From Chiloscyllium plagiosum (lineage: Eukaryota), in NCBI RefSeq assembly GCF_004010195.1, contig NC_057718.1, positions 67,234,588-67,298,587 on the forward strand: DNA of 64,000 nucleotides. Reading direction: 5' to 3'. Shown here piece by piece: positions 1-64,000 of this stretch (the first letter of the stretch is position 1; each line of letters starts with the position of its first letter). Position numbers and translations under genes: made by a program. The notes under the pieces are model-generated. The model had not been told where the DNA came from. It saw nothing but the letters and a program-made list of their open reading frames with translations, and ran no database searches.

Positions 1-722
1 TCTATATCTATCAGTTGAGCTTTAAGCATTACTTGGATGAAATGCAGGAAGATTGTGGGCCTCTTACAAAGCCTGCTATTAATTTAAGTCAACTTAAAAA
101 AATCAAGTGAATTCAGCTACTGGTGTTCAATCATTCCCAACAGATTTTCTTGCCTAGTTTGACTGCGTATTCACCATTATTATCGCCATTATTCCTGGCA
201 TAATGGAGTTGATTGAGTAATAGCCCTGTCAACCTTCACAATTTTTTGCATCTTCATCAAGTTCACTCACTCTTCTGTCTACTCTTATAAGATAAATTTA
301 ATCATTGCCTGTTGTATTCACATTATACACTCATTTGATTAAACAGTATTTAAAATGTGCTGAGGTCAATCCCACAGAAGACTGGAGAATTTCCTGCCCG
401 TATTATCTGGTATGGCTCCTTCCAAGAAAGAAACTCAAGATTTAGTTCCCAGTTTAGAAAGTCAGCAGGTTTTGGTCTTCAACACCTTATTGTTAAAATC
501 ATGCCTCATCTATGCATCTTGCAAATTTGATAAGGTAATTTAAATGGATAGATCAAATTTCAAATATCACTGTGCAATTCAATTCCAACCCATAAATTGG
601 GCATTTTTGAGGCAAGTAGGAGAGGCAGGCATTGGCTTCACAGCTTTTGTTTCCACTTCTGCAAATTTCCAGTGGAAATAACAATGGTTAATGTCTGGAG
701 CTTCCCACATTTGTGTCTTTAT

Positions 723-793
723 ATGGATAAAGGGTAATGGATATGGCTTTGGCCTCCTAAGCCACAGATTGTGGGTTCAAGTTCAACCCTGCC
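723..793 (+). pseudogene. tRNA-Arg(CCT)-derived sequence (tRNA pseudogene or SINE head)
   Basis: 735-788 TAATGGATATGGCTTTGGCCTCCTAAGCCACAGATTGTGGGTTCAAGTTCAACC matches vertebrate tRNA-Arg-CCT as I recall it, with about 7 mismatches in 54 nt. The anticodon arm TTGGC-CTCCTAA-GCCA is recognisable and the acceptor stem is degenerate. Confidence 0.75.
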
Positions 794-1545
794 AAGTGTG
801 AGGTTGTCCATTTTGGAAGGACAAATAAGAATGCGGAATAGAGGGTTAATGGTAGGGTTCTTAGTAAGGTGGAGGAGCAGAGGGATCTTGGGGTCTATGG
901 TCATAGCTCTTTGAAAGTTGCCACTCAGGTGAATAGAGCTTGTAAGAAGGCCTATGGTGTATTAGCATTCATTAGCAGAGGGATTGAATTCAAGAGTCGT
1001 GAGGTGATGTTGCAGCTGTACAGGACCTTGGTAAGGCCACATTTGGAGTACTGTGTGCAGTTCTGGTCGCCTCATTTTAGGAAAGATGTGGAAACTTTGG
1101 GGAGGGTGCAGAGGAGATTTACCAGGATGTTGCCTGGAATGGAGAATAGGTCATACGAGGATAGGTTGAGAGTGCTAAGCCTTTTCTCATTTGGAACGGC
1201 GAAGGATGAGGGGTGACTTGATAGAGGTTTATAAGATGATCAGGGGAATAGATAGAGTAGACAGTCAGAGACTTTTTCCCCAGGTACAACAGAGTGTTAC
1301 AAAAGGACATAAATTTAAGGTGAAGGGTGGAAGGTATGGGGAGATGTCAGGGGTAGGTTCTTTACCCAGAGAGTGGTGGGGGCATGGAATGCGCTGCCTG
1401 TGGGAGTGGCAGAGTGACCTTTAAGCGGCAATTGGATAGATACATGGATAGGTGCTTAAGCTAGGACAAATGTTCGGCACAACATTGTGGGCCGAAGGGC
1501 CTGTTCTGTCCTGTATTGTTCTATGTTCTATGTTCTATGTTCTAT
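794..1545 (+). mobile_element. CR1 LINE, 5'-truncated (RT C-terminus and 3' UTR)
   Basis: KCEVVHFG...LYRTLVRPHLEYCVQFWSP...RRRMRGDLIEVYK; ends in a (TTCTATG)n tail. Confidence 0.95.
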
Positions 1546-3429
1546 CTTGTCACCTGACTTGTGTTAACTGATGAGTCAGGTAATGTGACAGAGTAATACA
1601 TTCAAAATGTGAGCTGTTTCTTCGTTCTTGCCAGATAAAACAATGTTGAGATTGGTTACTGCGTTACTGAACTAAAGAACTTCCAACTGCTGATAGTTTG
1701 AATGTTTTGAATATGACTCAAATGATGCCATGGTTAATTTTTCTACTCTTCTCTGTTAAACTATTAATGTGGTGTCACAACAGTTGTTAAGATTTAGCTT
1801 GAACAGCTCATGCGATTGAGATTAAATCATTATGTGTCAAGTAATTTGCACATAAATGAACAGAAAAACATGTATTTTGTTGAGAAATTTGGAATATTAT
1901 TAAGGAAATATTTTGTTCACATCAACATTTATTGAACAGTGCATTCATTGACAATGTTCTTCTGAATCACATGATTGACTAGTGATAAAAGCTGTTGTAT
2001 TGAGACTTCAGTAATACCTGATATTAAAACCTGGATTTTTCCAGCTTGCTGGAGATCCAGCAGGTGAGGACTTCTGCCCAGGCCTTAAATAACAGCCTGC
2101 AGATTTCTCCTCAAGAGAAAGCTTCTAACTTAAAATGCTAGGCAGGTTTTGGATAGGACTCCTGACCCTGACCATGGTTCTTCTATTGCAGCATTTTACA
2201 TTCCCAAGAAATCAGAAATCTGTCTCAGAAATATAAGATCATGAGAAGAAAATAAAAATGGCAAAAAAAGCACCATCAGGTATTTTTGCAATTATCAAAA
2301 CTTTGAGATTCTCAGAAACTTCAGTTGAAGAAACATTGAAGGTAACAAAACCAAGAAACAGTTTTCTTATCACACTGACAAAACAAATTTCAATGCCAGG
2401 TGTGCACTGTCCATCATGATTTTGAGGGTAAAAATGATGCAGCTATAATTTTATCTGAAATAAGCACTAGATATTGTGTATATGCAAGTAGTTTATTAAG
2501 TTTCCCGGGTTATGTTGCCAACGTGCATCTGCCCTGAACAAGCTGTCTGTCTGCAGGATAACTAATTCTATATGCACCAGGAGCAAGGGTTCTAAAAGGA
2601 ATGGCTATGAGCCACCACCAAAAAGACTTACCTTTCCTGCAAATGATTACCTGAATGTAAAGCCAGGTTCATAGTTAACCCCATCCTAATCATTATATTC
2701 AGTGATTAGGTGTCTTTGTCATGCTTGTATACCACCAATTTCTAATGTCGCGGACTGAACGTTGGTGCTTTGTTTTAAGCCATCATCAAAATGTTTTTAA
2801 TATGTGACATACTTGCTGTCAGAATGTTTCTAAATTTAAATTATTCTAGCAATGGAGTCTGTACGTTTAATGATTATTCAATACATGCAGCAAATTTTTA
2901 ACATGACATCCCATACATATTATCATACTCAAAGAATTGATACTGTTGAGTGAGAAAAACTCAAATTCACTTCCAGCCTTTTCATGGCAAGTCTGAAGTT
3001 TCTAAGATGAATTGATGATGTAGCTGAATGGAGATATTATAAATACTGATGATAGTCAGTGAGCTGTGAGGTTACTTGTAGTTGAATCATGAGGTCAGCT
3101 CTGAGGTAAACATGAACTTGAAAATAGTTGGGGAAGAATCCTTCTTCACTTTCATGCTGTTGCTGTCTTACCATGTCTGTGTAGTTGCCTTCTAGATAGT
3201 TCAATCGTTTATTAGATAGCGGGCTGAATTTTGGCATGTTTTGAAGATGTGTCATTTTGTGTTGATTTTTGTGGAAGGTGTTTGTATGTGAGGCAAAGTG
3301 AGTTTTTTTGTGCTATCACCTCAAAGTGTCCTCATCAATGACTTACCAAGTCCCTATGACACCCTCTCATTTGATGCTAGCTTGATTCTCCAACTGGCCA
3401 TAGCCAAAAATATTCACCTCTTCCAGGAT

Positions 3430-4042
3430 ATAGAGTCATAGAGATGTATAGCATGGAAACATACCCTTTGGTCCAAACCATCCGTGCCAACCAGATATCC
3501 CAAACCAATCTAGTCCCACCTGCCAGCACCCAGGCCATATCCCTCCAAACCCTTTCTATTCATATACCCATCCAAATGCCTCTTAAATGTTGCAATTGTA
3601 CCAGCCTCCACCACTTCCTCTGGCAGCTCATTCCATACCCGTACCACTCTCTGTGTGAAAAAGTTGCCCCGTAGGTCTCTTTTATATCTTTCCCCTCTCA
3701 CCCTAAACCTATGCCCTCCGGTTCTGGACTCCCCGACCCCAGGGAAAAGACTTTGCCTATTTANNNNNNNNNNNNNNNNNNNNNNNNNNNNNNNNNNNNN
3801 NNNNNNNNNNNNNNNNGCTCCAGGGAAAATAGCCCCAACCTGTTCAGTCTCTCCCTATAGCTCAAATCCTCCAACCCTGGCAACATCCTTATAAATCTTT
3901 TCTGAACCCTTTCAAGTTTCACAACATCTTTCCAATAGGAAGGAGACCAGAATTGCTTGCAATATTCCAACAGTGGCCTAACCAATGTCCTGTATAGCCG
4001 CAACATGACCTCCCAACTCCTATACTCAGTACTCTGACCAAT
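3430..4042 (-). mobile_element. CR1 (HER1-like) LINE 3' fragment
   Basis: LYRTLVRPLLEYC, FFTQRVVRVWNELP and a CTCTATGA-type tail; spans a small N gap. Confidence 0.95.
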
Positions 4043-5567
4043 CCTGGCATTGGCGCTATATATAAAAGGCTATTGTACATGTAGCCAAACACTGGCAGTC
4101 TGAAGCTGCCCTGTACATTTGCAGACATTTGCAGACCTTGGGCATGGCTGAGAAAGGACCTTGATGCCCCCCAAATGCAGAGAGGGACCTGGATGTCCTG
4201 GTTAATGGGGTGATACAGATCAGGCCATCTTCTTTCCCGAGAACTGCCAGAAAATGCCAGATCTTGCTAATCTAGTTGAAGGTTGCCAAGCTAAGTGGTA
4301 CAATCTGCTGTCTGGTACCTCTGGCTCACACTGCTATTGTACCGAAAGCTGATTTTTGAATAACTGCAATTAAGTTGTTGTCAATTTTCCTTTATGATAT
4401 TGAGGGGTGTGAGTTCCAAGACTTTGATCCAGCGACAGTAAAGGAGCAGCGATGCATTTCCAAGACAGGATGGTGAGTAAATTGAAGGAGAACTTGAGCG
4501 TGAAGGTGTTCACTCCCTACCAAGCCACATTCTCACAATCACATACAACCCCTTCCCTCACTCACTTGGCCACTCCAAAAACTCAGATTACTAAACCTGC
4601 ATGGGATTTTACACAATCGACTCACTCACTTGGGGCACCTCACTGCCTTTCCACCATCTACATCAGCACTATGGCTGAGTCAACCACTTGCAACTCACTC
4701 AAACTTGCTCCCAGCTTCAATGATAGGGAAGTCCAGCACATCATTGCAAACATTAAGACTGAAGCATTCAGAACAATCTTCGGCCTCAGGATGATCCATC
4801 TTGGCCTCTTCCAGATGTCCACAGCATCACTGATGCCAGTCTCCATCCAATTCAATTTTCACTCCACATGATATCAAGAAATGATTGGAGGTAGTGGATG
4901 CTGCAATTATGGACTGTCGCAACATTCCTACAATAGTACTGAGGACATGTGTTCCGGAATTTCCACACTCCTAGATGAGCTATTCCAGTGCAACTACAAC
5001 AGTGACATCCATCCAGCAATGTGGAAAATTGCTTAGCTGTGTCCTGTCCACACAAAATAGCTCAATCCTAACCTGCCAATCAACATTCCATCAGTTTACT
5101 CATGGTCATCAGCAGTGCGATGGAAGGAGTGCTATCAAGCAGCACCTCCTCAGAAATAACCTGCTCACTGATGGTCAACTTGGGTTCTGCCAAGGCCACT
5201 CACCTCCTGATATCATTACAACCTGAGTCTAACCTGAGAAAAGAACAGAATTCTTGAGATGAGAGTCACTTCCTTGACATCAATGGGTGTCAGAGGGAAA
5301 AGTCTTCACTGATTGGAATCATACTTGGCACACAGGAAGTGGTTCTTGGAGGTCAGTCATCTCAGCTCCGAGACATCACTGCAGAAGTTCCTCAGGATAA
5401 TGCCCCAGGCCCAACCATCTTCAGCTGCTTCATCAATGACCTTACTTCACAATAACTTTAGAGGTGGGGATGTTTGCTGAAGATTGCACAATATTCAGCA
5501 TCATTTGAGACTCCTTAGACATTGAAGGAGTTCATGTTCAAATCCTGGATAATAAATAGGCTTGGGC

Positions 5568-5642
5568 AAAACCTGTGCCCACACCTCCTCCCTCACCTCC
5601 ATCCAAGGCCCTAAAGGAGCCTTCCACATCCATCAAAGTTTT
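5568..5642 (+). mobile_element. Short internal Penelope fragment (region just before GIY-YIG) inside the LINE
   Basis: GCAAAACCTGTGCCCACACCTCCTCCCTCACCTCCATCCAAGGCCCTAAAGGAGCCTTCCACATCCATCAAAG closely matches 21394-21467. Confidence 0.85.
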
Positions 5643-5744
5643 GCGTAAGTAAAATTCACAACACACATGCCAGGCATTGATTATCTCCAATAAGAGAGTA
5701 TCTAACCTTCACCCCTTCCTAGTCAATGCATCATCATCACTGAG

Positions 5745-5885
5745 TAAGACGATAAGATATTGGTACAGAATTAGACCATTTGGACTATTAAGTTTGCTCT
5801 ACCATTGAATCATGGCTGATATGTTTCTCAATACCATTCACTGTTTTCTCCATGTATCCTTTGATCCCTTCACTCATCAAGAATC
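5745..5885 (-). mobile_element. CR1 3' tail fragment
   Basis: ATAAGATATTGGTACAGAATTAGACCATTTGG...ACCATTGAATCATGGCTGAT is similar to the CR1 tail at 48045-48130. Confidence 0.65.
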
Positions 5886-5967
5886 TTCCACTCCCCCACC
5901 ATTAATTTCCTGGGGTTTTCCATTAATCAGAAACTGAGCTGGTCTAGCCAGTGGTGAGGAATCTTAA

Positions 5968-6277
5968 GGGCAGCCTAGTGGCTCAGTGGTTAGCACTGCC
6001 ACCTCACAGCATGCTGTTTCTTTTTTCCTCCAGTGCTCTGGTTTCCTCTAGTGCTCTGGTTTCCTCCCACAGTGCAAAGATGTTCAGGTTAGGTGGCTTG
6101 GCCATGCGAAATTGTCTACAGTGTCCAAGAATGTGCAGCCCAGGAGGCTTAGCCATAGGAAATGCAGGGTTACAGGTATAGGTTAGGGGGATGGGCCTGG
6201 GTGTGATGCTCTTCGGAGGAGCAGTCTGGTCTCAAAGGGCCAAATGGTCTGTTTCTACACTGAAGAGATTCTATGAA
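5968..6277 (+). mobile_element. HE1-type tRNA-derived SINE
   Basis: GGGCAGC..GTGGCTCAGTGGTTAGCACTGCC head; CR1-like tail AAGGGCCAAATGG..TACACTG..GATTCTATGA. Confidence 0.9.
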
Positions 6278-7030
6278 GTAATTCACTTCCTGACTCACTA
6301 ATGCCTATCACCATCTACAAGGCACAACTGTAATGGATAAGTTCACCTCCAGCAACATTGAAGAAGCTTGATACCATCCAGGACAAAGCAGCCAACTTGA
6401 TTGGTGGCACATTTAGAAACATTCAGTCCATCCACACAGATGCTCAGTCACAGTATTGTATTTCGTCTACAAGACACAACTGCAGGAAGCTGACAAAGAT
6501 CATCAGGCAGCACCTTTCAAATGCACAACCACTTTTTTCTCCAAAAGGATAAGAGTAGCAGGACGTCATCATCTTCAAGTTCCTCTCCAAGTCACTCACC
6601 ATCCAGACTTGGAAACATATCACCATTTCTTCAGTAACATTAGGTCAACGCCTTAGAAATCCCTTCCTATTAGCATTGTGGGTCTAACGATGTCAAATAG
6701 ATTACAGCAGTTTAAGAGAGAAGCTCACCACCACCTTCTCAATATGGCAATAAACATGGTACAAGCCAACAATGCCCACATCCAGTAGGTGCATTTCTAC
6801 AAAAACAGCAGTCTGACTTCAACCTGCACAATTAAGTTTCCCTTTCTCAGCAGAGGCTTCTGATAAGACCCCTTGACCTTTAGTCAATGGAATCACAATT
6901 CTGATCATGGCCCACACCTTTCTGGAACTTAACCTAACAGCCTTCCTCAATGAGTGACCAGAGCCTGCCTGATACCTATACAGCTTCCACAACTTATGCA
7001 AACTGGTTGTACTGGGCCCACAGAGCTGGG

Positions 7031-7141
7031 TCAGTGGTGCTGGAAGAGCACAGCAATTCAGGCAGCATCCGAGGACAGGCAAAATTCCAGCACCACTGAT
7101 CCAGAATCTGGTTTCCAGCATCTGCAGTCATTGTTTTTACT
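7031..7141. mobile_element. PLE-derived fold-back mini-element
   Basis: Inverted arms TCAGTGGTGCTGGAA / TTCCAGCACCACTGA; TSD ACAGAGCTGGG at 7020-7030 and 7142-7152. Confidence 0.85.
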
Positions 7142-8479
7142 ACAGAGCTGGGACCTATTCTCCAAACTGAAAAGGTACAGATACAATAACTGCAACCACC
7201 AGACTGGCTGACCGATTCGTGCCAAAACCCCTCCACTGATTTCAGAGGTTACTCTTGACTTACTGTACCGGGCCCCCTGACTGAACAATGTCGTTCTTGA
7301 TTTGAGTGTGAACTACTCCCTTCACACTTTGAGACATGGCCTTTTGCTTGCAGCATGGCATGTGTTTGCTGTGTGTATGGTTGGCCTGTGTGCAGGTGTG
7401 AGACTGACATGGCACCGTGCTATTCAACAAAGAGTCCACGTCCTTGACTGATGACACTGACCAGCAAGTCAAGCTGCCTGACTTTGCTTCTGCAGTAAAC
7501 TACAAAGCAATGCAAATGTACTGCAAGCCTTTAAAGTGTAGCTAAGTGGGCAAAGCTTAAGGGTTCATCCATAGAATACATTATGAATTATCAATGTAGT
7601 GTAGGATTGGATTCAGACCAGAAGAAAGTGGTGGACATTTTTACCTGAAAAGTTTTGAATGACAACTGACAGTTTTGAGACAGTTACAGAGTTTTTGACA
7701 CAAATCCACAAGCTGCTCTAGTGAGATTTGAACTCATAACTTTAGGTTATTGCAACATTTGTGAAATTTCAGCAGTTAACCTGCATAGCATTCTGACCAT
7801 GATACAAACTCCTGGCTCAATAGGCATTTCTTTGATAAAGACCTATTTGGATTGGGCCCTTTGAGGAAGCAACTGTGGAATGGACAAACTCCAAATGTGC
7901 TGTTATCACTTCCTTACAGAAATCACATCAAACATTATTTGATGACCTGCTTCTGTAAGCTTCACTTCAGAAACAACAAATGGAAAGACAGAAATCTAGA
8001 AATTTGTCTGTATTTTCAGCTGCCAATCCAGCAGTGACAAGAACCATTTGTCTCCACAATCAATAAATTGAATAGGCTGAGCACATCTATGGAGTTATGT
8101 GCTGTTTCTATTCAACAATATCCTCCATGGCTATATTTTGAAAATTTTCTATTGATTGCAGTCGATAAAGAGTGAACTTCAAACACTGGAATCAGTCTTT
8201 ATCTGACCACTGTACCTGGTGTTATTTATATCCACAGGCTCCAAAAGATAATTTGCCCTGGAGTAATACTACCTCTCCTTTGGGGCAGACAACCGATTCA
8301 CATGAAGATAATGCAAACTTGTTCCTCCTACAGCATTAGGAGCTGACAAGTGTGCTTCAGAACGTCATTCTTGTTTTACATAAAAATCATTGGAATCAAA
8401 GATATTTGAGCTTGATTCCAGGAAAGTAGCAGGAAGGTGGATGTGGAGTGAGGTAGGTGCATCTCTTTGATACTCCACA

Positions 8480-9258
8480 AACAGGACTTGTACACTTAAT
8501 GGACACTTAAAGGTCCGAGGGAGTGTTGCTGAACAAAGAGACCTTGGAGTGCAGGTTCATAATTTTTTGAAAGCACGTTTACAGGTAGATAGGATAGTGA
8601 AGAAGGCATTTGGTTTGCATCCCTTTATTGGTCAGAGTATTGAGTACAGGAGTTGAGAGGTCATGTTGCAGCTGTACGGAACATTGGTTAGGCCACTTTT
8701 GGAATATTGCATGCAATTCTGGTCTTCTTCCTATTCAGAAGGATGATGTGAAATTTGAAAGTGTTCAGAAAAGATTTACAAGGTTGTTGCCAGGGTTGGA
8801 GGATTTGAGCTAAAGGGAGAGGTTGAATAGGCTGGGGCTGTTTTCCTTGGAACGGCGGGGATTGAGGGGTGACCTTATAGAGGCTTATAAAAATCATGAG
8901 GGGCATGGATAGGATATATAGACAAAGTTTCTTCCCTGTGATGGGGGAGTCCAGAACTAGAGGGCAAGGGTTTAGGGTGAGACGGGAAAGATATAGAAGA
9001 GACCTAAGGGGCAATTTTTTCACACAAAGGGTGGTCGTGTATGGAATGAGCTCCCAGAGAAAGTGGTGGAGGCTAGTACAATTGCAACATTTAAAAGACC
9101 ATCTGGATGGGTATATGAATAGGAAGAGTTTGGAGGGATGTGGGCTGAGTGCTGGCAGGTGGGACTAGATTGGGTTGGGATATCTGGTCAGCATGGATAG
9201 GTTGAACTGAAGGGTCTGTTTCTGTGCTGTACATCTCTATGACTCTATAACTCTAATC
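8480..9258 (+). mobile_element. CR1 (HER1-like) LINE 3' fragment
   Basis: EQRDLGVQV...GNFFTQRVV...CTCTATGACTCTATAACTCTA tail. Confidence 0.95.
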
Positions 9259-10811
9259 TATGCCTGATCTTCAATGTTGATAACCTTGTGGACATCAGAA
9301 CCCTGTTCCCCTTTAAAATTCAATAAATACTTGAACTTAGAAAGACAATATATTGACATTTTATTCTTTAGTATGTGTTTTTACATTGATTATATGGACC
9401 TCTTGATTATCTGGAATATTTGATCAACCTGGTCCCATAGGTGCGGTTAATAAAAAGCTTGCTGTATTTCCCTCTTTTCCTTAAGTTTAATCAGTTTCAT
9501 CCTCACACGTTCTTGAGAGTTCTCCACTGTTCAACACTGCCAGTGCTACTATTCACCGTTTTCCCCTTGTTCTTTTAGCCTGCTACCACCACACACATTT
9601 CATAATAAACCCAAGCATTGCATCCAGGTCAAAGATCATCACAAAATCCCTCCCCAAAACTTGCATCGTACACATAGTAACAATTGCATGAATATCACTG
9701 CACATATGAAGGTAGTTTTTGATGTGTAAAATCCTGGTTATATCAGGTCAGTTTCACATTAATCAGAAAAGGTCTTTGATATTTGTAAAGAATATGAGGG
9801 GTCATTCAATGGCTTCAAATCTGCTAATATCTTTACAATTCGATTGTCTGAAGATGCACACACATTAAGTGCTCCGTTGTCTTTTTACCAACAAATCAAA
9901 AAATGTATATCAGTTTCTCTGTCTCATGAAATCCTGGAGGACAGAGCTTAGGCAATTTCTGAAAACCATCCATTGCAAACAGTTTTTGCTTTTAGATGTT
10001 AAGTTACATCTGTTCTTGCTGAAGGGCCAACTACAGGAGATTGTCTTGGGGAAGGTGTTGAATGGTCGCTAAAAGTAACCCATAGTTTTATTTTTGTGTA
10101 AATATTTGTGACATCGTGTCACAGGCCCCTTAAACATCCACAATTTAGTTGACTTTGACCTTAAAAATTGTGCATTAACCAAATTAATTTGTATAGAAAT
10201 GGCCACTGCTGGTTTCAGGTTAATGAAAGATTACCAAACTGAAATGAAAACATTTCATGTCTGCTAATTGATGTGCTGCATGGTACCAATATTTCCTGCT
10301 TTAACTTCATTCAAATGAATTAACTAGTTATTATTCATTGCTGTTTATGTGAATTTGTTATGTGCATCTAAGAGACGTAAATACCTACTTTACAGCAGTG
10401 ATTGACGAGTTTCCCTCTTGAAGTTTAAGGGCCATTGCAAATGAGGTTAAAGGTAATGTCCAGGGAAGTGCCAGAGTTTGACCTGCACACATTCTTTGAC
10501 ACTTACACAGCACCTTATGGGTTTAAGCACAGAATTAGTGATGATTTCACATGTCTCTGGAGGGAAAGGCTGTTCTGTGTATGAGCTTTTTTAAGGCAAT
10601 GCATAAACATTCCATGGAGATTTTCAATGATCAGTTCGCACATTCACTGTCCCCCACAACACAACTATCTGGAAAGTCAGTTGTCCAAGCTAAATTTTCC
10701 TATAGAGGATATTCAAGCATATCACGACATGGTTACAGTCTCTCTGCACTCCAAAGCAATGAAGGAAAGTGGGTGAAGTGTATTGTTTCTTTTTAGGTAA
10801 TTTCTGGGTCT

Positions 10812-13675
10812 CCAGATTGTTAAAGGTGCAGAAATGACTTTTAGTAGCATGGTGCATTCTTCTTGTCAGATGTGGGAGATTAGGGAAAATGTGAATGCTC
10901 CTGGAGACCATGTCTATCGGAAGTGTGTTTGGTTGTGAATCCTATCAGATCGCACAGAGCGGTTGGAGCTCAGTTAGAGGCAGTGAGGAGCTTACAAGAG
11001 CAAGGGGTGTGATGGATGGAAGTTTCAAGAAGGTGGAGACATCGCAGGTACAGTTAGGTAGATTATAGGAGAGGTAGCCAGGTAGTGCAGGAGTCTCTTG
11101 TGGCTACCCCTATTTCAAAGAGGCATGCCATTTGGATACTATAGTGGGGGATGGCCTCTCAGGAACATATAGCACTGACAGCCAAGTTTCTGGTATCATG
11201 ACTGGCTCTACATGTAATTATGGTTCCTGTCAGGTTCCAGGTGATCAATTATAATAGGGGACTCTTTTGTCTGGGGCATAGATAGGTGTATCTGTAGCCG
11301 TCACCGAGACATCAGGATGATGTGTTGCCTCCCTGGTGCCAAGGTCAAGGATGTCTCAGTGCATGTGCAGAATATTCAGAAAGGGGAGAGGGACCTACAG
11401 GAGGTCATTGTGCATGTTGGTAACTATGACAAAGACAGGGGAAAGGATAAGGTTCTGCATAGAGAATACAGGAAATTCGGAAGGACGTTAACATGTAGGT
11501 CCTCGAGAGTAGTCATATCTGGACTACTACCGGTCCAGTGGGCTAGAGAGAGAATACAAATAGGAGAATAATGCAGATGAATGTTTGGCTGAGGAGCTGG
11601 TGCAGGAGGAAGGGACACATATTTTTGGTCCATTGGGATCCCTTCAGGGGTATAAATGATCTGATTAAGAGGGACAGATTCCACCTGAATTGGAAGGAGA
11701 TTAATATCCTTGCAGAGAAATTTGCTAGTGAAATTTGGGAGGCTTTAAACTGGTAAGTCTGTTGGGGGGGGGGGGGGAGCAGAATGGGGTGGGTGGAGGT
11801 GCAAACAAAAGTGGAAGTGAGAAGCTGGCACAGTAGATAAGGGGAGCAAGTCTAATAGCTGATACAGACAAGAACTTGGCAGAGAACTAGATAAGACTGA
11901 TAAGAGCAATACTTGACTTTCTGTTGGGAAATGAGGCAGGGCAAGTAACTGAGGTGTCAGTGGGAGAGCACTTTGGGGCAAGTGATCATAATTCTATTAG
12001 TTTTTAAATAGTTATGGAAAAAGATAGGATTGATCAACAAGTTAAAGTTCTAAATTGGAGTAAGGCCAATATTGACAGTATTAGATGTGAACTTTCAAAG
12101 GTTAATTGGGGGAGGCTGTCAGCACGTTAAGGGATGGTTGGGAAGTGAGAGGCTTTAAGAATGAGAAAACAAGAGTTCGGAATGTGAAGGGAAAGGCTGG
12201 TAGGTGTAGAGAATGGTGGATGACTAGAGAAATTGAGGTTGTGGTCAAGAAAAAGGAGGCATATATCAGACATTGACAACTGGATTGAGCGAATCCCTAA
12301 AAGGGTATGTGTAGGAGTACACTTCAGAAGGAAATCAGGGAGACAAAAAGGGGAAATCAGATAACTTTGGCAAACAAAGTTAAGGAGAATCCAAAGAGAT
12401 TCAATAAATATATTAAGGGCAAAAAGGTAACTAAAGAGAGAATAGGGCCCTTTAAAGATCAACGTGACCATTTATGTGTGGAAACTCAGGAGAAGGGTAA
12501 GATACTAAACAAATATTTTGCATCAGTATTTACTGTGGACAAGGACTTGGAAGCCATAGTACTTGAGGAAATAAATATTGATGTCTTGAAAAGAGTTTGA
12601 GTTACTGAATAGGCAATGCTGGAGTTTATAACAAGCATAAAGGTAGATAAATCTCTGAGACCTAACCAGGTGTTTCCCAGAACTTTTTAGGAATCTAGGG
12701 AAGAATTTGCTGTGCCCCTTGCTGAGATATTTGTATCATTGATAGTCACAAGTGAGGTGCTAGAAGACTGGATATTGGCTAATGTTGTTCTCTTGTTTGA
12801 GAAATGCCGCAAGGAAATGTCAGGGCATTATACACTGGTGAGCCTTAAATCAATGGTGGTTAAACTGTTGGAAGGGATTCTGAAGGGCAGGATTTACATG
12901 CATTTTGAAGGCAAGGACTTATTCGGGATAGTCAGCAAGACTTTGTGCATGAGAAATCGTGTCTCACTATCTTGATTTTTTTTTGACGGGGTGATAAAAT
13001 AGATGAATGAAGGCAGAGCGGTAGATGCTATCTGTATGGACTTCAGCAAAGGTTTGAAAAGCTTCGTCATGATAGACTGGTTAATAAGGTTAGATCTCAT
13101 GGGATCTGGGGGAGCTAGCCAATTAGGTGCAAAATTGGCTTGATGGTAGGAGACGGACAGTGGTGCTTTTCAGATAGGAGGGCTGTAACCAGTGCTGTGC
13201 CAGAAGGATCAGTGCTGGATCCACTGCTTCTCATCATTTATATAAATGATTTAGATGTGAATATAGGAAACATGGTTAGTAAGCTTGCAGATGACATCAA
13301 ACTTGGTGGTGTAGTGGATAGTGAAAAAGATTATCTCAGAGTACACAAGATCTTGATCAGATAGGCCAATGGACTGAGGAGTGACTGATGGAGTTTAATT
13401 TAGATAGATGGTGGGGGGTTGCAATTTGGTAAGGCAATCCAGGGCAGGACTTATACACTTAATGGGAAGGTCCTGGGGAGTGTTGCCAAAGAAACCCAGT
13501 GGCACAGGGGCATAGGTCCTTGAAGGTGGAGTCATGGGTAGACAGTTTGTGAAATGACATTGGTCACAACATTGAGTATAGGAATTGAGTTGTCATGTTG
13601 TAGTTTTGGTGAAGCCAATTTTGGAGTATTGCATACAATTCTGGTTGCCCTTTTACAGGAGGAATGTTGTTAACG
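10812..13675 (+). mobile_element. Degenerate CR1 LINE with ORF1 (zinc finger and SGNH esterase) and ORF2; most of the endonuclease is deleted near 11900
   Basis: CxxCQMWE..., IIGDS, CCLPGAKVKDVS, VIVHVG, VVISGLLP, DRFHLN; then KENPKRFNKYI, SAVPEGSVLDP and KLADDIKLGG. Confidence 0.9.
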
Positions 13676-13707
13676 GTGGGGTGGGCAGATAGGTGAGGCT
13701 ATATACA

Positions 13708-14050
13708 GTGAAGTGTGAGGTGATGCACTTTAGTTGGAAGACAATATAAACAAAAGGGATACAATTCTAAAGGGGGTGCAGGAGCAGAGAGACCTGGTTA
13801 TATATGTGCACAGATCATTGACTGTAGCAGGACAGGTGGAGAGAGCAGTTAATAAAGTATACAGATTATTAATAGAGACATAGGGTACAAGAGTAAGAAA
13901 GCAATGTTCCAGTTGTATAAGAGCTTTGTTAGATTTCAACTGGAGTACTGTGTACAGTTGTGGGCACCACATTATAGGAAGAATACGATACATTGAAGAG
14001 AGTGCAAATTGATTTACACAAGATGGTTCCAGGAATGAGAAACTTCAGTT
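13708..14050 (+). mobile_element. CR1 RT C-terminal fragment (different subfamily)
   Basis: KCEVMHF, EQRDL and LEYCVQLWAPHY. Confidence 0.85.
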
Positions 14051-15189
14051 AGATAATAGAAGCAGTACAGATACTCCTCCAGCTTCATAATAATGCTGCA
14101 ATTTTACAGACCTCATGGGTTATTTCACAGCTAAATAACATTCGCACCATGCGATGTAGGTGCACTGTTTTACTGATGCATTTTTCCGAGTGGTGAGGCA
14201 GGGCATTAGTATAGTTACTTCACTATTGATTCATCTGAAGGTATAATTCGGACATTAACATGGCTAATTTAACATTTAATATCCAAAGTTAGAAATGGAG
14301 AACAGCAAACAACAAGTTAGACATGTCTTTGACACTAACCTGAGGACTACCTAATGAGCAACTTAGAAACGCAAACTATCAAACAAAGTCTGAATCCAGC
14401 TCAGTCTTACTGGAAACAGATAGCAATGAGGTTGCTTTTGGTCTTCTGGGTTCTACAAAGCATTGCTTTCTTCTCCTGTGCACTGCACTCCTGGACATTC
14501 TCATGATCCTCACACTTAGTTTCAGAAGATTGCTCTCTCCCCTCCATTTCATATACTTCCAGGACATTATCTATTTTGTTGGCTTAAGACGTGCAGGGTG
14601 CAACGTACCACATTGATATGAGTCCTCATTCTTGATCTATACTGCAAAGTCTTGTTAGAGTGATCTGCCATTGAAGCCTTATCTTCCCGATGTCTATGGT
14701 ATGTTCTACTCTGGCCCTGGTAGAATAGTGTGAACCTTAGTTCTACTTCTGTCTGTCAATTTCTTCCAGGTTTCATGAACAAGGTTTGGTTTCACAGCAT
14801 ACATCCTTGTATAGACTGAGAACCTTGGAAAGAGGCAAGCACTTGGTGAGTTCTCTGGTTATGTACAAGTCATGATAGTTCTCAGGATATCTGGTACAGA
14901 CCTCCATTATGTGGCTCAATGATTACAAATTAGTTGACCATTAAGGAGTATAATGATGCCTGTTCACAAACACTACTGTTTGGTGATAGGGTGCTGTTAA
15001 AGCAACGCAGGTACAATTGATAGCACACGTGACATCAAAACTTAAATCAAATCAAACCTTGTGCCTGAGGGAAGCCGGTGACTATGGGGAATACCAATGC
15101 CTAGCAGCTTTACTGTCATCATCAATGGAAAAGATATGAATAGATGTATTCTGGAGAACACTGTGTCACCAGCACAGATCGAAGTTGCA

Positions 15190-16070
15190 AGGTCTTTTAA
15201 CCAATTATAGTGGGGAGGACTCAGGAGAGGTTATTAATGTTTTCAGAACAAGTATTAGGACAAGGTGTATGCAATGGGTCAGGAATCTAAGATCAGGCAC
15301 AGCAGATATGGGGACAACTGTGAGAAGAGGGAAACTTTCAACGCAGGACTGAGAGTGTTGTACTTAAATGCATGCAGTATACAAAACAAGGTAAATGAAT
15401 TTGTAAGGCAGATTGAAATTGGCATGTATGATTTTGTGGGGTTGGGAAATAAATATCCAATGATGCACATCATATAAAAGGAGAGGCAGGAGGACAAGGT
15501 TGCCTCGTTAATAAGAAATGAAATTAAACCCAAAATAAGAAGTGATGTAGGGTTGTAAGGAGTAAAATCTGTGTGGGTAAAGTTGAGGAACTGCAAAAGA
15601 AAAAAGATTCTGATGGGAGTTATGTACAGGCCTCCTAGCAGCAGTCAGTATGTGGGGCAGAAAATAAATCAGGAGACAAAAGAAACATGCAAGAAAGACA
15701 CTAATGCAATAATCATAAGACTTCTAAATGCGAGGGGTTTGGGAAATCAGATTGGTAGCAGTTCCCAAGAAGAGGAATTCATGGGATATCAACAAGATAG
15801 CTTTTTGGAGCAGTTTGTGGGAGAGCCCACTCAGGCACAGGCAATTCTGGATTTGGTGATGCGGAATGAGGCAGACTTGATTAGGGAGCTTAACATGAAA
15901 GACGCCCTAGAGGGCAGTGACCATAATATGACAGAATTCACCCTGCTGTTTGAGAGGGAGAAGCTGGAATTAGATGTAACTGTATTATAGTTGAGTAAAG
16001 GCAACTACAAAGACATCGAGAAAGGAGCTGACCAGATTTCATTGGAAGGGGAGCCGAGCAGGGAAGATGA
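15190..16070 (+). mobile_element. CR1 ORF2 APE-endonuclease fragment
   Basis: LRVLYLNACSIQNK, WVKLRN..LMGVMYRPP, AILDLV and SDHNM. Confidence 0.85.
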
Positions 16071-17007
16071 TGTTCAAAATTCAAAGTTCAATTCTCAAAC
16101 CAAAAATAAGAAAGATAAAAGAAAAACAATGATGCCATTACATCTTAAATTCCAGGAATATCTGATGAAGGGGCTTATCCCTCAAATGGGTATGACAATA
16201 CCAGGTCTGACAGCAGTAAAGACCCTAATGTGATATTTAATTACAAAATAGAAGGGTTTATTATAATAAAGTGCCACCTATGCCAACTCTGTGCCCTCAG
16301 TGTTTTCTTCCTTCCTCTCACATTGTGTTTAAATGTGGTCATGACCGCTACATTGAGAATTCCTCTTCTGTAGTTAACCATGTTGGGCTGGAAGACTTCT
16401 CTGGTCATCTCCTGGTGCCTTTGGGCTAAAATCCCCAGGTCTACCCAGATTTAGGTTCCCCCTTCTCAGGTTGAACAGATGCAGGCTTGACATGACAGGG
16501 AAGGAGGAGATGCAGGGTGGGAGTGTCCGAGGTGAAAGTTTCTGGAGGCCAAGGTGAGGCCCATCTTGTGTCTAGATGCATACTAACACCATCCCATCTC
16601 TCTGAAAGTTAAAAGAATCTGAAGTGAGGTCAAAATCCTTCAGTTCTCTCTTGCTTTACCATTGATGCTGACAACCTTTTTATTAGAGTGATGGGGTGTA
16701 TGTCCCTGAGCATATTGAGCAATGACTGAGTAGAATGGAGCTGTTTCTTCATGATGATGGCTAGCCTGACCAATGACACTGCTAAATTTGATGGACTCCT
16801 CCATCCTTCAATCCAATTTACTGACTGCCTCTGAGAAACCTCCCTGCTGTCCCTGTGACAAAGTTATTAATGGCCAAGATGATTCGATCAAGTTCTATTT
16901 AGAGTTCGGAAGTTGTGAGGGTTATTTTAATCCAAGGTTTTTTGCTAGAGAATATCCCAGTTTTAAAGATAAAAGACCTGGATTAAAACACAGGCTGTCA
17001 GTTATAC

Positions 17008-18770
17008 AGTCATAGATCCATCATGGATCGGTCCGATCCATCCATGCTGACCAGATATCCCAAACCAATCTAGTCCCACCTGCCAGCACCCGGACCATAT
17101 CCCTCCAAACCCTTCCTATTCATATACCCATCCAAATTGGTCAATACTCTGACCAATAAAGGAAAGCATACCAAACGCCTTCTTCACTATCCTATCTACC
17201 TGCGACTCCACTTTCAAGGAGTTATGAACCTGCACTCCAAGGTCTCTTTGTTCAGCAACACTCCCTAGGATCTTACCATTAAGTGTATAAGTCCTGCTAA
17301 GAAATGCTTTCCCAAAATGCAGCACCTCGCATTTATCTGAATTAAACTCCATCTGCCACTTCACAGCCCATTGGCCCATCTGGTCCAGATCCTGTTGTAA
17401 TCTGAGGTAACCCTCTTTGTTGTCCACTACACCTCCAATTTTGGTGTCATCTGCAAACTTATCTCTTATGCTCACATCCAAATCATTTATATAAGTGACG
17501 AAAAGTAGTGGACCCAGCACCGATCCTTTTGGTACTCCACTGGTCACAGGCCTCCAGTCTGAAAAACAACCCTCCACCACCACNNNNNNNNNNNNNNNNN
17601 NNNNNNNNNNNNNNNNNNNNNNNNNNNNNNNNNNNNNNNNNNNNNNNNNNNNNNNNNNNNNNNNNNNNNNNNNNNNNNNNNNNNNNNNNNNNNNNNNNNN
17701 NNNNNNNNNNNNNNNNNNNNNNNNNNNNNNNNNNNNNNNNNNNNNNNNNNNNNNNNNNNNNNNNNNNNNNNNNNNNNNNNNNNNNNNNNNNNNNNNNNNN
17801 NNNNNNNNNNNNNNNNNNNNNNNNNNNNNNNNNNNNNNNNNNNNNNNNNNNNNNNNNNNNNNNNNNNNNNNNNNNNNNNNNNNNNNNNNNNNNNNNNNNN
17901 NNNNNNNNNNNNNNNNNNNNNNNNNNNNNNNNNNNNNNNNNNNNNNNNNNNNNNNNNNNNNNNNNNNNNNNNNNNNNNNNNNNNNNNNNNNNNNNNNNNN
18001 NNNNNNNNNNNNNNNNNNNNNNNNNNNNNNNNNNNNNNNNNNNNNNNNNNNNNNNNNNNNNNNNNNNNNNNNNNNNNNNNNNNNNNNNNNNNNNNNNNNN
18101 NNNNNNNNNNNNNNNNNNNNNNNNNNNNNNNNNNNNNNNNNNNNNNNNNNNNNNNNNNNNNNNNNNNNNNNNNNNNNNNNNNNNNNNNNNNNNNNNNNNN
18201 NNNNNNNNNNNNNNNNNNNNNNNNNNNNNNNNNNNNNNNNNNNNNNNNNNNNNNNNNNNNNNNNNNNNNNNNNNNNNNNNNNNNNNNNNNNNNNNNNNNN
18301 NNNNNNNNNNNNNNNNNNNNNNNNNNNNNNNNNNNNNNNNNNNNNNNNNNNNNNNNNNNNNNNNNNNNNNNNNNNNNNNNNNNNNNNNNNNNNNNNNNNN
18401 NNNNNNNNNNNNNNNNNNNNNNNNNNNNNNNNNNNNNNNNNNNNNNNNNNNNNNNNNNNNNNNNNNNNNNNNNNNNNNNNNNNNNNNNNNNNNNNNNNNN
18501 NNNNNNNNNNNNNNNNNNNNNNNNNNNNNNNNNNNNNNNNNNNNNNGTGCTCCCCCACTGACACCTCAGTCACCTGCCCTGCCTTATTTCCCAAGAGTAG
18601 GTCAAGTTTTGCACCTTCTCTAGTAGGTACATCCACATTCTGAATCAGAAAATTGTGTTGTACGCACTTAACAAATTCCTCTCCATCTAAACACTAACAC
18701 TATGGCAGTCCCAGTCTATATTTGGAAAGTTAAAATCTCCTACCATAACCACCCTATTATTCTTACAGAT
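17008..18770 (-). mobile_element. CR1 (HER1-like) LINE spanning an assembly gap
   Basis: PTREGAKLDLLLGN before the gap; VTSGVPKGSVLGPLLF and KFADDTKIGG after it; 3' UTR tail with an internal deletion near 17136. Confidence 0.9.
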
Positions 18771-19104
18771 AGGAGTAATTTGCTCAGTTGATGGGATTGT
18801 TGTGTTGTGCCCCATACCTAGTTAAATGCAAATGGTACATTTGGTTTATTCCATTTAGATCATTTTGCAGTGCATTAATACAGTTGATGCAGTATGCTAG
18901 AGCATTTCAAGGAGCAGTTTAGAATCAACCTGTGAGTTGAGTCGCATATGGGATCAGGTAAGGGTAATAGATTTCCTGCCCTGCAGGACATTAATGAGAA
19001 AGCTTATCATTTTATCACAATCTGGTCATTTCATGTTCACCACGATTGAGATTAGCTTTCACTTCAAGATCCATTATTTGACCAAGTTTTTTTTAGCAAG
19101 TTTT

Positions 19105-19275
19105 GAGAGTCCGTGGGTTTGTAGTAGATGTCTGTGGTTAGTCAGTTGCTGGAAATGGAGATGGAGCAGTCCAGAAAGGGAAGGGAGGTGTCTGAGATGG
19201 TCCAGGTGAATTTGAGGTCGGGGTGAAAGGTGTTAATGAAGTTGATGAACTGCTCAACCTCCTTGTGGGAGCAAG
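19105..19275 (-). mobile_element. Penelope RT fragment
   Basis: CSHKEVEQFINFINTFHPDLKFTWTISDTSLPFLD. Confidence 0.9.
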
Positions 19276-19664
19276 TTTCTTTTCTCAGATGCTGTGAGAG
19301 GATTTGAACTTCTGACTGGATCATGTGTAACTGAACAAGCCAATGTGAATCTTAGGTGACATGGGTATTGATGACATGACTAATGATTCTGATACACAAT
19401 ATACAGACGTGTGCAGCACCCTTACATTGAAAGCAATGCTTCCAAACAGAATAGGATAAGGCAGACCATTGGTGTGCTTAAGCAATACTTCTGCTATTTG
19501 GGCTACACTGGAGGAACCCTGCAGAATGTGTGTTCAGATTTGTGTTGGTCATTCAATGCAGTACAATCTCACCATCATGAAGGGGTATTCAAGCATCTTT
19601 GTCCTCCTCTGAATAGTTGCTGCCATCTCCAGTTTGCTGTGACGAATCTGTGTTCAGATATTCA

Positions 19665-19850
19665 TAGGATCATAGATTCCCTACAATGTGGAAGATCATT
19701 CAACCCATCAAATCCACACTGCCCCTCTGAAGAGAGTCCACCCAGACCCAGACCCCTACCCTATCCTTGTAACTCTGCATTTCCCACCTAACCTGCATAT
19801 CCCTGAACACTATGGTCAATTTAGCAAGGCCAATCCACCCAACCTCACCC
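19665..19850 (-). mobile_element. HE1-type SINE 3' part
   Basis: Matches the 3' half of the SINEs at 5968 and 39803. Confidence 0.75.
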
Positions 19851-21208
19851 TGTCCCTTAGTGACTGACGAGGAGAAATTGAAGACTGGAGATCAGAGTCG
19901 AGAGAGTGGTGCTGGAAAAGCACAGCAGGTCAGGCAGCATCCGAGGAACAGGAGAATCAATATTTTGGAATGAAGCTTGTGGGCTGGGGGGCTGAGAGAT
20001 AAGTGGGAAGGTGGTGAAGCTAAGGAGAAGGTAGCTGAGAATACAATAGGTAGATGAAGGTGGGTGGGAAGGTGACAGGTCAGAGAGGAGAGTGGAATGG
20101 ATAGATGGGAAAGACAATGGACAGGTCCAGAGGACAATTGGGACTGGGGTAAGGTGGAGAGAGGGGAAATGAGGAAACTGGCAAAATCCACGTTAATCCC
20201 ATGTGGTTGCATAGTCCCAAGTCAGAAGATAAGGTGTTCTTCCTCCAGGCATCGGGTAGTTAGGGTTTGGTGATGGAGGAGACCCAGGACCTGCAAGTCC
20301 TTGGTGGAATGGGAGGGGGAGTTGGAGTGATCAGCCATGGGGCAGTGGGGTTGGTTGGTGCAGTTGTCCCAGAGATGTTCTCTGAAACAATCCGCAACAT
20401 GGAGTCCTGTCTCTCTGATGTAGAGGAGACCACATTGGGTGCAACGGATACAGTAAATGACATTAGTAGAGGTACAGGTAAATTTCTGTCAGATGTGGAA
20501 GGATCGTTTGGGACGTTGGACAGAAGTGACAGTGAGGTTAGGCACAGGTTTTGTACTTCCTGCAGTGGCTGGGGAAGGTGCAAAGAGTGGGGTGAGAGCT
20601 AGAGGGAGGTGTGGATCTGACAAGGGAGTCGCAGAGGGATTGGTCTCTCCAAAACATTGATGGGGTGGGGAGGGAAATATATCCCAAGTGATGGGGTCTG
20701 TTTGTAGGTGGCCAACATGGCGGAGGATGATGCGAGATATACAGAGGTTGGCGGGGTGAAAGGTGAGGACCAGGGTGGTTCTGTTCTTGTCGTGTTTGAA
20801 GGGTGGGGTTCAAGGGCGGAGGTGCGGTAAGTGAAGGAGATGCACTAGAGGGCATCATCAACCATGTGGGAGGGGAAATTGCGGTCTTTGAAGAAGGAGG
20901 TCATCTGGGATTTTCTATGGTGGAATTGATCATCGTGGGAACAAATGCAGCTGAGGCAGAGGAATTGGGAATAAGCGATGGCATATTTACAGGAGGCAGG
21001 GTGGGAGGAGGCGTAGTCCAGGTAGCTGTGGGAGTCCGTGGGTTTGTAGTAGATGTTTGTAGTTGGTTGCTGGAAATGGAGATGGAGGGGTCCAGGAATG
21101 GGAGGAAGGTGTCCGACATGGTCCAGGTGAATTTGAGGTTTGGGTGAAAGGTGTTAATGAAGTTGATGAACTCTTCAACCTCCTCATGGCTGCACAAGGT
21201 AGCGCCAA

Positions 21209-22168
21209 CCTTCGCATAAACCAAATCATCCGCCGCCACCTCCAAACGGACCCCACCACCAGGGATATATTTCCCTCCCCACCCCTTTCTGCCTTCCACA
21301 AAGACCGTTTCCTCCATGACAACCTAGTCAGGTCCACTCCCCCCTACAACCCACCCTCCCGTCCTGGCACCCTGCCCTGCCACCGCAGGAATTGCAAACC
21401 CTGCGTCCACACCTCCTCCCTCACCTCCATCCAAAACCCTAAAGGAGCCTTCCATATCCATCAAAGTTTTACCTGCACATCCACCAATATCATTTATTGT
21501 ATCCGTTGCTCCCAATGCGGTCTCCTCTACATTGGGGAGGCTGAATGCCTCCTAGCAGAACGTTTTAGGGAACATCTCTGGAACACCCGCACCAATCAAC
21601 CACACCGTCCTGTGGCCCAACATTTCAACTCCCCCTCCCACTCTGCCGAGGACATGGAGGTCCTGGGCCTCCTTCACTGCCGCTTCCTTACCACCCGACG
21701 CCTGGAGGAAGAACGCCTCATCTTCCGCCTCGGAACACTTCAACCCCAGGGCATCAATGTGGACTTCACCAGTTTCCTCATTTCCTCTTCCCCCACCTCA
21801 CCCCAGTTCCAAACTTCCAGCTCAGCACCGTCCCCATGACCTGTCCTACCTGCCTATCTTCTTTTCCACCTATCCACTCCACCCTCCTCTCTGACCTATC
21901 ACCTTCATCCCCACCCCCATCCACCCATTGTACTCTTTGCTACCTTCGCCCACCTTCCTCCCTGACCTATCACCTTCATCCCCACACCCATTCACCTATT
22001 GTACTCTATGCTACTTTCTCCCCAGCCCCACCCTCCTCTCATTTATCTCTGCACCCTTCAGGCACTCTGCCTGTATTCCTGATGAAGGGCTTTTGCCCGA
22101 AACGTCGGATTTTCCTGCTACTTGGATGCTGCCTGAACTGCTGTGCTTTTCCAGTACCACTCTACTCC
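21209..22168 (+). mobile_element. Younger 5'-truncated Penelope element with an open GIY-YIG endonuclease reading frame
   Basis: FTCTSTNIIYCIRCSQCGLLYIGE..LAERFREHL...EERLIFRLGTLQPQGIN; flanked by AGCGCCAA (21201-21208) and AGTGCCAA (22169-22176). Confidence 0.95.
22075..22110 (+). ncRNA. Minimal type-I hammerhead ribozyme motif in the Penelope 3' region
   Basis: attc-CTGATGA-a-GGGC-tttt-GCCC-GAAA-C-GTC-ggat: core boxes, stem II, palindromic ACGT helix III and a 4-bp helix I. Confidence 0.75.
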
Positions 22169-23479
22169 AGTGCCAATACAGTCATCGATATAGTGGAGGA
22201 AAAGGTGAGGGGTGGTGCTGGTGTAGTGGCGGACGATGGATTGTTCCAAGTACCCGACAAAGAAGAAGGCATAGCTGGGCCCATGCGGGTGCCCATGGCT
22301 TGTCTCTTTGGTTTGGAGGAAGTGGGAGGATTGGAAGGAGATGTTGGTAAGAGTCAGGACCTGTTCAGCCAGGTGGCTGAGGGTGTCAGTGGAAGGTTAC
22401 TGGTTGGGATGGCGTGAAAGGAAGAAATGGAGGGCTTAGAGGCCTTCGTCGTGGCGAATAGATATGTACAGGGACTGGATGTTCATGGTGAAGATAACGT
22501 GTTGGGGGCTGAGGAAACGAAAGTCTTGGAGGAGGTGAAGGGCATGGATATCCAGTCAGATGAAGACCCCAAGGTCCCAAAGTAATAACTCCAGACGCCT
22601 GACTCAAAAGGAATACACTGTTGGACACCAAAATGGAGTCATCACTCATGGCGTACATAGGGTAGTCCTAGTCCAGAATAGACGGTTCTGCAGGCCCATC
22701 TTTGTGTCTGCTTTCTTTCTTCCCTTCTGTTAATCACCACCTGTAAATCACCTGTGTTTCCAATTCTTATTTTAAAAAGAGCTCAGGTTTGGTAGTTTGC
22801 ATTATTATTTATGGTCTTCACAAGTAATTATTCAATTGACAACACAGTTGATTTACTGCTGATGGTTAATAGGAAAATAAAGCACCACAGTGATTTGGTG
22901 ATGGGAAAAAGACCGTTCCGTTGCATATGATAACACCTCCGGATATTAAAAGAGTAAAAATATATAAAGAACTCAGACGATGAGTTCCAGCTGGGCAGGC
23001 CATTGTCTGTTACCAAGGGAACTCATACTCAACAAGCTCCGTGCAGAGATTAATTAGTGATTCCCCATGGACAATGCATAATTGTTTTCTTCTTTTGTGC
23101 TCAATGGGCACAACGTAATGCTGAAGTGTGTGTGTGTGTTTGTGTGTGTGCCCCTGCCTGCGCCGGTGTGGGGTCAGTGTGTGGGTGGCTGACATTAATA
23201 GGGTACATTTAAATCAGGCAGAAGGGTGGCAGGTAGGTATTACCACTGCCTTTCCTCCTTCACCTTAATTAAGTTCATGGCACAGGCCTTAGACAGCATT
23301 CTCTCTCCTCCCCCGCCACATCCAAATGATCAAGACCCTTAAGGCAATTAATGCCCAATTGAGGACCTCATTTGAGCAGCAGGCAGGATACTCAGAATGT
23401 GTTGAGCATCGCAATAAAACCCTGGTATGCAAATGGTCTCAACTATCACTTCAGAAGCCTGACATGAAATCCAGTCTCT

Positions 23480-23615
23480 GGCTGCCTCTGAACTCTCTGC
23501 CTCTGGATTCCTGATAAAGGGCTTTTGCCCGAAATAAAATTTTTCTGATTTTTCCTGCTCCTCAGATGCTGCCTGACCTGCTGTGCTTTTCTAGCACCAC
23601 TCTAATCTTGACTCT
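23480..23615 (+). mobile_element. PLE 3' tail with a mutated hammerhead motif
   Basis: CCTGATAAAGGGCTTTTGCCCGAAA...GATGCTGCCTGACCTGCTGTGCTTTT. Confidence 0.85.
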
Positions 23616-23729
23616 GAACTCTCACCTGACTCCGGATGACACTCACGCTCTCCATTCCTGGCAAGGATGTTCCCAATTTGAATAACACCTACCCAAACAC
23701 TCCCCTGACATTTGCCCACTTCAATATAT

Positions 23730-23820
23730 CTGAAGAAGGGCTTATGCCCGAAACGTCGATTCTCCTGTTCCTTGGATGCTGCCTGACCTGCTGCGCTTTT
23801 CCAGCAACACATTTTCAGCT
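23730..23820 (+). mobile_element. PLE-derived mini-element with a hammerhead motif
   Basis: CTGAAGAAGGGCTTATGCCCGAAACGTCGA; TSD TCAATATATCTGAAG at 23721-23735 and 23820-23834. Confidence 0.9.
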
Positions 23821-23894
23821 CAATATATCTGAAGCCAATATGACTTTTCTCATCAAGTCCAATTTCTGGTCCTTAAGCAAGTTCCAGTAGAAAT

Positions 23895-24285
23895 ACTGAG
23901 AGTAATATCAGTGCATTAGTAATCCAGAGACTCAGTGTTTAGTTCTGGGGACATGAGTTCTCATCACATTTGAAGGAGTATAAGTTCAATCAATAAAATT
24001 CAGAAATTAATCCAGACTTGGTAATAGTGTTAAAAATGTTATCAATGAGTATTGTTGAAAACCCATCTTTTTCACTACTGCTCTTAAAGGAAGGACATCT
24101 GCCATCTGGACCTGGTCTAAATGTGACCCCAGGGCAATTTAGTTGACACTTCATGATACTCAGAATGTGTTGAGCATAGCAAGGCCCTAAACTGTCCTAA
24201 CAAGCCATTCAGCAGATGGACAATTAGTGATGAGAAAGAAATGCTGGCTGTGCCAATGACACTCATATCCTATGTTATTTTCTTT
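23895..24285 (+). mobile_element. tRNA-derived SINE (second family, sharing the L2/CR1-group LINE tail), degenerate
   Basis: TAGTAATCCAGAGAC..TCTGGGGACATGAGTTC..GGAAGGACATCTGCCATC; homologous to 50525-50868. Confidence 0.7.
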
Positions 24286-25842
24286 GTAAGAAACAGGACA
24301 TCATTAGAGAGTGCCCTTGGCCGCAGTCACGCTTCTCATTGCCTTTATCCTTGTAATACGTGGGCAGGGGTTTTGTCACTTAGAAAAGCATAACCAAAAG
24401 TTTGGAAACATTGGGGACCCAGCACATCCCAAGCCCTGGCATTTACTGTGCTGTACTGCCAAATACCCCAGGATTAAAGCAATGGAACGATGCTGAAAAA
24501 TTGATGCTAACATTTTTCATGATATTGGGTAAGCAGGGCCCCAAAGCACTGTTCCTTTCATCCAGCATTTTCTTTAAATAATGCCATGCTGTCTTTTACA
24601 GTGTAAACAGATGAAGCCTTAGAAACAGCTCTCTGCACCACACTGCAGCATCACCACTTGTCCAAAACATTGGAATTCTGTCCTTCTATCAGAATTATGT
24701 TTGGATCAGGTGTACCTTTATATTCGACATAAGCACAAAATATAAAGATGTAAACTTGATTCAGTTGGTCAATATAAATTGTGAGTGTGACATATTTTGA
24801 TCAGCCCTTTCTTCCCTCTTCGAGCAAAGTAATACAAAAACCAACTGTGCTTTATCAGTCACACTCTGTTCTAACACTGGGGATATTTATCGAGCTGCTG
24901 TAAAGTGACAGTCAACAAGTTTTGTCATCACATCACACTGTACCAGGGGATGAGAAGGTACAGTTATATCAGGAGACATGTTGTTTACTGTGTACAAGAT
25001 TTATTTTTGTCATCCCAGATACCCAAGGGGCAAGTAACAAACCTGATCTGCTCTAGTTACTGTATCTGTCATCTCACCAAGTCTGAAGGCTTCAAGCTTT
25101 CTGTTTTTGAAAAGTATGCTTAGTTTTGTTATTATTGCAGAGAACAATTAACATATAAAATTGATATAGCTTCTTTGGCTTTCAATCTTATTGTTAATTA
25201 TATTAGCCGACCTGATCTGTAGTTGTAGCCTGCTATTTGTGGTCTATTATTCATTATTAATGGGTTCATAATCTACAAAACATGGTTTTGAGTATTTTTT
25301 GAAATTCATTCACAAGTTGCGAGCATCGCTGGCAAGGTCCTCATGTGATGCTCATCCCTAATTGAACTTGAGAAGGTGGTGGTGAGTCACATTCTCGAGC
25401 CATCTACAGCCCATTGTGAAGTAAATACACCCACAGTGTGCTGTTAGGAAATGAGTTCCAGGACTTTAGTCCATGGTCAGTGAAGAAATGGTGTTGTGGT
25501 TTGAAGTCAGGATGGTGTTTGACTTGGAAGGCAACTTGTGGGTGGTGGTGTTCCTATGAATCAGTTGCTTTTGTCTCTCCAGATGGTAAAGATTGTAACT
25601 TTGTAAGGTGCTCTCAAATGAGCCTTAGCAAGTTTCTGCAGTGCATTTTGTACATGATATACACTGCTGCCACTGCCTGTCAGTGATCGTGGTGGATGAA
25701 GCTTCAATATTGATTTTCTTTATTTTAGTTGGAATAGCAATAGACAAATGGATAGTAATTCATCAGAATCCTTTCTTGTACCATGTAGATGTTGGACAGG
25801 CCTTGAACGAGTCAGAAAATGAGTTACGCATCACTGAATTCA

Positions 25843-25922
25843 TAGTCAAAAAGTGTGGCACTGGAAAAGCACAACAGGTCAGGCAGCATTCAAGGAGCTG
25901 GAGAATCAACATTTCGGGCATA
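25843..25922 (-). mobile_element. PLE-derived mini-element
   Basis: CTGGAAAAGCACAACAGGTCAGGCAGCAT...CATTTCGGGCATA. Confidence 0.8.
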
Positions 25923-27291
25923 TGCATCATCACATCGTGACCTGCCCTTGTAGCCACAGCATGTATATGGCTGGTCCAGTTCTAATTCTGATCAATTGTA
26001 AAATCTAGGATAATGATAGCGTGGAACTTAGCAATTGCAATACCATTGAATTTCAAGGAATGCTAGTTAGATTCTGTCACATTGGATATGGCCATTGTGT
26101 AGCACAAATGTTACTTAATAGAAATAGAATAGAACATTCCAGCGCAGTACATGTGCTTTGGCCCTCAATGTTGTGCTGACCTGTGGAACCAATCTGAAGC
26201 CTATCTATCCTGCAATACTCCATTTTCATCCTAATGTTTATCCAATGACCATTTAAATGCCCTTAAAGTTGCTGAGTCTACTACTGTTGCAGGCAGTGCA
26301 TTCCACGCCCCTACTACTCTCTGAATAAAGAAACTACCTCTGACATCTCTCCTATATTTATCACCCCTCAACTTAAAACAATGTCCCCTTGTGCTAGCTA
26401 TCACCATCCGAGGAAAAAAGCACTCAATCTAACCCTCAGATTATCTTATATGTCTCAATTAAGTCACCTCGCAACCTTCTTCTCTATAATGAAAACAGCT
26501 TCAAGTCCATTAGCCTTTCCTCATTAGATCTTCCCTCCATACAAGGCAGCATCCCAGTAAATCTCCTCTGAACCCTTTCCAAAGCTTCCACATCCTTCCT
26601 ATAATGTGATGACCAGAGCGGTACGCATTACTCCAAGTGCAGCAGCATCAGAGTTTTGTACAGCTGCAGCATGACCTCGTGGTTCCGAAACTCAATCCCT
26701 TTTCCAATAAATGTTAACACACCATATACCTTCGTAACAACCCTGTCAACCAGGGTAGCAACTGTCAACCAGGGTAGCAACTGTCAGGGATCTATGTACA
26801 TGGACACCAAGATCTTTCTACTCATCTACACTACCAAGAGTCTTACCATTAGCCTGGTACTCATTATTCCTGTTGCTCCTTCCAAAATGATGTGCCTCAA
26901 GCTTTTCCACATTAAACTCCATTTGCCACCTCTCAACCCAGCTCTGCAGCTAATCTATGTCCTTCTGTAACCTACAACATTCTTCAGCACTATACACAAA
27001 TCCACCGACCTTAGTGTCATCCACAAATTTACTAACCCATCCTTCGACACCCTCATTTAAGTCATTTATAAAAATGGCAAATAGCTCTGCCCCCAAAACA
27101 GATCCTTGCGGTATACCACTAGTATCTGAACTCCAGGATGAATATTTCCCATCAACTATGACCCTCTGTCTTCTTTCAGCTAGCCAATTGCTGATCCAAA
27201 CCGCTAAATCACCCTCAATCCCATGCTTCCATATTTTGTGCAATAGCCTACCATGGGGAAGTTTATCAAACACCTTACTGAAAGCCATATC

Positions 27292-28249
27292 CAGAGGAAC
27301 CTTGATTATCCGAACGAGATGGGCGGGCACTATTTCGTTTGGATAATTAATTCAATGCTTCACCTCTGGGGCTCAGAGTTTTCAGAACTTTCCTTTTTTC
27401 CTCGCTCTGCCTGCCTTGGTCCCTCTCTCTGTCTCAGGATTTGTTTCTGGGCAGACATACAAGTGTGTGTAAAGTGCCTGCAACATTGCTGAAGCCTCCC
27501 CCTGCCCCATCCGTTCAATGGGATTGGCACAGCAAGCACTTGCTAATCCTGTTCCCTGTTCAGGAGACTAGGCAGCAACACACCACGCGAGAGCCCCTGC
27601 CCCCTTGTGCATCACCGCCCCCCATCCGTTCCCATGCCCCGCCCCCATCCACTCCCACAACTCTGTCCAACCCCAGCACATGTCTGCCCCCTTACCATCT
27701 CCCCAAATCCGTCCAAATGCACATCCCCCAACTCCCACCATGGGGCAGCCAGACTGGACACCAACAGTAAGACTGCTGCTGCCTTTGGAGGGTGGGGTGA
27801 GTCTCAAAATAGCACACACACACACACACGCACACACACAGACACAGACACAGACACAGACATACACATGCGCGCACATAGCATACATACACACACACAT
27901 AACTTTTTACTGCAACATTTTGACAAGTCCCACCTTTACCCTGTACAGGATAATGTTGGAGAGATTTTCTGGGGAAGGGGGATTCAGGGTTACACCCCTG
28001 TGTAGATCTCCAGGGTAAGTGCAGGGGAGAGAGAGAGGTCGGGAAGTCAGCCATTTGGAGATGGTGCCTGGGCTCCCATCCATGACCAGGACTGTTCTCA
28101 GCAACATTTCAGTAAGCCGAGTTTGTCTTTAGTCATTGTAAACAAAAGATGCAATCAGTGGTGGAAACACCTCTTTGATGTAATGTCTCTATCGGGACCT
28201 TGAGATTTTCTTTGGATATTCCGAAATTCGGATAATCAAGGTTCCTTTG
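27292..28249. mobile_element. Tigger/pogo-type (Tc1/mariner) non-autonomous DNA transposon
   Basis: TIRs CAGAGGAACCTTGATTATCCGAA / TTCGGATAATCAAGGTTCCTTTG; TA on the right (28250-28251) and a mutated TC on the left; the CR1 sequence is contiguous across it. Confidence 0.9.
27812..27900 (+). repeat. (CA)n / (CACAGA)n compound microsatellite
   Basis: Directly visible. Confidence 0.95.
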
Positions 28250-28460
28250 TACACCACATCAACCGCTTTACCCTCATCCACCTGTTTGGTCACCTCCTCA
28301 AAGAACTCAATAAGGTTTATGAGATGCGACCTACCCTTCACAAAACTATGCTGACTATCCCTAATCAACTTATTTCTCTCTAGATGATTATAAACCCTAT
28401 CTCTTATAACCTTTTCCAACACTTTTTACAACCGAAGCAAGGCTCACTGGTCTATAATTG

Positions 28461-28781
28461 ATTAGATTAGACTCCCTACACTATGGAAACAAGCCCTTTG
28501 GCCCAACAAGTCCACATCAACCCTCCGAAGAGTAACCCACTCAGACCCAGTCCCCTACCCTATATTTACCCCTGACTAATACACCTAACACTATGGGCAA
28601 TGTAGCATGGTCAATTCACCTGACCTGTACATCTTTGAATTGTGGGAGGAAATCCATGCAGACATGGGGAGAATGTGCAAACTTCACAAAGATAGTTGCC
28701 TGACGAACCCAGATCCCAGATAGTTGGGATTCGAACCCAGATCCCTTGTGCTGTGAGGCACCACTGAGCCACCGTGCTGCC
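28461..28781 (-). mobile_element. HE1-type SINE
   Basis: GGGCAGCACGGTGGCTCAGTGG head on the minus strand; (TCTAA)n tail. Confidence 0.92.
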
Positions 28782-29157
28782 CCAGGGTTGTCTTTACTCC
28801 CCTTCTTGAAGAAGGGGACAACATTTGCTATTGTCCAGTCTTCTGGCACAATTCCTGTAGACAATGATGACATAAAAATCAAAACTAAAGGCTCCGCAGT
28901 CTCCTCCCTGGCTTCTTGCAGAATCCTAGGATAAATCCCTCCTTCCCAGGGGACTTATCTATTTTCACACTTTTCAGAATTGCTAAAACCTCTTCCTTGT
29001 GAACCTTCGTCCAGATAATCTCATAGCCTGTATTCTCCTCGACAACGTTATATTTTTCAGTATGAATACTGATGAAAATTATTCATTTAGCACTTCCCCT
29101 ATCTCATCAGACTCCAAGCACAACTTTCCACTACTATCCTTGATTGGTCCTAATCTT

Positions 29158-29355
29158 GTGTTGCTGGAAAAGCACAGCAGGTCAGACAGCATCCAAGGAG
29201 CAGGAGAATCGATGTTTCGGGCATAAGCCCTTCTTCAGGCTTATGCCTGAAACATCGATTATCCTGCTCCTTTGATGCTGCCTGACCTGCTGCACTTTTC
29301 CAGCAACACATTTTTCAGCTCTGATCTCCAGCATCTGCAGTCCTCACTTTCTCCC
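29158..29355. mobile_element. PLE-derived fold-back mini-element with hammerhead motif
   Basis: Inverted arms of about 70 bp; TSD TTGGTCCTAATCTT at 29144-29157 and 29356-29369. Confidence 0.92.
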
Positions 29356-29873
29356 TTGGTCCTAATCTTACACTAGTCATTCTTTTATTCCTGATATATC
29401 TGTAGAAAGCTTCAGGGTTTTTCTTGATCCTATCTGCTAACAACTTCTCATGTCCCCTCCTGGCTCTGCATAGTCTCTCTTTAGGTCTTTCCTGGCTAAG
29501 TTGTAACTCTCAAGTGCCCGAACTGAGCCTTCACATCTCATCCTAACATAAGCCCTCATCTTCCTTGTCACTAGTTAACCATAAATGTTGTCTAGGTCTT
29601 GCTGTACATTGTCATGGACCATTTTTGTATCTAAGGAATTATGAATGGCACTGAACATTAGGCAAACATCAGCAAATGTCCCCACTTCTGACCTTATGGT
29701 TGAAGGTAGTTCATTGATAAAGCAGCTGAAGCGATTGTGCTTAGGACACAATCCTGTAGTGTCTGAGATTATTGATCTCCAACAGTCACAACTATTGCCA
29801 GAATGTTGCCAGGGTTCAGAGTTTTTGCAGCATCCAATGCCTCCAGTTATTGCTTGGCATCACATGATTGAAG

Positions 29874-29966
29874 GGCCTGATGAAGGGCTTTTGCCCAAAA
29901 TGTCAATTTTCCTGCTCCTTGGATGCTGCCTGACATGCTTTGCTTTTCCAGTACCACTCTAATCTA
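29874..29966 (+). mobile_element. PLE-derived mini-element with hammerhead motif
   Basis: CCTGATGAAGGGCTTTTGCCC; TSD ATCACAT(G/A)ATTGAAG at 29859-29873 and 29967-29981. Confidence 0.9.
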
Positions 29967-31006
29967 ATCACATAATTGAAGTTAATTGGCTGAGCACTGG
30001 CACCTGAACAACTATATGGCCAATGCATTTCCTCTTGTAGAACATAAGAACTTAGAACAGTACAGTACAGGTCCTTCAAAACTCGATGTTGTGCCAGCCT
30101 TTTATCCTACTCTAAGATCAGTCTAACCTACATACCCTTCGTTGTACTATCTTCCATAAACCTATCCAAGAATCACTTAAATGTCCCTAATGTATCTGAC
30201 TCTATTACCTCTGCTGGCTATGCATTCCACACATCCACCACTATCTATGTAAAGAGCTTACCTCTGATATTTCCCCGAAACCTTCCTCCAATTACCTTAA
30301 AAGTATGCCTCTTCATGATAGACATTTCCACCATTGGAAAAGTCTCTGCATATCCATGCTATTTTTGCCTTTCATCATCTTATACATCTCTATCAAGTCA
30401 CCTTTCATCCTTCTTCGCTCCAATGAGAAAAGCCATTGCTCCCTCAACCTTTCTTCATTAGACATGCCCTCTGGTCCAGGCAGCATCCTAACAAATCTCC
30501 TCTGCATCCTCTCTAAAGCTTCCACAGTCTTTTGTACAATTAGGCAACCAGAACTGAACACAGTGTGATCTAACCAAGGCTCTATAGAGCTGTGGCATAA
30601 CCTTGCAGCTCTTAAACTCAATCCCCTTGCCAATGAAAGCCAACACACCTTCTTAACAACCCTGTCAACCAGAGAGATCTATGGATATGAACCCCAAGTT
30701 CCCTCTTTCCTCCACACTGCTAAGAATCCTGTCTTTCCCCCTGTATTCTGCATTCAAATTCGACCTTCCAAAGTGAACAATTTCACACTTTTCCAAGTTG
30801 AACTCCATCTGCCGATTATCAGCCCAGTTCTGCATTCTGTCAATGTCCTGTTGCAACCTACAAAGCCTTCCACACTATTCACAACTCCACCAAACTTTGT
30901 GTCATTGGCAAACTTACTAACCCATCCTTCTACTTCCTCATCCAAGTCATTTATAAAATCACGAAGAGCAGAGGTCCCAGAACTGCTCCCTGTGGAACGC
31001 CACTGG

Positions 31007-31554
31007 TCACCGAGCTCCAGGCTGAATACTTTACATCAACCACCACCCTCTGTCTTCTGTGGTCTAGCCAATTCTGTATCCAGACAGACAGGTTTCTCTG
31101 TATCCCATGCCTCCTTTTGAGTGAGTCTATCTTGGGGACCCTTATGAAAGGTCCACTGCTATATCTTCATCAATGTGTTTTGTCACATCCTCAAGAATTC
31201 AATAAGGTTTATGAGGCAGGACCTGCCCCTAGAACTACCCCTCATGTTAACTATCTCTAATCAAACTCACCGAGCTCCAGGCTGAATATTTTACATCAAC
31301 CACCACCCTCTGTCTTCTGTGGTCCAGCCAATTCTGTATCCAGACAGACAGGTTTCTCTGTATTCCATGCCTCCTTTTGAGTGAGCCTATCTTGGGGCCC
31401 CTTATGAAAGGGCCTTGTTAAAATCCATGTACGCCATGTCAACTGCTCTATCTTCATCAATGTGTTTTGTCACATCCTCAAGAATTCAATAAGGTTTATG
31501 AGGCAGGACCTGCCCCTAGAACTACCCCTCATGTTAACTATCTCTAATCAAACT
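31007..31554. repeat. Tandem duplication of about 260-290 bp within the CR1
   Basis: TCACCGAGCTCCAGGCTGAATA... starts at 31007 and 31267; the first copy has an internal deletion of about 27 bp. Confidence 0.95.
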
Positions 31555-31561
31555 ATGATTT

Positions 31562-32023
31562 GAAGGAGCTGGTGTTGGACTGGGGTGGACAAAATTAAAA
31601 ATCTCACAACGGCAGGTTATAGTCCAACAGGTTTATTTGGAATGCAGATTCTTCATCAGGTGGTTGTGAAGCAGGATCATCAGACACAGAATTTATAGCA
31701 ATATGTCATGCAGCTGAAATATATTGAACAGAACTAGATTAAGTCTTTCATCTTTTAGAATGGGTTTGTTAGTTTCAGTTTTTAATGTGTATTCTGGGAT
31801 TTACATATTAAAGAACTGAAACTAACAAAACAATTCTAAAAGATGAAAGACATAACAATCTAGGTTTGTTCAATGTATTATTGTATCACTGTAATGTTTT
31901 GCTATAAATTCTGTGTCTTATGATCCTGCTTCACAACCACCTGCTGAGGAAGCAGTACTTCGAAAGCCAATGCCTCCAATTAAACCTGTTGGACTATAAC
32001 CTGGTGTTGTGTGATTTTTAACT
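31562..32023. mobile_element. Long fold-back PLE-derived element (second hammerhead family)
   Basis: Inverted arms of about 200 bp centred near 31795; TSD TAATCAAACTAT(GA/GG)TTT at 31545-31561 and 32024-32040. Confidence 0.88.
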
Positions 32024-34973
32024 TAATCAAACTATGGTTTTCCAAATAATCATAAATCCTATCTCTCAGAATCTTCCCCAATACTTTGCCCACCACTGAT
32101 GTAAGACTGACAGGTATGTGATTCCCAAGACTTTCCCTATTCCCTTTCTTGAACAATAACACTTGCCTCCCTCCGATCATCTGGCACTATTCCAGTGAAC
32201 AGTGAGGACTCATAGATCATTGCCAAAGGTGCAGCAATCTCTTCCCTCACTTCCTGAATACACCCTGGGTTTTTTCCTGTCTGGCTCAGGATATTTATCT
32301 ATCCTTATGTTTTTCAAAATTTCCAGCACATCCTCCTTCCTAACATTAACCTGTTTTAGTATATCAGCCTGTTTTATGCTGTCCACAGAAATGTCAAAGT
32401 CCCTCTCAGTAATGAATACTGAAGGAAAGTATTCATTAAGGAATCTTCCTTAATTCCTCCAACTCCAAACTCAAGTTCCCTCCACTATACCTGATCGACC
32501 GTACCCTCACTCTGGCCATCCTCTTTTCCCTCACATAAGTGTAGAATGCTTTAGGGTTTTCCTTAGTCCTACCTCTTCTAGCTCTCCAAAGTCCGTTCTT
32601 CAGTTCCTTCCTGGCTATCTTGTAACTCACTAGAGCCCTGTCTGATCCTTGCCTCCTCAACCTTAAATAAGCTTCCTTCTCCCTCTTGACTAGATTTTCC
32701 ACAGGTTCTTTCAACCTACCATCCCTTCCTTGCTTCAGTGGGACAAACCTGTCTAGCACTATCAGCAGGTGCTTCCTAAACAACTTCCACATTTCTGTTG
32801 TGCATTTCCCTGAGAACATCTGTTCCCAATTTAGGTGCCCAAGTTCCTGCCCAGTAGCACTTTAATTCCCCCTTCCCCAATTAAATCCTTTCCAATACTG
32901 TCTGCTCCTAGCCTTCACCATGAGTATTATAATGGTCACGGAGTTGTGACCACTATCACCGAAATGCTTTCCCACCAAGACATCTGACACCTGGCCTGGT
33001 TTGATTCCATGCATGAAATCCAATGGGGCCTCCCCTCTAGTTGGTCTATCTACATATTGCATCAGGAACCCTTCCGGACACACCTGACAAAAACTGCTCC
33101 ATCCAAACAATTTGAACTAAGTAGGTTCCAATCAATATTAGGAAGTTAAAGTTGCTCATGACAACAACCCTGTTACTTCTGCACCTTTCCAAACTCTGCC
33201 TCTCAATCTGCTCCTCTGTGTCTCTGTTGCAATTGGGGGGGGCCTGTAGAAAACTCCGAGTACAGTGACTGCTCCTTTCCTGTTTCTGACTTCCATCCAT
33301 ACTGACTCTATAGACAAACCCTCTTCGATGCTCTCCCTTTCTGCAGCTGTGATACTGTCCCTGATTAGCATTGCCACTCCTCCACCTCTTTTACCTCCCT
33401 CCATTATTCCTTGAACCCTGGAATATCCAACAACCATTTCCGCCCCTGTCATATCCAAGTCTCCATAATGGCCACAACATCATAGTTCCAAGTACTAATC
33501 CATGCTCTGAGTTCATTACCCTTTTTCCTGATACTTCTTGTCTTAAAATGGACACACTTCAAACCATCACACCGGCTGTATCTTTGCCCTATCAAGTCCC
33601 TATCCCTCCTCACAGACTCTCTGCATGCTGCATCTGGCTGTTCACTACCAACTCCATCATTTGATCCATAGCTCAGGTTCCCACCCCCTGCCAATCTAGT
33701 TTAAACTGTCCCAAAGAGCCCTAGCAAACCTCCCACCCAGGATATTGGTGCCCTTCTAGTTCATGTGCACCCATCCTTCTTGCATAGGTCCCACCTTCCC
33801 CAGAAGGTATTCCAATGATACACGTATCTGAAGTCCTCCCTCCTGCAGCCACACATTCATTTGCACTCACTCTCTATTCCTAGTCTCACTAGCACGTGGC
33901 ACTGGTGGCAATCCTGAGATTACTACTCTGCTCGTTCTGCCTTCTAGCTTCCAACCTAACTCCCTATATTTTCTTTTTAGATCCTCCTTCCTCTCCCTAC
34001 CTTTGTCATTGGTACCAATGCATACCGTGATTTCTGGCTGCTCTCCCTCCCCCTTAAGAATCCTGTGGACTCAATCCGAGAGGCAACGCACCATTTTGGA
34101 GTCTCACTCGTGATCACAGAATCTCCTATCACTATTGCTCTCCCATTCTCCCCCCTTTCCTTCTGAGCCACAGAGCCAGGCTCAGTGCCAGAAACCTGGC
34201 TGCTGTGGCTTTCCCCTGGTAGGTCCCCCCAGCAGATTCCAAAACAGTATACTGTACTTATTAATGAGGGAGGCGGCCATGGGGTCTCCATGCACTGCCT
34301 GCCAGTCCCTTTCCCTCTCCTGACGGTTCTACCTTTGACCTGTAACTTAGGTGTGACTACCTCTCTTTCACTTCTCTCTATCACCCCTCATCTTCCCGAA
34401 TGATCCGAAGTTCGTCCAGCTCCAGCTCAGTTCCCTAACCCAGTCTGTGAGGATCTGGAGTTGGGTGCACTTCTCACAGGCAAAGTCAGCAGAGACACCA
34501 GTGGTGAGCTTTACCTCCCATATCCTGCAAGAGGAGCATACAACTGCCTTAGCCTCCATCCCCTCTGCTCTAAATTGCGAAAAGAGATTGAATAAATGAA
34601 AAGAAACAACTATAAATGCCTTGTCTTACCTTACCAAGCCTCCACACATGGTCTTTTTTGTTTGGTTAGAGGAGGAGGACGGGTGGGAGACACGACAGGT
34701 GTAATGTCTTGAGTTTAGCCACAGCCCAAATATATCAGTTCACATGCTCAGCAATCCCTGTGTCTGTTATGCCTTCGCTGCACCTACTCATCAGGTAAGT
34801 CTTTAAGAGGGAAATATCACCTTCCCAGCAGCCCCCGGTCTTTGCTCTCACCACTCCTGCTGCTGGTGCAAATGGAGACCGCTGCTTCCACGAGGTAAGT
34901 CTTTAATCAGAAAATTTATCTTCCCAGCAGACCCCGGGTCCTCACACTCACTGCTCCTGCTACTGCTGCTGAA

Positions 34974-35309
34974 TGTAATGTTGATCTCTGTAGAGAAAAC
35001 TTTGTTAACTTGTGTGAATGTATGTTAGGTTAACTAGAAGAGTGTATATTTGTATTGACATATTTCAAACTCTGTGTTAACAAGCTTTACATCTTTATTG
35101 AAGAAGTCTTGTTTTATTAGAAATAATGAATTTTACTGTCTATTATAAAAACTTGATTGGTAGATTTTTATTCTGAAACAAATAGATTAACGTATATAAT
35201 TGGCCATATGGATAATCAGGTAAAACAACTTTTTTTAACATGTGCCATGACTATTGGATCAATGTAAACACAAGGGGACAGTACACTCCTTGCACCTTGA
35301 TCATAACAA
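34974..35309 (+). mobile_element. Possible LTR remnant (Gypsy-like)
   Basis: Starts TGTAATG and ends ...GATCATAACA; AT-rich; no TSD found. Confidence 0.35.
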
Positions 35310-36789
35310 GTGGGGCAACTACAATGAATAAGCAGCTATTGTTCATGTGTGATTATTTTCTTGATAATCCATGTACTTAAGTAATTTATAGCTGTAAAAA
35401 TAGTACATGCAACTATTTTTGTGTTTTATGAAAAGGATATTTGAGGAAATGTGTGAATTCACTGTAATTTGTACACTATATTTCCCCACTGGCCATAGAC
35501 TTGGGACCTCTGAAGTAATTATTTTCTATTTAGAAGCTTGAGATAGAAACAATTAAAACCAGCACAAGTACACTTCAACACTTCCCTTGAAAACTGTCGC
35601 CCATTATTATGATGACCTCTCAACCAAAATAATCCTTCACTACAGTTTAACCAAGATTATGTGCTCAAGAGTCAGTGAATGGATCTGGTAAATCAAAATG
35701 TAATGAATTTCTAAACATAAAAACTTACAGGAAAAGATGAAGATAGTGGGAGGCAAAAAGATTCTTTGTTACCCAAAGGAACCATGAATTATAGTAAAAT
35801 GCATTTTTAATTTTGCTACAAGGAGGATATGAAGAGATGAAGGACTGTGGAGAATAACTATTGCATGACAACAAAATATGGAACAATTTTTTTGAAAAAG
35901 CATGTTTATTCAGACATTAGTACCATTATAGTTGGTTGTTCACATGGTGATAACAATTAGCAAGGAATATCACCTTTTTAAAATCATATTAATAGTCCCA
36001 CTGAAATTCACCATAATAAAGAAGGATCATTGAATTTGTAATTGTTGTTGCATTTCTTATTGTGTTGGCTGTTCCTGTTGTATGTATTTTTGAAAAACCA
36101 ATCACTGGCAGTTTATGGATAGGATAATTAACTGCTACAAACTAAATCTTAATGAGACATAAACCATTTCAGACCCATTACCTTATAGAACATTTCTTCT
36201 CAAGTTTTATTACCCACATTCACATACAAATATATTAAATTATATTTACCTCTCCCACAAAGTCTCTTATTTTGTAAATTCAGGCAGTTTGGATGTTTCA
36301 TGTTTCTCCCTGAATACTTGGAAGATTTCTTCCTTTCTTTGCCCTGAGGATTATTGATCTTGGTTCTGTTCTTGACCTTGTGCAGTTTGTCAGGTTTTTC
36401 TCCAGTTGGCAGACATTTTATCTCTGAGATGATCTTTGTTGAGGACATTGGTCTTGCTAAACCAGATAATTTCTCAATCACCATATCTGGAAAACCCTTA
36501 GTCTCCTGAATTTCTGCTCCCCAAGATGGCAGTGACAAAGTAGGCAGCATTTGGATTCCTCAGATCAGAGCTTGTCAATTCGTCTGAATTTTTAGTCCCT
36601 TTCTTCTTCCTCTTTATTTTTTAAGATTTTAAAGTGCTTTTCTTTTCTGACCTGAAAGCTTACCTTGGAACAGCTGACAGCTGGAGTGAAGTAGGCTGGC
36701 AGCTTGGAATGGTAAAGAACATTTGAGAGCCAGAGGAGAGCTGGCTAGAGGCCTGGAGTGATGCAGCGCATCTGAAAGCCAGAGGGTAG

Positions 36790-37085
36790 CTGGCTGGATG
36801 CTAGGAGTGGTGTAGAGCATCTGAGACCCGGAGTGGTCCTGGGTGGAGGCCTGCAGCAGTGCGGAGTGGTGTGGAGCTGAGGCCCGGAGTGGACCTGGGT
36901 GGAGGCCTGCAGCAGTGTGGAGTGGTGTGGTGCTAAGAGTCGGAGAGGACCTGGCTGGAGGCCTGCATCGGTGTGGAGTGGTGTGGAGCTGGGAGGCGGA
37001 GTGGATCAGGCTGGAGGCCTGCAGCAGTGCAGAGTGGTGTGGAGTTGAGAGCCGAAGTGGAACCTGCTGGAATCCTGGAGCAGCT
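36790..37085 (+). repeat. 56-bp G-rich minisatellite (about 5 copies)
   Basis: GGAGGCCTGCAGCAGTGCGGAGTGGTGTGGAGCTGAG... begins at 36845, 36901, 36957 and 37013. Confidence 0.95.
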
Positions 37086-37200
37086 GAGAGTTGGAGCAGA
37101 GCTGGCTTAAGGCATGGAGAGAAGTGGAGACGATTGTTGGTTTGAGGTCTAATGTGAAGGGTCAGCAGATTGAGAGGCTGGTCAGATCACATATGGAAGG

Positions 37201-37345
37201 AGACAGTGAGGTCTGGAGATCAGAGTTGAGAGTGTATTGTTGGAAAAGCACAGCAGTTCAGGCAGCATCCGAGGAGCAGGAAAATTGACATTTCCGGCCA
37301 TTTCCTGATGAAGGGCTCCAGCCTGAAACGTCGATTTTCCTGCTC
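37201..37345. mobile_element. PLE-derived fold-back mini-element with hammerhead motif
   Basis: CTGATGAAGGGCTCCAGCCTGAAACGTCGA at 37305; degenerate TSD CAGATCACATATGGAAGG / CAGACCACATGGAAGG. Confidence 0.85.
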
Positions 37346-37438
37346 CAGACCACATGGAAGGCACTGCGTGAACTACTACAATTTGATGTTTATCTGTAAT
37401 TTGTAACCTGACTGTAATGTTTATCCTTTTAACTATGA

Positions 37439-37540
37439 GCACAAACAGAAATTGTTGAAAAAGTTCAGCAGGTCTGGAATCATCTGTGAAGAGAAATCAG
37501 AGTTAATGTGTTGGGTCCGGTAACCCTTCCTCAGGACTCC
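37439..37540 (-). mobile_element. PLE-derived mini-element (third family, decayed hammerhead)
   Basis: Minus strand GAGTCCTGAGGAAGGGTTACCGGACCC..ATTAACTC; homologous to 56672-56881. Confidence 0.75.
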
Positions 37541-37799
37541 TCCATTCTGGAGTCTCTCATCACTGGAATAATTCTTGTAAACCACTCTGCATTCTTTTCA
37601 ATACATGCACATCTTTCCTATAAAATGACACTTACAACCAAACAAAATATTTGCACTGGGGTCTGCCATGTGTCTTATACAGGTTCAACATCACTTCCTT
37701 GCTCTTATACTATGCCCTTATTAAAAATGTTAGAGACACTGTGTTTTATTAACTGCACTTTTTACCTGTCCTGCCTTATTTTGGCTCAAGCCAATTTCA

Positions 37800-38975
37800 G
37801 CTTGGTGGTCATTTGTTGTTCACTGCCATATGAAATAATTTCTTAATCTCAATAGTTGTTTGAGTCCAGCAGGAGTCTTAAAAACTCAATCTTCTATTGG
37901 TTGTCTCTTTACTGGCTGCTTTTTGATTGTCTTGTCTTTGTACTGCCTTGGCATATATTGGTATCTCTTGACCTGTTGACAGTTCTTTGTAATTAATTGA
38001 ACTAATTTGACTATTTCAAGAAGGTTGCATCCAAGACATGCATGCATATCAAGAATGAGATCTCATGATTATGAATAATGCATATATTCTCTAACGCTGA
38101 CACTTCTGTGTTGCAGTGTTGATTGTAACATACCTTTAATCTCTACTTGGGATATAACTTTAGTGTCTCAACCATGTTCTTAAAATGAACTTATAAGATG
38201 TTGGAAACCACATTCAAATATAGTCTTGTATGTATAAGAGAGGCCTTTGGGATTTAGTAGAGTCAAACTCCAAAGTTTCTTTGTTTCCTTGGTATACAAC
38301 TGTACAGAATAGAACTGCCTTTGTGACTCTGTATATATACAATTTTTAATGAATAAGGCATATTTATGAAAAAGAAATCCAGCTTTTAAATTTAATAAAA
38401 TGTTCATTGACATAAACAGGTTCTGTTAAACTTGAATCAATTGCATTGGATATCTTTTCAACTGCTAGACTAATACATTAGCATCTTTGTATAGTTAGCT
38501 ATTTGACTTTTTTTCTACTCTGTAACTGTTTCCTACATCTACATACCATCTGGAAGTAACCTATAGATTTACCAATAAATTATTCTTTTTGAATATTTGG
38601 GCACTATTATGCCTGTGAGGCTTTCTTATTCTACACATTGACAATGAGCATTAGTATCTGCAATTTGGACTATCCTTGATGTCAGCTCATGCCTTAAAAG
38701 CTGAATTTGTTCTGTTGGTCTCTTGTAATAATTTTATTCTTCTCCCTTTAGACTTTCTCTGTGCTTCTCCAAGTTTTCTGCTCCTGGCATAGTGTTAATA
38801 GTCTTCTTTTTTGGACTGTAATAAATTTGACAAAGTTTCATCAGTAATTCCAGTGATAATTACATCTCTTATGAATTCTAAGCTCCAGAGTCACAATTTT
38901 CCACCAACCTGTAGAGATCATGAATGAAATCATTGACAGATTCTCTTAAACACTGAACTCTTCTGTTAAATCTTC
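37800..38975 (-). mobile_element. Ancient Ty3/Gypsy gag-protease fossil
   Basis: 38973-38801 translates RFNRRVQCLRESVNDFIHDLYRLVENCDSGALEFIRDVIITGITDETLSNLLQSK; downstream GKSIGYFQMVCR (decayed zinc knuckle) and VYVNEHFIKFK-LD (protease). Confidence 0.75.
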
Positions 38976-39082
38976 TGGGAATATCTTTCCAAGAATTTCT
39001 TTCCAAGCAATTTATTTACTCGCTGATCATTGTCTGATGGTTGTAGCAAGTTGGAGACAGAGTCATGAACTCATGATGTCAT

Positions 39083-39340
39083 GAGTTGGTTGATGAGTTT
39101 ATTCTTGATAGCGAACCAATTCCATGCATCCTGGATTGATCCTCAAGTTTTCCTCTCAAGAAGAAGATATAACCACCACCTTGTTTCCTCAGCTGCCCTT
39201 CACCTGATCTTCAAGTTTCCTCCAGGCAGTTGAAGTGTTTGAGTTCATGGGTTACAAGGGCAGTTCTTTGTTCCAGATGATTGTTTTACTTGTTATCCAT
39301 GAGTGTTCATACATTCCGAAATTTAGTTTGACATTGGATT
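39083..39340 (-). mobile_element. RTE-clade LINE endonuclease N-terminal fragment
   Basis: NV*TLMDN..RTALVTHELKHFN..EET*RSGEGQL..GGGYIFF..HGIG-FAIKNKL. Confidence 0.8.
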
Positions 39341-39494
39341 TCAGACCATAGGTAGATGAATCCACAGGATGCAGGTTGATGCCAGACAAATTATTTTTAG
39401 AGCATCTTTCTAGCCCCTTCCCCATGTGGGTGGGGGGGTGGGTGGGGTGAGGCGACAGAATCATGAAGAGGACCTACTAGTATCCATATCCAGA

Positions 39495-39740
39495 AGATCA
39501 TCAGCTGCCATTTCTGCCACTCTAACAAGTTGACACCCCATATTCCTCTCCCCTCTCATGAACACCTTTCATCAGGAGCATTCCCTCCAGGACACCCTGG
39601 ACCACTGTTCTTTCACTCCCAATACAGTCCCACGGTACCATCCCCTGCAACCGCTGAAGGTGTAACCTGCCCATTTATCTCCTCTCTCCACAGTACCCAA
39701 GGTGAAGCAGCACTTTACCTGCACTTCTCACTATCTAGTC
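39495..39740 (+). mobile_element. Decayed Penelope fragment
   Basis: ATCATCAGCTGCCATTTCTGCCAC...CCCTGCAACCGCTGAAGGTGTAACCTGCCC, homologous to 21225-21500. Confidence 0.65.
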
Positions 39741-39741
39741 T

Positions 39742-41400
39742 ATGTGGGAGATTAGGGAGATTTTCCATATTACTGATGATTATGTCCGCAGTAAGTGTGT
39801 TTGATTAGATTAGAATCCCTACAGTGTGGAAACAGGTCATTGTGCCCAACAAGCCCACACCGACCCTCCGAAGAGTAACCCACCCAGTCCCATTTCCCTC
39901 TGACTAATGCACCTATCACTATGGGCAATTTAGCATGGCCAAATCACCTGACCTGCACATCTTTTGGACCGTGGGAGAAAACCGGAGCACCCAGAGGAAA
40001 CCCAGGCAGACACGGTGAGAATGTGCAAACTCCACACAGTTGCCCAAGGCAGGAATTGAACCTGGGGCCCTGGTGCTGTGAGCAGTGCTAACCACTGAGC
40101 CACCATGCCACCTTATCAGATCACATGGATCAGTTGGAGTGGCAGTTAGAAGCAATGAGGAATTTACAGCAGTTATGGGATGTGGTGGATGGCAGTTATC
40201 AGAAGGGAGAAAAACCTTCAGGAAAGGTAAGAGAGGGAGACAGGTAACACAGAAATCTCCTGTAGCTATGCCCATCTCAAACAAATATGTTGTTTTGGAA
40301 AATGTATGGGGTGATAGACTCTCAGGGGAATGCAGCATGAACAGCTAAGTTTCTATTACCGAAAATGGCTCTAATGTAATGAGGGGTATGTCAGGTTCCA
40401 AACGATCAGTTGTGAGAGGGGACTCTCTAGTCAGAGAAACAGACGGATATTTCTGCAGCCGACAGCGAGGAATCAGAATGTTACCTGATTACCTTGCTGG
40501 TGCCAGGATCAAGGATATCTCAGAGAAAGTGCAAAATATTCTCAAAGGGGAGAGGGACCAGCAGGTGGTCATTGTGCACATTGAAACCAACGACATAGGA
40601 AGAAAAAACAATGACATTCTGAAGGGAGAATATAGGAAGTTAGGCAGGAATTTATGAAGAAGGTCCTCGAGGGTAATAATATCTGGATTATTCCCAGTGC
40701 TATGAGCTAGTGGGGGTAGGAATAAGAGGACAGAAGAGATGAATTCATTGCTGAGGAAGTGGCCCAGGAGAGAAGGATTCACATTTTGGGATCACTGGAA
40801 TCTCTTCTGGGGTACAAGTGACCTATACAAGAAAGATGGATTGCACCTGAATTGGAAGGGGACTAAAATACTGGCAGGGAGATTTGCTTGAGATACTTGG
40901 GAGGATTTGAACGAGTAAGGTTGGGGGGAGGGACCCAGGGAGAGAGTAAGGCAAGTGATCAGCCTGAGACTGGTATACTTGAGAAAAAGAGCAAGTCAAA
41001 CTGCCAGGGCAAGCAGGAACAAAGCAGAGAATGATGTAGGACTGATAAATTAAACCTAACTTATTTCAATGCAAGAAGTCCAACAGGGAAGGCAGATGAA
41101 CTCAGGGCATAGTTAGGAACATAGCACTGGGATCTCATAGCAATTACAGGGATGGACAGGACTCACAGCTTAATGTTCCAGGATCCAAATGCTACAGAAA
41201 AGAAGGGGGCCAAGACAGGAGAGGGAGTGGCGTTTTTGATAAGGGATGACATCACATTGTATTTAAGGAGGATATTCCTGTGAATACATCCAGGAAAGTT
41301 ATTTGGGTGGAACTGAGAAATAAGAAAGGGATGATCACCTTATTGGGATTGTATTACAGATGCCGAAGTAGTCAGCAGGAAATTGAGAAACAAATTTGTA
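39742..41400 (+). mobile_element. CR1 LINE 5' part (ORF1 esterase and start of EN), interrupted by a SINE
   Basis: SPVAMPISNKYVVLENV, VVRGDSLV, GARIKDISE, DGLHLN and WVELRNKKG. Confidence 0.9.
39803..40112 (-). mobile_element. HE1-type SINE
   Basis: GGTGGCATGGTGGCTCAGTGGTTAGCACTGC head, B-box GGTTCAATTCC and (TCTAA)n tail. Confidence 0.92.
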
Positions 41401-41815
41401 TTTTGTGGAAGGGTATTTTGAAATCTTCTAGGTAGTCGTCCTGTGCTGGGTATCTTCTAATGTGGGAATGCCATTACACATTAGCAGACACACAATCCTT
41501 GACAAAAGGTAGATCCAGTTCCAGTGGCAAGGGAACTGAAAGTCTTCCTACTGCTGCAACTTTCATCCACATTCACAGCCATTGATATCACATGAGTATC
41601 TTCTGTCTGAATTGCCATTGAAGACTTGTTTTGGATTGTGCTTTGTCTGGTTCCTCTCTTCCAACCTCCATGGAAAGGAATGGCTTTATAGGTAGCATTT
41701 GATTCATGAGATTAGTTGAACTGGCTTTGATTATCTAAGGCGAAAGGAAATCTCCTGGGCTATATTATTCCTTATTTTCCTTAGGATTGGTCTCTGGTTT
41801 TTCACATCTTCCATA

Positions 41816-42488
41816 TGTGAGAAACAAAACTCACATATTAATAAATTTCAGTCCGAGTCAAATTCTGAAGCAGCAAATTTTATTGATATGTACTTGCAAG
41901 AACGGGTGCCTAACGAGTAAGCACCCCAATCTGAGGGTTACATTCTGATTTATGCTGTTCAGCTGCGTCTCTCGGTCCTCCCCTTTCACCCCATTGGTTA
42001 CTTTTACTATAGCGCGTAGCCTATCACAAGCTCTAGCTTCACTCCACCTTTGTCTAGCTTCTCTCCGCCTCTGTTTACTTCTCCCATTACTCTAAGCCTG
42101 TCGCCCCTGACTCTTATTTATCTCATTCCTTATATGTGACTATCCTGGCATAGTTTGCTGTCTTCGTGCGATCATCCTGCCAAACTAAATTCCATCCGTT
42201 GGCCACATCCCTCCTGCAACAGGCACACTATTCTCCTGTTACTGGTACATCCCGCTACACGGTCACTCTGCCCTATTTGTCATAGATAATTCTATCTGTT
42301 TTCATTTCTTCTGTTTTCCTATGCCTGGTACATCCTGCTACATGGTTGCTCTGCCCTATTAGTCATAGATAATTCTACCTGTTTTCACTTCTCATTGTTT
42401 ATTATTGGCATGTGCAGCCTAATTTTATAATGTAAACTTTTGCAGAAGCAACGCCTTATTCTGCACAATTTTAACTCTATTCCTTACA
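41816..42488 (-). mobile_element. Solo LTR, ERV-like (673 bp)
   Basis: TG...CA termini; 4-bp TSD CATA (41812-41815 and 42489-42492); on the minus strand, about 68-bp direct repeats, then CCAAT, CATAAA and AATAAA in canonical order. Confidence 0.85.
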
Positions 42489-43751
42489 CATAGGATTGCA
42501 TGATGTTGGGACAGGGTTACACAAGATGGGAAGTGTTTAATCATGATGATCCACCTAATGAGATGAGGCAATGGTCTTGCTATATCAATTTCATATGTTT
42601 AGGTACAAAAGAAGAAGAGAGGGTCTAAAACTTTGAGAATGATTTTCCAAAAGCTAACAATCTTTCTTTCTGTAACCTGTCCAGATTGTCAATGAGACTT
42701 TCTGCAGATACAAATGTAACAGCAAAATGTTAGGCAAAGTTGAAGTGTTTAAGAAATTTCCTGGCATAAGAAAGAAATCAAGTTCATGAAGGTAACTTTG
42801 CAGTGTAGAAAATGTGATAATTTTCTTTGAGCCCAAAAGATACAGAGAGGAAGAGAGTCCACATACTAATTTCTGAGTGTAGTATTTCACAGATCAAAGA
42901 TTGAAAGCATCCAACAATATACTGCATTGAGTTTTTTTTCTAGTTTCTTTCATGACCCCATAAGACAATTGTTAGGCCCCATTCACATATGAATGGAAGT
43001 ATTAATGCTCTCTGCTAAATTGGTTAATGCTCAATAACGTTTGTGTTGGCCACCCTGCTCAGGAACTTACAGCAGGCACAGCCACCTATCAAGGAAGTAT
43101 GTTGTTTTTAGAGTTTGCTGTGGAGCCATGTCAAATCATCCTCTTCCACATACATGAAATTCGTTCCCTGGAAAAGTGGAAATGCCTCAGGCAGAGCAAC
43201 CAAATTTTCAAAGACTCAAGCCTTCACTTCTGATAAGCCTTCAGGTTGGGACATGGGCTGCCTTTGCAACATGGCAATATACTCAAAGACCAGTCATACT
43301 TTGAATTTAAAGTTGTTGATACTGGGGGAAAGATTAAATGTTAACCATTGTAGATAATAGCTGTAGAAATTCAAAGACATGAAATAACATGTTCTGAAAA
43401 ATGCAAAGGAATTCAGCATGGTTTTAGATGTGACAGGGATTCAAAATTGTAAGTGGAATTCATCTTGGGATAACCGATATGATTTAATGATGAATAGAAA
43501 AATTTACTTAGGTAGAAAGTGTATAGAGTGCAAATGAGTGCCTGAATTGCTGGAACAGAGTCATATGGTGAGCCATTAACTTCAGCACAGGTAACTAATT
43601 TAGTTAACATGAAAGTTATGTAGCCTAGAAGGAAATATTCCTCAATCTAATTTTCTCCCTGCATTTAACTTTCAGAGAAAGCATGATAAAATCATAACAA
43701 ATTGTCCCAATGCATGTAATATGCAAATCTATGCATAACGTAGACAAATGA

Positions 43752-46300
43752 GTCCTGGATGGCATGTTGCCTGCCAGGTGTCAGGGTGCAGGACATCTCT
43801 GACCAGCTTGAAAGGATATTGGAGCGGGAAGGGGAGGGTCCAGTTGTTGTGGTCAACGTTGGGACTAACAACAGGGATAAGGCTAGGTTGGGGGACCTAT
43901 TTGGGGATTATCAAGCACTAGGAACTAAATTAAGGAAAAGGTCCTCGAGGGTTTTAATTTCGGGATTACTACCTGAATCACGACTAAATTGGCTTAAGGA
44001 TAAAAAAATTAGGAAAGTAAACATGTAGCTAAGGGAGTGGTGTGGGAAAGAGGGGTCCCATTTTGTGGGCATTGGCATCAGTTTTGGAACAGGAGGGATC
44101 TGTACCTATGGGACAGTCTCCACCTGAACTGATCTGGAACCAGTATTCTAGCGAAAAGGATAAATAGGGTGGTCACTAGGACATTAGTGACTCGGGGGAA
44201 GGGAAAGGGAAAATGACATAAGGTATGTTGGCAAATAAGTGGGTAAGCAGCAGGTTAGCATGTGTGCAGGAGGGCTAAAGTTCAAGGCAGACTATGACAG
44301 AAGTAAAAAGGAAGGATAACTCAGGAGGTATTATGAGAGATGTTAGAAATCATGAGGGTAAGCAAACTAGCATCAGGGCACTTTACCTGAATGCTCATGG
44401 CATTCGTAACAAGGTTAATGAGTTAATGGCATAAATCATTGTAAATGAATATGATTTGGTAGCCATTACGGAGACATAGTTACAGGACAGTCATGACTGG
44501 GAGTTAAATATCCAGGGGCATCAGACTGTTGGGAAGGGCAGTCAGGGAAGTAGAGGAGGTGGTGAAGCTCTAATATTTAAGGACAACATCAGGGCAGTGA
44601 TGAGAGATATGAAGAATAGGTTGAATCCATTTGGGTGGAAATGAGAAATTCCAACAAAAGAAAATCACTGATAGATGTAGTCTATAGGCCGACAAATAAT
44701 AATATCACACTGGGCAGGCAACAAACAAAGAAATATCTAATGCCTGCAAAAATGGTACTGCATTTATCATGGGAGATGTTGATTGATCAAACAAGGTCAG
44801 TCAGGGTAGCCATGAGGAGAAGTTCATTGAATGTATCCACGATAGTCTTCTTGAACAGGATGTAATGGAACTGACAAGGGAACAAGCTGTCCTAGATCTG
44901 GTCCTATGTAATGAGACAGGAATAATTAACCATGTCATATTTAGGGATCATCTTAGAAGAAGCAATTACAATATGGTTGAATTTAGAATACGGATGGAAA
45001 CTGCAAAGATAAAATCCAATGCCAGGGTCCTGTGCTTAAACAAGAGAGACTACAACAGGATGAAGGAGGAGTTGGCTAAAGTAGACTGGTAACAAGACTT
45101 TATGATGGGACAGTTGATGAACAGTGAAGAACTTTCAAAACAATTTTTCAAAGTGCTCAGCAAAAGTATATACCAGTGAAAAGGAAGGACTGTAAGAAAA
45201 GGGGTAATCTGCTATGGATGTCTAAGGAAATAAGGGAGGTTATCAAATTGAAAGAGAAGGCATACAAAGTGGCCAAGATCAGCAGGAAACTAAAAGATTT
45301 GGGACACCTTTAAGGTCAACAGAAAGCCACAAAAAGAGCTATAAAGAAATGTAAGATAGATTATGAGAAAAAAAAAAGCTCAAAATATAAAGACAGCGTG
45401 CAAAAGTTTATATAAAGTAAACATTGGTTCTTTCGAGGATGAGAAGGGAAATTTACTCATGGGATATGAGGAAATGGCTGAGATATTAAATAGATATTTT
45501 GTGTCGGTCTTCACAGTGGAGGACACTAATAGCATGCCAGTAATTGAAAAAGAGACAAAAGTAGCTGAGGACCTGGAAACAATCATTATCAATGAAATAG
45601 TAGTGTTGGGCAAGCTAATGGAGCTCAAGGTAGACAAGTCTCCTGGCCCTGATGGAATGGATCCCATGATGCTAAAAGAGATGGTCCGAGAAATAGCAAA
45701 TGCATTTGTGGTAATTTTCCAAAATTCTCTGGACTCTGAGGCAGTTCCAACAGATTGGGAAATAGCAAATGTGATGCCATTGTTTAAAAAGGAAGGCAGA
45801 CAAAAGATGGGGAATTATAGACCGGTTAGTTTAACTTCTGTAGTGGGGAAAATGCTTGAGTCTATTATCAAGGATGAAATAGCAAGGCATTTAGATAGAA
45901 ATTATCACATTGGGCAGACGCAGCATGGGTTCATGAAGGGCAGGTCATGCTTAACTAATCTTTTGGAATTCTATGAAGATATTCCAAGCACAATAGACAA
46001 TGGGGACCCAGCTGATGTGGTGTATCTAGGTTTCCAAAAGGCATTTGACAAGGTGCCACTCAAAGGGCTATCGAGTAAAATAAGGTGTTATGGCAATGTA
46101 TTAGCATGGATAGAGGATTAGCTAACCAACAGGAAGCAAACAGTGAAGATAAATGAGTGATTTTCTGTTTGGCAATCAGTGACTAATTGTGTGCCTCACT
46201 GATCAGTGTTGGGACCGCAATTAGTCACAATCTACATAGATGATTTGGATTTGGAACCATGTGTAGTGTGTCAAAGTTTGCAAATGACACAAAGATGGTT
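43752..46300 (+). mobile_element. CR1 LINE (ORF1 esterase, EN and RT), decayed
   Basis: ACCLPGVRVQDIS, VVVNVGTN, KSPGPDG, NYRPVSLTSVVGK, QHGFMKGRSCLTNL and FQKAFDKVP. Confidence 0.93.
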
Positions 46301-46304
46301 TGTG

Positions 46305-46882
46305 CAGGATATTAGTTAGGCCACTGTTGGAATATTGTGTGTAATTCTGGTCTCCTTCCTATCGGAAAGATGTTGTAAAACATGTAAGGGTTCAGAAAAG
46401 ATTTACAAGGATGTTGCCAGGGTTGGAGGATTTAAGCTATAGTGGGAGGTTGAATAGGCTAGGGCTGTTTTCCTTGGAACGTTGGAGGCTGAGGGGTGAC
46501 CTCATACAGGTTTATAAAATCATGAGGGGCATGGATAGGATAAATAGTCAAAGTCTCTTCCTTGGGGTGGGGGAGTCCAGAACTAGAGGGCATAGGTTTA
46601 GGATGAGAGGGAAAACATATAAAAGAGAGCTGAGGGGCAACTTTTTCATGCAGAGGGTGGTACGTGTATGGAATGAGCTACCAGAAGAAGTGGTGGAGGC
46701 TGGTACAATTGCAACATTTAAAAGGCATTTGGATGGGTATATGAATAGGAAGGGTTTAGAGGCAAATGGGCCAGGTGCTAGCAGGTGGGACCAGATTAGG
46801 TCGGGATATCTGGTCGGTATGGACGAGTTGGACCCAAGGGTCTGTTTCCGTGCTATACATCTCTATGACTGTATGACTCTAT
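46305..46882 (+). mobile_element. CR1 (HER1-like) 3' fragment joined to the preceding CR1
   Basis: Same subfamily as 3430-4042 and 8480-9258; CTCTATGACTGTATGACTCTATG tail. Confidence 0.93.
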
Positions 46883-48044
46883 GTTGAAGATGTGACGTGT
46901 GGTGAATCCCTTCAGGTGGTAATGTTAGTGGATAAACTTGACCAAGTATAAAATACAAATTCACTCTTGAGTTGTGTTTTTTGGGAAAAGGATTTGAGAT
47001 CGGGCAAAGCAGTAGGCTTATTCCAGTGAAATAATGGTCATAATCATGTAAAATCTAATGCAAAGTAAAGGTCGAAGGAAAGATTGGGTGAAGGAACAAT
47101 GTACGAAACATAAGTTACTGAGAACTCTGAAAATTTACTCCAGCCCAGGATGATGGGAGGAAATTCCCTAACTGAAATTGTGTAGTCACAATTGTGTTCA
47201 TAGTAGATATGGGTTGAAAGCACTAAACCACTCAATTTAGGGCAAAGTAAGACTAAGTCACTGAGGAATACCACAAAGGTCATTGCATATTGAAAATGCC
47301 ATACAATTGGAGCAGAGTATAGGAAGCTTTCCCCACTTCCAATAGTTTGCAACACCTGATCCAGGAGTGTTTCAGGTTGGAATTGGAATTTATTCCTGTC
47401 TCCAATGCTGTCGTGATGGACCCCTGCTTTGTCAAGTGGGATTATATGAAATGTCTCCAGTCAGCATTCCCATGCCTCCTAGTGGCCAGTTACAGAACAA
47501 CTCTGGGACAAGGTCACAAAAAGAGTAGGTTGTTACACATACAAAATGCTGTATTGTTCAAAATACAAAACAACTGAACAATAACTGAACCAAATAAACA
47601 CTTGAAATACAAGGCTTCAGCTGGTCCACATATATTTTACTGCTTGATACACAGATACCCAATAGTTATTAGGAGACAGTATGGCAGCAGATATTAGTTC
47701 AGATTAGTGTATTCATCAGTTGAAAACAATATTTTAAAAAAATATGGTTTTTCTACAGTCCTGTTACATCACATTTGTGGTTTAACAGATCTGTATCATT
47801 TTGCAAATTTCTACTTTCTTGACCTGTGATAAAATTGTTACATTTGCACTGTTCAAAGAATCATAAGAACCATGGCAATGTATGGAAATGTTTCAACTGT
47901 TTACATTATGGAGAAACCTTGGGTACACAAACCAACATAAATCTTAATGAAGGAAGCTATTTTTTGGGTGTATTATGAAGAAGTATACAGCAATACTATA
48001 GGCAACTGCGTGTATGACAAAGTAAAACCTGTACTAGACATTTA

Positions 48045-49040
48045 TAACATAACATAAGAACTAGGTGCAGGAGTAGACCATCTGGCCCTTCGAGCCTGCT
48101 CCACCATTCAATCATGGCTATCTTTTTGTGGCCTCAGCTCCACTTACCTGCCCTCTCACTTTAACCCTTAATTGCTTCACCGCTCAAAAAAATTATCTAT
48201 CTTAACTTTAAAAACATTTACCAAGGAAGCCTCAAACATTTCACTAATGTTGACTTCTCCACCTCATGATGCTGCCTGGCTTGCTGTGTTCTTCTAGCCT
48301 CCTGCCTGGCTGTTTTGGATTTCAGCATCTGCAGTTTTTTTTGTCTCAACCACTTCATTGGGCTGTGAATTCCATTGATTTACAACTCTTTAGGTGAACA
48401 AGTTCCATCTCAATTCAGTCCTAAATCTTCTTCCCTGATTTTGAAGCTATGCTCTCTTGTCCTAGTTTTGCCAGCCTGTAGAAACACCCTCTCTACTTTT
48501 ATCTTATCTATTCCCTTCATAATTTTATATGTTTCCATAAAATCCCCCCTCATTCTTCTAAATTCCAATGAATATAATCCCAGTCTCCTCAGTCTCTCCT
48601 CATAAGCCAACCCCTTCAACTCCGGAATCAAACTAGTGAATCTCTTCTGCACCCCTTCTAATGCCAGTATATCCTTTCTCAAGTAAGGAGACCAAAACCG
48701 CATGCAGTACACCAGGTGTGGTCTCACCAGCATCCTATACAGTTGCAACGTAACTTCTCTACTTTAAACTCAATCCTTTTATCAATGAAGGACAAAATTC
48801 CATTTACCTTCTTAATTACCTCTTGCACCTGCAGACTACCTTCTGTGATTCATGTACAAGGATACCCAAGTCTCTCTGCACAGCAGTGTGCTGAAGTTTC
48901 TTACCATTAAAGTAATTGTCCTTTTTACTGTTATTCCTATTGAAATGGATGAGTTCACATTTATTAACATTGTTCTCCATCTGCCCATTCACTTAAACTA
49001 TCTATGTCCATTTGCAAAGTTTCACAGTCTTCTGCACACT
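48045..49040 (-). mobile_element. CR1 3' fragment containing a PLE mini-element at about 48248-48347
   Basis: LVRPHLVYCMRFWSP and FRRMRGD; tail TTCTTATGTT. Confidence 0.9.
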
Positions 49041-49051
49041 TTGGTCTACCA

Positions 49052-49300
49052 CTTTGTGTAAGAGGTAGGGTGGGAAGAGGTGTAATCCAGGTAGCTGTGG
49101 GAGTCGGTGGGTTTGTAGAAAATGTCAGTGTCAAGTCGGTCGTCACTGATGGAGATGGAGAGGTCCAGGAAGGGGAGGGAGGTGTCAGAGATGGACCAGG
49201 TAAATTTAAGGTCAGGGTGGAATGTGTTGGTGAAGTTGATGAATTGCTGAACCTCCTCGCGGGAGCACGAGGTGGCACCAATGCAGTCATCAATGCAGTC
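49052..49300 (-). mobile_element. Penelope RT fragment
   Basis: IDDCIGATSCSREEVQQFINFTNTFHPDLKFTWSISD...KPTDSHSYLDY. Confidence 0.9.
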
Positions 49301-49730
49301 AGAACCTTTTGCCCAGAGTTGAAATGTCTAAAACTAGGGGGGTCATGTGTTTAAGGTGAGAGGGGGAAAGTTCAAAGGAGATGTGAGGGGCAAAGGTTTA
49401 CACAGAGAGTGGTAAGAGTCTGGTACACACTGCCAGGAGTGGTGGTGGAGACAGATACAATAGGGACATTTATTGCACTTTTAGATAAGCACATGAATAT
49501 GCAAGGTATGGAGGGATATGGTCCAAGAGTCAAAAGAGTGTGGCGCTGGAAAAGCAAAACAGGTCAGGCAGCATCCAATGAGCAGGAGAATCGATGTTTC
49601 AGGCAAAAGCCCTTCATTAGAATATGGACCAAGGGCAGGCAGAAAGGATTAGTTTAATGTGGCGTCATGTTTGGTACAACATCGTGGGCTGAAGGGCCAC
49701 CTCCTGTGCTGTACTGTTCTATGTTCTATG
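49300..49730 (+). mobile_element. CR1 3' fragment with a minus-strand PLE mini-element at 49528-49621
   Basis: RVVRVWYTLP; the mini-element has TSD ATATGG(T/A)CCAAG at 49516-49527 and 49622-49633. Confidence 0.88.
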
Positions 49731-49745
49731 ATTCAAGCCACACCA

Positions 49746-50066
49746 GGGCATCATGGTGGCTCAGTGGTTAGCACTGCTATCTCACAGCAGTAGGGATGCG
49801 GGTTTAGCCTTGGATGACCTGCAGAGTGGAGTTTGCACGTTCTCCCTGTGACTGTGTAGGTTTCCTCCAGGTGCTCTGGTTTCCTCTCAGGAGTCCAAAA
49901 ATCTGCAGGCTAGGTGGATTAGCTGTGCTCTAGTATGCAGGCTTAGTGGACTAGCACAGGAAAATGCAGGAGAGGGTGGTGGAGCTGAGTCTGTGTGGGA
50001 TGCTCTTCAGGATATCAGTGCAGACTCCAAGGGCTGAATGGCCTCTTTCCACATTGTAGGGATTGT
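49746..50066 (+). mobile_element. HE1-type SINE
   Basis: GGGCATCATGGTGGCTCAGTGGTTAGCACTGC head; tail CCACATTGTAGGGATT. Confidence 0.9.
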
Positions 50067-50524
50067 CTCAAATGCAATTCTATTGTTTTTCAAAGAGGGA
50101 GTTTAAAAAGTGGATAAGAACTAATCTCACCAATGTTTTGCACAACTGCAGTAAACGGTCTCTATTTTTTATATTCAGTTTCCCGTGCAATAAACCAACT
50201 TCCCACTTCATTTCTGAATCACTTGCTGTACCTGTTTATCAGATTCTTGTGATCTATGCTGCAGGAAGGCCAAGACCCTCAGGACCCGACAGTTCTGTAA
50301 AAGTTCTCCACTTGGATCATAAGCTGTTTTTCCACTCTCCCTCCCCACGTTTTCACAAATTCCAGTCTATATCCGCTCACCTGACCTGCCCATATCCCTT
50401 TGACAGTGGGTGGTGTACAAGGCAAGTAGTTACAGCAAGGAAAGAGAAAAGAATGTTACCATTGATTGTGAAGGCAATTAGATTCAGAAGTAGGAAAGTT
50501 ATGCTTCAATTATATTTCAATTCT

Positions 50525-50868
50525 AGGGGAGCTGATGGCTTAGTGACATTATTAATCTGGAGACCCAGGGAAAGTTCTGGCAACCTGGGTTTGAATCCCA
50601 CCATGGCAGGTGGTAGCATTTGAATTCAACAAAAACTGAAATTCCAAGTCAAATGATGACCATGAAACTATTGTTGATCATTAGGAAAATCCCACCTTCG
50701 CTAATGTCCTTCAGGGAAGGAAATCTGCCATCCTCACCTAGTCTGGCCTACATGGGACTCCAGACCCACAGCAATGTGTAGTTGACTCTCAACTAACTTT
50801 TAGGCAATTAGGGATAAGTAATAAGTGCATGTCTGTCAGTGATGTCCACATCCCATTAATGAATAAAA
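50525..50868 (+). mobile_element. tRNA-derived SINE (second family) inserted in a CR1 fragment (about 50400-51070)
   Basis: A-box TGGCTTAGTG, B-box GGTTTGAATCC; tail GGCAATTAGGGAT..CCACATCCCATTAATGAATAAAA resembles the L2/CR1-group LINE tail. Confidence 0.8.
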
Positions 50869-51073
50869 TAATGATCGAGGGTACTGGCAAGACCATACTT
50901 GGAGCATTATGCTCAATCTTGGCCATCTTACTGAGGGAGGATGTTAATGCATTGGAGGAAGTTCAGAGAATGCTTACCAGCCTGATACCTGGAAGGGGTG
51001 GGTTGTCTAATGAGGAAAGGTTACTCAGACTGGCCTTGTATCTGCTCGGGTTTGGAAGTGTAAGAGTCAAAGT

Positions 51074-51180
51074 GAAACGTCGATTTTGCCTGTCCTCGGA
51101 TTCTGCCTGAATTGCTGTGCTCTTCCAGCACCACTGATCCAGAATCTTGTTTCCAGCATCTGCAGTCATTGTTTTTACCT
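51074..51180 (+). mobile_element. PLE-derived mini-element starting at the hammerhead GAAAC
   Basis: GAAACGTCGATTTTGCCTGTCCTCGG...CTGCAGTCATTGTTTTTACCT; same subfamily as 7031-7141. Confidence 0.85.
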
Positions 51181-51192
51181 ACCTAATATCCT

Positions 51193-54100
51193 GCACAGCC
51201 ACAACATGACCTCCTAACTCCTGTACTCAACACTCTGACCAATAAAGGAAAGCATACCAAACGCCTTCTTCACTATCCTATCTACCTGCGACTCCACTTT
51301 CAAGGAGCTATGAATCTGCACTCCAAGGTCTCTTTGTTCAGCAGCACTCCCTAGGACCTTACCATTAAGTGTATAAGTCCTGCTAAGATTTGCTTTCCCA
51401 AAATGCAACACTTCACATTTATCTAACTTAAACTCCATCTGCCACGTCTCAGCCCATTGGCCCATCTGATTAAGATGCCATTGTAATCTGAGGTAAACTT
51501 CTTCACTGTCCACTACACCTCCAATTTTGGTGTCATTAGCAAACTTATTAACTATACCTCTTATGCTCACAGGCATCCAGTCTGAAAAACAACCCTCCAC
51601 CACCACCCTCTGTCTTCTACCTTTGAGCCAATTCTGTATCCAAATGGCGAGTTCTCCCTGTATTCCATGAATTTAACCTTGCTCACCAGTCTCCCATGGG
51701 GAACCTGGTCGAACGCCTTACTGAACACCATATAGATCACATCTACCTCTCTTCCCTCATCAATCCTCAGAACTCAATCACGTTTGTGAGACATGATTTC
51801 CCATGCTCAAAGCATGTTGACTATCCCTAATCAGTCTTTGCCTTTCCAAATACATGTACATCCTGTCCCTCAGGATTCCCTCCAGCAATGTGCCCACCAC
51901 TGACACCAGGATCACCAGTCTATAGTTCCCTGGCTTTTCCTTACCACCTCTCTTAAATAGTGGCACCATGTTAGCCAACCTCCAGTCTTCCTGCACCTCA
52001 CCTGTGACGATCGATGCTACAAATATCTGAGTAAGAGGCCCAGCAATCACTTCCCTAGCTTCCCACAGGGTTCTAAGATAAACTTGACCAGGTCCTGAGG
52101 ATTTATCCACTTTTATGCGTTTCAAGACATCCAGCACTTCCTCCTCTATAATATGGATATTTTTCAAGATGTCACCATCTATTTCCCCACATTCTATATC
52201 TTCCATGTCCTTTTCCACAGTAAATACTGATGCAAAATACTCATTTAGTATCTGCCCTATCTCCTGCGGCTCCACACAAAGGCCACCTTGCTGATCTTTG
52301 AGGGACCCTATTCTCTCCCTAGTTACCCTTTTGTCCTTAATGTATTTGTAAAATCACTTTGGATTCTCATTCACTCTATTTGCCAAAGCTATCTCATGTC
52401 CCCTTTTTGCCCTTTTGATTTCTCTCTTAAGTATAATCCTACTGCCTTTATACTCTTCTAAGGATTCACTTCATCTATCCTGTCTATCCTTGACATATGC
52501 TTCCTTCTTTTTCTTAACCAAACCCTCAATTTCTTTAGTCATCCAGCATTCCCTATACCTACCAGCCTTTCCTTTCCCCCTAACAGGAATATAATGTTTC
52601 TGGACTCTTGTTATCTCATTTCTGAAGGTTTCCCATTTTCCAGCCGTCCCTTTACCTGCGAACATCTGCACCCAATCAGCTTTTGAAAGTTCTTGCCTAA
52701 TACCATCAAAATTTGCCTTCCTCCAATTTAGAACTTCAGCTTTTAGGTCTGGTCTATCCTTTTCCATCACTATTTTATATAGAACTATGGTTGCTGGCCC
52801 CAAAGTACTCCCCTACTGACACCTCAGTCACCAACTGCCTTATTTCCCAAGAGTAGGTCAAGCTTTGCACCTTTACTAGTAGGTAGATTCACATTCTGAA
52901 TCAGAAAATTTTCTTGTACAAACTTAACAAATTCCTCTCCATCTAAACCCTTAACACTATGGCAGTCCCAGTCTATGTTTGCAAAGTTAAAATCCCATAC
53001 CCTATTATTCTTACAGATAACTGAGATCTCCTTACAAATTTGTTTCTCAATTTCCCTCTGACTATTAGGGAGTCTATAATACAATCCAAATAAGGTCATT
53101 ATCCCTTTCTTATTTCTCACTTCCACACAAATAACTTCCCTGGATGTATTTCTGGGAATATCCTCCCTCAGTTCAGCTTATCAAAAACGCCACTCCCCCT
53201 CCTCTCTTGCCTCCCTTTCTGTCCTTCCTGTAGCATTTGTATCCTGGAACATTAGGCTGCCAGTCCTGCCCATCCCTGAGCCATGTTTCTGTAATTGCTA
53301 TGATATCCCAGTCCCATGTTCTTAACCATGCCCTGAGTTCATCTGCCTTCCCTGTTTGGCCTCTTGCACTGAAATAAATGCAGTGTAATTTATCAGTCCT
53401 AAATGTTCACTGCTTTGTCCCTGCCTGCCCTGACTGTTTGACTCACCTTTGTTCTCAACTGTACCAGTCTCAGATTGAAATCTTTCCTCACTATCCCCCT
53501 GGGTCCCACCCCCCACCTTACTAGTTTAAATCCTCCCAAGCAGCTCCAGCAGATTTCCCTGCCAGTATATTAGTCCCCTTCCAATTTAGGTGTGATCCAT
53601 CCTTCTTGTACAGGTCACTTCTACCCCAAAACAGCTTCCAATGATCCAAAAATGTGAATCCTTCTCCCATACACAGCTCCTCAGCCATGCATTCATCTAC
53701 TCTATCCTCCTATTCCTGTCCTCACTAGCTCATAGCATCGGGAGTAATCCAGATATTACTACTCTTTAAGACCTCCTTTTTACTTCCTGCCTAACTCTCT
53801 GTAATCTCCCTTCAGAATCTCAACCTTTTCCCGTCCTATGTCATTGGTTCCAATGTGGATAATGACCTTCTGCTGGCCCCTCTCCCCCGTGAGAACATTC
53901 TGCACCCTCTCTGAGCCATCCTTGATCCTGGAACCAGGGAAGCAACACACCATTCTAATTTTTCTTTGCTAGCCATAGAAACGTCTGTCTGTACCTTGGA
54001 CTAGAGAATCCCCTAATACAATTGATCATTTGGAACCCGACATACCTTTCATTACATTACAATCAGTCTCAATACCAGAAACTTGGCTGCTTGTGCTACG

Positions 54101-54817
54101 TTCCCCTGAGAATCCATCACCCCCTACATTTTCCAAAACAGCATACTTGTTTGAAATGGGGATAGCCACAGAAGACTCCTGCACTACCTGACTACCTCTC
54201 TTACCTTTCCTGGAGTTAACCCATCTATGTGACTGTATCTGAGACTTCCCCCCTTCCTATAATTGCCATCCATCACATCCCCTTGCTCTTGTAAATTCCT
54301 CATTTCCTCTAACTGCCTCTCCAACCGATCCAATCAATCTGATAGGATTCGCAACCAATGGCATTTATTGCAGATATCATCCTCAGTAACCCGTAAACTC
54401 TCCCTAAACTTCCACACCCGACAAGAAGAGCATATCACTCTACTAAGGGCCAATTTTGCTTCTTTCAATCTACAAACCCAGAATTTAGCACTCTCACATT
54501 CCTCTACAAAATACTGCTTCAGGTTAAATTAATACTTACAGCTTACATTTTAAGTTTAGTCAAGAGACACAGCTCAATAAAACATATAATCAAGAAAGAA
54601 CCCACTCTACTCACGACTGCAGACTTATTTTAAGGCCACGCTTAAAATCCACTTATCTGCTTCTGTGCTGTGACCTCTCCCGGACAGGTGCCTCCAAGAT
54701 CAGTTGTGATTTCACTGTTTTTTAATTTTCCCAGGTGCACTCCGATGTCCAGTGATATATGAATTCAACAGCAAAGGCAGTAACTGCTAACTCTGTCAGT
54801 TAGCAGTGTGGATTTCT

Positions 54818-54858
<41 letters not shown>

Positions 54859-55083
54859 CTGCACTGGCCTCACCATGTGCTGCCTTTGTCTGTTCCTCTC
54901 CCTTTTAAAAGTGCTGTTGTTTTGACTTTTTTTTCTCCAAAGTTCCAAAACAATGCAACAACATATAAAACAGTAATTGCAGCTCCTGGAATTCGAGGAA
55001 ATCACCTCCAACACCTAAATACCTCAAAAAAGGAGCAGCTGTTAAAGCCAGAAATTTTTTCTCTCCTCCATTTTGGATTGCCC
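51193..55083 (-). mobile_element. CR1 LINE retaining 5' UTR, ORF1, EN and RT but lacking its 3' end
   Basis: The 5' end GGGCAATCCAAAATGGAGG, (GA)n in the UTR, the ORF1 esterase, EVRNKKG..YYRLPNS and KFANDTKIGG. Confidence 0.9.
54823..54856 (+). repeat. (CT)n microsatellite in the CR1 5' UTR
   Basis: Directly visible. Confidence 0.95.
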
Positions 55084-55128
55084 AGAGTCCACATATTTGT
55101 ATTGTTTCCTTCACCTGGCAATATAGCA

Positions 55129-55347
55129 CAGGCAGTCCCCAGGTTGGAAACAGATTCTGTCATTGAGTCCATTTGCAAGCTGATTTGTACACAAGTCAGA
55201 GCAGAATGCAGGACAATATAAAATAGTTGTTTGATTGTATAGGAAATGTTTGTGTGTCAGACCCTTAAAATTATATTCCTATATGGGATCGCGTTCGTAT
55301 GAAACAAGTGTTCAAAAGTTGAATGTTTGTAAGTCAGGGGCCCCTTG
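55129..55347. mobile_element. Tigger-like MITE, degenerate
   Basis: CAGGCAGTCCCCAGGTT... / ...GTAAGTCAGGGGCCCCTTG imperfect TIRs. Confidence 0.55.
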
Positions 55348-56671
55348 CACTGAAGTCCATTGTCCCTTCAAATGAAATTGTTCTATTTAAAATCTCTGCT
55401 TCCTTTGTCAAATTTATCAATTGTCAACTCCAATTAGTCTGAAACGATTTAAATAATTCTATTTGCAATTTTGAAACTCTATTGTGTCATCTCAGAATCT
55501 CCAATTTTCTGAAGAAAATCCAAATTCTTGTAGCTGTTTTGTTTTCAAGTTTATTTTATCCATAATCCTTTTAATAAAATCATTGAATAAAACTCCTGAT
55601 TTATCAGTTGGAGATCATTCCAAATCGCAATTGCTTTTACGTTATGAATTGAATTGAATGCCAGGTTTGTAATACCTTAACCACAGCCCACATTTTCATT
55701 ATAATATCAATTGAGATATTAATTTCTGTTAGTTTGGAATATGTTCATCCTTTGCACCAATTGTCATATGCTCTTCTTCCCACTGAAATTTGATTAACTG
55801 GAAAATCAATTTTTTTTCTTTGATTACTTGGTGCAAAATGCATTATATTTAGGCATGCAGATATTAGATGTACAGAACCAGTTCTACAGAGAATTAGCTG
55901 CCAGAGAACAGGCGTGTATCCCTGTAGGCAAATCTCGCACATGCTGAGTTCATCATAAAGAAATGGAAATGCTTCATACACTGAAATTATTATATTTAGC
56001 ACTTAAGAGTGCAGTGGACTGACTGATTGAAAGTTTGGTATTCTGACTCTGTAAGCAGTTTCATTAAATGAGGCTGCAGAGTTAGTGATTGTACCACCAA
56101 CAATCTGTCAAAAATAAACATAGGGTAACAAGATATAATCTTAAACTGATTACAAAACAAGTAACACTTGATCTTGCTATACCTAAAATGACTGCTTTTG
56201 GGAAATGGGCAGCTTGCTACATTCTAGCTTCCCCCCCCCCCCCCCACCCCCTTCGGCCAACGTGAGATTGGCTATGCGTACCTTTTGTTACAAGTGGACG
56301 TGGACTCTATACAATGTCTGTCACAGTAGCTGATCCTGAGAAAAGATGGGGAGGCAAAGACCTGGTTTGGTTAAAATATCAATTTTAAAATATCACATAA
56401 GTAAAACGGAGAAAATGTTGGTAAACCAGAAGACCAAAAATCATGATCTCCTATTGATCCATTCAGGTCATGGCAATGCATACTTCTGCCCTGCCATTAT
56501 CCTCTCAATATTTATGTTCCATGTTTAAGTACATGATACCTTTAAATTTATTTATATGGCATCATTTGGACTGTAGATTAATGGATACAACTTGTAAACC
56601 ACCTGTACAGTAGCTTCAAGGTTACTACATGGTTAGGCCACACACCCTGGAGAAAACATTGCTGTCTGCCT

Positions 56672-56881
56672 CACAAATAGAAATTGCTGGAAAAGCTCAG
56701 TAGGTCTGGCAGCACCTGTGGAGAGAACCAAAATTAACGTTTCGGGTTGAGTTCTGAGTAAGGGACACTCAACCCGAAACGTTAACCTGATTCTCCCACA
56801 AATGCTGCCCGACTGCTGAGCTTTTCCAGCAAATTTTATTTGTGTCTCTGATTTACAGCATCTACAGTTATTTTGGTTTTT
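56672..56881. mobile_element. Fold-back PLE-derived element (third hammerhead family)
   Basis: Inverted arms CACAAATAGAAATTGCTGGAAAAGCTCAG / CTGAGCTTTTCCAGCAAATTTTATTTGTG; TSD ATTG(C/G)TGTCT(G/A)CCT at 56658-56671 and 56882-56895. Confidence 0.88.
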
Positions 56882-57339
56882 ATTGGTGTCTACCTGTTAA
56901 TTTAAATGATAATGGTGGAGAGTCCAGCATTAAGCATGCTGCTAAGTGACTGCATGTCTGAGCAGGGAGCCTACATTCGGACAAAGCTAGCACCATTTAA
57001 AACTAACCTGTGATACTCAAAGATTGTCTACCTCTTTAAACATGATGCACTACGTCTGGAGCAGATGTTGAAAGTTAAAGAAGAGTTTAACAGCAGAAAG
57101 AGAATGTAAATGATGCAACAGGACAGAAAGTATGACTCAAAGCTCTCCAATGCAGCCCTGGAGGCCTTAGTGCATGAGATTTGATTTGATGTGATTTATT
57201 TTTGTCATGTGTACCTAAGTACAGAGAAAAATTTTGTGCTGTGTGCAGTACAGCAGATCATAACATATAAAGATTTAAGGGTGATTGAACAGAGCAAGGA
57301 ATGCAGAAGTTATGACTTCAATGAAGGTGTACAAAAAGC

Positions 57340-57595
57340 GGGTGTCACGGTGGCACAGTGGTTAGCACTGCTGCCTCGCAGCACCAGAGACCTGGGTTCG
57401 AATCCTGCTTCAGGTGACTAACTGTGTGGAGTTTGCACATTCTCCTCATGTCTGTGTGGGTTTGCTTTGGTTTCCTCAGGTGAATTGGCCATGCAAAATT
57501 GCCCGTAGTGTTAGGTGAAGGGGTATGGGTGGGTTGCGCTTTGGTGTGGACTTGTTGGGCCGAAGGGCCTGTTTCCACACTGTAGGTAATCTAAT
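57340..57595 (+). mobile_element. HE1-type SINE
   Basis: GGTGGCACAGTGGTTAGCACTGC, GGTTCGAATCC and tail GAAGGGCCTGTTTCCACACTGTAG. Confidence 0.92.
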
Positions 57596-57687
57596 TCTTT
57601 TTTAAAAAAGCAATATCAACATTACATTTGAAATTTGAGAGACCCATTCAGAAGTCTAATGGGGGGAAAGCTGTTCTTGAACTTGTT

Positions 57688-59453
57688 AGGGACATGAGAA
57701 GTTATTGGCAGATAGAATCAAGGAAAATCCTAAAGCTTTGTATAGGTATATCAGGAATAAAAGAATGACTAAAGTAAGATTAGGGCCAATCAAGGGTGGT
57801 AGTGGAGTCTGAAGAGATAGGAGAAGTGCTAAATGAATATTTTTTGTCAATATTCACACTAGAAAATGACAATGTTGTTGAGGAGAATACTGAAATAAAG
57901 CTACTACACTGGACAGGATTGAGGTTCACAAGGAGGAGATGTTAGCAATTCTGTAAAGTGTGAAAATAGGTAAATCCCCTGGGCTGGATGGGATTTATCC
58001 CAGAATTCTCTGGGAAGCCAGGGAAGAGATTGCAGAGCCTTTGGCTTTGATCTTTATGTTGTCATTGCCTACAGGAATAGTGCCAGAAGACTGGAGAACA
58101 GCAAATGTTGTCCCCTTGTTCAAGAAGGGGAGCAGAGCCAACTCTGATAATTGTAGACCAGTGAGCCTTACTTCAGTTGTGGGTAAAGTGTTGGGAAAGG
58201 TGAAAAGAGGTAAGATTTATAATCATCTAGAAAATAATAAGTTGATTAGGGATAGTCAATGTGGTTTTGTGAAGGGTAGGTGGTGCCTCACAATCTTTAT
58301 TGAGTTCTTTGAGAAGGTGACTAAACAGGTGGATGAGGTTAAAGTGGTTGATGTGACTATGGATTTCAGTAAAACATGGTCGGCTATTGCACAAAATATA
58401 GAGGTATAGGATTGAGGGTGAGTTAGTGGTTTGGATGAAAAATTGGTTAGCTAAAAGAAGGCAGAGGGTGGTGGTTGATGGGAAATGTTCATCCTGGAAT
58501 TCAATTACTAATGGTGCACTGCAAGGATCTGCTTTGGGGCCACCGCTGTATTTCATTTTTATAAATGACCTGGATGAGGGCGTAGGAGGATAGGTTAGTA
58601 AATTTGCAGATGACACTAAGGTCGGTGGAGTTATAGATAGTGCGGAAGAATGTTGTAGGTTACAGAGGGACATAATAAGCTGCAGAGCTGGGCTGAGTGG
58701 TGGCAAATAATGTGGAAAAGTGTGAGGTGATTCACTTTGGAAGGAGAAATAGGAATAAAGAGTACTGGGCTAATGGTAAGATTCATGGTAGCGTAGATGA
58801 GCAGAGAGATCTGTGTCCATGTACATAGATCCCTGGAAGTTGCCACCCAGGTCAGTAGGGTTGTTAAGAAGGCAAACGGTGTGTTAGCTTTTGTTGGGCG
58901 AGGGATTGATTTTCAGAGCCATTAGGTCATGCTACATCTGCACTTGGAGTATTGCATACAGTTATAGTCACTATAGGAAGGATGTGGAAGCTTTGGAAAG
59001 GGTTCAGAGAAGATTTACTAGGATGTTGCCTGGTATGGAGGGAAGATCTTATGAGGAAAGGCTGAGGGACTTGAGGCTGTTTTTGCCAGAGAGAAGATTG
59101 ACAGGTGACTTAATTGAGACATATCAGATAATCAGAGGATTAGATAGGGTGGATAGTGAGAGCCTTTTTCCTCAGATGGTGATGGTTAGCATGAGGGGAC
59201 ATAGCTTTAAATTGAGGGGTGATAGAAATAAGACAGATACAGAGGCAGTTTTTTTACTCAGTGAGTAGTAGGGACATGGAATGCCCTGCCCGCAACAGTA
59301 GTAGATTCGCCAACTTTAAGGGCATTTAAATGGTCATTGGATAAACATATGGATGAAAATGGAATAGTGTAGGATATATAGGCTTCAGGTTGGTTCCACA
59401 GGTCGGCACAACATCAAGGACTAAAGGGCCTGTACTGCGCTGCAATGTTCTAT
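57688..59453 (+). mobile_element. CR1 LINE, 5'-truncated (same subfamily as 26116-29566)
   Basis: KSPGLDGIYPRILWE, KFADDTK and RVQRRFTRMLPG; tail TGTTCTATG. Confidence 0.93.
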
Positions 59454-60138
59454 GTGTTTAAGCTTTTGTATATTCTGCCTATTGGAAGAGATTGGAAGAG
59501 ATTATAATCAGGATGGAAGAAGTCTTTGATGATGTTGGTTGCCTTTCTGCAACACGAGAAGTGCAGATAGAGTCAGTAGAAGGAAGGTTTGCTTGCATGA
59601 TGGTCTGGACAATGTTCACAACTTTCTGTAGTTTCTTACAGTCCCGGGCAAAGCAGTTGCCTTACCAAAACGTGATGCATCCAGATGGAATGTTTTCTAT
59701 GGTGCATCTGTAGATGTTTAAGAGGGAAAGAAAAGAGAAGAGACATCTTTTAGCCTCAGGGGACAAAGAAATCCTCCAGTTAAACATGATGTAGCAGTTG
59801 GGCAGAGAACTCTCGCAATAAATACCAGAAAGCAACCTCTAGGAACTTGTGTACGGTTTTGTCAAATGTATGCTGTCCCCGTAAGAAAGCTGGGAAATAC
59901 AACTGTTGTCTTGTAACGTGGTTAGCCAGTGACTTTCATCGAGCATGAGTTCCCTCATTGAGGCTGTTCCTCTGGTCTAATTATGGAAACCTGGTTGACA
60001 GATATAAACAGGAGTGTTCGAGATTCTGTTCACTCTGACAGCTGCTTCTACCGGAGTTAGATCAGTGAGATGGACTCTCCACGTGTAAGAAAAAGGTGAC
60101 TTTGTGCTGGGATACTGGCCTCTGTGAAATTATTTCAG

Positions 60139-60157
60139 TGGCGACAAGAGTGGGATT
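60139..60157 (+). promoter_or_regulatory. Primer-binding site, probably tRNA-Ser(GCT)
   Basis: TGGCGACAAGAGTGGGATT versus TGGCGACGAGGGTGGGATT, the complement of the tRNA-Ser-GCT 3' end as recalled; 1 nt after the LTR. Confidence 0.75.
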
Positions 60158-62084
60158 AATGATGTAACCATACAAAGTGCCTCCTAGCTGAAGCCCAACT
60201 GCATTTTAAACAGGCAGTACAGCTGGCTTTATCATTGAAAAATGTGGCAAGTGGAGCATATGAGTTGCAGGGTATTCTGATGAAAATGGATATCCCCACC
60301 AATCCAACTGAACTTGGGGAACACACTTGAGTGAAGGCAATTGCATTGCCTTAGTCAGGACATATCCTGAACAGAGAGAATCTAGGTCAGCCCAGGACAA
60401 AAAACAAGCCTTGACCAAACGGTTAATGTTTTCCACAGGATCAAGGCCAGCAAGCCATTCTAGTTGCTGCCAGTATGTGGACCCAAGACAGCAAAAAGAA
60501 TTCCACTAGACCTAAATTGAGTAAGAGAACTCATACAGTGCACACCCTGCAAAGTCAACCTACATCTGGTTTGGAACAGTTAAATTGTTTGGCAACATCC
60601 AAATCAGAACCAATCAAAAAAATTAGTCTAGTTAAATGATCACTTATTATAGTACAGGTTGACACTGGCACAGCTGTTACAGTAATCATAATACCAGTCT
60701 TTAATAAAATTCACTTTGGATTCCAACCTTTAAGTGTGTGCAAAAGCTCAGCTAGACTGAGAACCCAGATCAGGGAATCTTTACAAAATTGGGTAACACC
60801 CATTACAAGATAAAGTGAGGGTGATCAAAAGTGCCTTGGTTCCCATGTCAGTATCAGAGTTTAGGTCTTTCATTGGCCTGATGAGCTATTACGGAAAGTT
60901 CACATATAACCTGTTGCTCATCCTTTGGTACCTTTGCATCAACTCTTAATAAAGGGTCAATGTTGGAAATGGTTGCGTAGCCTTCAAGAAAGTGAAGAAG
61001 AAGCAATAATCCTCCAGTGTGTTGGCACACTATGGTCCCAAGTGAGATCTGGTATTGACATGCGATGTCCCCCCCATATGGCATTGGGGTAATATTAGTG
61101 CATAGGTAGCCTGATGAAGAGGAACGCCCAAAAGCATATGTATCCAGAACTTTGGCTAATGCAGAGTGTAAACATGCCCAGATAGAGAAGGAAGATTTGG
61201 CAGTTATTTTGAGAGTCAGGAAGTTCCACCAATATCCTTACAGACATAAATTTGAAATAATAATGGACCACAAACTCCTGCTAGGTCTACCTAAAGAGGA
61301 CAAGGCAGCGCAACCCAAAGCTTAAGACCAAATTCAGTGGTGGACTCTAATACCGTAATGCATATAATTACAAGTAGAGACACAGTTCAGGAGGCCAAGC
61401 TACAATTGAATCTCCTCCCACTGGCAGATACACACTGGTGGTACTGCCACTGGAAGAGTCGATAATGGTTTAAAATTTTCTGGACACACTTCCAGTTGCT
61501 GCAGAGGATGGCATATTATTATGTGGAGCAAGAGTGATTGTCCTGACCAAAGATTATTACCAGATATGGCTGAACTCCACCAGGTTATTCCAGAGGTTTC
61601 CAAAATGAAGATGTTGGCACGAAGTTATGCCTGTTGGCCAGGATTGGATGCATACATAGCTGTGTTGGTTGGGCAGTTCCCAGAATACCAACAAGGACAG
61701 AAATTACTGCCAGCACCTCTCCTACATTTGTGTGAATGATCAGCTAAACTCTGGACTCAGTTACACATTGACTAAGCAGGTCATTTCCTGTGCTCAATAT
61801 TCTTAGTCATTGTCGATGCTCACTCAAAAATCCCTGGACATACATACAGTACATTTGTCAATAACAGGGAGGATGATAGAAGAACTGCAGACATCTTTTG
61901 CAATATGTGGACTCCTGAAAGTGTTTGTCACAGATAATGGGCCATTGTATACCAGCAGGGAATTTGAGTATTTCCTGAAGTTGAATGGTATTCAATTAAG
62001 GACAGCTCTGTACCATCCATTCCCCCAATAGTCAGGCAGAAAGAGCTGTCCAACCTTTGAAGACAGGCTTAAGGAAACAGCCTA

Positions 62085-62209
62085 GGTGAAAGTGAGCAGA
62101 TGCTGGAGATTAGAGTCAAGATTAGAGTGGTGCTTGAAATACACAGCAGGTCAGGCAGCATCCGAGGAGCAGGAAAATCAATGTTTCGGGCAGAAGCCCT
62201 TCATCAGGA
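62085..62209 (-). mobile_element. PLE-derived mini-element with hammerhead motif, in the Gypsy integrase
   Basis: Minus strand CCTGATGAAGGGCTTCTGCCCGAAAC; perfect TSD AAGGAAACAGCCTA at 62071-62084 and 62210-62223. Confidence 0.92.
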
Positions 62210-62275
62210 AAGGAAACAGCCTACAGCTTCACTAGATACCAAACTGTCCCAGTTTCTATTCATTATAGGACCACC

Positions 62276-62494
62276 GTTGAAAATGTGTTGCTGGAAAAGC
62301 ACAGCAGGTCAGGCAGCATCCAAGGAGCAGGAGAATCGACGTTTCGGGCATGAGCCCTTCTTTAGGTTCCTGAAGAAGGGCTCATGCCCGAAACATTGAT
62401 TCTCCTGCTCCTTGGATGCTGCCTGACCTGCTGCGCTTTTCCAGCAACACATTTTCAGCTCTGATCTCCAGCATCTGCAGTCCTTGCTTTCTCC
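62276..62494. mobile_element. PLE-derived fold-back element with two opposed hammerhead motifs
   Basis: Inverted arms of about 90 bp meeting at 62366-62369; perfect TSD CATTATAGGACCACC at 62261-62275 and 62495-62509. Confidence 0.93.
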
Positions 62495-63844
62495 CATTAT
62501 AGGACCACCCCCAAGCAACTACAGGGACAGCTCTAGCAGAGTTGCTAAAGGGGAGGAGACTCCATGCCAGGTTAAGTCTGATTTTCACTGACTTGGGCAG
62601 AGGGTGAAATGGCCTCAGGAGTGCCAATGCTGGACACAAAACGTTGCTAAGCAACAGAGACAGTTTACTTCAGGGGACAAAGTCTGGTTTTGGAACCACA
62701 GGAATGGCCCTGTACGGGTTAGGAGGCATGGTTGATGCAAGGTCAGGTCCAGTGATATATAAAGTTTAGGTTGGTGGGTGATTATCGTGAACAAGCACAT
62801 GGGCCATATGAAAGCTGCAAACTCGCAAACGTTGCTGGAGCAAAACGTGCCCAGCTCTTCGACTGCTTTTCCGACTGTTCCGTAACCCCTGAGTTTTCCC
62901 TGTCCATCAAACATCAAAGATAACTCAGAATCTAAGGTGCAACCGGCAAATGTGGCCATGTGATTGAATTTCTTCCAAGATGTTCCAGGCGCAAGAGGTG
63001 AGTAATTGTGCATCACATGCCACCCGTATCAGAGGCAGTGTTGGAGGAGCCTGACTCAATGCTAAAACGCCCCAGGAAGAGCTAAAAAAGTGACCTGGCC
63101 TATGCCCTGGGACTCAGAGGGGGAGGGATACAGTGATTGTAACAAGGTCAACCATGTGGACATTATAGAATGAGTTCCCTGATTGGAGCTATTAATCTGG
63201 GTCAATCAGGAAGCCCTGGCTGCTAGATAAAAGCAGAAGTGTCAAACATCCTGTTCACTCTGAGAGAGCTGGATCAGTGTCAAGGACTGTCCATGTATAA
63301 ATAAAGGCTAACTTGGTGATGAGATACCGATGAGATACTCTATTGAATTATTTCACCTACAAATTGGTTTTCTCATTAATTAGTAAGAGCAATTCATTAA
63401 TTAGTAAGAGTATTTCATTATTTAAGAGTTAATTAACAATAAATACAATGACTGCTGGATGTTCCAGACTACAGGAATGGAGCAAGCTCAGTCAGAGCGG
63501 GAGATGAACAGATTGAGCTCAGTCGGAGTAGGGGATGAAAGGGAGGAACTTTCACTGAATCCAGAGGCAGAGCTCTTGAGGTGTCCATGACTGCTAAAAG
63601 TGATGCAGGACGAGAGGTTTGGATACTTGGTAACCAGCTTTTAGGGACTTAAGAGTTGTACCAGGCAGGAGACAGTGTAGAGTCCTTATTTTTGCAATGT
63701 GTAGTTTATTAAGAATACAGAGAAAGAGAGATAGAGTGAGAAATCTGATTTGGTGAATAGTGGGTAAGGTTGAACAATTTGTTCCTAGTTTACTCTTTGG
63801 AGTTGGTGAGAATCCCAATAGCAGGAGAATGCTGCCATTGGTCC

Positions 63845-64000
63845 GAGGGCATTCAAGTCAGGTGACCACTGACCTGTGCAGGACATCTAGGTATGATCTT
63901 CACAATGCCATCAGGAAGGGCAAGAGACAATACCAGACTAAACTAGAGTCCCAGACTAAACATACAAAAACACCTTGATTGTGACAAGGCTTACACAATA
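63845..64000 (+). mobile_element. Rex1/Babar ORF fragment running off the window
   Basis: FKSGD..SRYDLHNAIRKGKRQYQTKLESQT..L*QGLHN. Confidence 0.8.

What the first reader, a model, noticed from the sequence alone, without database searches (positions are those of the whole stretch)
7031..62494. Dispersed system of hammerhead-bearing, TSD-flanked, often fold-back mini-retroelements derived from Penelope tails
Seen: more than a dozen insertions of about 80-460 bp (7031, 23480, 23730, 25843, 29158, 29874, 31562, 37201, 37439, 48248, 49528, 51074, 56672, 62085, 62276) in three sequence families. They have no ORF, tRNA head or poly(A) tail. Most carry all or part of CTGANGA-stem-GAAA, most have 11-17 bp TSDs, and six are hairpins. 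The main family matches the 3' end of the Penelope copies at 19868 and 22079. Established: PLEs carry minimal hammerhead ribozymes and make inverted terminal duplications. Inference: this is a retrozyme- or SINE-like population mobilised by the PLE RT/GIY-YIG protein, and at this density it may be a large source of long dsRNA hairpins in this genome.
Basis: partly seen in the sequence, partly recalled or inferred. Interest (0 to 1): 0.72.

Follow-up and report, generated by a model that had tools for sequence, protein, structure and literature searches.

The report
Shark Penelope stubs stopping at ribozyme
These 15 short insertions are real, dead-end pieces of a known jumping-gene class (Penelope-like) in a shark-like genome, not a separate self-copying RNA family; most begin right at the front edge of the element's tiny ribozyme motif, which likely marks where the element's RNA starts and would help explain how this poorly understood class copies itself.

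Summary
Observation largely confirmed. All 15 insertions exist (83-462 bp); 12 have 11-17 bp TSDs; six are head-to-head inversions, four with long stems. The main family is wholly collinear with the ends of two long Penelope-like (RT + GIY-YIG) copies. Only 5 of 15 keep a full hammerhead core, and fold-backs are predicted to bury it. Retrozyme/SINE reading not supported: no tandem units, no own head, no RNA ends at the cut site, and short copies share subfamilies with long copies. Inverted copy, one-sided tail, TSD and solo minimal hammerheads are published Penelope features. Yet lengths are not continuous: 3' ends fall at two points (16 of 17 arms), and 9 of 11 arms reaching the hammerhead core stop within about 6 nt upstream of it (one of the nine within 13). 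Best reading: abortive insertions by the Penelope protein, primed at its two internal start sites, often from both nicked strands, many likely running off the RNA's 5' end (inferred; no start-site data). Related fold-back junctions occur in RNA reads; an A-to-G skew is weak. Other agents of this scan noted the same on other shark DNA.

The parts
7031..7141 (.). Family A3 inversion: minus arm (+29 to pre-tail end) joined to plus arm (+69 to full tail); 15-bp stem; TSD 7020-7030 / 7142-7152 (11 bp, exact); no hammerhead core
19864..22627 (-). Long decayed Penelope-like copy PLE2 (RT, GIY-YIG, 3' UTR, A1-type end with tail; hammerhead core deleted), interrupted in its YIDD motif by PLE1
   Evidence: tblastn with RT/GIY-YIG homologue P0006, translations
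21209..22168 (+). 5'-truncated Penelope-like copy PLE1 (GIY-YIG domain, 3' UTR, intact minimal hammerhead, pre-tail end), nested in PLE2, degenerate 8-bp TSD
   Evidence: Pfam GIY-YIG E=0.0022, below curated cut-off; homologues
22075..22111 (+). Minimal type I hammerhead of PLE1: helix I 4 bp, core, bulged A, helix II 4 bp, palindromic helix III remnant, GUC site
   Evidence: consensus in PMC4209133 suppl. file 2
23498..23608 (+). A1 solo stub, starts at -4 (preceded by an extra G and an 8-nt repeat of the target; -13 if read as upstream homology), pre-tail end, core mutated; TSD 15 bp
23730..23819 (+). A2 solo stub, starts at 0 to +6 (microhomology with target), pre-tail end, core intact but lacks own helix I 5' strand; TSD 15 bp exact
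25843..25925 (-). A solo stub, starts at +10, pre-tail end, no TSD
29158..29355 (.). A2 fold-back: minus arm -1 to pre-tail, plus arm +10 to full tail; TSD 14 bp exact; empty-site homologue at 57689-57882
29874..29966 (+). A1 solo stub, starts at -1 after two extra G, pre-tail end, core mutated; TSD 15 bp
31562..32023 (.). Family B fold-back, arms about 210-230 bp reaching about 130-145 nt upstream of the core, tail on minus arm only, both cores damaged; TSD 17 bp
37201..37346 (.). A1 inversion: minus arm +16 to tail, plus arm -5 to +41 with intact core; degenerate 15-17 bp TSD
37439..37540 (-). Family C solo stub, homology starts about -4, pre-tail end, core mutated, no TSD found
48244..48344 (+). 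Divergent C/A-like solo stub with tail, no hammerhead core; degenerate 13-bp TSD
49528..49621 (-). A solo stub, starts at -2 to -4, pre-tail end, core mutated; TSD 12 bp
51073..51178 (+). A3 solo stub, starts at +19, full tail, no TSD; 95% identical to arms of 7031
56672..56881 (.). Family C fold-back: minus arm +13 to pre-tail, plus arm about -4 to full tail; degenerate 14-bp TSD
62085..62209 (-). A1 solo stub, starts at -2/-3, full tail; TSD 14 bp exact
62276..62494 (.). A2 fold-back: minus arm -1 to pre-tail, plus arm -3 to full tail, about 90-bp stem; TSD 15 bp exact

Best explanation
These are dead-end insertions of the pLTR end of endonuclease-bearing Penelope-like elements, each likely written by the element's RT/GIY-YIG protein from the element's own RNA, and many likely stop where that RNA begins, just in front of the hammerhead. 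Steps: (1) the protein nicks both target strands 11-17 bp apart (TSDs shown; two-strand nicking shown in vitro for the lizard element PAc, inferred here). (2) RT starts at one of two adjacent internal sites, giving the two 3' end classes, with and without the 30-45 nt tail (end classes shown; cause inferred from PAc). (3) When both nicks prime, two cDNAs are copied over the same stretch of RNA and join head to head by microhomology, giving a fold-back with the tail on one arm (structure shown; in 3 of 6 each arm holds sequence the other lacks, so one arm is not a copy of the other; dual priming inferred). (4) Because the start sites lie about 85-130 nt downstream of the hammerhead, priming at the 5' copy of the repeat runs off the RNA end at about -1 to -6 and yields an 85-130 nt stub; priming at the 3' copy gives long copies such as PLE1 and PLE2 (the stop is shown, its cause is inferred). 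The hammerhead is a passenger in the stubs, decays, and is predicted to be buried in fold-backs.
For: Arms align over their whole length with PLE1/PLE2 ends, with no foreign head. 3' ends of 17 family A arms: 9 pre-tail, 7 with tail, 1 at +41; in other genomic copies flanks also begin at 23819-23820 (265 contigs, agreement 0.37) or run on into the tail (327 RNA reads, agreement 0.87). Tail on exactly one arm in 6 of 6 inversions, as published (PMC8557442, PMC3846280 passages) and matching two RT start sites and two-strand extension in PAc (PMC11167929, parts 1-2 of 4). 5' ends: 9 of 11 arms that reach the core end at 0 to -6 (23498 could be -13), none between -14 and -800; hazard 0.21 per nt against 0.005 downstream; P = 2e-5 on the most conservative count. 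Direct-repeat joints in DNA contigs re-enter at -3/-4 in 5 of the 12 shown (10 not shown), one with an extra G. RNA read depth is flat over the ORF and 3' UTR (27-155) and jumps to 861 in the bin starting at 22075. An initiator-like YYANWYY sits at -6 to 0 in A1 and A2. No pile-up of RNA ends at the cut site; helix II pairing probability falls to 0.0 in all 3 fold-backs tested.
Against: No transcription start was measured; the only raw RNA run that mapped is poly(A) single-cell data and showed no pile-up of 5' ends anywhere. The initiator-like motif is common (1.1-1.9 per 100 nt) and absent from PLE1 itself, and the same bases form helix I. The depth step is confounded by subfamilies with other upstream sequence, and a share of A2 copies continue upstream (agreement 0.52 in RNA, 0.39 in contigs), so the stop is not absolute. 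In D. virilis Penelope the start lies well upstream of the hammerhead (75-bp intron 46 bp after the start, PMC2377424 passages). Family B arms do not stop at the core. Six of 17 arms end downstream (+10 to +69). 5' positions were read by eye with microhomology ranges.
Confidence: 0.62

Rival explanations
1. Same dead-end Penelope stubs, but primed at the 3' repeat and terminated at the hammerhead by structure (the finished cDNA folds on itself and lets go) or trimmed there by the element's endonuclease at the ATT just before the core.
For: 13 of 15 short family A arms end between +19 and -6, in or beside the stem-loop. The PLE1 hammerhead folds as one hairpin from about 0 to +28. PAc endonuclease prefers ATT (PMC11167929). 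Self-priming was proposed for inverted junctions (PMC3846280 passages).
Against: A template hairpin should stall RT at its 3' foot (+28), where only 1 of 17 arms ends; simple snap-back cannot make 7031, 29158 or 37201, where each arm has unique sequence; TSD ends show no ATT preference in 12 sites (read by eye).
Confidence: 0.25
2. One reading: a SINE-like non-autonomous population, in which short or hairpin copies are transcribed and re-mobilised as masters.
For: Near-unit lengths; A2 (3 insertions, 90-96% identical) and A3 (2 insertions, 95%) are homogeneous and A2 has no long copy in the window; fold-back seams recur at 23730/23737-8 in 14 contigs and 16 RNA reads.
Against: No own head or promoter sequence; A2 has a shared upstream continuation; A1 and A3 match long copies; the four family A inversions in the window have four different seams; recurrent seams can arise from microhomology; PAc needs RNA beyond the tail for priming (first 172 nt of the ORF against start sites at 111-118, PMC11167929), which stubs would lack.
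Confidence: 0.09
3. Non-LTR retrozyme: hammerhead-processed monomers and circles reinserted by the PLE protein.
For: Minimal type I hammerhead; retrozymes are reported in one chondrichthyan and traced to pLTRs (bioRxiv 10.64898/2026.07.22.740005, parts 1-3 of 5).
Against: 0 of 15 are head-to-tail tandems; no recurrent tail-to-head joint among those shown; ends do not lie at the cut site; units of 85-130 nt; helix I is 2 bp plus mismatch in A1/A2 copies.
Confidence: 0.03

Closest known systems
EN+ Penelope-like insertion unit: pLTR, adjacent inverted 5'-truncated copy, one-sided 30-40 bp tail, TSD, solo pLTRs (Arkhipova 2013 PMC3846280; Craig 2021 PMC8557442; passages read)
   Same: Head-to-head inversion, tail on one arm, TSDs, microhomology junctions, solo copies
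   Different: Here the whole insertion is 83-462 bp with no ORF, TSDs are 11-17 bp (8-10 bp in the rotifer), and 5' ends pile up at the hammerhead
Minimal hammerheads of metazoan PLEs (Cervera and de la Pena 2014, PMC4209133; parts 1-2 of 4 and supplement 2 part 2 read)
   Same: Same core with bulged base after A9 and palindromic helix III remnant; thousands of solo motifs and opposite-strand pairs 100-700 bp apart, read there as truncated PLEs
   Different: No shark data in the supplement searched (file 1 could not be searched); boundaries and TSDs not analysed there; helix I weaker in A1/A2
PAc, Poseidon element of Anolis (Frangieh 2024, PMC11167929; parts 1-2 of 4 read)
   Same: Two internal RT start sites about 110-150 nt after the hammerhead bracket the tail; both strands nicked and extended; no RNA ends at the hammerhead cut site
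   Different: In PAc the ORF starts in the hammerhead core, in family A that frame is closed; a fixed 5' stop is not described in the text read (Fig. S2 is an image and could bear on this)
Non-LTR retrozymes (Cervera and de la Pena 2020 PMC7229834 passages; Li et al. 2026 bioRxiv)
   Same: pLTR-related, type I hammerhead, no ORF, dispersed monomers
   Different: Defined by head-to-tail tandems with a hammerhead in each unit and by circular RNA; none here
Palindromic Harbinger repeats of frog and Penelope of lizard as ADAR substrates (PMC5625713 passages)
   Same: Self-folding repeats as dsRNA source; Penelope is heavily edited in lizard
   Different: Editing of the shark hairpins is only hinted at here

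Membership tests
EN+ Penelope-like element (insertion products) | Parent with RT followed by C-terminal GIY-YIG | tested here: met
   P0006 (RT + GIY-YIG) aligns over residues 403-899 to PLE2/PLE1; Pfam GIY-YIG E=0.0022, below cut-off. Shown for family A only
EN+ Penelope-like element (insertion products) | Minimal hammerhead in the pLTR | tested here: met
   against consensus
EN+ Penelope-like element (insertion products) | Inverted 5'-truncated copy and one-sided 30-40 bp tail | tested here: met
   6 of 6 inversions
EN+ Penelope-like element (insertion products) | Coding parent for families B and C | tested here: inconclusive
   C shares the core with A (78% over 68 nt); B has the architecture but no linked ORF in the window
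Poseidon clade | RT phylogeny | not tested
   No tree built; clade name is a recalled lead
Non-LTR retrozyme | Head-to-tail tandem of two or more units, each with a hammerhead | tested here: not met
   0 of 15; no recurrent tail-to-head joint among 12 shown of 22
Non-LTR retrozyme | RNA ends or unit boundaries at the cleavage site | tested here: not met
   1 of 17 arms starts near it; no end pile-up in RNA (poly(A) library, weak test)
Non-LTR retrozyme | Self-cleavage and circular RNA | not testable with these tools
   needs bench work or total-RNA data
SINE | tRNA/5S/7SL-derived head or other sequence not in the partner element | tested here: not met
SINE | Subfamilies amplified from short masters, independent of long copies | tested here: inconclusive
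   A1 and A3 match long copies; A2 has an upstream continuation in reads; no whole genome held

The most novel reading that the evidence does not exclude
The stubs are strong-stop-like cDNAs: Penelope RT primes inside the 5' repeat of a capped RNA that starts 3-4 nt before the hammerhead and runs off its end, so the pLTR works like a retroviral U3-R, full-length copies need a jump to the 3' repeat, and paired run-offs from both nicked strands seed the shark genome with very many ADAR-edited hairpins.
Probability: 0.33. Interest if true: 0.65.

Novelty: new member of a known kind. Interest (0 to 1): 0.33.

Why it matters
The layout is published, so it is not a new class of element. What may be new is the sharp 5' stop: if it marks the RNA start, shark genomes hold a very large natural record of Penelope reverse-transcription intermediates, and the open question of how pLTRs, tails and head-to-head inversions arise becomes testable with one 5' RACE and the existing PAc assay. 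Four long hairpins in 63 kb also make these elements candidate dsRNA substrates, as shown for Penelope in lizard.

Tried and rejected
No whole genome is held, so no genome-wide census or tree. Rfam gave no hammerhead, only 3 chance miRNA hits on hairpins. A metagenome scan for the core motif found 0 loci. No RNA holder listed for 19800-24400; not evidence either way. Run X22 laid 0 reads (no test). Summed contig depth was not used as copy number. Target-site consensus: none seen in 12 TSDs. Snap-back DNA synthesis rejected as the general source of hairpins (3 of 6 have arm-unique sequence on both sides). Hammerhead cleavage rejected as the source of 5' ends. A spliced template was considered; there is no AG at -4 in the A2 upstream letters. 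A-to-I editing: 4 of 5 A>G rows are skewed to sense-strand reads (p<=1e-6) against 1 of 20 other rows, but antisense reads show no T>C skew and one expressed locus with linked variants could explain it; kept as a lead only. Literature: ten searches found no paper describing these shark stubs, a 5' stop at the hammerhead, or 'strong-stop' with pLTR; the library lacks most subscription journals, Repbase and Dfam. PAc supplementary figures are images and bioRxiv supplements are closed; both may bear on novelty.
Full report
Setting. The window is repeat-rich animal DNA; the best protein homologues of its GIY-YIG frame come from carpet sharks (84% to a Chiloscyllium protein, 60-63% to Rhincodon and Stegostoma). 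No whole genome is held. Positions such as +19 or -4 count from the C of the hammerhead CTGA motif.

Observation. All 15 insertions are there. TSDs are clear in 9 of 15, degenerate in 3 and absent in 3, 11-17 bp; 7 of 148 random controls reached the clear score. Uninterrupted homologues confirm the empty site for 29158 and 31562. Six are head-to-head inversions; four fold into long stems, while 7031 and 37201 have short ones. A complete core survives in 5 of 15 insertions. There is no tRNA head, no tandem array of the unit and no Rfam hammerhead match, although the motif fits the published minimal PLE hammerhead consensus.

The parent. The two Penelope copies are one long minus-strand copy (22627 to 19864) interrupted in its YIDD motif by a second, plus-strand, 5'-truncated copy (21209-22168). 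An RT plus GIY-YIG homologue aligns along both. Every family A arm is collinear with the ends of these copies and holds nothing foreign. A1 stubs match PLE2, A3 stubs resemble PLE1, and A2, with no long copy in the window, has a shared upstream continuation in reads: DNA contigs and RNA reads agree on the same 16 letters before the core. Family C shares the core with A; family B shares only the layout.

3' ends. Of 17 family A arms, 9 end before the tail (about +82 to +97), 7 carry the tail and 1 ends at +41. Other genomic copies show the same two classes. All 6 inversions have the tail on one arm only. This is the published PLE signature (PMC8557442 and PMC3846280, passages) and fits the lizard element PAc, whose RT starts at two adjacent internal sites and which nicks and extends both strands (PMC11167929, parts 1-2 of 4). 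In 7031, 29158 and 37201 each arm holds sequence the other lacks, so neither is a DNA copy of the other; two copying events from RNA are needed. The arms of 62276 share a variant seen in 7.7% of DNA depth and those of 29158 one seen in 9.4% (a CpG site), which fits one template per hairpin but is weak.

5' ends. Six arms end downstream of the core (+10, +10, +16, +19, +29, +69), nine end at 0 to -6 (one of them possibly -13), none between -14 and -800, and two run into the ORF. The hazard is 0.21 per nt in that zone against 0.005 downstream; the most conservative binomial gives P = 2e-5 (positions read by eye). In DNA contigs, 5 of the 12 direct-repeat joints shown re-enter at -3/-4, one with an extra G, and 3 of 5 listed fold-back joints lie within 8 nt of the core start (partly forced by where the reference begins). 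RNA depth on PLE1 is 27-155 over ORF and 3' UTR, 139 in the last bin before the hammerhead, then 861-1845; part of this step comes from subfamilies with other upstream sequence. Loose-end agreement of 0.33-0.52 says that many copies end within a few bases while a share continue; contigs are biased towards unique flanks.

Mechanism. I read the stubs as abortive products of the PLE protein. The two start sites lie 85-130 nt behind the hammerhead, and an RNA from a full unit has that stretch at both ends. Priming at the 5' copy must run off the RNA's 5' end; if the RNA starts just before the hammerhead this gives exactly the observed stub, and doing so from both nicked strands gives the fold-back. 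Support for a start there is indirect: an initiator-like match at -6 to 0 in A1 and A2, and extra G residues at 23498, 29874 and one joint. Against it: the motif is common (1.1-1.9 per 100 nt), PLE1 lacks it, D. virilis starts further upstream (PMC2377424 passages), family B does not stop there, and no RNA 5' pile-up was seen in a library ill-suited to show one. The main rival is release or trimming of the cDNA at the hammerhead hairpin.

Retrozyme and SINE. Retrozymes are head-to-tail tandems with a hammerhead in each unit (PMC7229834 passages; bioRxiv 10.64898/2026.07.22.740005 parts 1-3 of 5). None of 15 is tandem; tandem joints in contigs are scattered and of single-locus depth; 1 of 17 arms starts near the cut site; no RNA ends pile up there, as in PAc. 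The essential G12 is lost in 10% of DNA depth, like neighbouring CpG sites, and helix II pairing drops from 0.25-1.0 to 0.0 inside the 3 fold-backs tested. Solo minimal hammerheads and opposite-strand pairs were already read as truncated PLEs (PMC4209133 parts 1-2 of 4). Re-mobilisation of short masters cannot be excluded without the genome: seams at 23730/23737-8 recur in 14 contigs.

dsRNA. Fold-back junctions appear in 22 reads among 1,541 laid from one RNA run, so some related hairpins are transcribed; these loci are not shown to be. Four of 5 A>G rows are skewed to sense reads against 1 of 20 other rows, but antisense reads show no matching skew and one locus could explain it. Penelope is heavily edited in lizard (PMC5625713 passages).

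Novelty. Ten paper searches found no description of these shark stubs or of the 5' stop; Repbase, Dfam, image supplements and most subscription papers were out of reach. My run-off idea was noted before I saw that other agents of this scan had reached the same readings on other shark DNA (198 findings for the words searched); those notes are not evidence. Verdict: real, a known kind, with one testable mechanistic clue; interest 0.33.

Noticed in passing
21209-22168 within 19864-22627: One Penelope-like copy is nested in the YIDD motif of another, in opposite orientation, with a degenerate 8-bp TSD.
   Followed up: yes
5566-5642, 19085-19276, 49061-49294, 39540-39743: Internal Penelope RT or GIY-YIG fragments with no pLTR end, set inside other repeats; suggests priming or capture away from the usual start sites.
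   Followed up: partly
23384-23414 and 24152-24182: A 31-bp direct repeat (94%) 770 bp apart; the second copy looks like a short templated insertion into another repeat.
   Followed up: no
31007-31554: A 288-bp tandem duplication (88%) of a LINE fragment ending at the left TSD of the 31562 fold-back.
   Followed up: no
36671-37083: GC-rich minisatellite, 56-bp unit about 5 copies, next to the 37201 insertion.
   Followed up: no
21879-22022: 71-bp tandem duplication in the 3' UTR of PLE1; similar skips of about 70 bp occur in other copies in contigs.
   Followed up: partly
23744, 23752, 23753, 23786 (reads laid): A>G differences enriched in sense-strand RNA reads and rare in DNA contigs; possible A-to-I editing of related copies.
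   Followed up: partly
3764-3816 and 17584-18546: Runs of N in the window.
   Followed up: no
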